Part shown: one piece after another, positions 1 through 64,000 of the stretch
How the letters are laid out: each line of letters begins with the position of its first letter
Numbering within the stretch: position 1 is the stretch's first letter
Translations under genes and position numbers: made by a program
Source of the DNA: a virus
Direction: 5' to 3' (one strand)
Length of the DNA stretch: 64,000 nucleotides
Virus record (IMG/VR): IMGVR_UViG_3300050821_002122
Coordinates: 32,001-96,000 of that record
Notes under the pieces: model-generated
Databases searched by the model: none
Seen by the model: only the letters and a program-made list of their open reading frames with translations
What the model was told of the DNA's origin: nothing

Positions 1-48
1 TTTCGTTAAACATATTATTTACTATCCATCAATTTTAAGGAGCCTATC

Positions 49-144
49 ATGCACTGGTATGCCTGGGTATTAATCGCAGTTGGTGTGGTCATCGGCCTGG
101 TTATCAAGATGGCTGCGGATTTCGGTAAAGGCGGTCCGACATGA
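49..144 (+). CDS. Small single-TM peptide, 31 aa (MHWYAWVLIAVGVVIGLVIKMAADFGKGGPT); not in ORF track
   Basis: Hand translation; AAGGAG RBS at 38-43; ATGA overlap with next ORF. Confidence 0.7.
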   Translation: MHWYAWVLIAVGVVIGLVIKMAADFGKGGPT

Positions 145-533
145 CGCCACAGGATCAAGAAGTCTTTGAACCTTGGCAGCATGGCGACTGCGCTCGGGCT
201 GTGATAGCATCACTGCTTGATTTACCAATCGCGGAGGTTCCTAACTTTGCGGCATTGGCTACCGAAGGCAATGGTTTCTGGAACATGACTTACGATTGGT
301 TGGAAGCTCGAGGTCTAGAGTTCTTGCCACAAGTGAGCTTGGTCTACTATTGGAGACCCGGTGACCCAGACCTATATCATTACATGATGGGACCTTCGCC
401 TCGCGGTGAGGGTATCTATCATGCAGTGGTTGGGCTGAACGGTGTACCGTATTTCGATCCTCATCCCAGTCGGGCCATGCTTGCCGGTGAGCCCTCACAA
501 TGGCAAATTTCAATAGTAAGGAAAGCAAAATGA
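141..533 (+). CDS. Hypothetical protein, possible papain/C39-like fold
   Basis: GDC near N-terminus, HAVV and FDP motifs in Cys-His-Asp order; coupled by ATGA overlaps on both sides. Confidence 0.55.
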   Translation: MTPQDQEVFEPWQHGDCARAVIASLLDLPIAEVPNFAALATEGNGFWNMTYDWLEARGLEFLPQVSLVYYWRPGDPDLYHYMMGPSPRGEGIYHAVVGLNGVPYFDPHPSRAMLAGEPSQWQISIVRKAK

Positions 534-814
534 AAATCGAAGCCGCACAGCGACTTAAGGCTGCTGGTCCTCCGAATAGCCTCAAGAACACTATCATGCG
601 AGGTTTGACTTCTGCTGGTCATAAGGTTGATCGACAAGGTGACTCAGTATTCGTCGTGCATGCGCGTTTCAACGAAGTAGCTGAAGTTCTTGAGGCATTA
701 GGCTGGGAACATGCTGCCAAGTATAGCGAGTACACCAAACGCGGTGAGGAGTATTCAATAGCCTACACCACCAGCGGTGATGCAACAAAACTTGAGTTCA
801 ATTACGACGCATAA
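530..814 (+). CDS. Hypothetical protein (94 aa, begins MKIEAAQRL)
   Basis: Start reassigned to ATG 530 (AAGGAAAG upstream; ATGA overlap with previous stop). Confidence 0.7.
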   Translation: MKIEAAQRLKAAGPPNSLKNTIMRGLTSAGHKVDRQGDSVFVVHARFNEVAEVLEALGWEHAAKYSEYTKRGEEYSIAYTTSGDATKLEFNYDA

Positions 815-884
815 ATTTCTGGTACCTCAACAGAGGACCGTACTACCTCCTTCACCTTAGAGTGTCTCAATCATGGAGAAATAA

Positions 885-1670
885 ATGAACATCAATTTGC
901 ATGGCCTCAATGCCAACACCGTAGCGATAACGGACTTCAAGATCGTGGCCTCCAAGCTGGCCAAGGTCGTCATCTCGTTCACTGGCAAGTTCGACAAAGC
1001 AGAAGTTACTGCTGCGCTGGGTCGTCAGCTGGGCAATCTGGCAACACCGGTCGAGAACTCGTTCCAGCGTGTCAAAGCTGGCTGCGCTGTCGGCTTCATT
1101 CGCGCTAACCAAGAGGTGCGCGTACCTGAACCGCAGGAGCTGAAAGCGTACAAGATCATGTCGTCCAACATCATGATGGACGAATCGGACAAGTCCTTGT
1201 GGGAAGTTCGCAAAGGTGCTTCGGGTACGTATCTGGCACGTCAGGGTCATGAGGACCTGTCAGAACTGGTGTCGGCTGCTACCAACCATGGCATCCTGAA
1301 TGTACCGCGCCTGAATCACATCGCGCAGGCTTCAGTCGCTCGTCGTGAGTTCGTTGCCTTCGCTTCGGCCTCCGGTGACATGGATTACGGCTTCTGCGTA
1401 GGCGTCAATCGCAACGATGGCATGCTGAAGGTTGTGGCTACCTCGGATCGTCAGGCTGTGGTCATCTCGTCGGAGCAGGTTGTGGCTTCGGTTCCTGTCG
1501 GCAAGAACGCACTTCAGCTGCCGCACGATGCACACGCACGCATTACGGCAAGTGGCATCAGCCGTACCGACGCGGATCAAGAGATCACGTACTACCAGAA
1601 ACTGTACGGCTACGATCCAGCGTACTTGGCTGAAGTTATCCGCCAAGTTGAAGGCACTACCGCAATGTAA
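885..1670 (+). CDS. Hypothetical protein, possibly virion-associated
   Basis: 261-aa ORF, GGAG RBS, followed by a terminator. Confidence 0.7.
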   Translation: MNINLHGLNANTVAITDFKIVASKLAKVVISFTGKFDKAEVTAALGRQLGNLATPVENSFQRVKAGCAVGFIRANQEVRVPEPQELKAYKIMSSNIMMDESDKSLWEVRKGASGTYLARQGHEDLSELVSAATNHGILNVPRLNHIAQASVARREFVAFASASGDMDYGFCVGVNRNDGMLKVVATSDRQAVVISSEQVVASVPVGKNALQLPHDAHARITASGISRTDADQEITYYQKLYGYDPAYLAEVIRQVEGTTAM

Positions 1671-1681
1671 TTAGCCGTACA

Positions 1682-1716
1682 AAAGGGAGCGTCAGAGTTG
1701 ATCTGACGCTCCCTTT
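1682..1716. terminator. Bidirectional intrinsic terminator
   Basis: Perfect 15-bp inverted repeat AAAGGGAGCGTCAGA-gttga-TCTGACGCTCCCTTT between convergent genes. Confidence 0.85.
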
Positions 1717-1748
1717 ACCACGCATGTACTATGTGCTTTAAGCACTAA

Positions 1749-1804
1749 AATAGCACCATAGCACCCCTTGCCTGGTAGTGCCTGAGGTGCTCTATGGTGC
1801 TGTT
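1749..1804 (-). terminator. Long imperfect hairpin right after the stop of 1803..2411
   Basis: AATAGCACCATAG-CACC (1749-1765) vs GGTG-CT-CTATGGTGCTGTT (1786-1804); T-tract follows on - strand. Confidence 0.5.
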
Positions 1805-2411
1805 ACTGAGCTGCTGGCAGATCAACAACTGGAGCGGTTGGGTCAACTGCCAGAGCCGTTGGATCATCCACCACTGGTGCTTCTGCGGGTGCTTCGGTTG
1901 GAGCCGATTGCATTGCCAGCGCATCTTGCACAGCCTCACCAGCTGGTTGTGCATCCACAGCGGGCGATGCGTCAGCAACTGGAGCAGTTGGGTCCACAAC
2001 CGTTTGTTGAACGTCGGCTGCTGTACCATCGTTGGTCACCGCACTGTCAGCCACTTGCTGCACATCAGCGTTGCCGTCAGCCGCCGTATCGGTGGTGTCC
2101 GAACTGGCAGTATCTTGGGCGGCAGCGGCCACGATTTCGTCAGGGATGATGCCACCTTGTTGAGGACGGGTCGCCAGTGCCTCGATTGCTTGGTAACCAC
2201 CCTGCAGGCCTTGGATTGCGTTCTGCATGTTCTGGATAGCCGACGACGCGAATGGTGCCGTGTCACGCACGCCCTGGTTGTAGAAGAAACGGGCGTTGTC
2301 GATGGCGACTTGGCTCCAGGTTTCACGCCACGCTGGCGATGCCACATTCAGTGCGTTCTCGAAGCCGATTTGTACGGTGACGGTTTCGTCTTGGGTTGCT
2401 TGCTCGGTCAT
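1803..2411 (-). CDS. Acidic, lysine-free, low-complexity protein
   Basis: 202 aa; AAGGAA RBS; A/D/V/P/T-rich C-terminal half with VDPTA-type repeats. Confidence 0.75.
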   Translation of the reverse strand: MTEQATQDETVTVQIGFENALNVASPAWRETWSQVAIDNARFFYNQGVRDTAPFASSAIQNMQNAIQGLQGGYQAIEALATRPQQGGIIPDEIVAAAAQDTASSDTTDTAADGNADVQQVADSAVTNDGTAADVQQTVVDPTAPVADASPAVDAQPAGEAVQDALAMQSAPTEAPAEAPVVDDPTALAVDPTAPVVDLPAAQ

Positions 2412-2429
2412 AATAGTTCCTTAGTTAGG

Positions 2430-3764
2430 TTAAACATCTGAAGCTGCTAAATTGGGGAGCTCCTTCCCTTTCTTCTTAACACTTGCCAACGACTCCGACT
2501 CTTGCATGTCCACTCCATATACGCGCATCTTAGCACCATCTATACGCATTAGGAATGGGAAGCTTAGACTGTTGCGTGATTTAGGTTGATCGACCTTCAC
2601 CACCCAACCGTCATTCTTTATCTCCGGTGTCGATATCCAAATCCAACTATTGGAACTGTGTTCCGATATCGCCCGTGAGTATTTCAGTTTACCTTCTTCG
2701 TTCACCTGACAGATGAGGATGTTCACTCGGTTGCTGTTCTCAGCATTAATCTTGGCATAGCGCGCAACACGACCAAGAGCCTTTACTTGGTCATCGCCAT
2801 CAACACCTTTCAACAAGCTGATGTAATCGATGATGACCACATCAACGTCGAATGCGTTGATCGAAGCCATGATCTCCTCAATCGTCATGTCCTCTTCGGG
2901 TTTGAAGATCGTGTATCTACCACCACGCTTCTTGGCACGCTTTACCCATTTCTTGTACTTCAGGCGAACATGATCCTTCTCGTTCCCTTTGAGCTTTTGT
3001 AGCCACAAATCTGAGAAGTCTGTATTGGTTATGTTGGCAACGATACGCGCCGTCATCTCCTTCTTCGACATCTCCAATGGTACCAGCAGGACTTTGTAGC
3101 CTCTGCTTGCCATATTTACTGCTAGAGCCGACGCACAAATCGACTTGCCGCCGCCCGAGTTCGCACCGATGGTAACCAGACTACCTCGTGCAAATCCTCC
3201 AGCTTCATTATCGAAGGCGTCAATGCCGGTTTCGATAATGTCTTCCGACCGATCTTCGTCCAATAACTCATTCACGATTTTCATCGAGTTGTTATTGGCA
3301 CCGAAGTGAATAAACGAATCGTCCGTTGCCTTCTTGGCACGTACAACGTTAAGTGCTGTTGCAGCGCGGTGCAGCACTGCATCGATATCGATCTTTGACT
3401 TCTTAAGGTTAGTTGCCAGGTCAGCAGCAAGGTTGTAGAGGCCCCTGCGCTGGCGATACTTGTTCAGTATCGATGCAGCCTTTACTGCATCTGCTCTACT
3501 GTGAATTGAGGCGGTTGATTCTTTGATGTGGTCACGCGCCTCATCACTGATATCTGGGTCTTCGATCAACAACCGGTACGTCGGATTCTTACCCAACACA
3601 CCCATGTTCTTCATGATCGCTTCGTATATTTCTAGCGACTCCGGCGAATAGAAAAACGTGTCGTCAACCGCCCCAATCAACGTACCACTTATCTTAGGGT
3701 CTTTGCTTAGCATGCCGCGTAAGACTGCAAGCTCTGCCTTCGGAGATACGATCTTGACTCCCAT
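2430..3764 (-). CDS. dnaB: Replicative DNA helicase, DnaB family
   Basis: Walker A GANSGGGKS, PLEMS motif, Walker B IIDYISLL, N-terminal AELAVL..ML helical domain. Confidence 0.9.
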   Translation of the reverse strand: MGVKIVSPKAELAVLRGMLSKDPKISGTLIGAVDDTFFYSPESLEIYEAIMKNMGVLGKNPTYRLLIEDPDISDEARDHIKESTASIHSRADAVKAASILNKYRQRRGLYNLAADLATNLKKSKIDIDAVLHRAATALNVVRAKKATDDSFIHFGANNNSMKIVNELLDEDRSEDIIETGIDAFDNEAGGFARGSLVTIGANSGGGKSICASALAVNMASRGYKVLLVPLEMSKKEMTARIVANITNTDFSDLWLQKLKGNEKDHVRLKYKKWVKRAKKRGGRYTIFKPEEDMTIEEIMASINAFDVDVVIIDYISLLKGVDGDDQVKALGRVARYAKINAENSNRVNILICQVNEEGKLKYSRAISEHSSNSWIWISTPEIKNDGWVVKVDQPKSRNSLSFPFLMRIDGAKMRVYGVDMQESESLASVKKKGKELPNLAASDV

Positions 3765-3774
3765 CTTACCTCCT

Positions 3775-4419
3775 CTAAATAATGTCTATCTTTTTCTTCA
3801 CAATCGAATCAATGAAGTAGGCCAAGCCATGTACCGGGCAGAATAAACGTGTCGCCAGAAATGACATCGGGTCCAGACCAGCGCATACCACAATGCGCGG
3901 TACGTTTGGATAAGCCTCAATTATGTCGCGTGCTTTTTCTATACGGAATGCTGTGGAGTTCACCGTCAGGTTCGTGATGACTATAAGCGTTGGCGGTGCC
4001 CTCTCTTTGTCCAGATAGTGGTTGTCGAAGCCACCATACAGCGTAGCCCAAACTGGATTCGCATCACCCTTAAGGTGTTGCATGTGTAGCGCGACCAAAT
4101 AGGCCGCAAAATACTTCGCTTTCGCGTCGTCTGGGTTTCCACCAACTCCGTAGATCATAGACCGACATGGGTTCTCGATGAACTTAGCCAGAGATTTGTC
4201 TTGGACCGTCGACTCTATGAACTTGGAGTTCAGTTGCTCACTCTCTGTTGCGAACGTCTGGGGCGACCACTTGAATGCTTTCGTACGCCACACATGACCA
4301 GGTACGATACGCTCTACGCCGTGTTTGCGATCTATCTCAATCAGCTTAGGCAAACCAGCATCCTCTGATGGTCGTTCACGTACACGCCTTTCCTTCTTAC
4401 CTCTTGCAATGACTTCCAT
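3775..4419 (-). CDS. Hypothetical protein; possible degenerate DnaC/IstB-like helicase loader
   Basis: 214 aa, directly upstream of dnaB, alpha/beta pattern without an intact P-loop. Confidence 0.35.
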   Translation of the reverse strand: MEVIARGKKERRVRERPSEDAGLPKLIEIDRKHGVERIVPGHVWRTKAFKWSPQTFATESEQLNSKFIESTVQDKSLAKFIENPCRSMIYGVGGNPDDAKAKYFAAYLVALHMQHLKGDANPVWATLYGGFDNHYLDKERAPPTLIVITNLTVNSTAFRIEKARDIIEAYPNVPRIVVCAGLDPMSFLATRLFCPVHGLAYFIDSIVKKKIDII

Positions 4420-4431
4420 CTCGACTCCTGG

Positions 4432-4827
4432 TCAGCAGTTCAAGACCTCAACGTTGGCGATCACGGTCGATCCTTTCAAGGTCTCGACTTTATTTACTGC
4501 GTCGTATACCAGCTGACAAAATCCTGCGAGACGCATCACATGGCCATACGACTGAACCAAAGACGCCTGTATGTCGCATGAGCATCCCATGGCCTCACGC
4601 AGCACGCTAGCGACTTCTCGTACCTTACTTTCATCGATCAGGAACTTGTCCATCGGCTGGTCACGGTCAACGATCTGAAGCAAGCACCAATCGTTCGCCG
4701 CCATCTGATCTTGAATCAAGTAGCGATAGTTAGCGTAGGCTTCGTGCACCTTCTGGTTTGTTGCGAACAGATGCTGACCATGTTCCAGCGTCTTGTCATG
4801 TGCGATCAGGATTGAAACGCGTGTCAT
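4432..4827 (-). CDS. Hypothetical protein
   Basis: 131-aa ORF tiling the operon. Confidence 0.65.
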   Translation of the reverse strand: MTRVSILIAHDKTLEHGQHLFATNQKVHEAYANYRYLIQDQMAANDWCLLQIVDRDQPMDKFLIDESKVREVASVLREAMGCSCDIQASLVQSYGHVMRLAGFCQLVYDAVNKVETLKGSTVIANVEVLNC

Positions 4828-4830
4828 AGT

Positions 4831-5019
4831 TTAGTCCTTGAAGTATTTGTTGAACACTGTGTTGATGATCTCAAGCTGCTTCTGGTCAAGCTGGTCCATC
4901 TTGGTAGCGCGGTCTGAAGAGGTCCACGCAATATCGATAAACGATTGCTCCGCATCCGTGAGACCTTTGGTAGTGAATAGCGCTATCAATTTGGATGAAT
5001 AGATACTTAGCGGTGCCAT
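4831..5019 (-). CDS. Hypothetical protein
   Basis: 62-aa ORF, GAGGA RBS, tiles operon. Confidence 0.6.
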   Translation of the reverse strand: MAPLSIYSSKLIALFTTKGLTDAEQSFIDIAWTSSDRATKMDQLDQKQLEIINTVFNKYFKD

Positions 5020-5028
5020 GATTTCCTC

Positions 5029-6561
5029 CTATAGTTCCCAGCTTGCGTGTTCGGCTTTCTGCTTCTCAGCAAGGTAGCCTTTTAAGATTATCAAATCTTT
5101 GTCTGTTATGATAGGCCTGAACTTCGGGCTGATCGTTGACCACCATTCGTTTGCCAGACAGCGCTTGCGAATGCTCAGATCATCTAAGAAAATACGCAGC
5201 AGCGGAGGAGGTTTATCATCCCATGGTGTCAAGATACGGCTGACACGCTGCTCGGCATTTTCTTTGTTGCTCGACATGGTAACCTCATACAACGCGGACG
5301 CTCGCGGTATGTTTAGGCCCGTACTCAGCAACTTAATGTTACCAACTATGATCCGCACCTTGTAGTTCCGTGCGTCTTGAATAAGCTGCTTACGCACATC
5401 TTTTTTCAGGCCACCGAAGAATGGCTTCGCCATCTTCTTACCACTCATGATGTTGATCGCTTTACACAGTGCCTTTATGACGGTCACTCGTGCAAACGGT
5501 ATCAGTACCATGTGTCCATCTTTTGCATCTTTGATCGCCCATTTAGCAATTAGCTTCAATCGTGCAGGGTCTTTCTCCAAATGCGAGACCAGCGAGACCC
5601 ACTGTGGCTGCGCACGACCAATGACACGGCGATACTGAGTCCTGACCAATCGCACAGTTGGGCGTAACCGTTTGACTTTGGCCTCATAGATCACCTTACC
5701 GATCAAAGCATCGATGATGACGAAGCGACCATCTTTACGATTCGGCGTACCGTCCAGACCAATCTTGTACTTCACGTTCAAGCGCGATATAGCAATAGCG
5801 AACTTGTTGGCTGCACCGAGGCGCACCTCATCAACTACCAGCACAGTGAACATATCTCGTATCTTGGCCAAAAGCTTTTGGCCTTTCTCGGAATTGAATG
5901 TCTGCACGGTGGTTAAACAGACATCATACTTCTTGAAGTCAGCTAAGGTTTTTGCAAACCCTACCTGCGATTTCTTCGCATTGGTTAGCGGCTTCTGCGT
6001 AGAGGAACCGCAGAAGGTCTCATGGAAACCATCCAACCACTCACGCTGCGATGCCAAGATCAACGTCTTCTTACCAATCTCGCAGACTGCTGCGGTCGAC
6101 AGAACTGTCTTACCGCTACGTGGTGGTGCCTTGATGATACCTTGCTTGGTCTTCTTTATGCAGTCAACTGCCTCCCTCTGGTGGCCTCTCAACTCACCAG
6201 TGAACTTCATCTTGCGCGAGAAGGCCTCTACGTTATGCTTCGACTTGTAGACGACCTCCTTACCGATGATGCGTTCCATGTTCTTGCGATCACCGAATGG
6301 CAGGCTAATGTATGGAACCTTCTTGAACGTCACAGCTTTGCATAGGTTGACGCCACCTTTATACGCTGGACAGTCCTCGCATTTCTCGCTCAGACCACTT
6401 GCGTCCGCAAGGCGTTCTTCGTGCCACTCGCAGTTAGCGCAGGCTTTCTCTTCAAAGAATAGATGGCGGTTATGGAGTTCTAGTTTCTCCAGCGTGCTGG
6501 GCTTTAGGTCCTTCTTGCGAATGAAAAAGGCCTCTCTCTTGTAAATCTTAATTGGTTCCAT
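5029..6561 (-). CDS. uvsW: Superfamily 2 helicase, UvsW-like
   Basis: LRGHQREA Q-motif, APPRSGKT, VVDEVR, DGTPNR, STGLNIP, EQRVSRI. Confidence 0.8.
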   Translation of the reverse strand: MEPIKIYKREAFFIRKKDLKPSTLEKLELHNRHLFFEEKACANCEWHEERLADASGLSEKCEDCPAYKGGVNLCKAVTFKKVPYISLPFGDRKNMERIIGKEVVYKSKHNVEAFSRKMKFTGELRGHQREAVDCIKKTKQGIIKAPPRSGKTVLSTAAVCEIGKKTLILASQREWLDGFHETFCGSSTQKPLTNAKKSQVGFAKTLADFKKYDVCLTTVQTFNSEKGQKLLAKIRDMFTVLVVDEVRLGAANKFAIAISRLNVKYKIGLDGTPNRKDGRFVIIDALIGKVIYEAKVKRLRPTVRLVRTQYRRVIGRAQPQWVSLVSHLEKDPARLKLIAKWAIKDAKDGHMVLIPFARVTVIKALCKAINIMSGKKMAKPFFGGLKKDVRKQLIQDARNYKVRIIVGNIKLLSTGLNIPRASALYEVTMSSNKENAEQRVSRILTPWDDKPPPLLRIFLDDLSIRKRCLANEWWSTISPKFRPIITDKDLIILKGYLAEKQKAEHASWEL

Positions 6562-6967
6562 TTGTTATCGCCAGGTATGCGTCATCACTAAGTATATGTC
6601 TCTTCATGTACTCGATGATCGACGGCCCTCCATTGATCCACATAGTGGCACCTTGTTTTGCTCCAGCATTGACCTTGGTGCTCAGTCGCAGCGTCAGTTT
6701 TGTATTCTCCATCACCTCACACAACCAGGCAATTTGGCGGTAGCAGCACATTTGTCCGTGCAGGTAAATAAAATTAGTACATACTTCTTCTACCACTGCC
6801 GCGTCTTTAACGATCACATTGCCTGGCTTCAGTTCGCGGCCATTCTCTTCGATGGTAAACACACAGCGGGCCTCATCCATCCTGATGACGGACGACCACC
6901 AGCCACGGAATGTCTTGTTAATTGGCGCTTGGTTGCGGCTTAGCGCGTAGCCTTCAGGAAGTATCAT
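6548..6967 (-). CDS. Hypothetical protein
   Basis: 139 aa, overlaps both neighbours. Confidence 0.65.
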   Translation of the reverse strand: MILPEGYALSRNQAPINKTFRGWWSSVIRMDEARCVFTIEENGRELKPGNVIVKDAAVVEEVCTNFIYLHGQMCCYRQIAWLCEVMENTKLTLRLSTKVNAGAKQGATMWINGGPSIIEYMKRHILSDDAYLAITNGTN

Positions 6968-7482
6968 AATGTTTTACCCGGTTTGTCACTCATCAGCTTC
7001 AACACATCAACCATATTGGATAAGTGGTATGAAGCCTTATCGATGTCGGAGATAAGACTGTCTAGCAGCGAAAGCAAGGCTTTACCTTCACCCTCCAGTT
7101 GCACTGCCTTGGCAATCAGATTGTCAATGAAGGCTTGACGCTGACCCACCGTCTTATAAACCTTCATCTGGTCTGCATACTCAGTCAAAATATGGTGCTT
7201 GATTGCCTTCGACGCGTCATGTACGGTATCGATTTGAATTGAGGCTTGAACACGAATCTCCACCAGCCGCGAACGACAGGACATTTCGTTCATGCAGGCG
7301 TCTAACAGAGATTTGGCAGAGTACTGCTTCTTACCGTACATCGCGCGACTCAGCCTACCACTATGCATCGATAACGCCTCTATACGGTCACGCTCCAGGT
7401 TTAGGCGTGATTCTGACTCAAGACGAATCTTGGTGAACAGCTTGAACTCCTTGCTGCTCCTGATATCCGATTTTAGACCCAT
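6964..7482 (-). CDS. Helical protein, possible UvsY-like recombination mediator
   Basis: All-helical 172 aa with heptad C-terminus, near UvsW-like gene (T4 uvsY/uvsW linkage); function inferred. Confidence 0.35.
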   Translation of the reverse strand: MGLKSDIRSSKEFKLFTKIRLESESRLNLERDRIEALSMHSGRLSRAMYGKKQYSAKSLLDACMNEMSCRSRLVEIRVQASIQIDTVHDASKAIKHHILTEYADQMKVYKTVGQRQAFIDNLIAKAVQLEGEGKALLSLLDSLISDIDKASYHLSNMVDVLKLMSDKPGKTL

Positions 7483-7491
7483 GTCACTCTC

Positions 7492-7908
7492 CTATTGTTC
7501 ACGGAAAATCTGCTCTATCTCTGTATTTACTTTAGGGGAGATTGCCAGAGTCCCACGATTCGGGTAATTGTAGACCACCAGGTCCTGCGTTTTAATCAGC
7601 GTCTCACACTCAGTGGCCTCTTGCCGGCGATTCATGTGTGTCAGCAGATAGCCACCTTCGTTACGAATCGTGAACTTGGAGGTGAAGTAGAAGCCACAAC
7701 GCTCACCTATCGAGAGACCTTCATTGTTGCCTGGCACCTCGACCAAGAAGATCGAGAACATGCACCGAAGAGGTAATTCCTTAACGATACGCATATCACG
7801 CTGACGGCGCACATTAATCGTTGGTAGAAAGAAGCCTCGCTCCGCGTCTTCGTAGAACACACCCGGTGATGCATCGATAGCCAACGCGAACATAAAATCG
7901 ACTTGCAT
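7492..7908 (-). CDS. Hypothetical protein
   Basis: 138 aa, tiles operon. Confidence 0.65.
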   Translation of the reverse strand: MQVDFMFALAIDASPGVFYEDAERGFFLPTINVRRQRDMRIVKELPLRCMFSIFLVEVPGNNEGLSIGERCGFYFTSKFTIRNEGGYLLTHMNRRQEATECETLIKTQDLVVYNYPNRGTLAISPKVNTEIEQIFREQ

Positions 7909-7909
7909 T

Positions 7910-8989
7910 TTATTCCTCTTCGGAAGTCTCTTGATTCAGCGACACGATCACTGTGCCTACCTTCAGGTGGAAGGCAATGAACTGGTCATCCACGATTTTC
8001 ATCTGCACCACATCACCACTCTTGCGAATCGCTTCGTCCAAAAACTCGAAGTCGATCATCACCTTGATCTTTTTGCTCTTGGTAGTCTTGATGAGCGCCT
8101 TCGTGGAACCATTCGAGGTCTGCACTGCCAGCGACATTTTGCCGTCAGCTACAGTCAAGCTTACTTCTGAACGTTCTTTGGTAGCAACTGCGCGAGCATT
8201 GTCCATGAAGGCGATGATGTCCTCCTTCTTGACCTCCACCTCAGTGCCTTTGCTACCTTTGATATCCTTGACCGCTGAGATTACTTCCTCCAACTTGAGT
8301 TCGTTCTCTTCCTCTTGCGGCAAACTCAGCGCTACTTTGACCAGCTTGTTCGACACATACAGGTTGGACTTGGATAGTTCGATGGTGAACTCGCCCTTGA
8401 ACGCATCGAGAACAGCTTGGAACATATCTAGGGGCAACTTCACCTCCATTGAACCAGTGATTTCGTTGGAGTGAATGAACGCCATATGATTGCTGTCGTA
8501 ACAGGCAACGAATGCGCCCTTGTTCGTCAGCTTGACCGACAAGGGCATGAAGGTAGCAATCAGCGTCGTTGGCTTCAGCGCAACAGCAGAAACAGTCGTG
8601 CGTAACCACGATGCCTGTTCAGCATCGATTTTGATGGCCTTCTCTTTCTTGTCTTGATCGTCCTCAAGCTGCATTGCGTCCACTGTTGGCAGCTCGCACT
8701 TGTAGGCACCGCTGGTGATCTTGCACAGCGTTTTGTCGTAAGCTATTTTCAGGTCCTTGCGTCCCTTAGTCGCATCCCTCAAGCTCTGCATAGCGACAGC
8801 GAACACATTTGCTTTGCCTTCAACGTCGCCCGGTAACGTGACTGAGCAACTGGATGTCTCACTGTTGGATACCATATGTACACGCTTACCATTCGACTGA
8901 ACAGCAACGTTACCACTTACCGGTGGGGCCAGACGCGATATGATTCGGATGGCTTCTTGCAGGGCGTCATTTGTCGTAGAGATTTGCAT
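7910..8989 (-). CDS. dnaN: Sliding clamp, bacterial beta/DnaN type
   Basis: 359 aa, three-domain size, DnaN-like start (ISTTNDALQEAIRII) and end (IDFEFLDEAI..SGDVVQMKI). Confidence 0.75.
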   Translation of the reverse strand: MQISTTNDALQEAIRIISRLAPPVSGNVAVQSNGKRVHMVSNSETSSCSVTLPGDVEGKANVFAVAMQSLRDATKGRKDLKIAYDKTLCKITSGAYKCELPTVDAMQLEDDQDKKEKAIKIDAEQASWLRTTVSAVALKPTTLIATFMPLSVKLTNKGAFVACYDSNHMAFIHSNEITGSMEVKLPLDMFQAVLDAFKGEFTIELSKSNLYVSNKLVKVALSLPQEEENELKLEEVISAVKDIKGSKGTEVEVKKEDIIAFMDNARAVATKERSEVSLTVADGKMSLAVQTSNGSTKALIKTTKSKKIKVMIDFEFLDEAIRKSGDVVQMKIVDDQFIAFHLKVGTVIVSLNQETSEEE

Positions 8990-9017
8990 GATTTTGTCTG
9001 TGAGTTGGTGTCTGTCT

Positions 9018-9027
9018 TATTTACTGT
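9018..9027 (-). promoter_or_regulatory. ACAGTAAATA motif (candidate phage promoter class A)
   Basis: Exact 10-mer also at 15313, 23971, 56100, each 18-28 nt upstream of a - strand start. Confidence 0.6.
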
Positions 9028-9030
9028 GAC

Positions 9031-9064
9031 GAAGAAAGCCTGCTACCATTTCTAGCAGCAGGCT
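9031..9064 (-). terminator. Intrinsic terminator with GAAA tetraloop
   Basis: - strand AGCCTGCTGCTA-GAAA-TGGTAGCAGGCT then TTCTTC. Confidence 0.7.
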
Positions 9065-9070
9065 CGTGTA

Positions 9071-9145
9071 CTATCTGGTTATTTTGTTGACCACATACGC
9101 TATGGCCACTATGAGGCCTAGGAACAACCATACCTTGATTAGCAT
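9071..9145 (-). CDS. Small hydrophobic peptide, 24 aa (MLIKVWLFLGLIVAIAYVVNKITR); not in ORF track
   Basis: Hand translation; TGATG coupling to stop of 9145..9945; ends just before terminator. Confidence 0.55.
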   Translation of the reverse strand: MLIKVWLFLGLIVAIAYVVNKITR

Positions 9146-9945
9146 CAGACCACCGTGAGCGTCAGTGCAACATTGGTCGTTTGGTTCAGCGAATCCGTGA
9201 CGACATAGTTGAATGTGTAATCAGCGGGTGGCGGTGCACCCAGACGGATAATTCGGATCGTGTTGAACTGCACACCACCCAACGGGGCCACCGAAGTGTA
9301 GGGCACCAACGTGGACTTGAAGAAGCCACCTGGTGGGTTCGATACCACATCGATACGCAAAGGATCGACATTGGTCGTACCTGCTTTGAACAGATCGACC
9401 CAGTTGAAGTCGATGAACGGGCACTGGGCTTCCAGATCAGCGACCTTAACACTAGCAGCCCAACGCAAGGTGCCAGACGTAACGACTGGTGGTGCGGTTG
9501 TTGGTGGGCTGGATACGTCTGCTGCCATGTTGACCTCCAGATTGGTGACCAATGTGCCCAGATAGTAGCGAGTACCCCAACCTTGCGTTGGCAATTGGTG
9601 ATGCGCACCCAAATAGCCGACATCATCGGTTGCAACGAAGGCCGAATAGCCGAGCCACGGACGTTCGCGCACTTCATCATCAGGATAGACGACAGCCATG
9701 TATTGACCGACACCGAAGCCGCTGCCATTGTCTACCTTTTGGGGCAACGTCACGCTGGTGATTGCGACTGAGCCTTCCAGCAGCGCGAACGACGTCTCCG
9801 TGCCCGTGAAGGTAGTAGCGTTGATGGCAAAGAAACCCTGCAGGTTGCCGTTACCACCGCACACCACTGGCAGAATGGTTTGCTTCGATGGTTGGCTCAA
9901 AGGGAGACCCAATTGGTTACTGGTCTGGAAATTAGAATAAGTCAT
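9145..9945 (-). CDS. Hypothetical beta-rich protein with Ig-like C-terminus, possibly virion
   Basis: C-terminal YTFNYVVTDSLNQTTNVALTLTVV resembles Ig/cadherin-like strands. Confidence 0.55.
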   Translation of the reverse strand: MTYSNFQTSNQLGLPLSQPSKQTILPVVCGGNGNLQGFFAINATTFTGTETSFALLEGSVAITSVTLPQKVDNGSGFGVGQYMAVVYPDDEVRERPWLGYSAFVATDDVGYLGAHHQLPTQGWGTRYYLGTLVTNLEVNMAADVSSPPTTAPPVVTSGTLRWAASVKVADLEAQCPFIDFNWVDLFKAGTTNVDPLRIDVVSNPPGGFFKSTLVPYTSVAPLGGVQFNTIRIIRLGAPPPADYTFNYVVTDSLNQTTNVALTLTVV

Positions 9946-10296
9946 TTAAGGCTCCGGTTGGACTATTACGAAAGAGAGTCGGGTGCCACTACAGGTTACG
10001 CCACACACGCATTGGCCTCCACTAGGATCGGCTTCAGCGATAACGGTAGGATCGGTCATTGGTTCGGTCAGAGCCGAATAGCCAATCACGGCCGCCTTCA
10101 ATATCACCTGCGTCGTCAGCATCTGTGCAGCGATTTCCTTATAGGGCAAGCTGAGGGCAACCACGCTGACCGTGTACAGCCCGCAGTATAGTGCATCGCC
10201 GGCAGGTACAAAATCCTGCCCGTTAAACACAAGATCGGTATCGGCAACATTTAAGGTGCCAGTACCATTGATAAGCTGTACCGTTAATTGGCTCAT
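9946..10296 (-). CDS. Hypothetical protein
   Basis: 116 aa, GAGGA RBS, abuts next gene. Confidence 0.65.
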   Translation of the reverse strand: MSQLTVQLINGTGTLNVADTDLVFNGQDFVPAGDALYCGLYTVSVVALSLPYKEIAAQMLTTQVILKAAVIGYSALTEPMTDPTVIAEADPSGGQCVCGVTCSGTRLSFVIVQPEP

Positions 10297-10317
10297 ACGA
10301 TCCTCATTAAATTGAAT

Positions 10318-11028
10318 TCATTTCTTCAGGCCAGCTATGGTCTTTTTGGAACTTCCCGCGATATAAAGGATTTCAAAGGTCTGCAACTTGTGTTGACTTG
10401 CCACCAACTCTACATTACCTTCTTTCTTATACTGCATAACGGCTTGACGCAGGGCACCACTCATCGGGTCCTTCATCATCTCTTTCAGTTCCCACAGCTT
10501 ATGGCTCGAATCTAATTTTGCCATCAGCTTGGAACGGGCTTCAACACCTGCGAGGTAACCGATTAGGAGCGCTGCTACTTCCTTGCGCAGATCATAAGGC
10601 GTTATCTTATAGATGGCTGCCTGCACATGATTCAAGAACGATGGTTTAGTTGCTGCGTTCACATAGTCATCCATCGTTGGTTCTTTACGAACCAAATGCC
10701 AGTCCTCTGGATTCTCCACCGCATATTCTAATGCGCGACGCATCGACTTTACGAGATCAGTTGGATCGAGTACCTTCACGTTGCAGGTCTTCAAACATGA
10801 CAGCGAGTCGCAGATGAAAAGAATCTGCCGAGCATAGGGTGACCGATAGCGGTGACAGAACGTAACCGAAGGCAAGATGATGGGCCACGCTGGTTGCTCT
10901 GCGCTCAGATGCCGTGACTTGCTTTTGGCTACCAGCGAATTGTCGACCATAGCGTGGCTAACACGAAGCAATTTCAACGCATGGGCAACCTCCAACGGAG
11001 AAGCCAATACACCATAGGCCTTTATCAC
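10318..11028 (-). CDS. Hypothetical protein (likely GTG start at 11028)
   Basis: GTGA overlap with the SbcC stop; ORF track start 11094 lies inside SbcC. Confidence 0.6.
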   Translation of the reverse strand: MIKAYGVLASPLEVAHALKLLRVSHAMVDNSLVAKSKSRHLSAEQPAWPIILPSVTFCHRYRSPYARQILFICDSLSCLKTCNVKVLDPTDLVKSMRRALEYAVENPEDWHLVRKEPTMDDYVNAATKPSFLNHVQAAIYKITPYDLRKEVAALLIGYLAGVEARSKLMAKLDSSHKLWELKEMMKDPMSGALRQAVMQYKKEGNVELVASQHKLQTFEILYIAGSSKKTIAGLKK

Positions 11029-13256
11029 AACTTGACGCTCTGCGGATGACCCTTCACCAGCTTTGCTTCCACCTTTGTTTTTACGACTGTCCATTCTTCA
11101 GCTCCTTCATATCGTTCTCCACTATCAGGAGTAATGATTATTATTGTGGGGAATATTTTGTTCAGCACTGGAATTAGGCGCTTAAACGATTCTGTCGTCT
11201 CTGGACTAAAATTCGCGGTCGGCTCATCCAAAAATAGAACGTTACACCGTTGACTTACTGGTCGGAAGGTCATCAGAGCCGCCATCAGTACCAAGGTGAA
11301 TAGTTTTGATTCAGCACCACTCAGTTTGCGCACATCAGAGGTCAACATCTTCTTACCGTGCTTGCGAGTCACCACTAAGGAGATTTGACTTCTGTCCCAG
11401 CTAAAGCTGAACTCAAAATCCTCAGGGAAGACCACACGAGCATACTTATTGACCTCCACCATCAGGCGCTTACTGATCGCCTGTATAGCCATTTTCTTTA
11501 CAGCTTTGTCGGAGTAACCGTCGACCAGAAGCTTCAGCGCTTCTTCGTCTTTCAATTCCTCTCGCATCTCAGTCAAGCGTTCTTTAAGACGCTTGTAGGT
11601 CTGCATCGCCTCACGACCAATAGCATACTTGGTCTTCAGGTTCGACAATTTGTCCTGTAACTCATTTATCTTTGCCTGCAACTTCGGACCGATTGAAGCA
11701 GCACCGCGTTGCTTAGCAGTCAGCTTACCCAGATCGATGATGGTCTCAAGGTTAGGATGAATGAATGTCAACAGGCTAATACGGTCACGATCCTCAGTGA
11801 CCATACGTTCTAGAACCTGCACCTCCAATTTCTTACCTTCAAACTTTTCTGGTTCGTCCGGTAGATTCTTGATCTCATCGAACGCCTCCATGTAGCGCGT
11901 ACTCTTGTCCATCGCAGCATTGAGGGCATCGATCTCTGATTCCTTTAACTCCTTACGAGCCTTCTTGTACTCCTCTATCGCAGTCTCGTATTCAGCGTAG
12001 GCATCGCATGCTTCGACCTCAGCTTCCAGTGTCTCTATCTTGTGCCTAAGTTTCTTGGGGCTCTTTACCGTAACATCCTGCCCGCAGGTTTCGCATTGAC
12101 CAGTCTTGAATTTCTTGGCATGGTCATACTGATGCTCAAGTGATTCGATTCGAGATTTCAGTTCCTTGCGACTGGTCTTAAGTTCATCAACTGCCTCAGG
12201 CTTACCAGATGCTACTATCTTGGTGGCCCATTTGAAGTTCTGATCTGCGGTGTGCCATTGTTCCTCCAAGCCACGGCGATCAGCGTAGAATGTTTTACAC
12301 AGTTTCGTGGCCTTACGCACACCATGTTTCGCAACTAACTTGGCTGCATCTTTGCCGAGGGAAGCCAAAGCCTTATCGTAACGACGAGTATCTTTCTGAT
12401 GCTGTTCCCAAGCACGGGCTTCCTCAAGGTCCTTCTTGTTGGTCCGAAGGTTCCACTTTGCGGTAGTCATCAACTCATCGAACGAGTCTACAGATATGTC
12501 ACCGGCAATACGACTGAACTCGGCGATCTGAGCAGCAGCGGACTTCTCAAATGCCAACAGTCGGCATATATCTTGAAGGCGCGTACTCTTTTCGTGCAGT
12601 GCCTCTAGTTCCTCAGCTGTGGCAGCTACCTTCGCCTTTAACTCACGGAGGTCTAGACCATCAACCTTATCCTTAGCGCGTGAATACTCTGCCTTCAGTT
12701 CAGTAAAGGCAGCACGCACCTTAGCGAGCTTAGACAGCTCAGCCAAGAAGAGGCGACGTTCGGTATCGATCTTATCCAAACCAAAGAAGGATGTGAAGAA
12801 CTTCTTACGTGCAGTTGAGTTACCCATAACCAGAGGATGCGGCACGCGAGCATCCGAATGCACATAGGTGTTGAAGTCCTCAATTGAGATAGGTAGCTTC
12901 TTGTCCAACCACTTCCGGGCCATCGGTTTAGTACGGAACCGCGATTTACCACCCTTCATGATTTTGAGGCCTGTACCAGACCGCTGAATATTGAAAGTCG
13001 TATCGCCGGCAGTCACATTTAGCAAGCGGGTACCTGTCTTCAAGGCATCCTGTTTCGTGCCAACCATAGGTTCGTCGAACAGGATTTCTCCCACTTGGCT
13101 GAAGAATGCGGATTTACCAGCACCGTTACCGTTACTCTTGCTTTTGCCGCCAGCAAGGTTCAAGCCGTAGATCGCAGAGACTCCAGGCTTAAAGTCGAAC
13201 TTTACGTCCTTGAAAAGCAAAGGACCTTTCAATCGGATTGAATTAAGTTTCAGCAT
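11025..13256 (-). CDS. sbcC: Rad50/SbcC/gp46-like SMC ATPase
   Basis: Walker A NGAGKS, central zinc hook CETC, coiled coils, signature LSGAE, Walker B LFLDEPT. Confidence 0.9.
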   Translation of the reverse strand: MLKLNSIRLKGPLLFKDVKFDFKPGVSAIYGLNLAGGKSKSNGNGAGKSAFFSQVGEILFDEPMVGTKQDALKTGTRLLNVTAGDTTFNIQRSGTGLKIMKGGKSRFRTKPMARKWLDKKLPISIEDFNTYVHSDARVPHPLVMGNSTARKKFFTSFFGLDKIDTERRLFLAELSKLAKVRAAFTELKAEYSRAKDKVDGLDLRELKAKVAATAEELEALHEKSTRLQDICRLLAFEKSAAAQIAEFSRIAGDISVDSFDELMTTAKWNLRTNKKDLEEARAWEQHQKDTRRYDKALASLGKDAAKLVAKHGVRKATKLCKTFYADRRGLEEQWHTADQNFKWATKIVASGKPEAVDELKTSRKELKSRIESLEHQYDHAKKFKTGQCETCGQDVTVKSPKKLRHKIETLEAEVEACDAYAEYETAIEEYKKARKELKESEIDALNAAMDKSTRYMEAFDEIKNLPDEPEKFEGKKLEVQVLERMVTEDRDRISLLTFIHPNLETIIDLGKLTAKQRGAASIGPKLQAKINELQDKLSNLKTKYAIGREAMQTYKRLKERLTEMREELKDEEALKLLVDGYSDKAVKKMAIQAISKRLMVEVNKYARVVFPEDFEFSFSWDRSQISLVVTRKHGKKMLTSDVRKLSGAESKLFTLVLMAALMTFRPVSQRCNVLFLDEPTANFSPETTESFKRLIPVLNKIFPTIIIITPDSGERYEGAEEWTVVKTKVEAKLVKGHPQSVKL

Positions 13257-13509
13257 ACTTGATGGTGTAGAACATGAAGGCGTTGCGAACGTCGTTTATC
13301 GCTGGCTGAAGAAAATGATTCAGGAAACTACTACCAGCTGCTGGAGTCTCATCTTCCTCGTAAGAAATGAAAGTCATCTCCATCATGAGTTTATCTTTGC
13401 CCATGTTGACCCATACTTCAGTGTGCCCGTCACAGGTAACCCTACCTCTTAAAGGTACGGAGTCATATGGCAATGTCAGCTTGCCTTTACACTCGAATTT
13501 GGTAATCAT
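13243..13509 (-). CDS. Hypothetical protein
   Basis: 88 aa, overlaps neighbours. Confidence 0.6.
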   Translation of the reverse strand: MITKFECKGKLTLPYDSVPLRGRVTCDGHTEVWVNMGKDKLMMEMTFISYEEDETPAAGSSFLNHFLQPAINDVRNAFMFYTIKYAET

Positions 13510-14591
13510 TTTGGATACAGCTCCTTAATGAGACGATACAGACGCAGACTCAATACCTCTTCCACTGGTGCGGCGAATTGCGTGATTTGAATCTTGGCCT
13601 CGATAAGGCTCGCGTTAGTGGCTGCCAGAGTACCCAGCGTAATTCCCTTGGCTTTGGCCATCAACTCCTTTGCAGTCTTCGATGGCCAGACCTTAGGATG
13701 CCGCTTGCCGTCCAGAGCCGCAGTGTTGAGCAAGTAAGTATTGGCCCACAGTAGTTTGTTCACGAAGGTAAACGATTCTTGGATGTCCAGCAGACTACGC
13801 TGAACGATCTTGAACTTACCTTCGTAGACAGCAAGCATGACTTCAACCGCAAGAACCTCATCGGAGTTCTCGGTGGATGCCAAGACGACGCTTAGGTCAT
13901 CTTTCGTCAGCATCTTCGGTTTCTTTTCTAGACCGTCATAGTACTGCTGTGCTGCCTCGACTAGGTTCGCAGTCGTTCGCATTTCGGTAGCGCCCTCAAC
14001 CAACATCTTCAGCAGCTTATTTTCGTCATCCATGATGTACGACATTTTCTCTGCCTTGGCAATGCGATACGCCTGTTTTAGCAAATCTTTTGGCGTATGT
14101 GGCGACAGAATGATCTGCGAGCACCTGTTGATTATAGCTCGACCCAGCTGCGTCGATTGGAACTTAGCAGGGTCCATACTGCACACGATAAAGGTCGTGT
14201 TCTTTGGCGCGTCTTCCAGCATTTTCAGAATCGCGTTTCCTGCAACTGGATTACCCAGCAGACCATGTGCCTCATCGATGCAGATAATGCGTCGCTTCAA
14301 CTGCGGTCTAAACTTTGCCGTCTGCTGCATCTGCCGGATATCATCGATGGAGCGGTCCACCGATGCGTTTATTTCGATATAATCGCGACTCTCACCGATG
14401 TCTTTCAGCCCGTTGATGGCTGCTGCTAAGGCCCGGCTGAACGTGGTTTTACCAGCCGATGTAGGACCAAAAAATGCAATCGCACTCGGTATATTTCCAG
14501 AGGTCACCATACCACGCAGCCGTGTTACTGCTGCCTCATGACCGATGATGCGCTCAAGGTTACGTGGGCGATATTTTGTGTGAAAGCTCAT
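13506..14591 (-). CDS. dnaX: Clamp loader subunit, DnaX (gamma/tau)-like
   Basis: KYRP..L..IIGHE, GPTSAGKT, IDEAHGL, NRC (SRC) motif; start set at ATG 14591 by ATGA overlap. Confidence 0.85.
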   Translation of the reverse strand: MSFHTKYRPRNLERIIGHEAAVTRLRGMVTSGNIPSAIAFFGPTSAGKTTFSRALAAAINGLKDIGESRDYIEINASVDRSIDDIRQMQQTAKFRPQLKRRIICIDEAHGLLGNPVAGNAILKMLEDAPKNTTFIVCSMDPAKFQSTQLGRAIINRCSQIILSPHTPKDLLKQAYRIAKAEKMSYIMDDENKLLKMLVEGATEMRTTANLVEAAQQYYDGLEKKPKMLTKDDLSVVLASTENSDEVLAVEVMLAVYEGKFKIVQRSLLDIQESFTFVNKLLWANTYLLNTAALDGKRHPKVWPSKTAKELMAKAKGITLGTLAATNASLIEAKIQITQFAAPVEEVLSLRLYRLIKELYPK

Positions 14592-14884
14592 GCTAGTGAT
14601 TTCCAATTGTGCAGTGAATTGACGCCGTTGCTAAGAACGTCCCTCGCTACTTGATTTATGTGAGAAGAGATTCGGTGATCACCATCAATCACCGAACGAT
14701 TAGCTGTGTAGAAGCCTGTCATGATCTGATGACCACGCAACCGAGCGGTGGCATATACGCTGTCATTGCTGACTGTCAAAGTGATTTCGATTCCATCGTG
14801 TATCTGTCTGTAGGAACCAGAGTCTTTGTACTCTGGTAGCTCGTAACCACAGTGCAATATCTTACTCAACCACTTTGGCATCAT
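14588..14884 (-). CDS. Hypothetical protein
   Basis: 98 aa, GGAG RBS. Confidence 0.6.
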   Translation of the reverse strand: MMPKWLSKILHCGYELPEYKDSGSYRQIHDGIEITLTVSNDSVYATARLRGHQIMTGFYTANRSVIDGDHRISSHINQVARDVLSNGVNSLHNWKSLA

Positions 14885-14890
14885 AAGCTC

Positions 14891-15109
14891 CTATTTCTTT
14901 TTGGCGGCCCAGCTTTCGACCTCGGCCTTCACGTACTTGCGGCAGCGCTTGGATGCCGATTCGTACAGTTCATCCAAGACCTCCTTATGGTCATCGTCTT
15001 TTCCAACCTCAGCAGTCTCTGTCACCGTGATGGTCGATGGGTTGTATTGTGGCTCTTGGATGGTCTTAGTAACCACCACGCTCACGGTTTTTCTTTTCGT
15101 ACTAGGCAT
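14891..15109 (-). CDS. Hypothetical protein (72 aa)
   Basis: AAGGAG RBS before ATG 15109. Confidence 0.65.
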   Translation of the reverse strand: MPSTKRKTVSVVVTKTIQEPQYNPSTITVTETAEVGKDDDHKEVLDELYESASKRCRKYVKAEVESWAAKKK

Positions 15110-15294
15110 AGCTTCTCCTTTGGATTGTATTGAACGATGTTGCCCCACTTGTTGACGTAGACCACATCGTCTTCGTGATTGTATGCGACGTCACCATGAT
15201 TGGGTAGCTTCTTTACAGTAGGTACTGCACCAGCCCTGAAGCTACGAAGTAGTGGACGTTTACCGAACCAGTCAAACATACTCAGCCATTTCAT
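15082..15294 (-). CDS. Hypothetical protein (70 aa)
   Basis: AGGAGG RBS; ACAGTAAATA motif 18 nt upstream. Confidence 0.6.
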   Translation of the reverse strand: MKWLSMFDWFGKRPLLRSFRAGAVPTVKKLPNHGDVAYNHEDDVVYVNKWGNIVQYNPKEKLCLVRKEKP

Positions 15295-15312
15295 GATGAC
15301 CTCCTTTGTCTT

Positions 15313-15322
15313 TATTTACTGT
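15313..15322 (-). promoter_or_regulatory. ACAGTAAATA motif (class A)
   Basis: Overlaps the Cas4-like stop; heads the dnaX/sbcC run. Confidence 0.6.
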
Positions 15323-16173
15323 AGTTCACTTAGAGGCAGTCTATGTGCCTCCTTCCCCTTCTGGTACGCTTTCCTAATCTGGGTCTTCAAGCTGATATCG
15401 AGCTTGCAGGTGCGACAGTATGGATTCTTACAGCGACCATAACGAGCCAATGCGATTGCTTCATTAGCTGTTGCAACTGCCAGCACCTCTTTCAACATCC
15501 GCTTGTAGCCCTTCATTTCCTTCTTGGCTTTGGCGAAGTCATCATCGTCCATTTCCTTGATCCATACCTTGGGCTCCGTGGGATTATCGCGCTTGATAAA
15601 CATCAGCATCACACCCGCAACACGAATACCATACTGTAGCCATAACATCAATGCGTAAGCACGTACTTGCGCTTTGTAGACAGGACCAGGATTCTTCTCT
15701 TTATAGATGATGCCTTTGACCGATGAAGTCTTGAAGTCCACAATCCAGTACCGACCTTCGCTGTCTTGAAACACAGCATCAATATGACCAATCACTCCTT
15801 TGTGATTGATCGATATCTCATGGTAGTCCATATCGAAGTCGCAGCATTCGTGGCGTGTCGTCAACTCATGCCGCTTACCGCACTGCCGACACTGCCATGT
15901 TGCCAAGAAACGACCACTCGTACCCAAATACTTCTGAACCACTGAGTGAACTGCTGTGCCAACTTCCATGTAGAAACTGCTGACCATGTCAGTCATACGG
16001 AGCGCACCAAACGTGGCAGCGCTGATAAACACACCTACGGGGCATATCGGTAGCTGCGATGGCCTTACAAACTTGATTCGGTTAATGTCGCCCTTAGATA
16101 TCAAATGCTTTTCGGATGATTCCTTATAGACAGCCAGCAGCTCTCTTACCACTTGTTTAGTTTTCATTGGCAT
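15316..16173 (-). CDS. Cas4-like PD-(D/E)XK exonuclease
   Basis: RPSQLPICP, GTAVH, GHIDAV..IVDFKT, QVRAY, C-terminal CKNPYCRTC; start 16173 or 16167 more likely than 16197. Confidence 0.8.
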   Translation of the reverse strand: MPMKTKQVVRELLAVYKESSEKHLISKGDINRIKFVRPSQLPICPVGVFISAATFGALRMTDMVSSFYMEVGTAVHSVVQKYLGTSGRFLATWQCRQCGKRHELTTRHECCDFDMDYHEISINHKGVIGHIDAVFQDSEGRYWIVDFKTSSVKGIIYKEKNPGPVYKAQVRAYALMLWLQYGIRVAGVMLMFIKRDNPTEPKVWIKEMDDDDFAKAKKEMKGYKRMLKEVLAVATANEAIALARYGRCKNPYCRTCKLDISLKTQIRKAYQKGKEAHRLPLSELQ

Positions 16174-16181
16174 CAATTTTA
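16174..16181 (+). promoter_or_regulatory. CAATTTTA motif (candidate promoter class B)
   Basis: Same 8-mer at 30, 23983 and 63277 (- strand), each shortly upstream of a start. Confidence 0.5.
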
Positions 16182-16207
16182 TGAGGAATTCATTCAAGGG
16201 GAACTAC

Positions 16208-18763
16208 GTGAACAGCCAGCTTACTACCTTCGGGGTCACATTATTTAACGCAAGTCCTACACCGCCTTTTTTGTCAGCGTTCAAGCTGGCAACTGATTAC
16301 AATTTTTTGCCGCAAGAGAGCGATACCGATGTTCACGGCGCTGTGGTGGGTCCAGTCGGTGGCATTCCTTCTGCACCGGAGATTGTCAATGGTAATTTGG
16401 TCAAATACTCTGTCTACCTGGACTTTAGCGTAGGCGATTTTGACTTTGGTAACATCGGACTTTTTCTTGGAAATAATCTGGTATCGCTGAGCGCATCAAC
16501 GACTCCTATCCCTAAAATTGCAGGCGGCATCTCTGGCAATAGCCTGCGCGTTGACATCTACCTATCGATGGTAGGCACAAATTACGAGATGTGGGCAGAT
16601 TTGGCGGAATCCAACAATAGGTTTCAGGTGGCGCGTTTATCCTCGCCTGATCTGATGCCGCCTGCAAAGGACTCGACGCCAAACATGTATGTCATTGCTG
16701 GTGCTGACACCACGCAGAGCAGCATATTGGCATACACCGACCGTGAGTCGTTGTGGAATTTCGACGCTTACCAATTCAGTTCGGTACTGAGTGCACCAAT
16801 CGTTGGTTTCGACAGCACTTCGGTCACGATAGCAACAGCCGACTTCTCCGACGATATTAATCCGGCGTACCTCGGTCAGGTCATTTTGCAGTTCACTACT
16901 GGCACGTTGTACTCGATTTGCCGTTATGTCAGCCACGCAATCCAAAACGGGTCGACCGTAACGTTGGTATTCGTTACTGCGCTTACCGAGACACCGATCG
17001 TCAACGACAAATTCCAAGTCTTCCGCCGCAACGCAGGATCAGTTGAGACTCCGTTGCCAATAGCTACCGCAACCACACTAGGTGGCATCAAGATCGGTAC
17101 TGGTCTGGTGGTCACCCCTGATGGCCTGTGTTCGATTGATCCATCACTGCTAGGCACAGTGACCTCTGTAAATGGTCAGACCGGTACTGTTACAGTCAAT
17201 GCTACCAATCTGCCTGGTCTTTCGGCTGTTGGTAAAAGCGGTCTCTACAGTGATTTGATCGGGGCACCACCAGCGTATGTGTTGCCTCCTATGTCGACCA
17301 GCGTTCGCGGTGGCGCTCGCATTGGCCCATCGGGTAATCTGACCATCTTCGGCATAGATCAACTCGATTTGAGCTTCCAACCAGTCAAGTCAGTCAACGG
17401 TAATTTACCAGATGGCAATGGTCTGGTGACTGTGGCATTGAACGACATTGGTCTCGTGAATCCGCAGGCTCTGCCCACGACGGTCAATCTTGATGCCTAT
17501 ACCACGACTGGACTATTTACTGTGTCGGCTGCTATAGCCCCAAGCTTGGTGAACGCCCCAACAACGAACGATGCGGCTACTTTGGAAGTCGTACCCCTGT
17601 CGGTTACCGGTACTGGTGATTCGATTCAACGTTGGACTACTGCCACTGCTCAGTACTGGCGCAAGTCCACGAGTGGCACGTGGGGTGCATGGAATCAAGC
17701 AGCAGCTTTGAACATAGCAACTACCTCCACGTTGGGTGTCGTTAAAATCGGTAGCGGTTTAGCTATAGCCGTTGATGGTACTCTGACCAATGCATACAAC
17801 CTGCCGGTGGCTACCACATCGCTGCTAGGTGGCGTGCGCGTTGGTGTCGGTCTGACCGTCGATTCTTTCGGCACCATAAGCACTACCAATATCCTGCCTA
17901 TTGCTACTGCAACGGTATTAGGTGGTATAAAAGTTGGCAGCGGTCTTGCTGTTACTACGGATGGGACATTGAGCGTGAGCCTTCCCATTGCATCCATCAC
18001 GACTTTGGGTGTTATCAAGGTTGGTAGCGGATTAGCAATAGCAGGCGACGGTACGTTGAGCGCAAATTCGACATTGCCAACGGCCTCCGCATCGACCTTG
18101 GGTGGCATCAAGATAGGTCCCGGTCTCAGCATCGATAGCAACGGAGTGGTCACTGCATCAACGACCTATACGTTGCCCATAGCGTCGGCCTCTATATTAG
18201 GTGGTATCAAAATCGGTAGCGGGTTGAGCATCGCTGGCGATGGTACGGTATCTGCGTCGTCAACCTACAATCTGCCGATAGCTAGTTCTGTAGTATTGGG
18301 TGGCGTGAAAGTGGGTAGTGGTTTGTCAGTTGCAGGTGATGGTACATTGTCTACCTCTGTTGACCCCAACAACAAGCTGAACGTCATCAGCGGTACTGCA
18401 CAAGGCCTGATGCTCAAGGTTAACGCAATGGGTGTCGTATCGTCGGCTATTAATGGCAGCATGACTACCGCCAACGTACAATCAGCTACCTTCACTGGTG
18501 GTGCCGTAACATGGACGTTGAGTGGATTTGTGGCCAATTCCTATGGTGAGATAGAGTTCTTCTTGACCAACGCAGGACTAGCAACCCACACGTTCCCATC
18601 GGCTGTACACTGGGTGAATCCTGATGGAACCACAACAACCAGCTTTACTACTTACATCGGCAATTTGCGTAGCGGTGCCACGAACTTCCAAACTTCAGGT
18701 ATTGACTTCGTTATCTTCTGGTCGATTGACGGCGGTACTAACATCTACGCGAAGGTGCTGTAA
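16208..18763 (+). CDS. Tail fibre A1 (DUF3751-like baseplate-binding N-terminus, repeat shaft)
   Basis: N-terminal GDFDFGNIGLF motif; repeated LPIAT..TLGGIKIGSGL...DGTL units; C-terminal WSIDGGTNIYAKVL; GTG start with AAGGGG RBS. Confidence 0.8.
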   Translation: MNSQLTTFGVTLFNASPTPPFLSAFKLATDYNFLPQESDTDVHGAVVGPVGGIPSAPEIVNGNLVKYSVYLDFSVGDFDFGNIGLFLGNNLVSLSASTTPIPKIAGGISGNSLRVDIYLSMVGTNYEMWADLAESNNRFQVARLSSPDLMPPAKDSTPNMYVIAGADTTQSSILAYTDRESLWNFDAYQFSSVLSAPIVGFDSTSVTIATADFSDDINPAYLGQVILQFTTGTLYSICRYVSHAIQNGSTVTLVFVTALTETPIVNDKFQVFRRNAGSVETPLPIATATTLGGIKIGTGLVVTPDGLCSIDPSLLGTVTSVNGQTGTVTVNATNLPGLSAVGKSGLYSDLIGAPPAYVLPPMSTSVRGGARIGPSGNLTIFGIDQLDLSFQPVKSVNGNLPDGNGLVTVALNDIGLVNPQALPTTVNLDAYTTTGLFTVSAAIAPSLVNAPTTNDAATLEVVPLSVTGTGDSIQRWTTATAQYWRKSTSGTWGAWNQAAALNIATTSTLGVVKIGSGLAIAVDGTLTNAYNLPVATTSLLGGVRVGVGLTVDSFGTISTTNILPIATATVLGGIKVGSGLAVTTDGTLSVSLPIASITTLGVIKVGSGLAIAGDGTLSANSTLPTASASTLGGIKIGPGLSIDSNGVVTASTTYTLPIASASILGGIKIGSGLSIAGDGTVSASSTYNLPIASSVVLGGVKVGSGLSVAGDGTLSTSVDPNNKLNVISGTAQGLMLKVNAMGVVSSAINGSMTTANVQSATFTGGAVTWTLSGFVANSYGEIEFFLTNAGLATHTFPSAVHWVNPDGTTTTSFTTYIGNLRSGATNFQTSGIDFVIFWSIDGGTNIYAKVL
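17196..17254 (+). repeat. 59-nt exact direct repeat, copy 1 (copy 2 at 20630-20688)
   Basis: TCAATGCTACC...CTCTACAGTGAT identical in fibres A1 and A2. Confidence 0.9.
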
Positions 18764-19635
18764 TGACTCTCATGCGGAAATACAGTAGGGGAGGTATATC
18801 CGTAACACCTCCACCGACCGACGGTGCATATGCGATATTCAAAGCTTCAAGTGGGCTAGCGTCCGCCAAATACATATTCAGCAGCAACTCGGTGAGTGCT
18901 GGACCTGCGCTTACGCAAACTAATACCATCTTGGCCGCAGCAAACACATCATTTGGTATATTTATGTGTTCAGGCAGTACGCTGTCATCCAAGATAGTGT
19001 TCACCACATCAACCGTCGTCAATGGTGCTTCACTGAATTTGGTTAGTGGTAGCGGTGGAGTAGGCGTTGGTAACCAAGACATTGGTTTGTTCTGCGGTAA
19101 CGTGACCGGCAATGCACCAACAGCGACCTACACGTATGCGAACGCGACGGTGGCACCTGGTACTTCACTTAATGCTAACATGGGTGGTGGTGTGGGTGTT
19201 GGTGATAGCACTCGGGCCATAGTCGCATTAGGTAGTGGGACAAGCGGTTCGACCAACACAGAGACCTATGCTTATTCGGATGGGTCTGTTGGCAATGGTA
19301 CGAGCCTGACAACCGATGTAAAGAATGGGGCATCTACGACCAACTCGACTTTTGGCCTCATCGCTGTTGGTGGTAGTGTGGCATCTAAAGTAACCGAGAA
19401 GTACACATTCGCCGACGATTCGGTCACCAGTGGGACACAATTGCTTGCCGCAACATCAACTCTCAAGGCAGCTGGTAATGGAGTGATGGGGATATTTGAG
19501 GTCTCCACGTCAGGTTTAACTAACGCCTATATTTATGCTGGAGATAGCGTGGTGACCGGTACCAACTTGGCGACCTCCATATCTGCAACCAACCCAGCGG
19601 CAGCCAGCAATGGTATCGCTGGTGTAACCACATAA
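18763..19635 (+). CDS. Six-repeat beta-propeller-like protein P1, putative fibre-tip adhesin
   Basis: Six ~43-aa repeats (GIF....T..Y.Y..D.V..G..L); TAATG coupling to fibre A1. Confidence 0.6.
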   Translation: MTLMRKYSRGGISVTPPPTDGAYAIFKASSGLASAKYIFSSNSVSAGPALTQTNTILAAANTSFGIFMCSGSTLSSKIVFTTSTVVNGASLNLVSGSGGVGVGNQDIGLFCGNVTGNAPTATYTYANATVAPGTSLNANMGGGVGVGDSTRAIVALGSGTSGSTNTETYAYSDGSVGNGTSLTTDVKNGASTTNSTFGLIAVGGSVASKVTEKYTFADDSVTSGTQLLAATSTLKAAGNGVMGIFEVSTSGLTNAYIYAGDSVVTGTNLATSISATNPAAASNGIAGVTT

Positions 19636-19644
19636 AGGATTATC

Positions 19645-21972
19645 ATGCAAGTAGCGCTCACAGACTACGCAATCGCATTGCTGCAGGCCTCCACAGGGCC
19701 GATCACCCTCGATAACTACAAGCTAGGCACTGGCGTCAACTATATACCGCAAGCCTCTGATACAGATATTCACGGCAGTCTGGTCTTTACCGGCACACCA
19801 TCTGCACCATCTAGTGCAAACGCCAACATCGTCAAGTACTCCGTCTACCTAGACTACAATACAGGCGACTTCAACTTTGGTGAGTTCGGTCTCTATATCG
19901 GCACTAATCTGTTTGCTCTGGGTGTGGCAACCGAACTGATTGCCAAGATCAAAATGGGTCTCTCGGCTGGTAATTCAATACGCCTCGACATTTATCTGTC
20001 TATGGTGGGTACGAACTACAACATGTGGTTCGATCTCGCTGAGTCGAATAATCAATTCCGAGTAGCTTCGATTCAGTCGCCTGATATGCTGCCCCCGTCG
20101 GCCGATGCGACACCCAACGTGTACATCATAGCTGGTGCAACAAGCCAACAAAGCCCTCTATTGGCCTACACTGATCGTCAAGGTCTGTGGAACTTCGATG
20201 TGTATCAGTATTCGTCGATCTTGTCAGCAACGGTCACTGGTTTCGATTCGCATTCAGTCACTATCAATATAACCGACTATTCCGATAGCATGGTGCCAGC
20301 GTATTTCGGTCAGCTCATTATCGAGTTCATCACCGGCCCCATCTATTCGATTTGCCGCTACATTAAAACCACCATCGTCAGCGGTACTTCAGTGACGTTG
20401 GGCTTCAATACCCCACTAGCCATAACGCCGGTTGTAGGTGATAAGTTCCAGATGTTCACGCGCTCTGTCGGCAGTATCGATCTGCAGGTTCCTATTGCTA
20501 CTGCATCCGTGCTGGGTGGCATCAAGATCGGTACTGGCCTCCAGATCACGCCTGACGGCACTTGCTCCATCGATGCACTGGCTCTTGGTCTGGTGACCTC
20601 AGTCAACGCGATGGTTGGTGATGTCGTCATCAATGCTACCAATCTGCCTGGTCTTTCGGCTGTTGGTAAAAGCGGTCTCTACAGTGATCTGATTGGGGCA
20701 CCAGGACCTTATACACTACCCGTGATGTCGCAGATCATACGCGGTGGTGCAAAATTACCGGCGAACGGCAATCTCGTCATTACTGGTACGGAGGTCCTTG
20801 ATTTGGGTTTTGCACCGGTCAAGAAGGTCAATGGCCTAAGTCCTGATTCGAGTGGTAATGTCGTTCTTGCTGCATCAGTCATTGGTCTTATCAATCCAAC
20901 TGCTATACCAACGTCTGCTGACCTTAATAATTACAAAACCACCGGCTTGTTCAACATCACTGCCGCTGTAAGTTCGACTCTGCTCGATGCGCCACCAATC
21001 GTAGGTTCTGATGCGACACTGGAGGTAGTGCCTCTGACTACTGGTGGTACTGGCGATTCAATCCAACGGTGGACGACTGCAACCGATCAATACTGGCGCA
21101 AGTCGACGGGTTCTAGTTGGAGTGCGTGGCAGCATGTAGGCACTGGCAACATAGCAACTACTTCGACGTTGGGTATCATCAAGGTCGGCAGTGGTCTAGC
21201 GGTAGCTGGTGACGGTACTCTGAGTGCCTCATTACCGATCGCCACAACGAGCGTCGCAGGTATAGTCAAAGCAGGTACTGGCCTCAGTGTGGCTGGTGAC
21301 GGAACGCTGACGATCAACATGAGTGCATTGGCTGTCGCTACTACCTCATCCGTTGGTGTGGTTAAGATCGGTACTGGTATATTGGTCGATGGTGCAGGCA
21401 CCATCAGTGCTGACTTCAGCGCCATTCCTGTGGCCTCTGCAACGGTATTGGGCTCCATCAAAGTCGGTAACGGTTTGGCGATCTCTAGTGGCGTGCTGTC
21501 GTCGAAAGTCTTGACCGTCAACAGTGCGCTACCTGACGGCAGTGGTAACATCACTGTACCATCGGATGCGACGAAATTGAATGTCACCAACGGCGTTGCT
21601 ACTGGTATTCGTATGACGTTCACGAATATTGGTACGATTGGTAGTGGTGGCACAGTCACCATGACTCAATCGGCAGCCAACGTACAGGCTGCTACCTTCA
21701 CAGGCGGCACAGTTACTTGGTCCATGGGTGGGTGGCCAGCAGCCAATACGTATGCTGAGGTCCAGATGCGTCTGGTCAATGCTGGGCTAGCAACTCATAC
21801 TTTCCCCTCTGGAGTGAATTGGGTTAATCCGGATGGAAGTTTGACCACAGTTTTCGCTACCTACATAGGCAACCAACGACCTGGGTTCACCAATTTTCAA
21901 TCGTCTGGTACTGACTTTGTGGTTTTCTGGACTGATAATGGCGGTACCACTATCTACGGTAAGGTGATGTGA
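19645..21972 (+). CDS. Tail fibre A2, paralog of A1
   Basis: Colinear with A1 over N-terminal ~500 aa, fewer shaft repeats, C-terminal WTDNGGTTIYGKVM. Confidence 0.8.
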   Translation: MQVALTDYAIALLQASTGPITLDNYKLGTGVNYIPQASDTDIHGSLVFTGTPSAPSSANANIVKYSVYLDYNTGDFNFGEFGLYIGTNLFALGVATELIAKIKMGLSAGNSIRLDIYLSMVGTNYNMWFDLAESNNQFRVASIQSPDMLPPSADATPNVYIIAGATSQQSPLLAYTDRQGLWNFDVYQYSSILSATVTGFDSHSVTINITDYSDSMVPAYFGQLIIEFITGPIYSICRYIKTTIVSGTSVTLGFNTPLAITPVVGDKFQMFTRSVGSIDLQVPIATASVLGGIKIGTGLQITPDGTCSIDALALGLVTSVNAMVGDVVINATNLPGLSAVGKSGLYSDLIGAPGPYTLPVMSQIIRGGAKLPANGNLVITGTEVLDLGFAPVKKVNGLSPDSSGNVVLAASVIGLINPTAIPTSADLNNYKTTGLFNITAAVSSTLLDAPPIVGSDATLEVVPLTTGGTGDSIQRWTTATDQYWRKSTGSSWSAWQHVGTGNIATTSTLGIIKVGSGLAVAGDGTLSASLPIATTSVAGIVKAGTGLSVAGDGTLTINMSALAVATTSSVGVVKIGTGILVDGAGTISADFSAIPVASATVLGSIKVGNGLAISSGVLSSKVLTVNSALPDGSGNITVPSDATKLNVTNGVATGIRMTFTNIGTIGSGGTVTMTQSAANVQAATFTGGTVTWSMGGWPAANTYAEVQMRLVNAGLATHTFPSGVNWVNPDGSLTTVFATYIGNQRPGFTNFQSSGTDFVVFWTDNGGTTIYGKVM
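20630..20688 (+). repeat. 59-nt exact direct repeat, copy 2
   Basis: Identical to 17196-17254. Confidence 0.9.
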
Positions 21973-22805
21973 TGCTAGCAAAAAAGTTCTTTGGTGCCTA
22001 CGTTCACGTAGCATATGGAACCACTGCTTATTTTATTGCAAGTGGATCAACTGGTATCGATAAATATGATTTTGCTACCGACTCCATCTCTTCTGGCGGA
22101 TCGCTGCTAGGTACTGGTAATGGAGGCGCAGCAGGTAATGGGATATTAAGTATATGGTGGCAAACTACGGGTTCTACCACCTCCAAATACAAGTATGCCA
22201 CGGATACGGTAGTCACCGCCACAAGTTCACCCATAACATCATCTAATGGTAGCGCCACTGGGAATGTCACACAGGGCATATTCACACGCGGTGGTGGTAC
22301 AGCTCTTACAGCACTCTATATTTATAACGCTGATACATTTGTGGCCGCAACATCCACGATCTTCAACGGCAACAACATGGCGGCTATTGGCAACTCCACT
22401 GTGGCAATACTAGCACAAGGTAATGCGACAACCAACACAAATAAATATACATACAGCAGTACCTCAATGGTGGCAGCTACTGCATTGGCCTCCAACGTAA
22501 ACAGCGCAGGTTCCATAACCAACGCTACTGAGGGTATTATCGCAACTGCTGGTTCCAGCGCTACAAATAAATATACATATAGTGGGGATACCACTTCTAC
22601 TGGTGGTAATCTCGTAGTACTTGGCTCCACTGCTGGCGCCGGGGCAGGAAGTGACACATTCGGAATTATTGCCCGAGGTGGTACTGGTTTGCAGGTAAAT
22701 AAATATACGTATGCCGGAGATGTTGTGACGGCAGGCGGTACCATTGTAGGAACTCTACAAGGGCACTGCGCCACGTCGAATGGAACTACGGGAGTGAACA
22801 TCTAG
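21972..22805 (+). CDS. Six-repeat beta-propeller-like protein P2
   Basis: Same repeat as P1; TGATG coupling to fibre A2 (alternative GTG start 21969). Confidence 0.6.
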   Translation: MLAKKFFGAYVHVAYGTTAYFIASGSTGIDKYDFATDSISSGGSLLGTGNGGAAGNGILSIWWQTTGSTTSKYKYATDTVVTATSSPITSSNGSATGNVTQGIFTRGGGTALTALYIYNADTFVAATSTIFNGNNMAAIGNSTVAILAQGNATTNTNKYTYSSTSMVAATALASNVNSAGSITNATEGIIATAGSSATNKYTYSGDTTSTGGNLVVLGSTAGAGAGSDTFGIIARGGTGLQVNKYTYAGDVVTAGGTIVGTLQGHCATSNGTTGVNI

Positions 22806-22831
22806 AAGAGGGTGGTCAGCCCTCTGGGGGA

Positions 22832-23689
22832 CTAGCGTTTGAAAAGACCTTTGGACTTCGGATAGAGGAATGCCTGCAGCTCGTACCACGCTCTGGGCAT
22901 ATCCTCTATCTGTTTCTTTTGTGGTCTAAGTTCATCGAGATCAGGTAGCGATATATCTGTCACCAGCTCTACCAGCTTGCGATTCAACTGCAATGCAACT
23001 TGATTGACGGTAAGCCAACGTCTATCTTCTTTAGTGCCTTTAGTGTACCACTGCTTGAAGGTACCCCACTTATTGACCGCTGCTTTTGCTTTACCAGGCG
23101 ACAAAAGCTCTGGTACATTATCAGTCGGATCACCCGTCAAGGTCTGGAACATGACCATACCTGAAATAGGTACCCCTTTCTTTTTCTCAGCTTTCGCAGC
23201 AGTCACCATAATCGGTGTAGGTTTTGCCGTCGAGTTGTAGGCACTCACGTTCTTGCGTAGACCTTGGTACGTATCCTTGTCTGCTGTACCGAAGATAACT
23301 ATGTGGTCATCGCCCCACTTGATGCCTGCTGAGGTTAAACAGTCGTCGGCTTCGTGCTTTGCTGATTGCCGGAACGCTATACCGCAGTCAGCGAGCAACT
23401 TTCGTACCTGCGGAAGATATTGGTAAAGGTCTTTACCACCTTCGTCTTCTGAATCACCGACATCCTTCTCTCGTCGGTTAGCCTTATACTCTGGGTACAG
23501 CTTGTAGCGGAATACTTGTGGTCCATCGAAGCACACAAGTACGTGAGTGGCCCTTACCGCGCAGGCATCCTTGCATACCAAGCCTAGAAAATTTAGGGGC
23601 AGCACATCACCAATCGGACGGGATGTCTTGAGAGTAAAAAAGCACCTATGTAAGTACCAGTTACCGTCAACCACAAAAATTCTATTCAT
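22832..23689 (-). CDS. 5'-3' exonuclease / flap endonuclease (PolA-N, T4 RNase H-like)
   Basis: VVDGN, FDG, RYKLYPEYKANR, EADD, TADKD, LTGDPTDNV. Confidence 0.9.
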   Translation of the reverse strand: MNRIFVVDGNWYLHRCFFTLKTSRPIGDVLPLNFLGLVCKDACAVRATHVLVCFDGPQVFRYKLYPEYKANRREKDVGDSEDEGGKDLYQYLPQVRKLLADCGIAFRQSAKHEADDCLTSAGIKWGDDHIVIFGTADKDTYQGLRKNVSAYNSTAKPTPIMVTAAKAEKKKGVPISGMVMFQTLTGDPTDNVPELLSPGKAKAAVNKWGTFKQWYTKGTKEDRRWLTVNQVALQLNRKLVELVTDISLPDLDELRPQKKQIEDMPRAWYELQAFLYPKSKGLFKR

Positions 23690-23952
23690 TGCATTTCCTC
23701 TACGCAGGGAGTATCACAGCCGAGTACAAGCGACCACCGTGTGGGCTGTACGTCTGTGACTTCGTATTCTATATTGAGGTCCATGTCGCTATACTTCAGG
23801 TTGATAGGGATGCCGAGTGATTTGGTCAAATGTGCCATCGCATCACCTAGCGAGCGTTCGTTCTCGATCTGATGCATTAGGTAGTGAGTCACCATATCGA
23901 TGTTACCAATAGCCAAGTAGGCTGATGGTTGGATGAAGATGCCGCAGAACAT
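23686..23952 (-). CDS. Hypothetical protein
   Basis: 88 aa, AAGGAG RBS, ATGA coupling to exonuclease. Confidence 0.65.
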   Translation of the reverse strand: MFCGIFIQPSAYLAIGNIDMVTHYLMHQIENERSLGDAMAHLTKSLGIPINLKYSDMDLNIEYEVTDVQPTRWSLVLGCDTPCVEEMQ

Positions 23953-23970
23953 AGAATTCTCCTTTCGCTC

Positions 23971-23990
23971 TATTTACTGTCTCAATTTTA
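23971..23990. promoter_or_regulatory. Back-to-back class A (- strand, 23971-23980) and class B (+ strand, 23983-23990) motifs
   Basis: TATTTACTGT-ct-CAATTTTA in the 62-nt divergent gap. Confidence 0.6.
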
Positions 23991-24014
23991 TCTTATTTAC
24001 AAAAGGAGACTCTT

Positions 24015-24338
24015 GTGGACCTGCAAAACCCATTCGGGTATCCCATCAAACAATACGTCACAGTGCTGATTGTTGCTTGCGCTGGCGGGCTGGTCAAACA
24101 CATCAACTCCGCTAAACGAATCAGTGTAGCGAAGTTCGTGGTGGACATTATTACCTCAGGCTTCACAGGGGTATTGACTTTTTGGGTGTGCGAATCTGCA
24201 AACATACACGGCCCCATGAGTGCGATACTTATCGCAACTGGCGGACTTATGGGAAACAAAGCGTTTAAGGAATTCGAGGCCATTCTCAAAGCAAAACTGG
24301 GCATCGCCTCGACAGACAAAAAAGAGGCAAACAAATGA
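24015..24338 (+). CDS. Holin (LydA-like)
   Basis: 107 aa, 2-3 hydrophobic segments, GGLV and GGLMG motifs, basic tail, GTG start with AAGGAG, upstream of endolysin. Confidence 0.75.
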   Translation: MDLQNPFGYPIKQYVTVLIVACAGGLVKHINSAKRISVAKFVVDIITSGFTGVLTFWVCESANIHGPMSAILIATGGLMGNKAFKEFEAILKAKLGIASTDKKEANK

Positions 24339-24778
24339 ACGTTGCTATTCTGGGTCTTTCTAAAATTAAGATGTGGGTGGATGCAGTGTGGAGTGTATCC
24401 GCCTTAGTGTGCGTACCAGGCCTTATTTTGACAGGAGGGTTCTGGCTGGCTGGCGGGGGTAGCGGAGGGTCGATCATAGGTCGGCTCTCCGAAATTCACA
24501 TAAGCCATCAGCATCCCCAATCAGCAGTGAGGGATTTTAGCATCGAGACTGAAGGTGCAGTCGTCTACAAAATGCGTCTTGTTGATGTAAGCGGCATGAC
24601 CGTCTACTCGTATCCAGAAGTAATCACCAATAGCAAAGAATTCGGCAATCTGGTTGTTAAGATGCCGCAGATTAAAGGAGGCACTTATGACCTCTACGCG
24701 GATATCACATACGCAAAAAACCCGATCAGAACTAACACGGTTGCAGTTAAAATGGCTCGTGTCAACGTTGGAGAATAA
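24335..24778 (+). CDS. Membrane-anchored beta-sandwich protein L1 (lysis cassette)
   Basis: N-terminal TM segment; C-terminal GTYDLYADITYAKNPIR. Confidence 0.6.
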   Translation: MNVAILGLSKIKMWVDAVWSVSALVCVPGLILTGGFWLAGGGSGGSIIGRLSEIHISHQHPQSAVRDFSIETEGAVVYKMRLVDVSGMTVYSYPEVITNSKEFGNLVVKMPQIKGGTYDLYADITYAKNPIRTNTVAVKMARVNVGE

Positions 24779-24779
24779 A

Positions 24780-25187
24780 ATGCTTAGGTCCCTCATCGCA
24801 GCTTGCGTTGTAGGCGCGGGGATCGGAGTCGGCTCGGTACCGGCCTATTGGTCCATACAGCCTGACCTAGAATTCGACAGGCCTGTAGTGAATTATGTGG
24901 AACAGACACAGGGTCAATCTGTGGCCATGTCAGTACCCGTAAAAATCTATGAGCAAGCAGGCGACTTCACCCTGCGAGTCTCGATAGTGGACGACCAGAA
25001 ACACGTCGTTCGTAGCTTCAACAGTGAGACCATCACTTCTGATTCTACGTACCAGGTACTGACTGGGGCACAACTTCCTGTTGGTACCTACTATGTGTAT
25101 GTGGTTGTCGCCTATAGGCTAAATCCTATCCGCGATAGTAACCAAACGTTTCAAATAGCTGTTCTTAAAGTGAAAGGAAATCAATGA
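24780..25187 (+). CDS. Membrane-anchored/exported beta-sandwich protein L2, paralog of L1
   Basis: Start reassigned to ATG 24780; hydrophobic N-terminus; GTYYVYVVVAYRLNPIR. Confidence 0.6.
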   Translation: MLRSLIAACVVGAGIGVGSVPAYWSIQPDLEFDRPVVNYVEQTQGQSVAMSVPVKIYEQAGDFTLRVSIVDDQKHVVRSFNSETITSDSTYQVLTGAQLPVGTYYVYVVVAYRLNPIRDSNQTFQIAVLKVKGNQ

Positions 25188-25813
25188 TTACCATTGACCA
25201 GCTCAACAAGTTCTGTCAGCCAAAAGACCCGCAGGGGTTATTGATGGCTCTCATCGCAACCATGAACAAGCGAGAGATCAACACACCGCGACGTATTCGG
25301 TACTTCATGGCCCAGGCTTACCACGAATCGCAGGGCTTCTTGCAGTTCGAGGAAGACCTCTACTACGCTGATCCGAATCGGCTGGTCGCTGTTTGGCCAA
25401 CGCATTTCTCGATGCAACAAGACGCTGCATCGAAAGGCTATGCACCTGACTATGTGCGTAATTCACAAAAGCTGGGTTCATTCATCTACGCTAGTAAGTA
25501 CGGCAATGGTGACGAACAATCTGGCGATGGCTATGCGTTCAGAGGTCAAGGTGCATTCGGGCTTACGTTCCATGACAATTACCAAGCGTGTTCACAAGAT
25601 ACGTACGGTGACGATCGGTTGATTCAGAATCCAGCGCTAGTAGCTCAGATGCCTGGGGCCATAGATTCAGCTGGTTGGTTCTGGGCGAAGCACAACCTGA
25701 ATGTTCTCGCCGATTCAGACAGCCTGACGGATATGACCCGCGTCATCAACGGAAGCATAGTAACGGTACCACAGCGTCTTCAGGTGTTGAACAAAGCCAA
25801 CGCCATTTTCTGA
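25184..25813 (+). CDS. Endolysin, glycoside hydrolase family 19
   Basis: FMAQAYHES, GNGDEQSGDGYAFRG, DNY, SAGWFW, MTRVING. Confidence 0.88.
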   Translation: MITIDQLNKFCQPKDPQGLLMALIATMNKREINTPRRIRYFMAQAYHESQGFLQFEEDLYYADPNRLVAVWPTHFSMQQDAASKGYAPDYVRNSQKLGSFIYASKYGNGDEQSGDGYAFRGQGAFGLTFHDNYQACSQDTYGDDRLIQNPALVAQMPGAIDSAGWFWAKHNLNVLADSDSLTDMTRVINGSIVTVPQRLQVLNKANAIF

Positions 25814-25823
25814 GGAGACGACT

Positions 25824-26570
25824 ATGGGTACAGAATCAACATTCTACTACCCGGTTGACCTTCACAAAGACTCTGGAGTCGTAGCCGCCTTAGCACCACT
25901 GTTGTATAAACTGCCTCTGCAAGCACAAGAGGAAGAAGTGGCGGTTTTGGCTTTAGGAGTTGGTAACCTCTTGCAGGGGTTTTACGTGTACGATAACAAT
26001 CGATGGAAATTCGCTGTGCCAATGCAGCCTATTTCCGTATCTACCATAACAGGTGGTGCGATTGATATTTATGCGAACCCGAGTGCGGATGTAGTCGTGG
26101 ACACATCCGCGACCATTTACCGGAATGGCCAAGTAGTATCAGGCAACGTGGTAAATGCAGGTCCAGCGCTGTATGCTGTTCTGACACCCGGAGCAAACAT
26201 TCCTCCGAAACCGCCTGGTCCTGACTTTTTGGCCTACACCGCAGTCACTGATGTTAGTGGTCACCGTGTAATGAAGATCGCAATAGGAGGTGTCACCTAC
26301 GCGTCTTCGGATAACCTTCTTGATACCAATTTAGTTCTTGGTATCAGTATGGGTGCTGCTGTGGCCGGAGCAACAGTAGATGTGCAACTGAATGGTGTAT
26401 TAACTGAGCCAAGCTGGAGCTGGATACCGGGCCTCCCAGTGTTCTGCGGCGTTGATGGATTCATCACACAAGTTGCACCAACTGCTGGGTTTGTAATCAT
26501 AGTAGGTCAAGTAATATCACCGCAATCAATCGTCGTAACCATTAAAACCCCTATCATCGTCGGAGATTAA
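25824..26570 (+). CDS. Virion protein: shared N-terminal module plus cement/decoration-like C-terminus
   Basis: First ~125 aa align by eye with N-termini of 28025 and 34121; C-terminal LGISMGAAVAGATVDVQLNG...GLPVFCGVDGFITQ. Confidence 0.55.
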   Translation: MGTESTFYYPVDLHKDSGVVAALAPLLYKLPLQAQEEEVAVLALGVGNLLQGFYVYDNNRWKFAVPMQPISVSTITGGAIDIYANPSADVVVDTSATIYRNGQVVSGNVVNAGPALYAVLTPGANIPPKPPGPDFLAYTAVTDVSGHRVMKIAIGGVTYASSDNLLDTNLVLGISMGAAVAGATVDVQLNGVLTEPSWSWIPGLPVFCGVDGFITQVAPTAGFVIIVGQVISPQSIVVTIKTPIIVGD

Positions 26571-26574
26571 AACC

Positions 26575-27183
26575 ATGGGCACTCTGTCTAGCAAGAAGTT
26601 TCTCAAGAACGTAACTGGTACCATCACTGAAGAGGCAGCGCTGCTCACCAGTGCTGGCGCGGCGGATGCTAACAAGCTCCCTGCACTGGGTGCGACTGGT
26701 GTACTGGACATCACGATCCTGAACGGTATTGTGGTCTCGACCGGTCCTACCAATGCTGGTCAGACTCCGATTTTGGATTCGACTGGTCGTCTGGACGTTT
26801 CGGTGATGCCAGTTGGTATCGTACCAGAAACCTCCTCGATCATCGCATCCGAAGCATTGGCTGCTGGCGATCTGGTCAATGTGTGGAACAACTCTGGTGT
26901 CGCCAATGCTCGCAAAGCTGACGGCTCGACCAGCGGTAAAGAATGCCACGGCTTCGTGCTGTCGGCGTTCAGTGCCTCGGCAACTGCACTAGTCTACTTC
27001 GAGGGCAGCAACACTCAAGTCAGCGGCTTGACACCAGGTCTGCAATTCCTGAGCGGTACGGCTGCTGGTAAGTCGAGCACCACGGCAGCTAGTGCAAGTG
27101 GCAGCACTGTTCAACGAGTAGGTCTCGCCACGACAGCGACCAACCTGGTGTTCCAAGCGGAACAGCCAATCGTCTTGGCATAA
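26575..27183 (+). CDS. Putative capsid decoration/cement-like protein
   Basis: ASEALAAGDLVNV...KADG...HGFV...VYFEG..GLTPG..FLS pattern typical of small phage decoration domains. Confidence 0.5.
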   Translation: MGTLSSKKFLKNVTGTITEEAALLTSAGAADANKLPALGATGVLDITILNGIVVSTGPTNAGQTPILDSTGRLDVSVMPVGIVPETSSIIASEALAAGDLVNVWNNSGVANARKADGSTSGKECHGFVLSAFSASATALVYFEGSNTQVSGLTPGLQFLSGTAAGKSSTTAASASGSTVQRVGLATTATNLVFQAEQPIVLA

Positions 27184-27240
27184 CTATTAGAATCGAAAAA
27201 ATAAAGCACCCTTCTCACTTCTCTAAAATAAAGTGATAAT

Positions 27241-27612
27241 ATGGCCTCTCAACGCCCCCTCCTAAACGTCGCAGGGGTTACTAAAGAGGCTGCCACTACA
27301 GATTTTGTGATTCACGGAATGGAGATAAATCTCTCCACTACCGTTATTACGACTGCTAACGTGGCGGCAGTAACGCTTTCAACCCGCCGTACTATCCTAA
27401 CTGGTAGCGCTGGTTTGTCTTTGGCCATAACCTTGCCTGCAGCTTCTGCCTCTATGGACGGTGCGTTGATGACGTTAATGGTAACCAATGGTAGGTTAAC
27501 AGGAACATGGACGTCCAGTGGTGCGTCAACCACTGGTATTCCGAACCCAGGATCGAATACGCCGGTAACGGTGATATACAACCATGCGAACCTTGCGTGG
27601 TATGTGACTTAA
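27241..27612 (+). CDS. Short fibre-knob-like protein, paralog of 27638
   Basis: MA..RP..NVAG.T.E..TTD start; TLPAA...DG.LM; ends WYVT. Confidence 0.6.
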   Translation: MASQRPLLNVAGVTKEAATTDFVIHGMEINLSTTVITTANVAAVTLSTRRTILTGSAGLSLAITLPAASASMDGALMTLMVTNGRLTGTWTSSGASTTGIPNPGSNTPVTVIYNHANLAWYVT

Positions 27613-27637
27613 TGGGTCACATTCTTCAGGAAATATT

Positions 27638-28012
27638 ATGGCAACCATAAGACCGATAGGCAACGTAGCAGGAATAACGCGAGAGATACAGACCACGGAT
27701 ATCATGCTCCATGGTATGGAGGCAGACACCTCCAAAACAATAACGGCAACCAATGGGTTGACCGCTGTAACACTGACCACACGTAGGACAATACTGACAG
27801 GCACTGCAGGTACGTCGTGTGTAGTAACACTACCTGCGGCTGCTTCCGCCGTAGATGGGCAACTGATGAGCGTCATGTCCACAACCGGGCGTGCGCTAGT
27901 AAGTTGGTCTAGCACGGGTGCATCAGTTACCGGGCTTCCAACCAGCATGACCGCAAACACTGCAATAAATCTGATTTACGACACAGCATCGCTGCGCTGG
28001 TTTGTCACTTAA
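27638..28012 (+). CDS. Short fibre-knob-like protein, paralog of 27241
   Basis: Colinear with 27241; ends WFVT. Confidence 0.6.
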   Translation: MATIRPIGNVAGITREIQTTDIMLHGMEADTSKTITATNGLTAVTLTTRRTILTGTAGTSCVVTLPAAASAVDGQLMSVMSTTGRALVSWSSTGASVTGLPTSMTANTAINLIYDTASLRWFVT

Positions 28013-28024
28013 AATGGAAAGAAC

Positions 28025-31000
28025 ATGACAACGCAATCGAAATTCTACTACCTGGTGACAATGCACCAAGATGCCGAGCATAACACTTACTTGGCTCCCG
28101 TTGTTAGCGCTTTGCCGCTCGTTCAAAACCTGGAGGACATGGTAGTAATTTTGGGCCTTGACGTAGGTGTCACTGCGCAAGGTCTGTATATGTTCGATGG
28201 CATTCAATGGCGTTTCACGATGCCTATGCCAGCAATCAGTGGCGCAATCATCCGAGGTGACAACATCGACCTGTACTACAACAGGACTGATGATGTCACC
28301 TTAGACCCGTCTGTGACGGTCTACAAGAATGGTCAGCAGCAATCGACTGACATCATCACTCACGGCAACGCTGTATATGCGGTACGCACGCCGCCACCAG
28401 GTCAGATACCAGCCGTGACCTCAGTCAACGGACAGACCGGTGCAGTAACTGTCAACGCTGCCAACTTACCAGGTCTCGCAATAGTTGCACAAACTGGCGC
28501 CTACAGCGATCTGGTCGGTCTCCCACCCGCGTATTCCCTGCCAGTTGCCACACCTACCGTTTTGGGTGGCGTAATAGTGCCTACTGCTTCGTCGTTGTCG
28601 GTGGATGGTAGCGGGAATATTGATATTAAGGCTTCAGTGTTGACCGCGATCGCTGCTGCGATACAGTCTGTTGTAACGAGTGGTACTGGCACTTCGCTCA
28701 TCAAATCTGTGGCATCCGGCACTGCGACACTGAAGAGTGTTATAGCTGGTACTGGCATGACCATCACGGATGACGGCAATGGAACACTGACGTTCGTGAG
28801 TAGTGGTTCTGCGCTGGTGCCTGCAACACCAACCGCGTTGGGTGGTGTTATCGTACCGTCAGCTTCACACATAGCAGTAGACGGCTCAGGCAACATCGAC
28901 CTTAGCTCGGCATTCCTGGCAGCATTTGGTACGAAGATAGGCACCGTTGCTGATGCAGTGCCTGCTAGTGGAACGTCATTGATCGCCTCAGTGACAGCAG
29001 GCTCCGCGCTGTTCAATACACTGAGCGCTGGCAGTGGCATCTCTATAGCGCTCGCAGGTGGCACGATAACCATCAGCAGCGGTGCGGTGCCAGCGACCAC
29101 CACGAGCCTAGGTCTGGTGCAAATCGGTACTGGTCTCAACGTCGATGTCAGTGGTTTGCTGTCGCTGGCCAAGGCTACTGCGTCCACGCTGGGCGGTGTG
29201 GTAGTTGGTGCCGGCCTGACTGTTGATGGTGCTGGTACCATTTCCTACAACCTGCCTATCGCATCTGCCTCTGTGTTAGGTGGCATCAAGATCGGTACTG
29301 GGTTGAGTATCGATGTCAACGGTGTTGTCGAGGCAGCCGCCTCCATGCCAGCGACTACGACTACCATCGGTGCCATAATTGTGGGCAGTGGTCTAGCCGT
29401 CCAAACAGACGGTACGCTAAGTGCTGTGTTCCCTGTTACTTCGATTAATACCAAGCTGGGTGATGTGGTCATCACTGCTGGCACTGGCATGACCATCGAC
29501 AATAGCGGCAGCGGCATCATCCTCAACGTGACATTGAGTCAAGCTCAAGTAATTGCAGCATTGGGCTACACGCCATATAACGGTACGCTGAATCCTTCGG
29601 GTTTTTTGACTGCCAATCAGACTATCACCGTAACTGGTGACGTTAGTGGTAGCGGCACTACTGCGCTAAATCTTGTGTTTGCGAATAGTGGTGTCGCAGC
29701 AGGCACCTACACCAAGGTCACTGTGGACACCAAAGGTCGTGTAACAGCTGGTCTGAATCCGACTACGCTGAACGGCTACGGTATAACCGATGCTCTGAAT
29801 GCTATCACCGGCGGTGCAGTAACAGGCACAGTAACATTCGGTTCTGGTGCCAAACTGACAGGTTTGATTGCACCGCAGTCTGGTTCAGATGCTGCGACCA
29901 AAGACTATGTTGATACCGCAATTCAAGGCGTTGCAAACGGTACGTCGTGGAAGGCTAATGCGAATGCAGCTTCCACAGGTCCGCTGACGCTAAGTGGTCT
30001 TCAGACAGTAGACGGCTATGTGTTGCAGACGAATGACCGTGTGTTGGTCAAAGATCAGACAGACCAGACTATCAACGGTGTGTACGTTGCATCGGCAGGT
30101 GCATGGACCCGTGCAACCGATCTGGATAGCGGTGCTGAATTGCAAGGTATGGCAATACTGGTCTTGAATGGGTCAGCCAACGCATTGACTCAATGGGTCA
30201 ATACTGCGGCTAGCCCGATCACTGTTGGCACTACCAACCTGGTCTATGCCAAGCTTCAGCCACCTCCACCAGCGTACACTGCGGGCACAGGCTTGTCGAT
30301 TACTGCAAATCAGTTCTCGATAGCTAACACAGGCGTGACTGCTGGTGTATATACGAAAGTAACGGTGAACGCGCAAGGTCAGGTAACTGCCGGCGCACAG
30401 TTCTCGATCACTGATATCTCGACGGCATTGGGCTACACGCCGTACAACGCCAGCAACCCAGCGAACTACATATCGACAAACCTGCCGATTACTCTGAGTG
30501 GTGATGCAACTGGCACGGGCACCACAGCAATCAACGTAACTTTGGCTACCTCCGGTGTCACTCCAGGTACGTATTCCAAGGTAACGGTGGATGCAAAAGG
30601 TCGTGTCACTGTTGGGGCTAACCTTAGCAACACCGAGATAGTGGCAGCAATCGGTTACACGCCAGTCAATCGCGCAGGTGATACGATGAGCGGCGCTTTG
30701 AACGATGCACCAGCAGTTACGGTTGCTTCGGCAGCTACTATGCTGATCGGTGCCGCTGCATCGAACACCTGCAACATCAGTGGCACGACCAAAATTACAG
30801 CATTCGATTCTATTCCCAATGGTGCCGTTCGCAATCTGATCTTCGCTGGCGTGCTGACGTTGACCAATTCGTCGAACCTAACACTGCCGACGGGTGCCAA
30901 TATCACTACCGCAGCAGGTGACACAGCAGTCTTCGTGTCGCAAGGTAGCGGTATCTGGAAGTGCTTGAACTATTCGCGGGCTAGTGGTGCTGCGTTGGTC

Positions 31001-32524
31001 GGTGCACCAGACGTAACGAAGCTGCCATTGGCTGGTGGTACCTTGAGCGGTACTCTGAACTTAGCGCCTCAGGTCGCGGTTACTGCGGCAGCTACGACCA
31101 CAATTGCGGCACAAGGTGCGAACGACATCATAGTGAATGGTGCGACTACCATAACAGCGTTCGATGCTGCTCCACTTGGTGCCGTACGTACATTGACATT
31201 CTATGGTGGTGCGCTGTTGACCAACAACATCGTATCTTTAGTGTTGCCAACCAGTGCTAACATTCAGACGATACCTGGAGATTCTGCGCAGTTCACATCG
31301 ATATCCGGTGGCTGGCGTTGCGACTGGTACACACGCCATGATGGTACACCGCTGGCGGGTAGCGCCGATCCTACGAAACTGCCGCTAGCTGGCGGTAAGA
31401 TGACGGGTGCCTTGAATCTCGCAACGTCAGTCACGATTGCTTCAAGTGCAGTACCTGCGATTGGTGCCGCGGCCTCGAATGAGATTATTATCAGTGGTAC
31501 GACTACCATCACTGGCTTCGATAGCATCGCTGATGGTGCTGTACGTCGGGTAACGTTCACGGGTATCTTGACGCTGACGAATTCGTCTACGTTGATCTTA
31601 CCAGGCGCGACCAATATTGCTACCGCTGTTGGTGACGGTGCACAATTCACTTCGCTGGGTGCTGGTAGCTGGCGCTGCGATTACTACACACGCGCGAATG
31701 GTACGGCAGTAGTTGGTGCATTTGACGCTACGAAACTTCCACTGGCAGGTGGAACGATGTCAGGGGCACTGAACTTCGCTCCGACCGTAACTGTAGCATC
31801 TGCATCTACCGTCAACATCGGTGCTGCGGCAGCCAACGATATAGCGATCACTGGCACGACCAGCATCGTTGCGTTCGACACTGTAGCATCGGGTATCGAA
31901 CGGCAGGTTACATTCGCTGGCATCTTGACGTTGACCAATAGCACTGGCTTGATCTTACCAGGCACCACGAACATCACGACAGCCGCTGGTGATACTGCAC
32001 ACTTCACGTCGAAGGGTGGTGGCATTTGGCGTTGCGATAGCTACCAGAAAGCGAATGGTCAGGCAGTGGTATCAGGTGGGTCACCTTATGCTACGACTCA
32101 AGAATTCGATGGCAGCGGTTCAGCGATTGCAGCACGCTTCAAGAATGCAATCGAGATAGCATCGATCATCGCAGCAGCACCTGCGGCCACCCAGAACTTC
32201 TATGTGGCTAACGGTGCAGTGCAGTTCCATACAGTCAGCGCAACTGCTAACTGGATTTGGAACTTTGCATCTGATGCGTCGAACACATTGAACTCGGTGA
32301 TGGCTGTGGGTGATAGCTTAACTGTCTGCGGTCTAACGACTCAAGGCACAACAGCTTTCTACCCCAACACATTGCGTATCGACGGCAGCACAGTAACCGC
32401 AAAATGGCTGGGTGGTGCACCAACGAGTGGCAATGCAAGTGGAGTAGATATCTACACGTTTACCATCATTAAAACCGCTGCTGCCACGTTCTCCGTCTTT
32501 GGATCAGTTTCGCAATTCAAGTAA
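28025..32524 (+). CDS. Long fibre B1 (1499 aa)
   Basis: GTYTKVTVD.KGRVT shaft repeats, one DRVLVKDQT domain, four ~118-aa TKLPLAGG...W.C..Y domains, C-terminal TIIKTAAATFSVFGSVSQFK. Confidence 0.8.
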   Translation: MTTQSKFYYLVTMHQDAEHNTYLAPVVSALPLVQNLEDMVVILGLDVGVTAQGLYMFDGIQWRFTMPMPAISGAIIRGDNIDLYYNRTDDVTLDPSVTVYKNGQQQSTDIITHGNAVYAVRTPPPGQIPAVTSVNGQTGAVTVNAANLPGLAIVAQTGAYSDLVGLPPAYSLPVATPTVLGGVIVPTASSLSVDGSGNIDIKASVLTAIAAAIQSVVTSGTGTSLIKSVASGTATLKSVIAGTGMTITDDGNGTLTFVSSGSALVPATPTALGGVIVPSASHIAVDGSGNIDLSSAFLAAFGTKIGTVADAVPASGTSLIASVTAGSALFNTLSAGSGISIALAGGTITISSGAVPATTTSLGLVQIGTGLNVDVSGLLSLAKATASTLGGVVVGAGLTVDGAGTISYNLPIASASVLGGIKIGTGLSIDVNGVVEAAASMPATTTTIGAIIVGSGLAVQTDGTLSAVFPVTSINTKLGDVVITAGTGMTIDNSGSGIILNVTLSQAQVIAALGYTPYNGTLNPSGFLTANQTITVTGDVSGSGTTALNLVFANSGVAAGTYTKVTVDTKGRVTAGLNPTTLNGYGITDALNAITGGAVTGTVTFGSGAKLTGLIAPQSGSDAATKDYVDTAIQGVANGTSWKANANAASTGPLTLSGLQTVDGYVLQTNDRVLVKDQTDQTINGVYVASAGAWTRATDLDSGAELQGMAILVLNGSANALTQWVNTAASPITVGTTNLVYAKLQPPPPAYTAGTGLSITANQFSIANTGVTAGVYTKVTVNAQGQVTAGAQFSITDISTALGYTPYNASNPANYISTNLPITLSGDATGTGTTAINVTLATSGVTPGTYSKVTVDAKGRVTVGANLSNTEIVAAIGYTPVNRAGDTMSGALNDAPAVTVASAATMLIGAAASNTCNISGTTKITAFDSIPNGAVRNLIFAGVLTLTNSSNLTLPTGANITTAAGDTAVFVSQGSGIWKCLNYSRASGAALVGAPDVTKLPLAGGTLSGTLNLAPQVAVTAAATTTIAAQGANDIIVNGATTITAFDAAPLGAVRTLTFYGGALLTNNIVSLVLPTSANIQTIPGDSAQFTSISGGWRCDWYTRHDGTPLAGSADPTKLPLAGGKMTGALNLATSVTIASSAVPAIGAAASNEIIISGTTTITGFDSIADGAVRRVTFTGILTLTNSSTLILPGATNIATAVGDGAQFTSLGAGSWRCDYYTRANGTAVVGAFDATKLPLAGGTMSGALNFAPTVTVASASTVNIGAAAANDIAITGTTSIVAFDTVASGIERQVTFAGILTLTNSTGLILPGTTNITTAAGDTAHFTSKGGGIWRCDSYQKANGQAVVSGGSPYATTQEFDGSGSAIAARFKNAIEIASIIAAAPAATQNFYVANGAVQFHTVSATANWIWNFASDASNTLNSVMAVGDSLTVCGLTTQGTTAFYPNTLRIDGSTVTAKWLGGAPTSGNASGVDIYTFTIIKTAAATFSVFGSVSQFK

Positions 32525-32542
32525 TTTTATAGAGAGGTCCAT

Positions 32543-33448
32543 ATGACACTGATGGGCATGAGAGGTGCAATGTCTGTATCTGGGTTCGGCAGGTTCCCGC
32601 ATAGTAGTGGGCCACCTGCCGGCAGCTTTGGGTTGTTTGCATCAGCGCAGACAACGCCAACAGCAAGGCAGACATCGGCATACAAATTCTCAACTGATAC
32701 CGCATCTGCTGGCACGCAGTTGGCCACGCAGGTTGCTGTGTCCGGGGCTGGTGCTGGTAACGTCACGCAAGGCGTTATCTGTATCGGTAACACGTTAAAA
32801 ACAACCAACGTCTATACGTATGCGTCGAATGCGGTAGTGGCAGGCGGGGCATTAGCGTCTGCGTTAAATACTGGCGCTGGTGCAGGTAACGATACAACCG
32901 CTCTGTTTGTCAGCGGCAAGAATAATGGCAGTTCGGCATCCAATCTGACCAACATCTTCGACTATGCTAGTAGCACATCTGGTGCCGGTACTAACCTGGT
33001 TAATTCAACCCAGGTTCCAGCAGCGTGCGGCATCCTAGCATATGTCATTATTGCCACAGCAGCGGTTAATGGCTCTGCGTCAAAAACGACAAACAAGTAC
33101 ACCTACAGCAGTGGTGCAACGGCTGCCGCTACCGCGTTGGCCAATAACTATGCGTCTGGTAACGCCGTGTCGAATGCTAACGTGGGTGTGTTCTTCGGTC
33201 AAGCTACTGTTAGTTCTCGTTACGTATGGTCTGGGGAAACATCAGTCGCTGGTGCAACCATTCCTATTTCTATCTCATTCGGAGCATCAGTAGGCAACGA
33301 TACGACAGGGGTGGTAACAACTGGAAGCAATGTGCAGGCATATAAATACAACTACGCCGCAGACTCGTTTTCTGCAGGTGGAGTACTGCCACAAACCGTA
33401 GGTGCTGGTGCTGGTGCCTCGCAAGGTGTAACTGGCGTCAGTATGTAA
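32543..33448 (+). CDS. Six-repeat beta-propeller-like protein P3
   Basis: Same repeat family as P1/P2; follows fibre B1. Confidence 0.6.
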   Translation: MTLMGMRGAMSVSGFGRFPHSSGPPAGSFGLFASAQTTPTARQTSAYKFSTDTASAGTQLATQVAVSGAGAGNVTQGVICIGNTLKTTNVYTYASNAVVAGGALASALNTGAGAGNDTTALFVSGKNNGSSASNLTNIFDYASSTSGAGTNLVNSTQVPAACGILAYVIIATAAVNGSASKTTNKYTYSSGATAAATALANNYASGNAVSNANVGVFFGQATVSSRYVWSGETSVAGATIPISISFGASVGNDTTGVVTTGSNVQAYKYNYAADSFSAGGVLPQTVGAGAGASQGVTGVSM

Positions 33449-33474
33449 CCCTTCTCATAACAAAGGATTTAAAG

Positions 33475-34098
33475 ATGAACAGCAAGCCTCATCGTCAAAA
33501 CAGTGGTTTTCAACTTCGTTACTTTCTGGCTGGCGATTGCCACACATCGGATGGTGCCTATGTATTGATGTATGGTCAGAAGATCGACATCGAAACCAAG
33601 TTGCGGCATGCCGAAAGTCAACTGCTGCGTCGCCAAGGTAAGATCATGGCAGCACAAGAGATCATCGACACACCGGGCTTGAAACCATCGGAGTACCTGA
33701 TGGCAAAGGCAGACAAGTTAGAACAGGAAGCAGATGTACCCACATGGGAAATGAATCTGAAGGGCGCACATCAAGAACTCCAAGACATCGTAGAGATCAT
33801 GGAGGAGTTGAAACCGCAATGCAAGTATGCGGACCTTGATATATTGGAGCAATCAGAGGCTAGCCAGCAAGAAGAGTGGCTGCTGGAGCTGATGAACCGT
33901 GCGGAGAACTTTTTCTTGTCGGTGGGTTCGATACCGCATGACCATCTCCAGACGATGCGCTCTCACCCTGAGTTCAAAGAGAAGTTGGTTCCATACATCG
34001 CAGAAATTCACAAGAAACTGAGCATAGCAATGGGGCCCGCTGGCGGCGGTATGGTCCAAGCTCTGAGCAATGTAAGCAAGCCTTTACTGTTGGAATGA
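33475..34098 (+). CDS. Coiled-coil protein in the fibre cluster
   Basis: 207 aa, helical and charged, unlike the T/G/A/S-rich neighbours; AAGGA RBS. Confidence 0.6.
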   Translation: MNSKPHRQNSGFQLRYFLAGDCHTSDGAYVLMYGQKIDIETKLRHAESQLLRRQGKIMAAQEIIDTPGLKPSEYLMAKADKLEQEADVPTWEMNLKGAHQELQDIVEIMEELKPQCKYADLDILEQSEASQQEEWLLELMNRAENFFLSVGSIPHDHLQTMRSHPEFKEKLVPYIAEIHKKLSIAMGPAGGGMVQALSNVSKPLLLE

Positions 34099-34120
34099 CC
34101 TTAACCTTGGAAACAATAAA

Positions 34121-37100
34121 ATGACTACTCCATCGCAATTCTACTATCCAGTAACAATGCACCGTGACGCGGCAGCAAGTGATACGCTGGCTCCTGTCGT
34201 CATGACTCTCCCACTCGTGCAGTCTGTGGAGGATTTGGTTATCATCTTGCTGAACAGCGTTGGTGAGCAGCCCCAAGGTCTCTACGTCTTCGATGGCATT
34301 CAGTGGCGGTTCGCTATGCCGATGCCAGCAGTAAGTGCTTCGATCATTTTCGCAAGTTCGCTGGACGTCTACATCAATGCAACGTTGGATGTTACGCTCG
34401 ATCCATCGACCATTGTGTACAAAAATGGTCAGCAACAACCTGGTGATGTAATCACTCATGGCAATGCTGTGTACGCTGTTCGCACTCCACCAGCAGGTGG
34501 TGGCGGTGGCGGTGCAGTTACTTCTGTCAATGGTCAGACCGGTACGGTAACTATCAATGCTGCGAATCTGCCAGGTTTGGCTGTCGTTGGTAAGACTGGC
34601 CAATACGCTGATCTGATCGGTGCCCCAGGCCCGTACACGTTGCCTGCGGCAACTACTTCCACGCTCGGTGGTGTGATCGTATCGCCATCAGGTAATCTGT
34701 CGGTCAACGGCAGTGGCACTGTGGACATCAGTTCGGCTCTCTTGGCTTCTATTGCTAGCAAGCTGAATAGCGCTGTTCCAATCGGTACCGGTACTACGCT
34801 CATCGACAGTGTAACCAGCGGTATCTTGACGCTGCGCACTATCACTGCAGGTAGTGGCATCTCGCTGGTGAACAGCAGTGGCACGATCACCGTGGCCTAC
34901 GTGCCTACCATTGCCACTGCAACTGCGCTAGGTAGCGTGATAGTACCTTCGTCGTCGAACTTGAGCGTTGACTCGATGGGTAACATCGACATCACTGGCG
35001 CTTTGATGACGACTATCGCGGGTAAACTGAACAATGTGGTCAACAGCGGTGGTGGAGTATCGGTCGTGCGTTCCTCGACTGGCGGCACTGGCACGTTCAA
35101 ATCGTTGGCCCAAGGCAGCAATATCACCATCGTCGATGACGGTGCTGGCACATTGACCATCGCATCCACGGCTGCTGGAGGCTCGGTAACGCTGACTGGC
35201 GATGTGACGGGTTCAGGTACATCCACCGTTGCAACCACATTGGCTGCATCTGGTGTAACTGCTGGTACCTATACCAAGGTCACGGTTGACGCTAAAGGTC
35301 GTGTTACTGTCGGCGCAGCACTGTCTGGTACTGATGTGAATACGGCACTAGGCTACACGCCATACAACGGTACAACCAACCCTAACGGATACATTGCCGC
35401 CAATCAAGCCATCACTGTCACTGGTGATGCAACAGGTTCTGGTACCACGGCAATCACTCTGACCCTGGCCGCCTCCGGCGTAACTGCTGGTACTTACACC
35501 AAAGTTACCGTGAATGCTAAAGGCTTGGTGACCGCAAGCTCTGCGCTGTCGGCTGGTGACATCAACACTGCGTTGGGCTACACTGCGTACAACGGTGGCA
35601 CCAATCCAAATGGCTTCATCGCAGCCAACCAGACTATCACTTTGAGCGGTGATGCTACCGGTAGCGGTTCGACTGCTATTACTGTAGCGCTTGCCAACAG
35701 CGGTGTATCGGCCGGCACTTACAAGTCGGTGACCGTCAACGCCAAAGGTCTCGTGACTGGTGGCACCAATCCTACGACCCTTGCTGGTTATGGTATCACC
35801 GATGCTTTGAGCAGCCTGACAGGCGGCAGTGTCGCTGGTAACATTACGATGACGAGTGGCGCAACTGTAACAGGTCTGCCTACACCTGTGAACCCATCGG
35901 ATGCTGCTAACAGGAGCTATGTAGATAACGCTATTGCTAGCGTGGCCTCTGGCACTTCATGGCGTAACAATGCGCAGGTCGCTTCGACTGGCAATCTGAC
36001 GCTGAGCGGTCTTCAGACCATCGACGGCTATACCACTTTGGCCAATGACCGCGTGCTAGTCAAAGACCAAACGAATCAAACAGAGAACGGTGTTTATGTC
36101 GCAGCATCCGGCGCGTGGACTCGTGCTACGGACACTGACACTGGTGCAGAAATCATTGGTATGGCCATCTTGGTCATCAATGGTACTGCGAATGCGCTGA
36201 GTCAATGGATCAACACGAACACTGGCAGTATTGTTGTCGGCACTACGAACATTACCTACACCAAATTGCAGGGTAACGGCACCATCTATACTGCTGGTAC
36301 TGGCCTGACACTGACTGGTCAAGTGTTCTCGATTACCAATACAGGCGTTACGGCTGGTACCTACACCAAGGTTACTGTCAACGCACAAGGTCAGGTAACG
36401 ACAGGCGCTGCTTTGGCCTCGTCGGATATTACTACTGCACTGGGCTTCACGCCTTACAATTCGACCAATCCGAGTGGCTATATCTCCGCTAACCAGACAA
36501 TTACGTACACTGGTGACGCCACAGGTTCGGGAACCACTGCTGTAACGTTGACTCTGGCCGCCTCAGGTGTTACGGCTAGCACGTATAACAACGTTACCGT
36601 CGATGCTAAAGGTCGTGTGACCAATGGTTCCAACGTTGCGTACCTGACGGCTAACCAAACCATCACGGTGTCTGGTGACGCGACGGCAAGTGGTTCGACC
36701 ACTCTAGCTCTGACTTTGGCTGCTTCCGGCGTAACTGCTGGTACGTACAAATCGGTCACCGTCAACGCTAAAGGTCTCGTAACGGCTGGCACCAACCCAA
36801 CTACGTTGGCCGGCTTCGGTATCACGGACGCGCTGTCGACCTCGGGTGGTTCGCTGACAGGCACCATCACTGTATCTGGTGGCGGTGCGATCACTGGTCT
36901 GCCTACCCCATCCGCAGCATCTGATGCATCGACCAAAGGTTATACGGACGGAGTCGGTACTGCGACCTACAACAGCGTTTCGTGGAAATTGATGGCAGCG
37001 GCTGCGACTACTGCAAACATCACGTTGAGCGGCTTGCAGGCAATCGACGGTTACACCACGTTAGCAGGTGATCGTGTACTGGTCAAGAATCAGACCACGC

Positions 37101-39211
37101 AAAGTGCTAATGGCCTGTACGCTGCGGCGGCTGGTGCGTGGACTCGCGTTGCTGACGCATCGACTGGTGCTAACATTCTGAACTCGATTGTGCTGGTTCT
37201 GAATGGCACTGTCAATGCGCTGACTCAGTGGGCTAATACCAACACAAGCACGATCACGGTTGGTACGACGGCAATCACTTACGGTCAGACGGCCGCAGCA
37301 GGTACTGCTTACACTGCGGGTACTGGCTTGACCCTGACGGGTGCGCAGTTCTCGATCACGAACACTGCGGTAACCCCCGGCACATACACCAAAGTAACGG
37401 TGAATGCGCAAGGCCAGGTAACGTTGGGTGCGTCGCTCGCTAGCGCAGATGTAACAGGCGCGTTGGGCTTCACACCGTATAATGCGACTAACCCTAGCGG
37501 CTACATCAGCGGTAACCAAACCATTACCTACACGGGTGATGCAACTGGTAGTGGTACGACGGCAGTGACGCTGACTCTGGCAGCAAGTGGCGTAACGGCG
37601 GGTACGTACAACAATGTTACCGTCAACGCGAAAGGTTTGGTGACCGGTGGCTCGAACATCGGATACCTGACAGCTAACCAAACGATCACGCTGAGTGGTG
37701 ACGTAACAGGTTCTGGTACTACTGCGATCACTGCTACTCTGGCAAACACCGCAGTGACTGCTGGTTCCTACGGCGATGCAACTCACGTTCCGACGTTCAC
37801 TGTCGATGCGAAAGGTCGCTTGACTGCGGCTGGTAGCGTCGCGATCTCGGCTGGCGTAAGCTCGGTATTCGGACAGACAGGTGCGGTGCCAAACTTGAGT
37901 GGTGACGTAACAACCTCAGGTTCCAGCGCAACGACACTGGCTGCATCTGGTGTTACGGCAGGTACCTATACCAAAGTCACTGTCAACGCGAAAGGTTTGG
38001 TAACGACTGGTGCAGCGCTGGCGTCGTCTGATGTTACGACGGCTCTGGGTTATACTCCGCTGAACAAAGCTGGTGACACCATGAGCGGTGCCTTCAACCA
38101 GGCTCCGACCGTCAACGTTGCGTCTGCTGCTACGACCCTAATCGGTGCTGCGGCTGCGAATGACATCAGCATCACTGGCTCGACGAATATCACAGCATTC
38201 GATACGGCTCCAGCTGGTGCGCTGCGTACTCTGCGCTTCATCAACGGTGGCATGACGATTACCAATAATGGTGCTACCTTGCTGTTGCCGACTGGCGCCA
38301 ATATCACAGTCGCAGCGAACGACCTCGCTGAGTTCTGCTCCAAAGGTAGTGGTGTGTGGGTCTGTAACTGGTACACCCGTGCTTCCGGTGCTGCGTTAGT
38401 AGCCTCCACGGATGCGACGAAGCTGTCGTTGTCCGGCGGTACGATGACCGGTGCCTTGAACAACGCAGCTACCGTAACGTTGGCCTCGGCAGCGACGCTG
38501 AACATTGGCGCTGCGGCTGCGAATGACATTTCAGTTACTGGTACCACCACTATCACTGCGTTCGACACCATTGCAGCAGGTGCTGTTCGCCGTCTGACAT
38601 TCACTGGTATCCTGACGTTGACCTACAATGCAACATCGCTGATTATCCCCGGCGCAGCTAGCGTAACGACGGCTGCTGGCGATACTGCTCAGTTCACGTC
38701 GCTGGGTGGTGGTAACTGGCGCTGCGATGACTACACGAAGGCAAGTGGCCAGGCCTTAGTGGGTGGTGGCAGCCCATTCTCCACTACGCAGGTATTCAAT
38801 GGTTCCACATCAGTGCAAGCCGCCAAATTCACGAACGTTGCTGAGTTGGTACTGGTTACTGCTGCTGTTCCATCGGCTACCTTCAACGTATCGGCTGGCG
38901 CTGTGCAGTTGTTCACGACTGCGGCAACCGCTAACTGGACGTTGAACTTCCAGTATTCGGCTGGTACCACGCTGAATGCAGCAATGGCTGTGGGTGATTC
39001 GATGACAGTGGCTCAGATCACCAATCAGGGCGCAACCGCATTCTTCCCAACGGCGTTCACGATTGATGGTACAACGGTAACTCCTCTGTGGCAAGGTGGT
39101 GTCGCTCCTGCGGCAGGTAATGCAAGTGGTCGCGATGTCTACACGTTCACGATCATCAAAACTGCGGCGTCGACTTACACCGTGTTGGCTGCACAGACCC
39201 AGTATAAATAA
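34121..39211 (+). CDS. Long fibre B2 (1696 aa), paralog of B1
   Basis: Same modules in different copy number: many more shaft repeats, two DRVLVK.QT domains, two 118-aa domains; C-terminal TIIKTAASTYTVLAAQTQYK. Confidence 0.8.
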   Translation: MTTPSQFYYPVTMHRDAAASDTLAPVVMTLPLVQSVEDLVIILLNSVGEQPQGLYVFDGIQWRFAMPMPAVSASIIFASSLDVYINATLDVTLDPSTIVYKNGQQQPGDVITHGNAVYAVRTPPAGGGGGGAVTSVNGQTGTVTINAANLPGLAVVGKTGQYADLIGAPGPYTLPAATTSTLGGVIVSPSGNLSVNGSGTVDISSALLASIASKLNSAVPIGTGTTLIDSVTSGILTLRTITAGSGISLVNSSGTITVAYVPTIATATALGSVIVPSSSNLSVDSMGNIDITGALMTTIAGKLNNVVNSGGGVSVVRSSTGGTGTFKSLAQGSNITIVDDGAGTLTIASTAAGGSVTLTGDVTGSGTSTVATTLAASGVTAGTYTKVTVDAKGRVTVGAALSGTDVNTALGYTPYNGTTNPNGYIAANQAITVTGDATGSGTTAITLTLAASGVTAGTYTKVTVNAKGLVTASSALSAGDINTALGYTAYNGGTNPNGFIAANQTITLSGDATGSGSTAITVALANSGVSAGTYKSVTVNAKGLVTGGTNPTTLAGYGITDALSSLTGGSVAGNITMTSGATVTGLPTPVNPSDAANRSYVDNAIASVASGTSWRNNAQVASTGNLTLSGLQTIDGYTTLANDRVLVKDQTNQTENGVYVAASGAWTRATDTDTGAEIIGMAILVINGTANALSQWINTNTGSIVVGTTNITYTKLQGNGTIYTAGTGLTLTGQVFSITNTGVTAGTYTKVTVNAQGQVTTGAALASSDITTALGFTPYNSTNPSGYISANQTITYTGDATGSGTTAVTLTLAASGVTASTYNNVTVDAKGRVTNGSNVAYLTANQTITVSGDATASGSTTLALTLAASGVTAGTYKSVTVNAKGLVTAGTNPTTLAGFGITDALSTSGGSLTGTITVSGGGAITGLPTPSAASDASTKGYTDGVGTATYNSVSWKLMAAAATTANITLSGLQAIDGYTTLAGDRVLVKNQTTQSANGLYAAAAGAWTRVADASTGANILNSIVLVLNGTVNALTQWANTNTSTITVGTTAITYGQTAAAGTAYTAGTGLTLTGAQFSITNTAVTPGTYTKVTVNAQGQVTLGASLASADVTGALGFTPYNATNPSGYISGNQTITYTGDATGSGTTAVTLTLAASGVTAGTYNNVTVNAKGLVTGGSNIGYLTANQTITLSGDVTGSGTTAITATLANTAVTAGSYGDATHVPTFTVDAKGRLTAAGSVAISAGVSSVFGQTGAVPNLSGDVTTSGSSATTLAASGVTAGTYTKVTVNAKGLVTTGAALASSDVTTALGYTPLNKAGDTMSGAFNQAPTVNVASAATTLIGAAAANDISITGSTNITAFDTAPAGALRTLRFINGGMTITNNGATLLLPTGANITVAANDLAEFCSKGSGVWVCNWYTRASGAALVASTDATKLSLSGGTMTGALNNAATVTLASAATLNIGAAAANDISVTGTTTITAFDTIAAGAVRRLTFTGILTLTYNATSLIIPGAASVTTAAGDTAQFTSLGGGNWRCDDYTKASGQALVGGGSPFSTTQVFNGSTSVQAAKFTNVAELVLVTAAVPSATFNVSAGAVQLFTTAATANWTLNFQYSAGTTLNAAMAVGDSMTVAQITNQGATAFFPTAFTIDGTTVTPLWQGGVAPAAGNASGRDVYTFTIIKTAASTYTVLAAQTQYK

Positions 39212-39219
39212 TGGGTAAT

Positions 39220-39250
39220 GGGAGAAGGGTAGCAATATCCTTCTCCCTTT
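39220..39250 (+). terminator. Hairpin/attenuator between fibre B2 and P4
   Basis: GGGAGAAGGGTA-GCAA-TATCCTTCTCCC then TTTC (short U-tract). Confidence 0.6.
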
Positions 39251-39271
39251 CACACAGAAAGAGAGTAAATT

Positions 39272-40150
39272 ATGCCAGTTATAGCAGCACGTGGGGCGTT
39301 CGCAGCCAGGGCATATGGTTCTTACGCTATCCCGACTTTAGTACAAGGTAGCCAGGGAGTATTTGCCTCATACTCCGGTTTCGCGCATGTGGTGAAATAT
39401 CTGTTTGGTAACGATGCCATAGCGTCCTCGACAGCAAGTTCAGCAGCGTCTAGTTACGGGGGTGCGATCAGTAACTACTCGGAAGGCATCTACGTGCTTG
39501 GTAATGGATCAGCCATTACCCGTAAATACACCTTTGCGTTTGATCGTATTATGGTGGGCGTATCGCTATCCAATGCACCAGGTGTTGGTTCTGGTTGTGG
39601 TAACTCGACTGGTGGTGTGTTCGCTATAGCCATACATGGTGTGCTGTCCAACAAATACACTTATGCTGGTGACGTAGTAGCTGCTGGTGGCTCATTCACT
39701 GCTGGTACGTACTATGGTGCCAGCGCTGGCACCTCAACATTCGGTATCTTCGCCCTTGGTAACACTACGACCACTACGAACGTCTACACATACAGTGGTG
39801 ACTCAGTGGCAGGAGGTACTGCGTTGACCACTGCCACCATCGCTGGTTGTGCTGTTGGCAACTCTACTGTGGGTGTATTCAGCATGGGTAACGCGCTGAC
39901 CACGACCAGTACTTACACTTACAGTGGTAGTACGGTTGCCGCTGGAACCGCACTTACAGCAGCCGCATCGTCAAACATGGCAGCCGGTAACGATACGGAA
40001 GGCATCATAGCCATCAGCAATTCCACAACAACCATGAATAAATATACGTATAGTGGCAACTCTGTGGCTACCGCAACTGCACTGTCTGTTGCACCCCCTA
40101 ACCAAAATGCCGCTGGTATGTCCAATGGTATAACTGGCGTCACCGCCTAA
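39272..40150 (+). CDS. Six-repeat beta-propeller-like protein P4
   Basis: Most regular repeats (GIF.LGN.TTTTN.YTYSGD.V..GTAL); follows fibre B2. Confidence 0.65.
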   Translation: MPVIAARGAFAARAYGSYAIPTLVQGSQGVFASYSGFAHVVKYLFGNDAIASSTASSAASSYGGAISNYSEGIYVLGNGSAITRKYTFAFDRIMVGVSLSNAPGVGSGCGNSTGGVFAIAIHGVLSNKYTYAGDVVAAGGSFTAGTYYGASAGTSTFGIFALGNTTTTTNVYTYSGDSVAGGTALTTATIAGCAVGNSTVGVFSMGNALTTTSTYTYSGSTVAAGTALTAAASSNMAAGNDTEGIIAISNSTTTMNKYTYSGNSVATATALSVAPPNQNAAGMSNGITGVTA

Positions 40151-40166
40151 TCAGAAAGGAAAGACA

Positions 40167-40733
40167 ATGACCACGTATTCCGCATTAGTGTATCCTCTGA
40201 CGCAACCAGGTCAACCGTATTCTCGCCCGGACACGCCACCGACGTTTGGTAACCTGTACGGAGTGTCGCCGACCTGGAATCCATATTCAGCGAACGATGT
40301 GGATCGTACAGAATATTGGGAGGACACTGCAGGCACGCTGACTGAATCGCAGGTTATTCTCATGCTGTTTGGCCTGACGGGTGTACAGAATCAACAGATC
40401 GAGATATTGACCCAAGCGTACCAGAATGCCATTATTCAGCCAGTAGCGTATACCAGTGTTGGGGGTGTGGCACAGACCTATCAGGCTGATCTGGCATCGC
40501 AGCAGAATGTGTTGTACTCGATTGCAGGCTCCGCTGCCACCCAGACCACTCCGCAAGGTTTTTATTGGGTTGCTGCTGATAATACGCAAGTGCCGTTCAC
40601 GTATGCCGATCTGCAAGGTTTGGCTGCTGCGATGTTGGCCCAAGGTGCTCCTGCGTTTGCACGTTTGCAGGCACGCAAGGCCTCGGTACGCAATGCGCAG
40701 AACGTGGACCAAGCCCGCATGATTGTCTGGTAA
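40167..40733 (+). CDS. DUF4376-like tail-fibre-associated protein
   Basis: TYQAD..SQQN, WVAADNTQVPFT..DLQGL, ends IVW. Confidence 0.65.
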   Translation: MTTYSALVYPLTQPGQPYSRPDTPPTFGNLYGVSPTWNPYSANDVDRTEYWEDTAGTLTESQVILMLFGLTGVQNQQIEILTQAYQNAIIQPVAYTSVGGVAQTYQADLASQQNVLYSIAGSAATQTTPQGFYWVAADNTQVPFTYADLQGLAAAMLAQGAPAFARLQARKASVRNAQNVDQARMIVW

Positions 40734-40743
40734 AGGAACGATC

Positions 40744-40968
40744 ATGGATTTCGGAGATGAGGGACAAGAAATAACTGAGAACTTACGCGCTGACGCAATA
40801 GCAAAGGTAAGGAGTGAGGCAAGGACCAACAAGTTTCCGATTACCGGCACTTGCTACAATCCTTTATGTGGCGACGATTCGCCTGATCGACCATTCTGTA
40901 GTAAGGAATGTCGGGACGAGTATGATCGAGTCGAAGTCCTGAACAGGAGAAACGGCCATGGCCACTAA
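40744..40968 (+). CDS. Small zinc-ribbon protein (DksA/TraR-like or DUF2116-like)
   Basis: TGTCYNPLC...FCSKECRDEY; AAGGA RBS before ATG 40744. Confidence 0.6.
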   Translation: MDFGDEGQEITENLRADAIAKVRSEARTNKFPITGTCYNPLCGDDSPDRPFCSKECRDEYDRVEVLNRRNGHGH

Positions 40969-41344
40969 TAATATTATCGGTACTCCGAGTCCACCCATGA
41001 GCCTTGGCTTGCAGTTGGGTGTTATGAAGGGGCGCAATCAGATACAGCGAAACATCGGTACGTTCAGCGCGTTGTACGAAGCAACAGGTAGCCGTATCGC
41101 GGCCGATTACGTGGAGCTAGGGCCTGGTCAGATATACCAGTCCAATGCGAATGAGCAGATAACACGCCTCGTTGTATCCACTAGCGGGTCGCTGGCATTC
41201 GTGGGATTCAAGGGCACAGCAGAGATTGATCTTACCGTCAGTCAAATGCTGGTCTTGGACGATACGTTGACCTCGTTCTCATTGGCGAATAACGGCACTG
41301 TCCTGATTCGCCTTGAAGTAGATTACGTAGCGGTACCGACGTAA
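40958..41344 (+). CDS. Hypothetical beta-rich protein
   Basis: 128 aa, GGAG RBS, followed by terminator. Confidence 0.6.
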   Translation: MATNNIIGTPSPPMSLGLQLGVMKGRNQIQRNIGTFSALYEATGSRIAADYVELGPGQIYQSNANEQITRLVVSTSGSLAFVGFKGTAEIDLTVSQMLVLDDTLTSFSLANNGTVLIRLEVDYVAVPT

Positions 41345-41345
41345 G

Positions 41346-41380
41346 AAAGGGGACGATCATTCAAGATGATCGTCCCCTTT
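41346..41380. terminator. Bidirectional intrinsic terminator
   Basis: Perfect 15-bp inverted repeat AAAGGGGACGATCAT-tcaag-ATGATCGTCCCCTTT at the convergence point. Confidence 0.88.
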
Positions 41381-41381
41381 G

Positions 41382-41639
41382 TCATACTCGCCTGAATTTC
41401 TCTGCGAAGTCGGACTCTGTAAAACTTCTGCAAATCCCACTAGGGTAGACTACTATCCAATCCCCTTCACTTATGACCTGAGTGGTTAGTCTGCGAAAGG
41501 TATTGGCCAATACTCCACGCTGTATGGATTTACCAAATACATGAGTTGACCAGACATTGCTTATCAGACCGCCGTAGGTTTCAATTCCATTCCAGCGCTC
41601 TGCCCAAACGTTGACTGGTACCGAAACGAACTGATCCAC
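41382..41639 (-). CDS. Hypothetical protein
   Basis: 85 aa; EGDWIV.YPSG...F..DFAEKF resembles common small phage proteins. Confidence 0.6.
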   Translation of the reverse strand: MDQFVSVPVNVWAERWNGIETYGGLISNVWSTHVFGKSIQRGVLANTFRRLTTQVISEGDWIVVYPSGICRSFTESDFAEKFRRV

Positions 41640-41649
41640 GGCTTAGCCC

Positions 41650-41937
41650 TTATTGCGGCAGCTGAACGATGTGGATGCCAGTCGTAACGCCACCAACAAC
41701 GGTCACGTCTTGCGTGTCCGTCAGGCTGCCTGAAGTGGCGGTAACTTGCAGCGTGCCGGCCATGGAGCCGGTGATCACTGCGGTTTTGCCATCAGCCGAT
41801 GGAACGATGGTTGCCTTGGTGGCATCCGATACCGTCCAGGTTACTGCGCCCGGCAGTTCGCCGGTTGGGTTGCCAGCAGCATCTGCGTCCAGAGTCAGAC
41901 CCAGGGTAACTGCTACGCCGGAAGTGAGGTTGATCAT
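41650..41937 (-). CDS. Single Ig-like (Big_2-type) domain protein; alternative in-frame start at 42048
   Basis: VTWTVSDATKATIV...AVITG..AGT.QVTATSG; AAGGA RBS before both starts. Confidence 0.65.
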   Translation of the reverse strand: MINLTSGVAVTLGLTLDADAAGNPTGELPGAVTWTVSDATKATIVPSADGKTAVITGSMAGTLQVTATSGSLTDTQDVTVVGGVTTGIHIVQLPQ

Positions 41938-42057
41938 TTTGATTCCTTTGAAGAGAAGACCAGGCGCTTTATAGACAATATGCAATGGGCCGCCCTTACA
42001 CCCAGTACATAATATGTGGCTAAGCCACATAAAGAGATTACAGAACATGATGTTTCC

Positions 42058-43698
42058 TTACCATGTGAGGTTACAGAGACCGTCAGAACCATCGCCACCT
42101 TTACCGCCAGCACCAGTAGACGTGGATATATAGCAAGCGCTGCCACCTCCACCACCCGCGCAGTTGCCAGCAGCATCCCCACCTGGTATACCTGCAGGAC
42201 CTGTTGCTCCGCGTGCCGCTGCACCGCCAGTACCGAATTGTGAACTCGCACCAGGACCACCTGCGCTGCCGAAGTAACCATCAGTGCCATCAGTACCACC
42301 TGGATTGCCACCAGCACCACCTGCACCTGATGCGCCACTCGGTGGACCAAATCCAGCACCTCCGCTAGCACCTTGACCACCGTTTAGCGTAAGTACTACC
42401 ACGCTGTTTACCGTAATTATTGTGGCGGCTCCGCTAGTACCGGCTGCACCATTGCCGCCTGGTGCAATACCACCAGCACCACCAAGGCCTTTTGCGCCTA
42501 CGGTAATGACCACGTTGTCACCAGGATTAACAGGAATAGTGACCCCAGTGGCTGTTTCAGCTACCCCACCTCCACCTCCGCCCCCACCAGCATTATATTC
42601 AGTACCTGGGGTGTGGTCCGGCGTTACGCCTGCGCCAGCGCCGCCAGCGCCACCTCCACCGCCGCCTGCGTCTGCATAGAGGAAATTGACTCCTGCTGGA
42701 ACGGTGAAGTTATAGGTGCCTGCCGTGGTGTGGGATAGCGACCTGGCAAGCACTGCTGCATGATCGATAGTCAGCGATAAAGTCGCCGTAGGACCGCTCA
42801 AAATCACCTGGCCAGTAGTGTCTCCGGTGACTATTAGCGTCGTCTGTAGTATGTCATTACAGAAGATAGCTATATTAGAACCCACCACAGGAGGTATATC
42901 CGTCAGCGCTGTGGTGAAGTGGAATGTTTGGTTGCCACCACTGGAGGTTACCGAACTGCATGCCCTCATATAGCCGTCTTCCGTCTCGATCACGTAGTTA
43001 CGTGGAGTAGACGTATTGTTGACGTTGATTTGAGCCGCAACGGTCACATCATTCAATGTGCCGCCTGTAACGATAGGCGTTGCCACCAGATGGTAGTTTG
43101 TACCCATGGACCAATGAGTATCTGTAGCCTGGTGAATCCATGACGAGTTGCCATTAGCATCCAGTTCACGCACCAGTATGGAAGGTATGTCCGGGTTCGC
43201 CGAAAGCGCAGGCGGATAGACATCGGCCCAGTGATCGACCTCCCAGATCATTGGAGGTTCTGCCATCAGTGTGTCGACCTTGAAGATCGCAACCGGCTGT
43301 GTCAGCTTGATCAGGCAATGGAACGTGTAGGTCGACAGTACATTGGTACCCAGGCTGCTGTATTTCGTTTGTTGAACGGCGAATGCAGCCTTTGCAAACA
43401 TCACGGGACCTGCAATGTCCAAAGCCACTTCACCGAAATTGAATGGACCGGCATCGGCTGGTATCTTGCAAATGACGTCCAGCGTATTGTCACCCACATA
43501 TTTGTAGGTCGAAGGTACACCGCTATAAAGCAGAGTACCATTCAGATCGGTATCCGTCGGCAGCGGATCGTAGCCGAACGCAGAACCTACCCTGAAACCT
43601 ATGATATTCACAAACGGACCAGTAGGGGTAGCTACTTCGGCCGCTGCCATACCGACGTTGGTGATAATCAGAAGGGGTGCTGTGAGAGGATCACTCAT
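42058..43698 (-). CDS. Baseplate-attached short fibre (DUF3751-like N-terminus, Gly-rich C-terminus)
   Basis: N-terminus related to A1/A2 (GPFNFGEVAL); GGGGGG-rich tail. Confidence 0.7.
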   Translation of the reverse strand: MSDPLTAPLLIITNVGMAAAEVATPTGPFVNIIGFRVGSAFGYDPLPTDTDLNGTLLYSGVPSTYKYVGDNTLDVICKIPADAGPFNFGEVALDIAGPVMFAKAAFAVQQTKYSSLGTNVLSTYTFHCLIKLTQPVAIFKVDTLMAEPPMIWEVDHWADVYPPALSANPDIPSILVRELDANGNSSWIHQATDTHWSMGTNYHLVATPIVTGGTLNDVTVAAQINVNNTSTPRNYVIETEDGYMRACSSVTSSGGNQTFHFTTALTDIPPVVGSNIAIFCNDILQTTLIVTGDTTGQVILSGPTATLSLTIDHAAVLARSLSHTTAGTYNFTVPAGVNFLYADAGGGGGGAGGAGAGVTPDHTPGTEYNAGGGGGGGGVAETATGVTIPVNPGDNVVITVGAKGLGGAGGIAPGGNGAAGTSGAATIITVNSVVVLTLNGGQGASGGAGFGPPSGASGAGGAGGNPGGTDGTDGYFGSAGGPGASSQFGTGGAAARGATGPAGIPGGDAAGNCAGGGGGSACYISTSTGAGGKGGDGSDGLCNLTW

Positions 43699-43721
43699 TA
43701 TTTATTCCTTTGTTGTAGCAA

Positions 43722-44795
43722 TCAGAACAAACGTCCCGAAATGCAGTTGAGTGGACGGTTCTGTTGGTCCCGAGTTAAATTGAAGAAGTAGTTTGCGAGA
43801 CCAAAGCTCGGGTCTTGCAGAGTTGGGTACGTACCCAACGAAGTCGATGTGCCGACCGGGTCGCTCGCTATATCGCTCCAGCTTAGGTTCATGATACCCG
43901 TACCTGGTGCTCCGCCAAAGATTTCCAACCCGCCTTCATGAATAGCCCTATAATCAGGATAGAATTTGAAGAACCACTTACGGGCAAGCAGATTAGGCGT
44001 AGAGGTCGCGTCCGTTACCAATATGCCGTTGATTCGGAATTGCGAACAGCGTTGATACACAAAGCCCCATGCACCACATTCCCAACCCATCAGACCAAAA
44101 ACTGTCGTGTTGTCCGTGATATTGATAACACTACCGAACAACTGCAAATTAGATCGCGTACCTTGCCCAGCGGTAATGAAATCTACAGCACCAGTTGCAT
44201 GGGCACCACTTGGCAAATTAATCCAGACGCCCATAAGAATAACTTGACTATCTATGTTGCTAGGGCTTGCAATAAGAATGATACCAGCTTGACCACTCGA
44301 ACCAACATCAATGCCTACATTGATAATTGGCCTCTGAAGATCTGACATGTCACATGGTCGAGTAGTGCCATTGGCAAGCGGACCATCGAAGTCTCCGTAT
44401 TGGGGATCACCATAAAAGGTCAATTGTATGGTACCATAGCACGGGAAACTGTCGACAGTAGTGAATGTCTCACCAGCTTTCAATGCTATTATGGTAGATG
44501 CGTTAAAAAACCCGTTGGCCAAATCGATCAGGTGATGGAGTGTAAAATCAAGGGTCTTAAATGGCAGAGCCTTACTACCGTCGTTGGGAGCACCATCAAT
44601 ACCAGCTGCCGCAACATAGTACACCTGCTTTAGCAGTAATGGTCCTGCGTATAGGCCATCAGGATTATTGCGAAGCAGATTGTAGAATACACCGCTCAAA
44701 GGTACTGCGCTGGAATCCAACGCTTCGCCCGTACTGAGAGGGCGATGAGTTGCTGTTGCGTTGTCGTAGACTACGGGTGGGAGTATAGTGGGCAT
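43722..44795 (-). CDS. Virion structural protein, baseplate region
   Basis: 357 aa, beta-rich, inside baseplate operon. Confidence 0.55.
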   Translation of the reverse strand: MPTILPPVVYDNATATHRPLSTGEALDSSAVPLSGVFYNLLRNNPDGLYAGPLLLKQVYYVAAAGIDGAPNDGSKALPFKTLDFTLHHLIDLANGFFNASTIIALKAGETFTTVDSFPCYGTIQLTFYGDPQYGDFDGPLANGTTRPCDMSDLQRPIINVGIDVGSSGQAGIILIASPSNIDSQVILMGVWINLPSGAHATGAVDFITAGQGTRSNLQLFGSVINITDNTTVFGLMGWECGAWGFVYQRCSQFRINGILVTDATSTPNLLARKWFFKFYPDYRAIHEGGLEIFGGAPGTGIMNLSWSDIASDPVGTSTSLGTYPTLQDPSFGLANYFFNLTRDQQNRPLNCISGRLF

Positions 44796-44796
44796 A

Positions 44797-46005
44797 TTAG
44801 TTCCAGTACGGGGCGAATTGACCTGGGGCGACTTCGTAGAAGCCAGCAGGATTGGTTAAGAGTTTTCTGCGGTGCACACCAACACAACGAGCGCTTACTG
44901 CAACACCGTCTAATACCGTGAAACTGGATGTTCCGAACACAGGTATGCTTGAGCCAGTTGCCGTAAAGCCACTGATTTTGTACCACGTTACTGGACCGTA
45001 CACCAGATCATACTTGTTACCGGGTTTAGGATCACCGTAAAGCTGAATACCGATATCGCCTTCTACGGTTACATGCTGCGCCGAATTGGAATAGACCGGA
45101 GCCTTCATCGTATGTGCATCGTCAAGATACATCCAACCCGTTGGCTCTCCCAGTAGGAGCGCTGTCGAGAAGTCAGCAGGCACGCTATTCATTGCGTAAT
45201 AAGTAGTCGGCAGCTCATTAGTATTGAGAATATTTACATCTGGTGGCGTGGCACCGTTATTCTTGATGTTGGATATGACCACGTTCTCCATGCCGAAAAG
45301 TGCCATACCAACTATATCCGCAGTCTCTTTGGTCACGGCATCCACAACCTTCATATTGAATGAGGCATCGATGGCGATCAGCACGAGATTGTAGTTAGCG
45401 ATCTCGTAGAAGAACGACTGCAGGGTGCGGATATCCAGACCGCCGAGACCGCCGTAGGCCTCTATCAGAACGTGCGTTGTAGGATACCAAGTACCACCAG
45501 CCCAGATCGGTGTGCCAATCGAGGGATCGCCCTCTGATACGAAGGTCACGTAATCCTCAGTCCATTGATTCTGAATCTGAAGATCAGAGCCCAGGCAGTA
45601 GTTGATGAAGTCCATGAAACCCTGCGTGCCTTTGCCGAACCAGTAGATGCCAACGAATCGAGCAATCGTCTGGTACGCATCATCACTAACAACACCAGCA
45701 TTGTGCAGATTCATGCCCAGCATATTGACTGTTTTGGTTATTAAGTCTCGATCTGGTAGTGACCACGCATCCGCAGGTACGAGTTGCTGACTCTCCACAG
45801 ATATCTCTGTCTGTGGATTTTGAATCCACATATTTCTGATGTTAGATATGATCGAAATTTTATCGTCCACTGCAGGCCCCATTACAGCATCTATAGCGTC
45901 TGTATAAGCAACGAAATAGGGATTGCTACTAAGATACGGGGGAAGTAAGGTTGATCTTGGTATTTTTATACCATCACGCTGATTCTGTTTGTATGATTCT
46001 TCCAT
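44797..46005 (-). CDS. Baseplate wedge subunit (gp7/P2 gpI-like)
   Basis: LLPPYL start, IYWFGKGT..FMDF motif, follows gp6-like gene. Confidence 0.55.
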   Translation of the reverse strand: MEESYKQNQRDGIKIPRSTLLPPYLSSNPYFVAYTDAIDAVMGPAVDDKISIISNIRNMWIQNPQTEISVESQQLVPADAWSLPDRDLITKTVNMLGMNLHNAGVVSDDAYQTIARFVGIYWFGKGTQGFMDFINYCLGSDLQIQNQWTEDYVTFVSEGDPSIGTPIWAGGTWYPTTHVLIEAYGGLGGLDIRTLQSFFYEIANYNLVLIAIDASFNMKVVDAVTKETADIVGMALFGMENVVISNIKNNGATPPDVNILNTNELPTTYYAMNSVPADFSTALLLGEPTGWMYLDDAHTMKAPVYSNSAQHVTVEGDIGIQLYGDPKPGNKYDLVYGPVTWYKISGFTATGSSIPVFGTSSFTVLDGVAVSARCVGVHRRKLLTNPAGFYEVAPGQFAPYWN

Positions 46006-47763
46006 TTAGCCGCCTCGCGTTGGTGTGTTGGTGGCAAGTCGCTGCTGACGTTCGGCGAATTCGACGTTGACCGTCAAGCTGGCGAGTGAGTTGTAGCGAA
46101 TTGGGACGTCAGCGATCATGTTAGGTGGAGGACCAGCTGGGGTAATGGAACCATTGTCAGTGAACGTCAAAGGGCTCGTAGCTGGTATGGTTGCAAGCAG
46201 ACCAATTGCTCCGGCTTTACGACCCCACACTTTGTAAGTCACGATGTCTTGCAGAGGTGCCCAAGTCAGCAGTACAGCATCAGCAGCGGAATGACCAACT
46301 ACTTGTGGGAACACCCAATTATTCGGCGTACCTTCTTCGCCTGCTGTATTGACTGTGGACACAGAGTAAGCATAGACCAACTCGGTCAAAGTGCCGCCGC
46401 CAACGACGATCTCGTACTCCAGCAAGGGACTCAGCGGAGCGGTGACGATCATTGGATCGATAGGGTTGGTAACTATCACGTAACTTACTGCGCCGTTACC
46501 CGCGACCACACATGCGTTAATGAGGTCCGAGTTGTAGAAGTTCGTCATCAGCAAACCTGGGCGTGGTGCAAACAACTCGCGTAACGCTTCTTCGCAGTTT
46601 GCTTGAATGGTCGAAAGAACCGCCGAATTAAAGCAGTAGACGGTCAGATCGACAACACGTGGTACTGGTATTGGGTCCTGCCACAAGAAACGACATGCGT
46701 ACATCGTCACCGTTTGCAGGTAGGCAAGATAATCACGAATCTGATCTTGCGACCATGCTGTGCTAGTCAGTGCTGATATCCGAATGACATTCATCCACTC
46801 CAACGCCAGCGGATTGATGTCGCGCTGTGCTTGAGTAATCGAATCTATGATACCGCTGTAGACACCTATGGTTGCCAAATACTGGCTCTTCGTGACCGCC
46901 GACGAATAGGTACCGAACGCGCCACTAGACAGATTCTTGTAGGTTTGGATCGGTTGTTCGTCACCACCACCAGTTGGATTACTCAGCACTGTACCACTAA
47001 TGGAACTCATGCCGGTAACAGAGATTGGCTTATTGACCAGCACAAAACTCGTGCCGTCAGTACCTTGGGTAACTACATACTGCACGACGACAGTATCAGT
47101 AATCTGGGGTGTGGTGCCGAACTGTTGACTACCGAAGACTACCAGCAGACGACCATCGGAAGTCGAGATATCGGTGTATGCAGGCAGATCACGGTAATTC
47201 CATAATGTACCAAACGACTTAGGAAGTTGTGTGTCATTGACGAAGACCCGTACGTCTTGATCGGATACCGTGAACGAATCCTCATTCGACAGGAAGGTTT
47301 GGCGTGGTGAACCTAAACCAGACATTGCGAATGTCTGTACTTGACCTTGATTCAGATCGACGGTTAGGGGTACGTTCGCAACCAGATTGATTTGACTACG
47401 GTTGAAATAATACTGACCCGACGCCATAAACTGCGTGAATGGGTCAAGCGTGACATTGACTGTTGAGGTCAGCGACACCTGCATATCTGCTGGTAGCTTG
47501 CGGCCCAGTCGTAGACCTTGCATCTGGGTAATCGAACGCACAGCATCATCCGATTGAGCAGTCTCCGAGAACGAGTCCTCACGTGCCCGTACCAAACGCG
47601 CTTGCATGAATGCCCCAATAGCTGCATTCAATTCGATAAGCGTCTGACTGGTCATGGTCGTCAACTGACCTTGCCACACAGGATTGTTATTCAGATAGGT
47701 ATTGAACTGCGTGGTGAATTGAGAAAAATCCATCGTCAGGTCAGCTAATGATAATGTAGCCAT
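46006..47763 (-). CDS. Baseplate wedge subunit (gp6/baseplate J-like)
   Basis: DFSQF..QF..YL, ETAQSDDAV, GGGDEQPI..YK, AVTKSQY motifs. Confidence 0.8.
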   Translation of the reverse strand: MATLSLADLTMDFSQFTTQFNTYLNNNPVWQGQLTTMTSQTLIELNAAIGAFMQARLVRAREDSFSETAQSDDAVRSITQMQGLRLGRKLPADMQVSLTSTVNVTLDPFTQFMASGQYYFNRSQINLVANVPLTVDLNQGQVQTFAMSGLGSPRQTFLSNEDSFTVSDQDVRVFVNDTQLPKSFGTLWNYRDLPAYTDISTSDGRLLVVFGSQQFGTTPQITDTVVVQYVVTQGTDGTSFVLVNKPISVTGMSSISGTVLSNPTGGGDEQPIQTYKNLSSGAFGTYSSAVTKSQYLATIGVYSGIIDSITQAQRDINPLALEWMNVIRISALTSTAWSQDQIRDYLAYLQTVTMYACRFLWQDPIPVPRVVDLTVYCFNSAVLSTIQANCEEALRELFAPRPGLLMTNFYNSDLINACVVAGNGAVSYVIVTNPIDPMIVTAPLSPLLEYEIVVGGGTLTELVYAYSVSTVNTAGEEGTPNNWVFPQVVGHSAADAVLLTWAPLQDIVTYKVWGRKAGAIGLLATIPATSPLTFTDNGSITPAGPPPNMIADVPIRYNSLASLTVNVEFAERQQRLATNTPTRGG

Positions 47764-47772
47764 TACTACTCC

Positions 47773-48195
47773 TTAAGGCGTGATTACCTCGGCCCAAGTT
47801 GCCGAGATTGGTTGTTTGGTAAGTGAATCAATACCAGCTACGCGAACATAGTAACCGGGTAGATTCAAATCTGCCTTAACGAAAGACTGCGAATAGTCTA
47901 AGACGATACGCGGCTCCCAGCGCGCTATTGCCTGTATCATGACGATCACCATCTTTGCAGCGGTTAGATCGTCAATCGGTTCTTCTAGCATCTGGTACCA
48001 CTCCGAACCGTACTCCGGTTGGAATATCTTGCCACGTGCACCGATCGGGCAATTGAAAAGATTGCGCAAACTTGAATTGGTGATAGACAGTTGATCTGGT
48101 AATCGATCAGGTAGCGGATCGATAGAGACCAACGTGTTGACATCAACCCACGTCGCGCCGGACAAGCTGAGCTGGTACGCTGTTACTGTTGCCAT
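47773..48195 (-). CDS. gp25-like baseplate wedge/sheath initiator
   Basis: SLRNLFNCPIGAR..FQPEYGS, IARWEPRI. Confidence 0.85.
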   Translation of the reverse strand: MATVTAYQLSLSGATWVDVNTLVSIDPLPDRLPDQLSITNSSLRNLFNCPIGARGKIFQPEYGSEWYQMLEEPIDDLTAAKMVIVMIQAIARWEPRIVLDYSQSFVKADLNLPGYYVRVAGIDSLTKQPISATWAEVITP

Positions 48196-48204
48196 CTAAG
48201 CCTC

Positions 48205-48465
48205 CTAATTTGCATTGACGTTCGGGCTGCCGCTAACTATGGTGGCACCGCAACCAGCAGTAGCACCAACGGTTATCGTTTGCCGACCATTTGTTTTGGT
48301 TTGCGCTATTGCGGTCAAGGGTGTTACACCATGGCCACGGATAGGACAGTTATGCATATCACCCTGGCGTGCGACACCGATACCGTTTGCCTTTACGTCG
48401 GACGATGCTGATATGATGGTGCCTCCATGACTTGATGGATCACCTAATCTTGCGACTGCTGACAT
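48205..48465 (-). CDS. PAAR-motif spike tip protein
   Basis: VARLGD, VARQGDMHNCP..GH, GCGA. Confidence 0.9.
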   Translation of the reverse strand: MSAVARLGDPSSHGGTIISASSDVKANGIGVARQGDMHNCPIRGHGVTPLTAIAQTKTNGRQTITVGATAGCGATIVSGSPNVNAN

Positions 48466-48474
48466 GGTTAGTCC

Positions 48475-49179
48475 TTAGTTGAGATTAATAGTTCCGCCGT
48501 GGATGTTGACGCTACCACTTCCCGTTATGTTGACATCGCTGCTTCCCGTGACGTTCACGCTAGCACCGTTGATGGTAATGTCTCCCGTAACACCGATAGT
48601 CAGAGAGCCACTGATGGTCCGTGTCTCATCGCCATCGATGGTGGTCTTCTCGTCACCGCTCACTGTCTGCGTTTCGTCACCGTCGATGGTCGAAGTCGAG
48701 TCACCAGGCACATGGGTAGTTCGATTGCCGTCAACATCATACTTGATGGTCAGACCACTCTGGTGTGTGAACTCCCATGCGCCAGTATCGTAGTTCACGA
48801 ATAGTTCGTTGCCGGCCGGGTCTTTGAAGCCCCACGTTTTAGGGTCTTTAAACTTCGGATTAGCATTAGCTTTGCTATATAGATCAAATTCGGAGATGCC
48901 GTAGTGAGCATTTCCATCTTGGAACTTGATAGCAACTTCGGAACCTACCGCGGGCGAGCCGTAGACACCCCAAGCGGAACCGATGCCGAAAGGGCTTTTC
49001 TTCGCAGGACCGATCCACGGTAGATCACCTTGACCTGGCTCAAACAGATTGGGGATAGATACCTTAATACGTCCAAGACCTTCTGGATCATCGTTGTCTT
49101 CTACCACACCGATTATGTAACCATGGTCAGTGGCATCTTTGGACGCCTGTTCGATACGGTCGTTCAGAGAGTTAAGCAT
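48475..49179 (-). CDS. Central spike (gp5/gpV-like OB fold plus beta-helix), no lysozyme domain
   Basis: DDPEGLGRIKVSIP, P.VGSEV.I.F.DG; TIDGDET repeats. Confidence 0.85.
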   Translation of the reverse strand: MLNSLNDRIEQASKDATDHGYIIGVVEDNDDPEGLGRIKVSIPNLFEPGQGDLPWIGPAKKSPFGIGSAWGVYGSPAVGSEVAIKFQDGNAHYGISEFDLYSKANANPKFKDPKTWGFKDPAGNELFVNYDTGAWEFTHQSGLTIKYDVDGNRTTHVPGDSTSTIDGDETQTVSGDEKTTIDGDETRTISGSLTIGVTGDITINGASVNVTGSSDVNITGSGSVNIHGGTINLN

Positions 49180-49183
49180 CTTA

Positions 49184-50302
49184 TTATCCTTTGTCCGCGT
49201 TGGTTCCGTGCCGCACCAAACCTATCAGTTCGTTGTAGGTAGCACCTTGGATGTACAAGGCACGTGCGGCTACAGTGTATGTACCGCTGTTGATCTTATC
49301 GACCGACGTATCTTCTTTCTGAACCGAAAAATCGATCTGCTCAAACATTCCGATCTCGGTGGGCATTTGCAATAGCGCGTCGAGGCCGAAGTTGAACAGA
49401 TTCATATACCGCAGATTCTGGTACAGAGCTTTTTCGTATTGCTCATGCACGTTACCAACATCTATTGGCCCGAAGCGAACAGCACCACGTGCCATTTGAT
49501 CCTTGAGGTCCTGGTTATAAAGAGGACTGGTCACGTCCGGCGTGAACGTCAGATTCTCTATGGAGGTTTGTGTATCGTCACCAACCGTTGACTGCACGTA
49601 CCGCATATTGTTATAGCCAGTAACCGCATTATTGAAACCACTGACCGTCTTCGATTTGAAGTCCACCGCAGTATATGACTGCTTGGAATACTGGTAGGCC
49701 ACAATACTCTTTGTAGGTGCATCGAGGTCGTTCAGATTCTTGTAAACCAGCGTGTTATCCAAGTCTACGGCCAGCGCCATACAAGAGGTGTCGTCAACAT
49801 AACCAGCACCAGCTATAGCCTTAGCCCAAGCACGATAGAGTTTGTTCTGTGGCAGCCATAGCTGACTGTCACCAGTGTCAGTACCGTCATAATCCAAACC
49901 ACAGGCGTCAGCGATTTGACTAAGTGCGTCATCGCTGGTTCCTTTGATAGGTGTACTGGTACTGGAGTTCCAATATAGGGGCGCCTTCCAGTACCCAAAT
50001 ATGGTGTATGTGTAGGAACCACCGCTCTGTTCCTTGCGTGATGTGAACAGCAAGAAGTTATAGGTCGTCGCGTTCTTACCTATGGCCTTTATGACTACCC
50101 TGATAGGGATACCGTCCTTCAGACCAATAACCTCCATCAGACCCTGCACATCGGTGATTTGCATCGAGAGCAAAGGTACACTACCGCGAGCAGTGGTCAC
50201 GATGTGCATGCTGTTCAACAGGTTTACGGCACCCAGTGGATACTCTAAATCATTGAGGTATACCGAGACCTCAAGCTGATTCAGTAATAGGAAGGCCGTC
50301 AT
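49184..50302 (-). CDS. Baseplate hub (gp27/late control D-like)
   Basis: 372 aa, position beside spike, size and beta-rich pattern. Confidence 0.55.
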   Translation of the reverse strand: MTAFLLLNQLEVSVYLNDLEYPLGAVNLLNSMHIVTTARGSVPLLSMQITDVQGLMEVIGLKDGIPIRVVIKAIGKNATTYNFLLFTSRKEQSGGSYTYTIFGYWKAPLYWNSSTSTPIKGTSDDALSQIADACGLDYDGTDTGDSQLWLPQNKLYRAWAKAIAGAGYVDDTSCMALAVDLDNTLVYKNLNDLDAPTKSIVAYQYSKQSYTAVDFKSKTVSGFNNAVTGYNNMRYVQSTVGDDTQTSIENLTFTPDVTSPLYNQDLKDQMARGAVRFGPIDVGNVHEQYEKALYQNLRYMNLFNFGLDALLQMPTEIGMFEQIDFSVQKEDTSVDKINSGTYTVAARALYIQGATYNELIGLVRHGTNADKG

Positions 50303-50634
50303 ATAGTGAACGAAGCCGACTGGCTCGCCTGCTGTGCGCTGATGTACTTGATGACATCAGACTTACTGGGGACTTGCAAGATGACACCAGGTACCACCTC
50401 CTGAATCGCATCCTCAAAACCGTTGTAAGCCAATAGAATACGCCACAAACTCACGTCACCGTAGAGGCGAAATGCTATACCTGGCAGATTGGCCATATCC
50501 GATTCGTTGATTGGATACGTACCTGTTGGGGACATTGCAAAGCGGATATTCTTGTAACCACTTCGGAATATCGAGTATTCCGAACCTGTATTGTCTACAG
50601 GAGTATGTGCCGAATAGTCGAAATCTGTACTCAT
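50299..50634 (-). CDS. gp53/LysM-like baseplate protein
   Basis: LPGIAFRLYGDVSLWRILLAYN...PG..LQVPS. Confidence 0.75.
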   Translation of the reverse strand: MSTDFDYSAHTPVDNTGSEYSIFRSGYKNIRFAMSPTGTYPINESDMANLPGIAFRLYGDVSLWRILLAYNGFEDAIQEVVPGVILQVPSKSDVIKYISAQQASQSASFTI

Positions 50635-51440
50635 GATTGGCTCGCAAATATTTTGATAATGTCATCTTGCGTCAAAACTGTCAGAGGCGCAAAACGCACT
50701 GACACCTTTACGTGGTATGGTATGCCTGTCTGCGCATCAAGTTCGTTGTCGTAGGTTTTCTGTACATTCTTGATGACCACCGAATCAAAGAATGCGTAAC
50801 GTCCTATCCTGACCGATATCTGATTGCTGATCTTGCCTTTCCAAAAATCTGCGCCACCGGCACCAGCTTGAGCAGTAGGTGGCGTATTAGATGCCCCGCT
50901 GCTACTAATGTTCGCGTTCTCTGCATTCATTGTGCCAGGTTTTGCGTTCGGGAAGTTCTGCGCAGCAGTTGCTACCTGACTCGCGCTGTTAGTCAACTGG
51001 TTACCCAATGCGCTCAAGATTGCTGCCGTATCGCCTAGATCGATCCGAGGGCCTGGTGACTTCAACATACCGGTAGTGGGATCAATCGATGGTGCAGTTA
51101 AGCGCAGGAGATTCAGCACCGGTTGAATGACATCGGTTTGTGGGTCAGTGTCCGAATAGAAATCGAAGTCCAGCATCAGATCACTTTCATTCGATCCTTG
51201 CCATATTTGGGCGGTCAACGCCTGAGCCGTCAGCCGTTTACCGTTTACGGCAGCGATTTGTGCAAGCGCGCCGCTACCGTTAAACAGACCCTGCGCGAAT
51301 GGTGTAGCGTAGTCAGCCGAGCTATCGAAGGCAAAGCTCTCCGGCAGATTGGCGGTCACTGTTATACCGGTCGATCCAGCGACACTCGGGTCTGCTGCCT
51401 GCTTGATAATTACCAAGTAGTCTGGATTAGTGTTAGCCAT
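50631..51440 (-). CDS. Tail tube initiator/cap-like protein (gp48/gp54-like)
   Basis: QIWQGS...LDFDF, RIGRY.F..VVIKNV, VKVSVRF pattern; synteny. Confidence 0.5.
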   Translation of the reverse strand: MANTNPDYLVIIKQAADPSVAGSTGITVTANLPESFAFDSSADYATPFAQGLFNGSGALAQIAAVNGKRLTAQALTAQIWQGSNESDLMLDFDFYSDTDPQTDVIQPVLNLLRLTAPSIDPTTGMLKSPGPRIDLGDTAAILSALGNQLTNSASQVATAAQNFPNAKPGTMNAENANISSSGASNTPPTAQAGAGGADFWKGKISNQISVRIGRYAFFDSVVIKNVQKTYDNELDAQTGIPYHVKVSVRFAPLTVLTQDDIIKIFASQS

Positions 51441-52879
51441 TAGGTTGCTCCGATGATTGTTTTGCCGCCACCACGCACGAGTGTGCGCTCTGGGTTGCTA
51501 TCTGGTACTAAGCTTGCTTGCTGCTGTTGCGGTGTTTTAGTTACTTGCGTTGGAGCTGCGGATGCAATGGCAGTACCATCTTTATACTTCAGGTCAGTCG
51601 GTGATATGACCGTGGACGCATTGGCCTCTTCGTACATGACGTTGAACCTGCCTTTTTGATAGACCAAGAACTGTGCAGCACTTTGACCTGCAAGCATACC
51701 ATTCTGCCGCATTGCCTTCAGTGTAGTAGCAGATGCAGGTTTACCAAGCATCACATCGATAATACCCGGGCCGATGTTGTGCATCATGTACAGGTTCTCA
51801 CCAGTCAACGGCAATCCATTTTTCTTCAGCAGCAGTGCGTTGTTACGTGCGAGTAGGCCAGTGGCCAACGTATTAATTCGTTTGTCACGACGTGGGTCCT
51901 CCGGTGTCCTGAATCTCTTACCAATGACCGTCATCCCGATTTTCTTACCAGCGTCAGTATTTGCTAAACCATCCCAAGTGGATTGAATGAATTGACCAGC
52001 ACCGATAGCACCCGTCGGAGACATGTCACCAGACCAACCAGCCTCCATTTTGATGAAGCCACGAAGAATGTCCTCTGGTATGTTGTACATCTTGGACGCT
52101 TCCTTAATGTAGGCGTCCTCATCGGCACCGAAGCCGGCGAATTTCTTTTTCAATTTGGAGTACAGCTTTTTGGTCGATTCGATTGGTGCAGTTACATACT
52201 CACTGAGCGACGGTGCCTCCTCCTCAGCCACCATCTTCTTGACCGATGCTGGACGGCTAACTGCGTATTCAGCAGATACTGGAGTAGCTACAGGTATAGG
52301 CATTCCTTCACCAACCTGTAGGGGTTCCGCAGCGCCTCGTAGATCAACGTCCTTCTTTGGTGGCTCTACTGCTTGCTCCCTGAAGAATTTATTCCATACC
52401 CAGTATGCACCTCCACCAATAGCTAACGCTGCAAAGATAGCGGCAGTCACCGGGTTGGCTACGGCCAATGCCACCACAAACTCTATCGCAGGTACTATGA
52501 CGTATTCCATTACAGCCGTAAGTACAGTGCGGACAAGATTCATCGCCATGCGAACGGCAAATCTGATGATAGGTTTAACCACCATCTTGAAGATTTTCTT
52601 TGCACCCCACTTCAGAGCCTTACCGATAATCTTACCTAACAACTTCATGATAGGACTACCGGTCTCTTGTTCCTCAGACGTATCACGTTCATCGACCTTT
52701 TGAATCAATGCTTTCAGCAATATTTCGGCTTCAGCCTGCGCGGCTTTTTGCTTGCGCTTTTTCTGTACCAAAGCAGCCAGTTTACCGCTGATGGTACTTA
52801 TGCGAGCCCCTTCCCGTATCGCATCTAACAATGCAAGTTTGGGAAGAGGCTCTTGAAACCTACTCATTGCATAAGTCAT
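51440..52879 (-). CDS. Tape-measure-associated protein with lytic transglycosylase domain
   Basis: Hydrophobic helical N-terminus; ILRGFIKMEAG, AIGAGQFIQSTW, YMMHNIGPG. Confidence 0.75.
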   Translation of the reverse strand: MTYAMSRFQEPLPKLALLDAIREGARISTISGKLAALVQKKRKQKAAQAEAEILLKALIQKVDERDTSEEQETGSPIMKLLGKIIGKALKWGAKKIFKMVVKPIIRFAVRMAMNLVRTVLTAVMEYVIVPAIEFVVALAVANPVTAAIFAALAIGGGAYWVWNKFFREQAVEPPKKDVDLRGAAEPLQVGEGMPIPVATPVSAEYAVSRPASVKKMVAEEEAPSLSEYVTAPIESTKKLYSKLKKKFAGFGADEDAYIKEASKMYNIPEDILRGFIKMEAGWSGDMSPTGAIGAGQFIQSTWDGLANTDAGKKIGMTVIGKRFRTPEDPRRDKRINTLATGLLARNNALLLKKNGLPLTGENLYMMHNIGPGIIDVMLGKPASATTLKAMRQNGMLAGQSAAQFLVYQKGRFNVMYEEANASTVISPTDLKYKDGTAIASAAPTQVTKTPQQQQASLVPDSNPERTLVRGGGKTIIGAT

Positions 52880-54687
52880 GATATGAGGCCCATGTTGAGA
52901 ATGTTCAGCGAGTCATCAGCGCTTTGGAACCCGAAGGAACCTAAGCTTGCCACACCAGGTGATGTACCGGAACCATTCTGTTTATCAGCACCACCCGGTG
53001 CCTGAGCAGGTGCAGGTGGAGCTACCGACACACCTTCTTTGTAGGTCAGTGGTTTGTCTGTCACTATTTGTGTCGTATCCTTCGGAGCTGCGGCGGATGA
53101 ACTGCTCAACACCGCCTCAGGGCTTGGACCTTGCAGAGTAGTCGAGGTGGTACCAGCAGTTGGCGTAGCCGTAGTACCTCCAGGGGCTGATGCTGCACCT
53201 GGTGCCGTAACCAACTTCTTAACGTCCGTTGGATTGGAACCAACACTCTTGTCACCACCAATAGGCGGTGCCATAGGTATGGTTGTCGGTGGTGGTGCCG
53301 ATGCACCAGTGCTTTTACCATTAGACGAGATCACCGTTTGATAGTTAGCCAACTGACCTTGCAGAATTTGCAGACGCTGATTCAAATGACTCACCCGAAT
53401 CTTGTTGCGATCTGACGGGTCTTTCTGCAAATCCTTTTGGGCTTCAAGAATAAGGTTCTTAGTGCCTTTTATCTTGTCCTGTATGTCAGGTATAGCCTTC
53501 TTTGCATCGGCTACCGTAGTGTTAGTCGGTATTGCAGATTCTTTTGCTACCGATGCTGCTATGGTGGCCTGTCCTTCTTTGGTAGCAGTTTTCGCTGCCG
53601 TCTTTTTCACATCCTCATTGTTCATCGAGAACGCATCTTTGATTTTCTTGACCACCCAATCTAAGACTTGGCTACCGCCATCTTTGATTTCTTTCCATGT
53701 GTTCGCCATGAAGGTTTCTATGGTATCGAAATTGAGGTACTTCGATACCGCAGCAGTGACTGTAGCGATCAGCTGGGGATTGGTCAAAGCGAGCAGCAAT
53801 ATCTTGCCTATGGGTCCAAATATCTTACCTAATAGCGATGACACCTTAGATGCCTTGCTCTTTGCTTTGTCGAATTTATCGCCAAAGAAGTTGCGCAGCT
53901 TACGTAACCAGGTTTCAGACTTTTTGTCCTCATCCTCTGGGTCTTCCTTTTTGGTGATCTTCGCCCAGCCATCGACAACCGCATCTCGCATTTGACCCAA
54001 TGTAGTCTTGACGTAAGCAGCGGTAATAGTTGCAGCGTGTGGCGTCTTCTTGATTGCAGCCAACGCATTGCGAGAGAGACCACGCAGTGTGTTGGGAGCA
54101 TCTTTTGCCTTCTGCATCGCTACATGCTTCAGGTCACGAAACCGCTCGCTCAAACTACGGTTAGTCTTTTCAGGAATAGCCGCTAGTTCGTGTTTCAGAT
54201 CGTCAAGCTTTCGCTGAGTTTCTGCATCATCTGGCGTAGCAGGTTCTACCTTCTCAGCCGCTTGGGGTTCAGCCGGCGGTCGCTTCTGAAGTACGCGACT
54301 TATGGCAGTCGCGCGCTCATCGCTCTTTACCGACTCTTCGTCGAATCGATCTTGTACAGCGCCCAGTATATCCTCGCTCGCTGCCTGAAGTACCTTCTGG
54401 AAAGTCTGCTTGAACAGACGATCCTGTGCCTTAGGCGTGAGTGGACGCTTACCAATAGCAATACGGTCGGCATTCATCTTGTCGATGATCGCATCGGCAG
54501 TAGCCTCTGCGCTGTGTATGCCTTCCTTGAATGCCTCACCGGCAAGTTCATGCTGCGACTCAACGAGCTTGGTCAACGATTCGATATCGCTAGGCGTAGC
54601 CGTACCGCTAAGCATCTTATCAATGGTAACCGATCCTTTGTCTTGGAGCGATTCCCATTTGTTCTTTTCATTCGCTGTTTTGAACAT
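52876..54687 (-). CDS. Tape measure-like protein
   Basis: 603 aa, helical, central hydrophobic segment, directly downstream of chaperone/frameshift pair. Confidence 0.6.
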   Translation of the reverse strand: MFKTANEKNKWESLQDKGSVTIDKMLSGTATPSDIESLTKLVESQHELAGEAFKEGIHSAEATADAIIDKMNADRIAIGKRPLTPKAQDRLFKQTFQKVLQAASEDILGAVQDRFDEESVKSDERATAISRVLQKRPPAEPQAAEKVEPATPDDAETQRKLDDLKHELAAIPEKTNRSLSERFRDLKHVAMQKAKDAPNTLRGLSRNALAAIKKTPHAATITAAYVKTTLGQMRDAVVDGWAKITKKEDPEDEDKKSETWLRKLRNFFGDKFDKAKSKASKVSSLLGKIFGPIGKILLLALTNPQLIATVTAAVSKYLNFDTIETFMANTWKEIKDGGSQVLDWVVKKIKDAFSMNNEDVKKTAAKTATKEGQATIAASVAKESAIPTNTTVADAKKAIPDIQDKIKGTKNLILEAQKDLQKDPSDRNKIRVSHLNQRLQILQGQLANYQTVISSNGKSTGASAPPPTTIPMAPPIGGDKSVGSNPTDVKKLVTAPGAASAPGGTTATPTAGTTSTTLQGPSPEAVLSSSSAAAPKDTTQIVTDKPLTYKEGVSVAPPAPAQAPGGADKQNGSGTSPGVASLGSFGFQSADDSLNILNMGLIS

Positions 54688-54690
54688 GGT

Positions 54691-54855
54691 TTAGCCTATG
54701 TAGGTTTTCCCATCGGATGCTGCTTTGAACCTGTCGCTTCGGCGTTTCTCGGCTACCGCAGCCAAATGCATTAGAGTCTTGACCGGCAGGTTCTCGTCAG
54801 GTATGCAGTGGAACTCGGACGCAATGAGTGAATATAGGTCCATAATCTGACTCAT
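54691..54855 (-). CDS. 54-aa ORF in the -1 frame of the chaperone (gpT-like); not in ORF track
   Basis: MSQIMDLYSLIASEFHCIPDENLPVKTLMHLAAVAEKRRSDRFKAASDGKTYIG; no SD; ATG lies inside a stem. Confidence 0.7.
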   Translation of the reverse strand: MSQIMDLYSLIASEFHCIPDENLPVKTLMHLAAVAEKRRSDRFKAASDGKTYIG

Positions 54856-54873
54856 TGCGGTTAGTGGAAAAAA
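54820..54873 (-). promoter_or_regulatory. Programmed -1 ribosomal frameshift signal
   Basis: In-frame T TTT TTC (54873-54867), spacer CACTAAC, stem CGCAATGAGT/ACTCATTGCG (54859-54850 and 54829-54820). Confidence 0.75.
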
Positions 54874-56072
54874 GAGTTGACGTCAATCACCACAGTATCT
54901 TTGCGCACGGTACCACAACCTTTGCAGGTAACACGCAATGTCTCTTTGACGCCATACTCCGTGATGGCTTTCTCGTAGGCCAAAATGGTCTCGATGTCTT
55001 CCGCACTCATCTCCATCACGATATTGCAGCGTTCCACCAGCGACATCCGGTCATTGCCGATTGGGCGAATATAGCACGCCTTCTCTGCCAAGAAACGGAA
55101 GTCAGCATCGATGAAGTTCGGGTGGTCCGTCATCTCGATGGCATCTTTCATCGTCGCCACCTTTAATTCAACACCTTGACATTCCAGTGTGAACTGCGAC
55201 AGGTCTGGTACAGTGGTTAGGAAGGTCTCTTCCAGAACACCCTTCTTGATGATCTCAGTGTGCTTCAACGATTCTACCAGTTTCGTTCCAGCCACCACAT
55301 CCTTCAAATGCTGTTCGTTGGTGCAGCTCGACGTATGCAGATAGGATGTTTTGGTGTAGCTGTTGATGCGCAGCCAGTACAGGATGTAGTAGAAGTCTGG
55401 GACCGTCAACTGGAATGCCAGATTGGCATGACCTTCAGGCGTACTCAGTACCGAGCTAACGGTCTCAGCAGTGTATAGCAAGCTACCTTCTTCATGCGCA
55501 CGGCTCAACTTCGACAGGTGGTAGCCACGGAATGGCCGTACATACAAGGCCTTGAAGTCGTAGAATGCATAGTTACTAGGCAGGCTGATGGGTACTGCCT
55601 CGACTTCGGTTACCGGAGTAGTGAACGACGGCACCACAACAGGAATCTGGCCCTCCGGTATCTGTACGGCAGCCGCCATAGGCTGGGCTGCGATACGATT
55701 TGAAGTACCACCACCGTAGTAAGCTGCGCCACCCGTGCCACTACCTGAAGCACCAGACATACCTCCGGTGCCGAAGTTACCGGATGCGCCACTACCTGAA
55801 GTACCAGACGTACCTCCACCATGTCCTGCTGCTACTCCACCACGCCCACCAGATATAGAACCTGCGCTATCGGTTGCACCAATTACTCCAGCCGGCATAG
55901 AGTAATTGGTCTGCATGTCACGACCGCTCATACGAGCTTGTGCGCGTGCTTGGGCATCAGGATGATGTGGGCTCTCGTAACGTTCTGCTTTTTCTTTTCT
56001 GCGTGCTTCACCAGCTGCGACACGTTCTGCTGGGAATGCCATGTAGTCAGTGCGTGATTCTTCGTTTGCCAT
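54861..56072 (-). CDS. Tail assembly chaperone (T4 gp26-like core) with Gly/Ser-rich N-terminal extension
   Basis: ISLPS...VRPF, PDFYYILYWLRINS, C-terminal TCKGC; ends in slippery site upstream of tape measure. Confidence 0.65.
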   Translation of the reverse strand: MANEESRTDYMAFPAERVAAGEARRKEKAERYESPHHPDAQARAQARMSGRDMQTNYSMPAGVIGATDSAGSISGGRGGVAAGHGGGTSGTSGSGASGNFGTGGMSGASGSGTGGAAYYGGGTSNRIAAQPMAAAVQIPEGQIPVVVPSFTTPVTEVEAVPISLPSNYAFYDFKALYVRPFRGYHLSKLSRAHEEGSLLYTAETVSSVLSTPEGHANLAFQLTVPDFYYILYWLRINSYTKTSYLHTSSCTNEQHLKDVVAGTKLVESLKHTEIIKKGVLEETFLTTVPDLSQFTLECQGVELKVATMKDAIEMTDHPNFIDADFRFLAEKACYIRPIGNDRMSLVERCNIVMEMSAEDIETILAYEKAITEYGVKETLRVTCKGCGTVRKDTVVIDVNSFFH

Positions 56073-56099
56073 GATGATCTCTATGTGGGTTAAACATGT

Positions 56100-56109
56100 T
56101 ATTTACTGT
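56100..56109 (-). promoter_or_regulatory. ACAGTAAATA motif (class A)
   Basis: 27 nt upstream of chaperone ATG; extended context AGTAAATAAYATGTTTAAC shared with positions 5-23. Confidence 0.6.
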
Positions 56110-57137
56110 TAGGCGGTTGCCGAGAAGTCTGGTACGTCCGATAGACCTGGTACTTCTGGTGGCGTACCAGCATCGACTTGCAGGTTATCCGTGTTGAATG
56201 GATCGATGGATGCTGCCAAAGTTTTGCTTATAGCGAACGCATTTATGTAGACATCATCAACAGAGAAGGTTACCACGTTGACGATGCGTGTCGAAGTATT
56301 GCTGTCTAGCGAATACGATGCTACGTTTGTGGGCCAACACCCCTGATACGTTATCTGGAACAACGTGCGCTTGTCCGGACCTAGTATGTAGATGTTGATA
56401 TCCTTCTTGTAGTCCTTACTACGACCGTAGCCGCCTCCTTTAGCTGATGCCTGCGCTGAAGGTATCGGGTTTACTATAGCACCGTTCCATGCTTGCAGGT
56501 AACCAATTGCGGCATTGGTCGTATCACCATAGAGATGCAGTGTTAGGTTGTCCACCGAGTACGGACCAGGGTAATGCTCTTGGTGACCTTGCACGAATCG
56601 ACTGCGCGTTTCAAAGTTCCTGAATGGAACAGTGGCTTCTTCGACGTAGTACCATGGCAGACTTACTGGTGAACCACCTATAGGTGTGACGTCAGGCATT
56701 ATTGCGTACCATAGGTAGCTCATCATCGGATCAGTACGGGCCATAGCACCTGCCAAACTGTTACCAGGTTGAGCAGCGCCACCAGCACCTGGACCACTCA
56801 TGGTGGAACCGCTACTGATACCAAAGGTTTTACCTAGTTGACCCAAGATATCACTTGGTCCTTTGGACAATTGGGAGAGACCTCCGCTGAAGTCACCGTG
56901 AGCCGCAGCATTGGCTGCACCCGACAGGTCTTTGAGACCTAGGTTGATGGCTTGACTTACACCGCCAGTGACGCCGCCAACTTGATTCTTGATGTAGTTG
57001 GGTACAACGTTGGCTACGGAACTGCCGGCAGACGACATACCGCCGGAGAACGTTTGTTTGACACTGTTACCGCTTGAAGCTGTGGATTGTTTTACCTGCG
57101 ACATTGCAGATGATATGATGTCGGATAAGGATGGCAT
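56109..57137 (-). CDS. Tail tube-fold protein (gp19/gp54-like) with G/S-rich N-terminus
   Basis: VEEATVPF, DNLTLHLY, LQAW, YKKDINIY, YQGCWPTNV, VTFSVDD. Confidence 0.7.
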   Translation of the reverse strand: MPSLSDIISSAMSQVKQSTASSGNSVKQTFSGGMSSAGSSVANVVPNYIKNQVGGVTGGVSQAINLGLKDLSGAANAAAHGDFSGGLSQLSKGPSDILGQLGKTFGISSGSTMSGPGAGGAAQPGNSLAGAMARTDPMMSYLWYAIMPDVTPIGGSPVSLPWYYVEEATVPFRNFETRSRFVQGHQEHYPGPYSVDNLTLHLYGDTTNAAIGYLQAWNGAIVNPIPSAQASAKGGGYGRSKDYKKDINIYILGPDKRTLFQITYQGCWPTNVASYSLDSNTSTRIVNVVTFSVDDVYINAFAISKTLAASIDPFNTDNLQVDAGTPPEVPGLSDVPDFSATA

Positions 57138-57159
57138 AGCGAGACCTTTAGAAAGGACT

Positions 57160-57307
57160 CGTGGGAATAGCTGGCGTTTGATCCTCTATGGGCCAGCAAC
57201 ACCCACGGGCATGAAAAAAGAGGGAGGACAATTCCTGTCTTCCTCCCTCAACACAATAACCTTGCACCCTTCTCACGGTTTAGGCGGCATGGCCACCCAA
57301 GGTAATT
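57160..57307 (-). ncRNA. Candidate structured cis-regulatory RNA in a 258-nt intergenic region
   Basis: Three-way-junction-like element (57307-57255), terminator (57249-57214), long hairpin (57207-57160); matches no family I recognise. Confidence 0.35.
57214..57249 (-). terminator. Intrinsic terminator upstream of the tail operon
   Basis: GAGGGAGGA...TCCTCCCTC followed by T6 on the - strand. Confidence 0.75.
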
Positions 57308-57394
57308 GCTGTATCAGGATATACGAAATGAAATTATCTTCAGTTGCCCAGTGGAAACAGTAATGTTGTCATTATGAGCATGTTACTATTTCTA

Positions 57395-57814
57395 TCACCC
57401 CCATAAGAGGATGACCATCGGGTCGGTTGGCCCGTGGTGCGTAGGCATAGGGTTCTGGGAGATGCGTGGTGACCCAACGCGGCCCTGAGGTTTCAGGTAG
57501 TAACCATGCTTCTGGTCTGTGTCTAGATTTGGCCGTGTCGTCGGCGCGTAAAGATCGCGTTCGATAGTCTGCACCTCTGGGTTCGGACTCTCAGGACCGA
57601 TTGCCTCGGTCTTATACAGAATCCACAGCGTCGCCAGCTCAGCACCAATACCGTGTTCTAGGCCCAATGCGTTGATGACAGCATCAGCATCGGAGTTCTC
57701 GGTGACCACAAGGAAGTCACCGAAGCTCGATTGTAGGGCCAATAGATCGCGTGTGACCTGGCCCTCCACCTGAGGTGTGTAAGTATTCCACTTCAAGCCA
57801 ACAGTGGTAGTCAT
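57395..57814 (-). CDS. Hypothetical protein
   Basis: 139 aa, ATGA overlap with upstream gene. Confidence 0.65.
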   Translation of the reverse strand: MTTTVGLKWNTYTPQVEGQVTRDLLALQSSFGDFLVVTENSDADAVINALGLEHGIGAELATLWILYKTEAIGPESPNPEVQTIERDLYAPTTRPNLDTDQKHGYYLKPQGRVGSPRISQNPMPTHHGPTDPMVILLWG

Positions 57815-58068
57815 TTCACCACCTTCACTTTCTTTGCAATCTTCTGTGCTACCTCCAACGGCAAGGTAAACACGCGATTGACCTCATCGTCAAAAATCAG
57901 GCGTATCTTCTTACCGTCTGCCGATTTGCGGACTCCGAACTTTTGACCCTTCTCTAAGGGGACTTCTATGCCTCTGTAGGGCAACTTTATAGTTGGTCCA
58001 TGGTAAGTAAAGAACTGGTAATGCTCTTCACCCTTGATCGCTGCCTGTACAACCAGTTGAGACCACAT
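57811..58068 (-). CDS. Hypothetical basic protein
   Basis: 85 aa, GGAG RBS, follows portal. Confidence 0.65.
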   Translation of the reverse strand: MWSQLVVQAAIKGEEHYQFFTYHGPTIKLPYRGIEVPLEKGQKFGVRKSADGKKIRLIFDDEVNRVFTLPLEVAQKIAKKVKVVK

Positions 58069-58070
58069 TC

Positions 58071-59945
58071 TTATCTCCCTTTGACATCACCAGCGAGTGG
58101 AATACGCGAGTAGCCCAATTTGCTGATATTGGCCTTAGCCATCTTGACACGATATTCTGGATCGGTAGCCATCTTGTGCGACATCGTAGCAATCGCCGCA
58201 TTATAGTCACGCCGTTTGCCTTGAGCATTGTGGACAATGTGACGTTTCTGACCAGTCTTCGTAATCGAGAAGTCCTCTGGCTCACCCCAACTACGACCCA
58301 AAATCGAACGCTTTGGATACATGCTATTCTTCGAGCTTGAGGTAGTTGGGATACCTAGTAACCGCTTGAGTGCAGCATGTACAGCAGAGGCTTCAACTTG
58401 CTCCTCACCTTCGTGCGAAGTATCTTTACCAGTGAACGATTCCAGTTTCTTACGCAGCTTAACGTCGCCGTCCAAATCCTTTATAAGCGATTCGACATCG
58501 AGGCCAGCAGCAGCCATCCACATACGAATAGGGATAGGTACACCTTTCTCCGAGGCTTGCTCCAACATCTCAAACGTGTTCTCTTCGCCCTTTGCTTCCA
58601 ACGATTTGTGCCACACCAGTTGAGGTGTCAACAAGCGACTACGATTCTTCGCATGCATCAGATACTTGGTGACCTGATTATGTTGTACGCGCTCACTATT
58701 GGCGGTGCCTTCCTTGTACAGGTTGTTGGCAACTGCAATCAGCGGGAACAGCGTGGTGTCAAAGATCGCATTGGTCAGATGCCGACGATACGTATCCTGC
58801 GATTCCAAGAAAGTAGAATATGCAGACTCCGCCGCCGCATACGATGCTTCACCGGAAAGGAATGACTCCGAAACGCCCATTGCGCGCAATTTGTAGGCGA
58901 CTAGGATATCGGCCATATCCGTCCACTTCCAGAAGTCACCACCAGGGCGAATGTCGTTGACCTGCACTGCATTACGTGTCGACACCCAACCACCTAAGGG
59001 ATCGAACTCAGCTTGTTGGAACTGCGACACCAGTGCTTGCAATTCTTCGCCCGTCGGAGTCCAGATATCATCACCTGCCGTCAAGTGCGTAGTTGCACGT
59101 TGCCGTCGGCTGGCCTCAACCAACGTGCCTCTGAACATCGTTTTCTCGATCAGGTACATGGGAAGAATGCGGTGCAAGAACGATACGTAAGCACGATCGG
59201 TCAAGCTACGGCGTGCGACGTAGAGCGTGGACACTGGATTCAAGGTGAATGCGCCCGTCTTCAGCAATTCAATGAACGATTGCGGCAGATAGCTCAGATA
59301 TTCCCGCGAGTACTGCGAATCCGAATTCAGCAGTTCATTGGTTGCCTGACTCGTATGCACGTTGATCTGTGGCATCATGTTGAAGAACGAGTTGGGCATT
59401 ATCTGGCACTGCAAGGCATCATGTATTAAAGTATCCAAGAACCTGCGGGATGTTTGATCGAAAACCAACGAGCCGCAGAAGAAACCATCCGTCAGGTATG
59501 CTGTACTTATGATCGGCAGCATCTGATTTATGTTCAACTGATCCACCGAATCGCGGTAGATGTTTAAGTCTTTCTCGTCCAGACCACGCAGATCGAAGTC
59601 AGAGAACGGGAACGTCGATTGGATGTCAACGCAGGAACCCGCTGTTGCATCGTGCAAGTATATGTCGCGGTAGAACAGTGCAAGCTGACTGGTATCCGCA
59701 TAACCAGGCTCAGACGGAATCAAGCCCGTCATGTAATACTGGTACTGCGAAGACCAATAGGAGTTCACAGACATCGAGTTCCCGCCACCTTGTTGTCCCC
59801 AACCATTACCACCTACTGAGGCTTGAATCTTACTCTTCTCTGAATAGGTATGTGGACTGTTGACAGCGTGTGCTACCTTCGGTGCATAACTCTCAGTCTT
59901 GATTCGGGAGCCAGTGACTCCTGTTACGCGGTTACGTGGAAACAT
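58071..59945 (-). CDS. Portal protein
   Basis: 624 aa; FYRDIY..D..AGSCVD, KLRAMGVSESFLSGEASYA; close to terminase. Confidence 0.7.
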   Translation of the reverse strand: MFPRNRVTGVTGSRIKTESYAPKVAHAVNSPHTYSEKSKIQASVGGNGWGQQGGGNSMSVNSYWSSQYQYYMTGLIPSEPGYADTSQLALFYRDIYLHDATAGSCVDIQSTFPFSDFDLRGLDEKDLNIYRDSVDQLNINQMLPIISTAYLTDGFFCGSLVFDQTSRRFLDTLIHDALQCQIMPNSFFNMMPQINVHTSQATNELLNSDSQYSREYLSYLPQSFIELLKTGAFTLNPVSTLYVARRSLTDRAYVSFLHRILPMYLIEKTMFRGTLVEASRRQRATTHLTAGDDIWTPTGEELQALVSQFQQAEFDPLGGWVSTRNAVQVNDIRPGGDFWKWTDMADILVAYKLRAMGVSESFLSGEASYAAAESAYSTFLESQDTYRRHLTNAIFDTTLFPLIAVANNLYKEGTANSERVQHNQVTKYLMHAKNRSRLLTPQLVWHKSLEAKGEENTFEMLEQASEKGVPIPIRMWMAAAGLDVESLIKDLDGDVKLRKKLESFTGKDTSHEGEEQVEASAVHAALKRLLGIPTTSSSKNSMYPKRSILGRSWGEPEDFSITKTGQKRHIVHNAQGKRRDYNAAIATMSHKMATDPEYRVKMAKANISKLGYSRIPLAGDVKGR

Positions 59946-59954
59946 ATGTGCTTT

Positions 59955-60491
59955 CTATACATATAGGAGGAACGTGTCTTCCAGATTGGTCATCAAGCCC
60001 GCTGCCGTCTTTGGGCCTTCCGGCGTGAAATCGAATTCGATATTCATGTGTGATTCAATCGACCACAGCTTGACATGGTAGCCGTATTTGGAAAGTGATG
60101 CCCAGGTGTGAATTGCATCGATACCGATATGCGGATCAGAAACCAGATGCCGAAAAACGTGTAGCGCACCTAGGTAAAGCACAGTACCTAGCTTACGGCC
60201 TCTGTACTCCTTGCGGATGAACACACCGCTTTGGTAGTACTTGAAGCGCAAGCCCCAGTCAGGATCGCAAGCATCGAGGTTCATGTAGCCTACGACTTCT
60301 TTGGTTTCAACCAGACGTAGGCAGAACACTGGACCAATCCAAGTGAACCATACTAGCTCAATGCCATCTTTCACGCCTAGCGACTTACCAACATATCTTT
60401 TTAATTCCGCCTCAAAGTATTTGCACTGCTTATTGCCACCGTGGTCTGATATCGGCTGTACACCAATCGGTTGCGCTGTCGGCTTATACAT
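59955..60491 (-). CDS. GNAT-fold protein
   Basis: Acetyl-CoA motif A-like VFIRKEYRGRKLGTVLY. Confidence 0.65.
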   Translation of the reverse strand: MYKPTAQPIGVQPISDHGGNKQCKYFEAELKRYVGKSLGVKDGIELVWFTWIGPVFCLRLVETKEVVGYMNLDACDPDWGLRFKYYQSGVFIRKEYRGRKLGTVLYLGALHVFRHLVSDPHIGIDAIHTWASLSKYGYHVKLWSIESHMNIEFDFTPEGPKTAAGLMTNLEDTFLLYV

Positions 60492-61743
60492 AGGTCTCTA
60501 TCGCCTTTGCTACTTCTCGGGCTACAAAGTCGCGGCCCTTACGTTGTTTGAGTGGGATCGCCAGAATCGCATCAACGCATATTTCAGCTAATCGTTTTGC
60601 AGTTATGCGCGTTGGTTTGTCTTTCGGAACTTCTGGGTAGTTTGTGTCAGAGCGGCTCATAGCTATGAAAGTCAAAACCTTTAATCGGGTCATGCTGTGC
60701 CAATCTTCTGGGAGTTTGAACAGTCGTTTACCGTTACCTGTCATAACAAGCATTGAAAATTTATAGCCAGCAGCCAGCACTGCTTTAGCCTTAGCTTGGT
60801 TTTTTCGCCAATTCTTTCCTGTTTTTATGCCAAGTGTATAATCAGACTTTACCTCGATTATATGATTTCGTCTCGGTATGAAAATATCAGGAAAATACGT
60901 GTGCATTCGCTTCCCCATCTTATACCTTACTGCTGGAACTTCCCCACTAGAGTCCACTTTGATATCCGTAGCTTTGAGTTTTGGATTATTAAGTAGCAGC
61001 CATTCTATAGCCTGGGGTTCGTACCCCTGAACCTTAAACGTAGTACCTTGGATTTCTACCTCTTTAAACTTATAACTGTTGTTACGGTTACGTGTTATTT
61101 TTGCGCAGTTGGGGCATCCACTACCCTTGTGTATGACGCTAGCAATTACGACCTTCCATGATGTATGGCATTCATTGCAACGTATTCGGTGTTTTCTAAG
61201 CATTCCAAGATAATTTCCGACTAGCTGATATTTTGTTCCGTGCACTGCTTTAATACGAGCTATAACTTCGTCGTAAGAAACAGGACGTCCAGTGCCACCT
61301 AATGCCGTTACACACTTTGGGCACCTTTTGAATTTGCTATTTAAAATACCATTTGGTGAAACATTCCACACATTTCCGCATTCACACCTATGTTTAATCT
61401 TTTTAAGGTCATTGAGGTATGGCTCTAAAGGTGTGACATTTATTTTACAGGTTTTAAGTTCATTAATATACCAGTCCGGTGTTCTGGTTTGATGACGGCT
61501 CATACGCTCATAAGCACAGAATTTGCAGCCCTTCACACGCTTGCCTAAATGATTTGTAGGTGTAACAGTAAAATCTCCATGTTGAATGCAAGTAATTGTC
61601 ACAGAACTAGCAGCTTTTTCAAGAATCAGTTTAGAATAGTTATAACCATTACCATGAAGCTTACGTGAAGCTGTAATGAAGGTTTTGCGTGAATACCAAA
61701 CACCACCGACACGAAAAACATTCTTGCTATCTTCTGATTTCAT
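60484..61743 (-). CDS. Free-standing endonuclease: three zinc-finger repeats plus PD-(D/E)XK domain (putative homing endonuclease)
   Basis: Three C..(H/C)G..W/F...CPxC-type modules; YFPDIFI...IIEVKS; AT-rich relative to neighbours. Confidence 0.7.
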   Translation of the reverse strand: MKSEDSKNVFRVGGVWYSRKTFITASRKLHGNGYNYSKLILEKAASSVTITCIQHGDFTVTPTNHLGKRVKGCKFCAYERMSRHQTRTPDWYINELKTCKINVTPLEPYLNDLKKIKHRCECGNVWNVSPNGILNSKFKRCPKCVTALGGTGRPVSYDEVIARIKAVHGTKYQLVGNYLGMLRKHRIRCNECHTSWKVVIASVIHKGSGCPNCAKITRNRNNSYKFKEVEIQGTTFKVQGYEPQAIEWLLLNNPKLKATDIKVDSSGEVPAVRYKMGKRMHTYFPDIFIPRRNHIIEVKSDYTLGIKTGKNWRKNQAKAKAVLAAGYKFSMLVMTGNGKRLFKLPEDWHSMTRLKVLTFIAMSRSDTNYPEVPKDKPTRITAKRLAEICVDAILAIPLKQRKGRDFVAREVAKAIETYV

Positions 61744-61809
61744 GATTTAAGCCTGTAACTGAATTAGGTCATACTGCCAGTACCGCTTGCCTTATATGGT
61801 TGGCATCCA

Positions 61810-62400
61810 TTAGCTCTCCAAGAATTCAATGAGCTGCGTCCTGGTTTCAGTGTACTGCCGGTTAACAGCGTTGGCCAGGCGTGTGCGAGAATCAGTGAGC
61901 AGTACCTTGAACTTGGCATAATCCTCTGCGGTCATCAACTCTTTGGCATCAGCGGAAATGATCGAGTATTCTTTGACCATCTCTTGAGCCAAATCGGAGG
62001 TCGCTGGTTTGACGACCGTTTCAACCAACTGGTGCCCAAGCATACCACGATCTTGCGCTGCCTGTATGTCGACCAGCAGTTCACGGATAGAAGACACAAG
62101 GGTATTTACCTGATAAATACCCTTCGTACCTTCTGTCTTATGTACGTAGGCTTCAGCCATCGGAAACATCTGGACCAATGATTGCAAGAGAGAACGATAG
62201 ACCAATGGGATGGCCTTGTCGTTCTCTTTGCCTTCCAAAAGCTGAATAATCTGCGCAGAGTTGGTAGCAACTATCGAAGAAACCTCAGATGGTGAACTCG
62301 ATTTCTTTGCCTTCTTTAGCTTTACCTCTGCGACTTCCAGTGTCTTTTTCTTCTTTTTCTTTTTGACTGGCGACACATCCAGTTGGAGAACCTTACCCAT
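61810..62400 (-). CDS. Hypothetical helical protein with Lys-rich N-terminus
   Basis: 196 aa; in packaging region, small terminase possible but unsupported. Confidence 0.55.
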   Translation of the reverse strand: MGKVLQLDVSPVKKKKKKKTLEVAEVKLKKAKKSSSPSEVSSIVATNSAQIIQLLEGKENDKAIPLVYRSLLQSLVQMFPMAEAYVHKTEGTKGIYQVNTLVSSIRELLVDIQAAQDRGMLGHQLVETVVKPATSDLAQEMVKEYSIISADAKELMTAEDYAKFKVLLTDSRTRLANAVNRQYTETRTQLIEFLES

Positions 62401-62402
62401 GA

Positions 62403-62636
62403 TTACACCTGGTCGTCAGCGATTGGGATAGCAATACGGTCTGGATTGCAGTACCACACGTTGATGCCATTGCTGACACCACGTTCCATCTGACCACGGC
62501 AGTCAGGGCACAATCCTTGACCAGCGACTTCGGCACTCATGTCGATACGTGCTTCAACCTTTGCGGCTGCCACACGTGCCTTCTCTTCGGCTTTTGCCTT
62601 GGTGCCTGCTTCAATCCATGCTTTTGGTAAATTCAT
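62403..62636 (-). CDS. Small zinc-ribbon protein (77 aa)
   Basis: CPDCRGQM...WYC; start reassigned to ATG 62636 (GGAG RBS). Confidence 0.6.
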   Translation of the reverse strand: MNLPKAWIEAGTKAKAEEKARVAAAKVEARIDMSAEVAGQGLCPDCRGQMERGVSNGINVWYCNPDRIAIPIADDQV

Positions 62637-62652
62637 TTTCAACTCCATTTGG

Positions 62653-63255
62653 TTAGATACGGACCCTACGTAAAGGAAGGCGAGAAGATTCCTCAACCAT
62701 ACGAACAAGACTCCTTGGTCCATATTTCAGCTCACGCTGCAACGCCACTTCAAGACCGTAGCAACCTATCAAGGTCGCATCGAGTGGGTGGGGTGCAGTT
62801 CGACACACCTTATACATGTAATCAAGAGGTGTGGTGAACCTACGATGCCATTGGTTCTTCCATGTTGCTGCCGTAATGAACTTGCAAGGTAGATCGAGTG
62901 CCCGCATACCGATGATCGCGTTCATGGTACTGACCAACTCTATTAGGGGACCCATACCTCCACGCGATTGAAAGCGTTCGGCGATTACCGCATTCGGCTT
63001 ATACAGGTTCAACCACAAGTCTAGTTCATCCAAGAATACCTGGCGTTGTGTTTTGTGACGGTCAACCAGACTGGTAATTGGATTAGTGAACATCGAGTTC
63101 GCCACCACATCGATTACACCATCTTTTACACCCACAACCGAGATGCCGAAATTACGACTACCGGGATCAAGGGAGAGTATCCGGCAATCGTGTTTTCGTT
63201 TGCAAGGTTCCAGCGTGTATGGCTTATTTGGTTTTGGTATTTTCTTCTTTGCCAT
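62653..63255 (-). CDS. ruvC: RuvC-like Holliday junction resolvase
   Basis: ILSLDPGSRNFG, VIAERF, HPLDA. Confidence 0.75.
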   Translation of the reverse strand: MAKKKIPKPNKPYTLEPCKRKHDCRILSLDPGSRNFGISVVGVKDGVIDVVANSMFTNPITSLVDRHKTQRQVFLDELDLWLNLYKPNAVIAERFQSRGGMGPLIELVSTMNAIIGMRALDLPCKFITAATWKNQWHRRFTTPLDYMYKVCRTAPHPLDATLIGCYGLEVALQRELKYGPRSLVRMVEESSRLPLRRVRI

Positions 63256-63276
63256 AGCAGTCCCTTATGTATCTCG

Positions 63277-63284
63277 TAAAATTG
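63277..63284 (-). promoter_or_regulatory. CAATTTTA motif (class B)
   Basis: 21 nt upstream of RuvC-like ATG. Confidence 0.5.
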
Positions 63285-63287
63285 AGA

Positions 63288-63593
63288 TCAGGCGAGCAAC
63301 CAAACGATGACACCAGCAAGTAGGTAGGCTACCATGATACGCCAAGTCAGAGGTTCTCCAAAGAACAAAATGCCAATTGATACCGCACACAGCATCTGCA
63401 AAGGGCTGTAGAGAATGACTGCCTCGGCAATACCTCTGGTTTTGTAAACCTGTTGCCAAAAGTAGGCAGTCGATCCCCAACATAAGCCAGTTGTTACCAT
63501 GCAAACGGTTGCCATTAGACCGCTATACGTCGCGCTGTATTTTGAAAACACGTCACCGATAGTTCCTAATATGCCTGCAAGGATTAAATACAT
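63288..63593 (-). CDS. SMR/EamA (DMT superfamily) small membrane protein, 101 aa
   Basis: Four hydrophobic helices, IGILFFGEPLT.R motif; AGGAGG RBS before ATG 63593. Confidence 0.75.
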   Translation of the reverse strand: MYLILAGILGTIGDVFSKYSATYSGLMATVCMVTTGLCWGSTAYFWQQVYKTRGIAEAVILYSPLQMLCAVSIGILFFGEPLTWRIMVAYLLAGVIVWLLA

Positions 63594-63594
63594 C

Positions 63595-63999
63595 CTACCT
63601 CCTGTTGTAGAGACCACCTGATCTGCCTGCGAATGCTGGCATTGGCATCCTGGCCGAATTACCGTTACCATAGTTAAAATCTCGGGCTTCCTTCAAGCGA
63701 TCCATCAATTTTGGGTGGTGGATTTTGCTAGCACCCAGAACCAACGCACGCCATATATCGTCAGTGAAGCCGTCACCTTTATCAGGACAACGGTGCTCAC
63801 CAATATCGCGCACGGTATTTAGTTGTAGGAACAAGTGAGGTACTGGCTTACCGAGCATTTCAGTGCGGTAGTTATCGATCTGCCCATCCAAGATGCGCTG
63901 TTTCTCTTTTGGATCAATGGTGGGTAATATCAGATTCTTATTGGTCAGCATTGCAACTGTGGTGTCGAAGTCTTTACGCTTTGGCGAATATTGTGTTGC
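63595..63999 (-). CDS. Terminase large subunit, C-terminal part (runs off window)
   Basis: Frame open to window edge; LQLNTV...PDKGDGFTDDIWRAL resembles the terminase nuclease end; near portal and RuvC. Confidence 0.55.
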   Translation of the reverse strand, partial: ATQYSPKRKDFDTTVAMLTNKNLILPTIDPKEKQRILDGQIDNYRTEMLGKPVPHLFLQLNTVRDIGEHRCPDKGDGFTDDIWRALVLGASKIHHPKLMDRLKEARDFNYGNGNSARMPMPAFAGRSGGLYNRR

Positions 64000-64000
64000 C

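What the first reader, a model, noticed from the sequence alone, without database searches (positions are those of the whole stretch)
16208..40150. Four fibre + six-bladed propeller pairs with covarying docking ends: a modular multi-adhesin system
Seen: each of four fibre genes (A1, A2, B1, B2) is immediately followed by a 277-301-aa gene made of six ~43-aa repeats with a shared C-terminal S(N/Q)G..GV motif. Loops between conserved strands differ among the four. The partner N-terminus tracks the fibre C-terminal class: A fibres end W..DGGT/NGGT.IY.KV and partners begin MTLMRKY/MLAKKF with TAATG/TGATG coupling; B fibres end TIIKTAA.T..V...QFK/QYK and partners begin with RGA.....(F/Y)G. Known: T-even gp38 adhesins are separate proteins docked on the gp37 tip through their N-terminus. 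Inference: a plug-in design in which a Kelch-like propeller receptor-binding protein docks by a short leader on its cognate fibre tip, giving at least four exchangeable specificities on one virion. I know of no characterised example with this architecture.
Basis: partly seen in the sequence, partly recalled or inferred. Interest (0 to 1): 0.82.

Follow-up and report, generated by a model that had tools for sequence, protein, structure and literature searches.

The report
Plug-in propeller heads on phage fibres
A soil relative of Ralstonia phage RSL1 encodes four tail fibres, each followed by a separate six-bladed propeller protein whose short leader matches the fibre's end piece. One of these end-piece/leader pairs recurs in over a hundred other phage contigs with dozens of unrelated heads, so it looks like a general plug-and-socket way of swapping host-recognition parts, though binding itself is not yet shown.

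Summary
Four fibre genes (860, 775, 1499 and 1696 aa) are each followed by a 277-301 aa gene built from six 43-residue repeats. AlphaFold2 folds one of them (pB2) as a six-bladed Kelch-like propeller (pLDDT 86; TM 0.73-0.82 to Keap1).

The matching of partner leader to fibre end is real and reaches far beyond this window. The B-type end domain (last ~140 aa) has 113 relatives in IMG/VR. In about 50 of 59 non-redundant loci, the next gene starts with the same ~16-residue leader (consensus MPxLxTFGGxSARGFG). After the leader the proteins fall into 37 unrelated groups: glycine-rich, lectin-like and propeller heads among them. Cultured examples are Roseobacter phage CRP-3 and cyanophages Syn30 and P-SSM7. 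The A-type pair is seen only in RSL1-like relatives.

Partners diverge much faster than the fibre ends, and forms with the propeller fused at the C-terminus of a fibre exist.

My best reading (about 0.6) is separately encoded receptor-binding heads docked by a leader. This works like T-even gp37/gp38 or the Klebsiella-phage branching domain and docking peptide, but with a new socket, leader and head. Docking, virion presence and receptor binding are untested.

I did not test whether they are the same family.

The parts
16181..18763 (+). Fibre A1 (860 aa). A-type end domain at about 18251-18760.
   Evidence: ORF. PHROG fibre-type hits and a weak tail-collar fibre N-terminal hit. 49% identical to A2. 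The A-type end has about 25 full-coverage relatives.
18763..19635 (+). Propeller pA1 (290 aa), A-type leader MTLMRKY.
   Evidence: Matches the propeller profile at E 1e-72. The orthologue in L216 is 45% identical, while the fibre ends are 73% identical.
19645..21972 (+). Fibre A2 (775 aa). Tail-collar fibre N-terminal domain (PF12571) and A-type end.
21972..22805 (+). Propeller pA2 (277 aa from the ATG; an in-frame GTG lies at 21969), leader MLAKKFF.
28025..32524 (+). Fibre B1 (1499 aa). B-type end domain at 32081-32521.
   Evidence: (phrog_5906 at residues 1368-1498).
32543..33448 (+). Propeller pB1 (301 aa), B-type leader.
33475..34098 (+). w207: a 207-aa helical protein of unknown family that travels with propeller genes. 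Candidate propeller-specific assembly factor.
   Evidence: 46-55% identical to the ORF just downstream of propellers in 13 contigs. Present in 69 of 79 propeller loci. Among 80 B-end loci it is present only in the 5 that carry a propeller head. No Pfam or PHROG hit.
34121..39211 (+). Fibre B2 (1696 aa). B-type end domain at 38768-39208.
   Evidence: AF2 model of the end domain: pLDDT 88.5, all-beta.
39220..39247 (+). 12-bp hairpin (GCAA loop) between the B2 stop and the pB2 start.
   Evidence: Centroid -20.8 kcal/mol, z -3.47, 0 of 200 shuffles fold as well. Sequence. Its function is not tested.
39272..40150 (+). Propeller pB2 (292 aa), B-type leader MPVIAARGAFAARAYG.
   Evidence: AF2 pLDDT 86, pTM 0.85, 24-25 strands, residues 1-15 below pLDDT 50. 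Foldseek finds six-bladed Kelch domains.
40167..40733 (+). w188: a DUF4376 protein, the more conventional candidate for a fibre assembly chaperone.
   Evidence: PF14301 at E 5e-15. PHROG tail-fibre families. Its homologue follows the fused fibre-propeller gene in L063.

Best explanation
Each fibre ends in a conserved socket domain, of A or B type. The next gene encodes a monomeric six-bladed Kelch-like propeller whose first 7-16 residues are a plug specific for that socket. The plug is disordered on its own.

I infer that the plug binds the distal end of the assembled fibre, so the propeller becomes the outermost, host-contacting head. This would work like gp38 on the gp37 tip in T2/T6/S16-type phages, or like the docking peptide of RBP2 on the branching domain of RBP1 in Klebsiella podophages.

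I infer that the face of the propeller carrying the two variable, indel-rich loops of each blade is the ligand-binding side. The fibre and socket stay conserved while heads are exchanged or diverge, which gives this phage four head variants. w207 and the DUF4376 protein w188 are the likelier assembly helpers.

Shown: fold, gene order, socket/plug co-occurrence, diversity of heads. Inferred: binding, virion location, receptor recognition.
For: 1. Fold. The AF2 model of pB2 has pLDDT 86 and matches Keap1/KLHL Kelch domains and designed six-blade propellers at TM 0.73-0.82.

2. The B socket and plug occur together in many different phage contigs. 113 IMG/VR loci hold the end domain. In 46 of 59 non-redundant loci by a loose pattern, and in about 50 by eye, the next gene begins with the leader. 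A strict motif is found in 29 of 48 next genes against 2 of 239 other ORFs, p 9e-25. Conservation stops after about residue 17.

3. The heads behind that leader fall into 37 BLAST-unrelated groups among 53. They include Gly_rich_2 (10 of 40), Laminin_G_3 lectin-like, weak GP38-adhesin and ALK glycine-rich hits, and propellers. A conserved fibre end with hypervariable neighbours is what an outward-facing adhesin predicts, not a chaperone that moulds the fibre end.

4. The socket can be the end of a 1500-1700 aa fibre or a stand-alone 100-180 aa protein, and is still followed by a B-leader propeller. L037, L058, L086 and L092 show this, at 46-52% identity to the B1/B2 ends.

5. A type. Six A-end fibres in syntenic RSL1-like contigs are each followed at once by a propeller starting ML.(K/R)K(F/Y)(F/L). 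Fibres with other ends have other leaders.

6. Partners diverge faster than sockets. A1 against L216a: 73% (end) against 45% (partner). A2 against L216b: 72% against 32%. Within this phage, paralogous partners are 31-37% identical and the fibres 42-49%.

7. Fused forms place the propeller at the C-terminus of fibre-like or lectin-rich virion-type proteins.

8. Variation is concentrated in loops L2 and L4, with 57 and 680 inserted residues against 3 and 0 in L1 and L3.

9. Kelch-type propellers are already known in virions. CBB_552 was found by mass spectrometry (PMC5259590). phiKZ gp131 has a distal propeller (PMC13250141).
Against: - No direct evidence exists of binding, of virion incorporation or of a receptor.
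- BcepSaruman, a relative, has a single homologue (gp110) that stands alone among genes on the opposite strand, not beside a fibre gene.
- phiRSL1, Motura and BCSR5 gave no match to the propeller profile in that search, and a phiRSL1 fibre that shares part of the A1 C-terminal region carries a Peptidase_S74 domain.
- In the syntenic contig L015, the second fibre has no partner.
- Contig L014 has three propeller genes in tandem. The two complete ones share one B leader and the first is cut off at the contig end. This does not fit a strict one fibre, one head rule.
- The position just downstream of a fibre gene is also typical of assembly chaperones.
- The A-type evidence comes from related phages and may reflect shared descent only.
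- The end-domain fold has only middling structural matches (best Z 6.9), so it gives no mechanistic anchor.
Confidence: 0.6

Rival explanations
1. The partners are fibre assembly chaperones, like Mu gpU, P2 gpG, lambda Tfa, T4 gp38 or Pam3 gp25. They would bind the fibre end during folding and be absent from virions, or present only incidentally.
For: The gene lies immediately after the fibre gene. The A pairs have TAATG and TGATG overlaps of the kind associated with translational coupling. Chaperones that embrace the distal fibre are documented (PMC9608196).
Against: - The fibre end is conserved while the partner bodies are unrelated: 37 groups among 53, including lectin-like and glycine-rich adhesin-type domains. 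A body that moulds a conserved end should itself be conserved.
- Propellers occur fused at the C-terminus of fibres.
- The partners match no chaperone family.
- The locus has other chaperone candidates, the DUF4376 protein w188 and w207.
- In L016 a separate 177-aa protein sits between fibre and propeller. It is a chaperone candidate by position only.
Confidence: 0.17
2. The propellers are virion or accessory proteins that do not sit on the fibre tip. They might be mounted elsewhere, such as on the baseplate, the side of a fibre or whiskers, or act as free lectins. The leader would then serve another step, such as targeting to an assembly site.
For: BcepSaruman gp110 lies far from any fibre gene. 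Most family members carry larger N-terminal anchors of their own (fn3, or the G.W.L...G.WP module) instead of a short leader, and are not preceded by a long fibre. That N-terminal module is shared with a lectin-like protein of phage DSL-LC04. Kelch-like proteins in CBB were discussed in connection with tail whiskers (PMC5259590).
Against: It does not explain why the short leaders co-occur so strictly with one particular end domain encoded just upstream, whether that domain is fused to a fibre or free.
Confidence: 0.15
3. The apparent covariation within this window is only a by-product of tandem duplication of fibre-plus-partner units, with no contact between the two ends.
For: A1/A2 and B1/B2 are clear paralogue pairs. 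The A-type pairs all come from syntenic relatives. Relatives carry one or two A pairs, so duplication does occur.
Against: - The partner bodies do not cluster by A or B class. pA1 is as close to pB2 (36.7%) as to pA2, yet the leaders do follow the class.
- For the B class, the module boundary lies inside the partner gene, after residue ~17, in many contigs whose heads are unrelated. Simple duplication cannot produce that.
Confidence: 0.05

Closest known systems
T-even long tail fibre gp37 with separately encoded tip adhesin gp38 (T2, T6, S16, PP01)
   Same: A separate small gene directly after the distal fibre gene. An N-terminal attachment part and a variable specificity part. The fibre C-terminal subtypes and adhesin N-terminal subtypes are always matched, as lock and key (PMC3157838).
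   Different: The partners do not match Pfam GP38. The head is a six-bladed propeller, not a polyglycine sandwich. The attachment element is a 7-16 residue leader rather than a domain. The socket domain shows no relation to gp37 that I could detect.
Branched receptor-binding proteins of Klebsiella podophages KP32, K11 and KP34: branching domain of RBP1 plus conserved docking peptide of RBP2
   Same: A short conserved N-terminal peptide on the next-encoded protein mounts interchangeable heads on a domain of the preceding protein. This has been validated experimentally (PMC13352976; model in PMC6872550).
   Different: There the dock is an internal T4gp10-like domain near the virion anchor, and the heads are depolymerase tailspikes. 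Here the dock is the extreme C-terminal domain of a long fibre. Structural likeness of that domain to gp10 or CBA120 TSP4 domains is weak (Z 4.8).
Kelch-type and other propellers in phage virions: CBB_552 of Pectobacterium phage CBB, phiKZ gp131, the five-bladed platform of Staphylococcus phage RBPs
   Same: A beta-propeller as a virion or fibre-associated module proposed to bind the host (PMC5259590, PMC13250141, PMC12917162). CBB and BcepSaruman proteins are among the best structural matches.
   Different: gp131 has seven blades and is fused to its fibre protein. The staphylococcal platform has five blades and is internal. For CBB, neither location nor partner is known. None is described with a socket and leader.
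Tail fibre assembly chaperones (Mu gpU, P2 gpG, lambda Tfa; DUF4376 proteins; Pam3 gp25)
   Same: Encoded right after the fibre gene, and bind its distal part.
   Different: No sequence match for the partners. The bodies are hypervariable next to a conserved fibre end. The locus has its own DUF4376 protein.

Membership tests
Kelch-repeat beta-propeller (Pfam Kelch families; Keap1/KLHL type) | Six blades of four antiparallel strands forming a closed propeller | tested here: met
   AF2 model of pB2: pLDDT 86, 24-25 strands. Foldseek TM 0.73-0.82 and E about 1e-11 to Keap1, KLHL and designed six-blade propellers. Only pB2 was folded. The other three partners align with it over their full length.
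Kelch-repeat beta-propeller (Pfam Kelch families; Keap1/KLHL type) | Sequence match to a Kelch repeat profile | tested here: not met
   No Pfam family at E up to 0.1 for any of the four partners. 8-12% identity in the structural alignments. So the fold is alike, but sequence membership is not shown.
T-even gp38 tail fibre adhesin (PF05268) | Sequence match to the GP38 profile, with glycine-rich motifs and hypervariable segments | tested here: not met
   No hit for the four partners. Two of 40 other leader-bearing heads hit GP38 weakly, at E 1e-4.
T-even gp38 tail fibre adhesin (PF05268) | Gene directly after the distal fibre gene, with N-terminal subtype matched to the fibre C-terminal subtype | tested here: met
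T-even gp38 tail fibre adhesin (PF05268) | Bound to the fibre tip in the virion, where it determines the receptor | not testable with these tools
   Needs virion proteomics, structure or genetics.
Tail fibre assembly chaperones (Caudo_TAP, Phage_tail_APC, DUF4376) | Sequence match to a chaperone family | tested here: not met
   No Pfam or PHROG hit for the partners. The neighbouring w188 does match DUF4376.
Branching domain (T4gp10-like) plus docking peptide system | Socket domain with a T4 gp10-like fold | tested here: inconclusive
   Foldseek lists T4 gp10 (2fl8_A) at E 0.21, TM 0.29 by query length. VIA-align gives Z 4.8 for CBA120 TSP4 residues 79-180, and its best hit is the Pa223 capsid spike at Z 6.9. 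All are below the level that separates real relatives from common arrangements.
Branching domain (T4gp10-like) plus docking peptide system | Short conserved N-terminal peptide on otherwise unrelated next-encoded proteins | tested here: met
   Consensus MPxLxTFGGxSARGFG, then no conservation. 37 unrelated body groups.

The most novel reading that the evidence does not exclude
The B-type end domain and its 16-residue leader form a portable docking code that has not been described. Phages as different as T4-like cyanophages, Roseobacter phage CRP-3 and soil RSL1-like large myoviruses would use it to mount dozens of unrelated receptor-binding heads on a conserved fibre end. The six-bladed propellers, which travel with their own helper gene w207, would be one such head class. 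If so, the leader alone would identify the true host-recognition proteins in many uncultured phages and would mark a natural junction for exchanging heads.
Probability: 0.45. Interest if true: 0.8.

Novelty: new variant of a known kind. Interest (0 to 1): 0.66.

Why it matters
Host range of tailed phages is set by the outermost fibre parts, and these are the hardest to recognise in sequence.

A short sequence rule would point to the receptor-binding proteins in many environmental phage genomes, including cultured marine models where both genes are still annotated as hypothetical. The rule is a conserved ~140-residue fibre end followed by a gene that opens with a 16-residue leader.

It would also add a third natural plug-and-socket design to the two known ones, gp37/gp38 and the branching domain with its docking peptide. 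And it would assign a role to a phage-borne six-bladed propeller family that has no name in Pfam or PHROGs.

Tried and rejected
Complex prediction:
- Three copies of the B2 end domain with residues 1-30 of pB2, both with my own alignments, gave no verdict: score 0.03 against a mark of 0.32, and the controls were not run. This is no evidence either way.

Searches that found nothing:
- Megablast of the whole region and tblastn of pB2 against 50,697 phage records found nothing.
- Pfam and PHROGs gave nothing for the four partners.
- A profile search of solved structures gave nothing for the propeller family and only chance-level hits for the fibre ends.
- The propeller profile found nothing in the records of phiRSL1, Motura, BCSR5, CRP-3, Syn30 or P-SSM7.
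- The protein atlas gave no usable relative for w207, only helical hairpins at TM below 0.5.
- Literature searches found no paper on this socket, this leader or this propeller family.

Weak or uninformative results:
- Foldseek and VIA-align on the end-domain model gave only middling matches.
- The promoter and terminator scan was at shuffle level.
- Two soil metagenome runs hold the region. No RNA holder is listed. The laid contigs were near-identical fragments and showed no partner alleles.

Ideas rejected:
- I considered that the partners cluster by fibre class. They do not.
- I considered that strands are much better conserved than loops among the four paralogues. They are not.

Full report
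WHAT THE WINDOW IS

The window is bases 32001-96000 of a 189,689-bp IMG/VR virus record. Its baseplate wedge protein is 51-56% identical to those of Ralstonia phage phiRSL1, Achromobacter phage Motura and Burkholderia phages BCSR5, BcepSaruman and BcepSauron. Two soil metagenome runs hold the region. It is therefore a soil relative of the RSL1 group of large myoviruses.

The fibre genes form a plus-strand block. Replication genes on the minus strand lie to the left: clamp loader, SbcC-like protein and a PD-(D/E)XK nuclease. Baseplate genes on the minus strand lie to the right. An exonuclease, an endolysin and small ORFs separate the A pairs from the B pairs.

THE OBSERVATION

- pB2 has six anchors exactly 43 residues apart.
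- The partners are 31-37% identical to one another and do not cluster by fibre class.
- The fibres are 49% (A1/A2) and 42% (B1/B2) identical.
- The record has no further propeller gene, A end, B end or B leader.

FOLD OF THE PARTNERS

None of the partners matches Pfam or PHROGs. I built an alignment of 34 family members. With it, AlphaFold2 folds pB2 with pLDDT 86 and pTM 0.85 into 24-25 strands. Residues 1-15 are below pLDDT 50.

Foldseek finds six-bladed Kelch domains (Keap1, KLHL) and designed six-blade propellers at TM 0.73-0.82, with only 8-12% identity. Among viral models the best matches are the "kelch-motif" protein of BcepSaruman, uncultured myovirus proteins, cyanophage proteins and a virion protein of phage CBB.

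From the strand order, the first strand (residues 28-33) would complete the last blade, and the shared C-terminal motif would be that blade's final strand. This is inferred.

Across the family, the loops after strands C and A hold almost all insertions (57 and 680 inserted residues) and have the highest entropy. The other two loops are short and conserved. In an up-and-down sheet, alternate loops lie on the same face. So one face is variable and one is conserved. This is an inference from topology.

THE FAMILY

A single-sequence search of 1.84 billion cluster representatives finds 345 clusters at E up to 0.001 and 145 at E up to 1e-10. IMG/VR holds 193 relatives.

Most members carry one of a few N-terminal modules:
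- MSKRYQGG plus an fn3 domain (about 395 aa)
- MSNRWPGG ... G.W.L...G.WP (about 340 aa)
- MPSYSG.W.L (about 318 aa)
- the short B-type leader (about 307-327 aa)

The second module is shared with a lectin-like protein of phage DSL-LC04.

Fused forms exist:
- a 693-aa protein in a 230-kb contig, with a fibre-type N-terminus and a C-terminal propeller (L062-L065)
- a 1620-aa protein with two propellers and a glycine-rich domain, beside a peptidase G2 gene
- proteins that join the propeller to ConA-like lectin, SPRY, fn3, DUF2612 or glycine-rich domains

THE KEY RESULT: THE B SOCKET AND ITS LEADER

In small viral contigs, propellers with the B leader are preceded by a stand-alone ORF of 100-180 aa, not by a long fibre. 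That ORF is 46-52% identical to the last ~140 residues of B1 and B2 and ends in the same ...TQFK.

I then searched with the end domain itself and found 113 relatives in IMG/VR, of which 80 were fetched.

- The domain ends proteins of 157 to 904 aa.
- In 46 of 59 non-redundant loci by a loose pattern, and in about 50 by eye, the next gene starts with the leader. It usually starts 6-16 nt downstream or overlaps by one base.
- The leader consensus is MPxLxTFGGxSARGFG, and conservation stops after about residue 17.
- A strict motif is present in 29 of 48 next genes against 2 of 239 other ORFs of the same loci (Fisher p 9e-25).
- Only five of the 80 fetched loci have propeller heads.
- The bodies fall into 37 BLAST-unrelated groups among 53.
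- By Pfam, the bodies include Gly_rich_2 (10 of 40), a ConA-like lectin domain, DUF7483, and weak GP38-adhesin and ALK glycine-rich hits.

Cultured phages carry the same pair under "hypothetical" or "sericin-like" names:
- Roseobacter phage CRP-3: gp30, with a fibre-type N-terminus, followed by gp29, which starts MPFLASFGGGSARGF
- cyanophage Syn30: gp41 and gp40
- Prochlorococcus phage P-SSM7: 041 and 042

The module boundary therefore lies inside the downstream gene, just after the leader. That is what selection to keep leader and socket together would produce.

Within the class there is a further hint. Ends finishing in K go with R or K at leader position 7 in 4 of 4 pairs, against 1 of 34 for ends finishing in A. 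This was not corrected for relatedness.

THE A SOCKET AND ITS LEADER

About 25 proteins share the whole A-type end. In four further contigs, syntenic with this window, five A-end fibres are each followed at once by a 277-292 aa gene. Together with A1 and A2 that makes seven A-end pairs.

The four new partners for which DNA was available are propellers by profile (E 1e-25 to 1e-55). With pA1 and pA2 they make six pairs compared, and all six partners start ML.(K/R)K(F/Y)(F/L) or MTLMRKY. Relatives whose fibres have other ends have other leaders (L015, L042).

Orthologous comparisons show the socket is far better conserved than the head: 73% against 45%, and 72% against 32%. Relatives carry one or two A pairs. 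These phages are related, so the A-type evidence is weaker than the B-type evidence.

ACCESSORY GENES

The 207-aa ORF after pB1 is 46-55% identical to the ORF directly after propeller genes in many contigs.

- It is present in 69 of 79 propeller loci.
- Among 80 B-end loci it is present only in the five that have propeller heads.
- It therefore follows the head, not the socket.
- It has no named family and is probably helical.

The ORF after pB2 is a DUF4376 protein. A strong hairpin lies between B2 and pB2.

INTERPRETATION

The most economical reading is a plug-and-socket system. A conserved distal domain of the fibre receives the leader of a separately encoded head, and the head contacts the host.

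The argument against a pure chaperone role is that the fibre end is conserved while the neighbouring bodies are unrelated and of adhesin type. In addition, the propeller occurs fused at the C-terminus of fibres.

The points that do not fit are listed in full in the Against line. In brief: the isolated homologue in BcepSaruman, the partner-less fibre in L015, the tandem propellers in L014, and the complete lack of physical evidence.

COMPARISON WITH WHAT IS KNOWN

The principle is established for T-even gp37/gp38, including the matching of subtypes (PMC3157838). It is also established for the Klebsiella-phage branching domain and docking peptide (PMC6872550, PMC13352976). Propellers are known in virions of CBB and phiKZ (PMC5259590, PMC13250141).

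I found no description of three things: this socket domain (PHROG 5906, function unknown), this leader, and the use of six-bladed propellers as separately encoded heads with a helper gene of their own. I therefore file it as a new variant of a known kind.

I saw cyanophage proteins among the structural matches. I did not test whether that family is the same.

Noticed in passing
window 33475-34098: A 207-aa protein of no known family follows propeller genes in 69 of 79 viral loci. Among 80 B-end loci it occurs only where the head is a propeller. It may be a propeller-specific helper.
   Followed up: partly
window 39220-39247: A 12-bp hairpin with a GCAA loop lies in the 60-nt gap between the B2 stop and the pB2 start (z -3.47). 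Only three U follow it, so it may be an attenuator or an RNA-stability element that sets the ratio of fibre to head.
   Followed up: partly
window 42058-43698 (minus strand): A fifth fibre-like gene (546 aa) has the tail-collar fibre N-terminal domain and a weak, sub-threshold hit to the glycine-rich domain (Gly_rich_2) at its C-terminal end. This domain is the commonest head type behind the B leader elsewhere.
   Followed up: no
L014:1-2264: Three propeller genes lie in tandem with no fibre between them. The two complete ones begin with the same B-type leader (MPILGTRGSLA). They may be alternative heads for one socket.
   Followed up: no
L212 (Roseobacter phage CRP-3), L213 (Syn30), L214 (P-SSM7): Cultured marine phages carry the B-type end domain followed by a leader-bearing gene with a non-propeller head. 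Both genes are annotated as hypothetical, structural or 'sericin-like'.
   Followed up: partly
L013:11455-12396 (BcepSaruman gp110): This relative's only family member is a lone plus-strand gene amid minus-strand nucleotide-metabolism and hypothetical genes, far from the fibre genes.
   Followed up: partly
L015:8109-10517; P0131 (phiRSL1): In relatives, fibres related to the A fibres have other ends. One has no partner gene. The phiRSL1 fibre, which shares the tail-collar N-terminal domain and part of the A1 C-terminal region, carries a Peptidase_S74 domain instead.
   Followed up: no
L025:5324-5911; L215:3245-3997: Putative homing-endonuclease genes lie directly upstream of propeller or fibre genes. 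L215 has a Pfam LEM-3 GIY-YIG match. L025 is judged by eye only, and its product starts with the same MPSYSG as the propeller that follows.
   Followed up: no
window 25824-26570 and 26575-27183: Two adjacent paralogous ORFs (both phrog_4368, function unknown) lie between the endolysin and the B fibres.
   Followed up: no

What the first reader, a model, noticed from the sequence alone, without database searches (positions are those of the whole stretch)
54691..54873. Complete -1 programmed frameshift cassette at the end of a gp26-like tail chaperone
Seen on - strand: ...AAC TCT TTT TTC CAC TAA. The heptamer T TTT TTC is in the correct phase, followed by a 7-nt spacer and a perfect 10-bp stem (CGCAATGAGT/ACTCATTGCG, 20-nt loop). 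The -1 frame continues F-F-P-L-T-A-M-S-Q-I-M... with no stop to 54691, giving a ~460-aa fusion beside the 403-aa product. The downstream ORF has no SD and its ATG is buried in the stem. The next gene is the tape-measure-like one. Known: lambda G/GT and P2 E/E' use this arrangement; T4 gp26/gp51 are not known to. Inference: a G/GT-type recoding event on a T4-like chaperone in a jumbo myovirus, which standard annotation would miss.
Basis: partly seen in the sequence, partly recalled or inferred. Interest (0 to 1): 0.8.

Follow-up and report, generated by a model that had tools for sequence, protein, structure and literature searches.

The report
Frameshift-extended gp26-like hub assembly protein
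A jumbo phage's baseplate-hub assembly gene ends in a ribosome slip site that joins it to a conserved 54-codon ORF just before the tape-measure-like gene; relatives get the same long form by a +1 slip, a second gene copy or an in-frame fusion, so making a short and a long form looks like a rule for this tail type.

Summary
These are an in-phase T_TTT_TTC (54873-54867, - strand), a stop two codons later, a 7-nt spacer, a perfect 10-bp stem with a 20-nt loop, and an open -1 frame to 54691. The small ORF's ATG has no SD and lies in the stem. In 38 non-redundant relatives the small ORF is never in the hub frame: 30 are +1 and 8 are -1. All -1 loci have T_TTT_TTC and all +1 loci have TTT-Y, a known +1-prone site. 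Polarity switched 2-3 times on the hub tree. The distance from slip site to small-ORF core is fixed while the 0-frame stop moves 6-33 nt. The shifted frame is always open back to the site. Twelve loci have no start codon there. PaBG, Lu11 and an uncultured ~238-kb phage encode the same hub+extension in frame, with identical spacing. PaBG and Lu11 also keep a short paralog. The hub has the T4 gp26 fold family, not a lambda-G fold. This is a new variant of a known kind: a G/GT-like two-form strategy on a gp26-like protein. No paper describing it was found. No mass-spectrometry or reporter evidence exists.

The parts
54861..56072 (-). gp26-like baseplate hub assembly gene, 0-frame product 403 aa. 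N-terminal ~140 aa is a variable Gly/Ser-rich region. C-terminal ~260 aa is the conserved domain with an invariant Cys/His cluster, ending in ..N-S-F-F-H*.
   Evidence: ORF list. phrog_13792 E 1e-31 and phrog_150 'baseplate hub' E 2.5e-4. AF2 pLDDT 90. BFVD matches to T4-like baseplate hub assembly proteins.
54867..54873 (-). Slippery heptamer T_TTT_TTC in 0-frame phase (codons TCT TTT TTC).
   Evidence: The same heptamer is present in 8/8 relatives whose small ORF is in the -1 frame, and absent from all 30 +1-frame relatives.
54861..54863 (-). 0-frame stop TAA of the short (403-aa) product, two codons after the slip site.
54820..54859 (-). Hairpin starting 7 nt after the heptamer: 10-bp stem (54859-54850 / 54829-54820) with a 20-nt loop. 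The 5' arm holds the small-ORF ATG. The 3' arm is the conserved S-L-I-A codons.
   Evidence: MFE and centroid structure. Analogous hairpins 4-7 nt after the heptamer in 7 of 8 -1-class loci. The -1 class is more structured than the +1 class (MWU p 0.003).
54694..54867 (-). -1-frame extension of the long form (58 codons: P-L-T-A, then the 54 codons of the small ORF).
   Evidence: The shifted-frame peptide F-F-P-L-x-S.. is conserved across the family.
54691..54855 (-). Small ORF (54 aa + stop), a conserved ~50-aa helical domain, in the -1 frame relative to the hub, with no SD.
   Evidence: Homologs found in 38/38 loci. 92 representative proteins in the 1.8-billion library.
52876..54687 (-). Next gene, 603 aa, tape-measure-like by position and length only.
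   Evidence: Only phrog_17020 (unknown function) at E 2.4e-4. No significant similarity to T4 gp29. Conserved synteny in relatives.
56109..57137 (-). Upstream gene, 342 aa, tail-tube-initiator-like (gp19-type tube domain).
   Evidence: phrog_45 E 3.5e-18. PF06841 weak hit. Annotated 'tail tube initiator' in BcepSauron.

Best explanation
The gp26-like hub assembly gene makes two proteins. Most ribosomes stop at TAA and give the 403-aa short form. A fraction slip back one base on U_UUU_UUC: tRNA-Phe in the P and A sites re-pairs with UUU UUU. The hairpin 7 nt downstream probably helps. These ribosomes read P-L-T-A and then the 54-codon ORF, giving a 460-aa long form with a ~50-aa helical C-terminal extension. 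The same hairpin buries the small ORF's SD-less ATG, which favours the fusion route. The family as a whole needs both a short and a long form of this protein, encoded just upstream of the tape-measure-like gene. Different lineages get them by -1 slip, by +1 slip at UUU_Y, by two paralogous genes, or as an in-frame fusion. Shown: the sequence anatomy and the comparative constraints. Inferred: that slippage occurs, its efficiency, the hairpin's role, and the function of the extension. That function is a guess: docking of the hub-assembly protein to the tape measure or tube initiator, by analogy with lambda GT.
For: (1) Anatomy is as described. (2) In 38 non-redundant loci the small ORF is found every time and is never in the hub frame: 30 are +1 and 8 are -1. 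(3) Site type tracks polarity without exception. All 8 -1 loci have T_TTT_TTC. Their Ser codon varies (TCT or AGT) but always ends in T, against 2/30 in the +1 class (my count, Fisher p about 1e-6, not corrected for phylogeny). All 30 +1 loci have TTT-Y, three of them as CTT_TGA/TAA like prfB. (4) The hub tree needs 2-3 independent polarity switches. (5) The site-to-core distance is fixed: 23 nt in 8/8 -1 loci and 25 nt in 29/30 +1 loci. The 0-frame stop moves 6-33 nt after the site and even lies past the core start in L028-L032. (6) The shifted frame is open from core to site in 38/38. In L039 and L056 a stop lies immediately 5' of the T-run, which pins the shift to the heptamer. The other two frames carry 35 and 49 stops over the same stretch. 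(7) 12/38 loci have no ATG/GTG/TTG between the site and the core. L023, L029 and L031 have none anywhere in the open frame. (8) TTT is a minority Phe codon in these loci (mean 35%, window 11%, L024 0 of 33), yet the site is always TTT. (9) In-frame equivalents exist. PaBG gp072 has a hub domain (E 5e-17) plus the small domain (E 7e-5), with the same 8-residue FF-to-core spacing. Lu11 gp057 is the long form and its paralog gp058 ends ..AHSFFV*. P0015 (313 aa) has hub E 1e-47 and small domain E 5e-14, and its cluster was seen on 27+45 contigs up to 240 kb. (10) UUU_Ynn is a documented +1-prone site in bacteria (PMC5009743). (11) Downstream structure is stronger in the -1 class than in the +1 class (mean z -2.16 against -0.33).
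Against: There is no protein-level evidence for any member, and none was found in the literature searched. The host of the window phage is unknown, and so is the efficiency of U_UUU_UUC in it. In the window's clade an ATG 5 nt after the stop (or ATGA overlap in L039-type loci) is conserved, so termination-reinitiation could also make a free 54-aa protein. Many +1 relatives have a good AAGGA SD plus ATG, so the small protein may often be made separately as well. The hairpin has no common register across the three -1 lineages: RNAalifold finds no consensus, L021 has no significant hairpin, and the window z-score is only -2 to -3.4. The class comparisons are not corrected for phylogeny. AF2 gives the extension low confidence, so nothing is learned about how it acts.
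Confidence: 0.85

Rival explanations
1. The small ORF is only a separate gene, translated by termination-reinitiation (TAA, 5 nt, ATG). The heptamer is a by-product of the conserved S-F-F residues, and the hairpin merely enforces coupling.
For: The ATG is 5 nt past the stop and is conserved in the window's clade. phiRSL1, BcepSauron and many others have an SD plus ATG. The hub C-terminal motif AHSF(F/L) is conserved as protein.
Against: This model does not explain the fixed site-to-core distance with a wandering stop, or the frame never being 0. It also fails to explain T_TTT_TTC in 8/8 -1 loci against TTT-Y in 30/30 +1 loci across 2-3 switches, the rare TTT codon always being used, 12/38 loci without any start, or the in-frame fusions with identical spacing.
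Confidence: 0.1
2. The long form arises by transcriptional slippage of RNA polymerase on the T6 run rather than by ribosomal slippage.
For: A run of six T precedes the frame change in the -1 class.
Against: Six residues is short for efficient slippage, from general knowledge of A/T runs of 7-9 or more. The +1 class (TTT CTT, TTT CTA, TTT CTG) has no homopolymer run yet shows the same constraints. The in-phase X_XXY_YYZ requirement, with T always at the first position, is a ribosomal signature.
Confidence: 0.03
3. The frame break is an assembly or sequencing error in a homopolymer, and the gene is really one continuous ORF.
For: An in-frame version exists in one uncultured relative (P0015).
Against: The same break is present in 38 independent non-redundant assemblies, including five finished GenBank genomes, with two different polarities. 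The hub-frame stop lies only two codons after the heptamer here.
Confidence: 0.02

Closest known systems
Lambda G/GT, P2 E/E+E' and the conserved tail-assembly-chaperone frameshift (Levin 1993; Xu, Hendrix and Duda 2004, as cited in PMC5009743)
   Same: There are two products sharing an N-terminal body. [quoted passage not shown] The pair lies directly upstream of the (presumed) tape-measure gene. Polarity is not fixed across phages.
   Different: The protein family differs. This is a ~260-aa alpha/beta gp26-type domain with a Cys/His cluster. It has no Pfam chaperone hit and no meaningful fold match to the HK97 chaperone 2ob9 (E 5.9). The extension is only ~50-58 aa. Many relatives also have an own start for the extension ORF. 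+1 is the majority polarity.
T4 gp26 (hub assembly chaperone; PMC3004832 Table 2)
   Same: The fold family is the same by BFVD matches to 'baseplate hub assembly protein, T4-like' and by the PHROG 150 hit. The layout is the same: C-x-C..H, then CxxCG, 12-13 residues, FF, then the C-terminus. It sits in the baseplate gene module.
   Different: T4 gene 26 is followed directly by gene 25, with no small ORF and no TTT-Y or T_TTT_TTC (it reads TTC TTT GAG). T4 makes a second product, gp26', by an internal in-frame start instead. Direct hhalign to T4 gp26 is colinear but not significant.
Paralog pairs PaBG gp073/gp072 and Lu11 gp058/gp057, and the in-frame fusion P0015
   Same: These have the same hub domain and the same C-terminal extension, joined at the FF motif with the same spacing. 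A short form and a long form are both encoded.
   Different: No recoding is involved. PaBG and Lu11 use two genes. P0015's phage has one in-frame gene, and its DNA context could not be fetched.
UUU_Y +1 sites (Yersinia YopN-TyeA, influenza PA-X UCC_UUU_CGU) and prfB CUU_UGA (PMC5009743)
   Same: The +1-class relatives carry UCN_UUU_CUU, UUU_CUA or UUU_CCC, and in four loci CUU_UGA or CUU_UAA. As in YopN-TyeA, the shift near the end of one gene fuses it to the next small gene.
   Different: The window itself uses the -1 heptamer, not this site. No upstream SD-like stimulator as in prfB was seen.

Membership tests
-1 programmed ribosomal frameshift cassette | X_XXY_YYZ heptamer in 0-frame phase near the end of the upstream ORF | tested here: met
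   T_TTT_TTC at 54873-54867, in the codons TCT TTT TTC.
-1 programmed ribosomal frameshift cassette | -1 frame open from the heptamer into a conserved coding region | tested here: met
   The frame is open from 3 codons before the heptamer to 54691. The downstream ORF is conserved in 38/38 relatives.
-1 programmed ribosomal frameshift cassette | Stimulatory RNA structure 5-9 nt downstream | tested here: inconclusive
   The window has a 10-bp stem after a 7-nt spacer. A hairpin is present in 7/8 -1 loci, and the class difference has p 0.003. However, there is no common register, RNAalifold finds nothing, and the hairpin could equally serve to mask the ATG.
-1 programmed ribosomal frameshift cassette | Heptamer conserved in relatives with the same frame arrangement | tested here: met
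   8/8 -1-class loci in 2-3 independent lineages have it, with the Ser codon switching between TCT and AGT but keeping T.
-1 programmed ribosomal frameshift cassette | Trans-frame protein product | not testable with these tools
   No proteomic data were found.
Lambda G/GT-type tail assembly chaperone pair | Overlapping ORF pair immediately upstream of the tape-measure gene | tested here: inconclusive
   The position is met. The tape-measure identity of the 603-aa gene rests only on length and synteny.
Lambda G/GT-type tail assembly chaperone pair | Homology or fold of the known chaperone families (gpG / Phage_TAC) | tested here: not met
   There is no Pfam hit. The fold is gp26-like. The only chaperone structure listed, 2ob9, scores E 5.9 and probability 0.05.
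Lambda G/GT-type tail assembly chaperone pair | Both forms bind the tape measure, the long form recruits tube protein, and neither is in the virion | not testable with these tools
   This needs biochemistry.
T4 gp26 baseplate hub assembly protein family | Profile or sequence match to the family | tested here: met
   phrog_150 'baseplate hub' matches at E 2.5e-4 over residues 153-402. This is weak. Direct hhalign to T4 gp26 is colinear but not significant.
T4 gp26 baseplate hub assembly protein family | Shared fold | tested here: met
   The AF2 model (pLDDT 90) matches BFVD models named baseplate hub subunit, hub assembly protein (T4-like) or chaperone, at E 1e-12 to 1e-5. There is no solved structure to compare with.
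T4 gp26 baseplate hub assembly protein family | Cys/His cluster and C-terminal CxxCG-x12-13-FF motif | tested here: met
   C250, H255, C383 and C386 are invariant. T4 gp26 has WKCTCG..H and CPECG-x12-FFELL*.
UUU_Y +1 frameshift sites (applies to the relatives, not the window) | UUU followed by a pyrimidine at the frame junction, with the +1 frame open | tested here: met
   30/30 +1-class loci meet this, as do PhiXhv-12 and RHEph12. The site type is described in PMC5009743.

The most novel reading that the evidence does not exclude
Gp26-type hub assembly proteins are the missing G/GT equivalent of T4-type and jumbo contractile tails. Assembly needs a set ratio of a short form and a long form. 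The ~50-aa extension of the long form docks to the tape measure or tube initiator. Evolution has met this need interchangeably by +1 slippage, -1 slippage (with at least two polarity flips), gene duplication or fusion.
Probability: 0.35. Interest if true: 0.9.

Novelty: new variant of a known kind. Interest (0 to 1): 0.78.

Why it matters
Programmed frameshifting in tail assembly genes is a textbook feature of lambda-, P2- and Mu-type tails. T4-type tails have been the exception, and the role of gp26 remains unsettled: PMC3004832 lists it as a hub assembly chaperone of uncertain presence in the virion. This finding puts a recoding site on the gp26 family in a large group of jumbo phages. These include phiRSL1, Motura, BcepSauron/Saruman, BCSR5, the PhiXhv/Ep026 Xanthomonas phages, Rhizobium RHEph12 and many uncultured ones. 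None of the GenBank records seen annotates it. Gene callers either cut the small ORF or start it at a spurious ATG inside the hub gene. The family also offers a natural series in which the slip-site sequence and the frame polarity change together. In that series recoding, duplication and fusion are alternative solutions to the same need. That makes both the requirement for two forms and the evolution of shift sites directly testable in cultivable phages.

Tried and rejected
My first reading after searches was that the small ORF is just a separate gene. It is in the +1 frame in all four GenBank relatives, and phiRSL1 and BcepSauron have an SD and ATG. I dropped this once 38 junctions were tabulated. 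Other steps that led nowhere:
- blastn of the region against phages found nothing.
- RNAalifold on the eight -1-class junctions gave no consensus structure.
- The PDB sequence search and Foldseek against the PDB gave no meaningful match.
- T4 gp51 is unrelated to either the hub or the small domain.
- T4 gp29 shows no significant similarity to the 603-aa gene.
- A combined MAFFT alignment of the fusion with hub and small rows misaligned the hubs and was not used.
- The AF2 model of the natural fusion P0015 left the extension at low confidence.
- Extra IMG/VR scans added no new close relatives of the window clade.
- Literature searches for a described frameshift in these genes found none.

Full report
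WHAT IS THERE. The window is bases 32001-96000 of a 189,689-bp IMG/VR virus record estimated 80% complete. On the minus strand around the finding lies a conserved tail and baseplate module:
- portal (624 aa) and two small ORFs;
- a tube-initiator-like protein (342 aa);
- a 403-aa ORF (56072-54861);
- a 54-aa ORF (54855-54691);
- a 603-aa ORF (54687-52876);
- a transglycosylase tail protein (479 aa);
- a PmgG-like protein, a gp25-like protein and a baseplate-wedge-sized protein.

The same order is found in phiRSL1, Motura, BcepSauron and BCSR5. The phage is therefore a phiRSL1-like jumbo myovirus.

The 403-aa ORF ends ..AAC TCT TTT TTC CAC TAA. T_TTT_TTC (54873-54867) is in X_XXY_YYZ phase. After a 7-nt spacer comes a perfect 10-bp stem (54859-54850 with 54829-54820) and a 20-nt loop. 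This stem is the MFE and centroid structure (-16.7 kcal/mol, z -1.96; z -2.8 to -3.4 in shorter contexts). The -1 frame reads F-F-P-L-T-A-M-S-Q-I-M.. to the stop at 54693-54691, which gives a 460-aa fusion. The ATG at 54855 lies in the 5' arm and has no SD (+2.1 kcal/mol against a background median of -2.4). The heptamer is not over-represented in the window (5 found, 6.1 expected). Its meaning depends on context.

FIRST IMPRESSION AND WHY IT CHANGED. In the four GenBank relatives the small ORF is in the +1 frame, not -1. phiRSL1 and BcepSauron have a good SD and ATG. That looked like a plain separate gene. But Motura and BCSR5 have no start codon in front of the conserved N-terminus of the small protein. 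I therefore collected relatives from IMG/VR and metagenomes and tabulated 38 non-redundant junctions.

FAMILY-WIDE PATTERN.
- The small-ORF homolog is found in 38/38 loci and is never in the hub frame: 30 are +1 and 8 are -1.
- All eight -1 loci have T_TTT_TTC. Their Ser codon is TCT or AGT but always ends in T, against 2 of 30 in the +1 class.
- All thirty +1 loci have TTT followed by a pyrimidine. Most are TCN TTT CTT. Others are TTT CTA, TTT CTG, TTT CCC, TTT TCC and TTT TTT C. Four read TTT CTT TGA or TAA, like prfB.
- The distance from the first Phe codon to the start of the small-domain core is 23 nt in 8/8 -1 loci and 25 nt in 29/30 +1 loci. The hub's own stop moves from 6 to 33 nt after the site, and in L028-L032 it lies beyond the core start.
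- The shifted frame is open from the core back to the site in 38/38. In L039 and L056 a stop sits immediately 5' of the T-run, so the shift can only happen on the heptamer.
- Read in the shifted frame, the junction gives one conserved peptide in both polarity classes: ..A-H-S-F-F-P-L-(N/T)-S-x-(K)-(D/E)-x-(M/L)-D-R-x-x-L-I-A.. The other two frames carry 35 and 49 stops over the same stretch.
- Twelve loci have no ATG, GTG or TTG between the site and the core: Motura, L022, L023, L025, L029, L030, L031, L044, L049, L051, L067, L069. L023, L029 and L031 have none anywhere in the open frame.
- TTT is the minority Phe codon in these genes (mean 35%, window 11%, L024 0 of 33), and CTT is 16% of Leu codons. 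Yet the site is always TTT.

INDEPENDENT SWITCHES. A maximum-likelihood tree of the hub C-domains places the -1 loci in three places: WIN/L006/L039/L042/L056, then L015/L059, then L021. The label needs three changes, and at least two are forced by well-supported branches. Each switch of polarity comes with the matching change of slip site. This co-variation is what a functional shift site predicts and what a chance U-run does not.

KNOWN MECHANISM FOR THE +1 CLASS. [quoted passage not shown] It names this as the likely site of the Yersinia YopN-TyeA fusion, and gives influenza PA-X as UCC_UUU_CGU. The family's UCN_UUU_CUU fits this, with a rare Leu codon in the A site.

DOWNSTREAM STRUCTURE. 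Seven of eight -1 loci fold into a hairpin that starts 4-7 nt after the heptamer. The 3' arm is always the L-I-A codons, and the 5' arm includes the small-ORF ATG. The 5' arm sits at different linker positions in the three lineages, so RNAalifold finds no consensus. As a class the -1 loci are more structured than the +1 loci (mean z -2.16 against -0.33, Mann-Whitney p 0.003, not corrected for phylogeny). This fits a -1 stimulator, but the hairpin could also, or instead, mask the ATG.

NATURAL IN-FRAME EQUIVALENTS. The small-domain HMM also hits the C-termini of longer proteins in more distant jumbo phages.
- PaBG gp072 (315 aa) has the hub domain at residues 17-259 (hhalign probability 98.8%, E 5e-17). 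It ends ..H-I-L-S-F-F-A and continues in frame into the small domain (E 7e-5). The 8-residue spacing from the second Phe to the core is the same as in the predicted trans-frame product.
- Directly upstream of gp072 lies gp073 (261 aa), annotated only as a hypothetical protein. By analogy with Lu11 I take it to be a short copy, but it was not compared here.
- In Lu11, gp058 (260 aa, ends ..A-H-S-F-F-V*) and gp057 (324 aa..K-F-F-A-D-N-T.. plus the small domain) are paralogs (BLASTP E 1e-16).
- A search of 1.8 billion representative proteins with the small-domain profile returned 92 hits, almost all 40-87 aa. Many are 64 aa because gene callers start them at an ATG 36 nt upstream. That ATG is created by the hub's D-A codons.
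- The one long hit, P0015 (313 aa), is a phiRSL1-type hub (E 1e-47) fused in frame to the small domain (E 5e-14), again with the same spacing. Its cluster was seen on 27+45 contigs up to 240 kb, so it is not an assembly slip.

The long form is therefore a real protein in nature, joined at exactly this motif. At least two lineages encode a short and a long form side by side.

WHAT THE PROTEIN IS. Pfam finds nothing. PHROGs gives phrog_13792 (E 1e-31) and 'baseplate hub' phrog_150 (E 2.5e-4). An AF2 model of the C-domain is confident (pLDDT 90). It has no match in the PDB. It matches many BFVD models named baseplate hub subunit, baseplate hub assembly protein (T4-like), or hub assembly chaperone. 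T4 gp26 itself shows the same layout, with a Cys pair and His, then CxxCG, 12 residues, FF and the C-terminus, though direct profile comparison is not significant. T4 gene 26 is followed by gene 25, has no shift site, and has an internal in-frame start for gp26'. Leiman et al. list gp26 as a hub assembly chaperone whose presence in the virion is disputed (PMC3004832). So 'gp26-like' is right, and membership of the lambda G or P2 E chaperone families is not. The 603-aa neighbour is tape-measure-like only by place and size. The extension is predicted as a short helix plus a long helix with low confidence, and its partner is unknown.

EXTENT. The arrangement also occurs in Xanthomonas phage PhiXhv-12 and its kin (TTT CTT CCC, +1, open frame). 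It occurs in Rhizobium phage RHEph12 as well (TTT CCC TAA, +1, open frame, no SD). NCTB resembles Lu11 and PaBG in having a short gene followed by a longer gene. None of the GenBank records seen annotates a joined CDS, and the papers searched do not mention it. The scan's own notes hold only a second copy of this same finding.

VERDICT. The protein is a gp26-type hub assembly protein. The -1 cassette is the minority variant of a family-wide recoding site that is mostly +1. Separate initiation of the small ORF is not excluded and is probably real in many relatives. What is not shown is the product itself, its abundance, the hairpin's role, and what the extension binds.

Noticed in passing
window 54861-55655 (-), hub residues C250, H255, C383, C386: Four Cys/His positions are invariant across all hub homologs (C-x4-H ... 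C-x2-C-G). T4 gp26 has equivalents. This is probably a structural zinc site in the gp26 family.
   Followed up: partly
window 55656-56072 (-): The N-terminal ~140 aa of the hub protein is a Gly/Ser/Ala-rich low-complexity stretch. Its length and sequence vary freely among relatives (348 to 476 aa total).
   Followed up: no
L003 (Motura) 3707-3901, and 64-aa proteins: Gene callers often start the small ORF at an ATG 36 nt upstream, inside the hub gene. That ATG is created by the hub's conserved Asp-Ala codons (GAT GCN) read in the +1 frame. It is a likely systematic mis-annotation.
   Followed up: partly
L079 (PaBG) 695-2424; L076 (Lu11) 2483-4246; L081 (NCTB) 1498-3212: These loci show tandem genes at the gp26-like position: a short gene, then a longer one. 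In Lu11 the two are paralogs, and in PaBG and Lu11 the longer gene carries the small domain in frame. PaBG gp073 was not compared, and the NCTB long form was not hit by the small-domain HMM.
   Followed up: partly
window 56109-57137 (-): The 342-aa protein upstream combines weak tape-measure-like PHROG hits at its N-terminus with a gp19-type tube domain at its C-terminus (tube-initiator-like).
   Followed up: no
L077 (T4) 349-404: In the T4 record, gene 28 starts 56 nt inside the 3' end of gene 27. This is another overlap in the hub gene cluster just upstream of the tape measure gene 29.
   Followed up: no
window 57213-57219 (-): One of the only five TTTTTTC copies in the window lies in the non-coding leader upstream of the tube-initiator gene. 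It is the U-run of the terminator-like hairpin noted by another first-stage entry.
   Followed up: no
window 54885-54890 (-): GGTGAT, part of an extended SD-like sequence, ends 12 nt upstream of the heptamer. This recalls the dnaX upstream stimulator, but it is not conserved in L006.
   Followed up: partly
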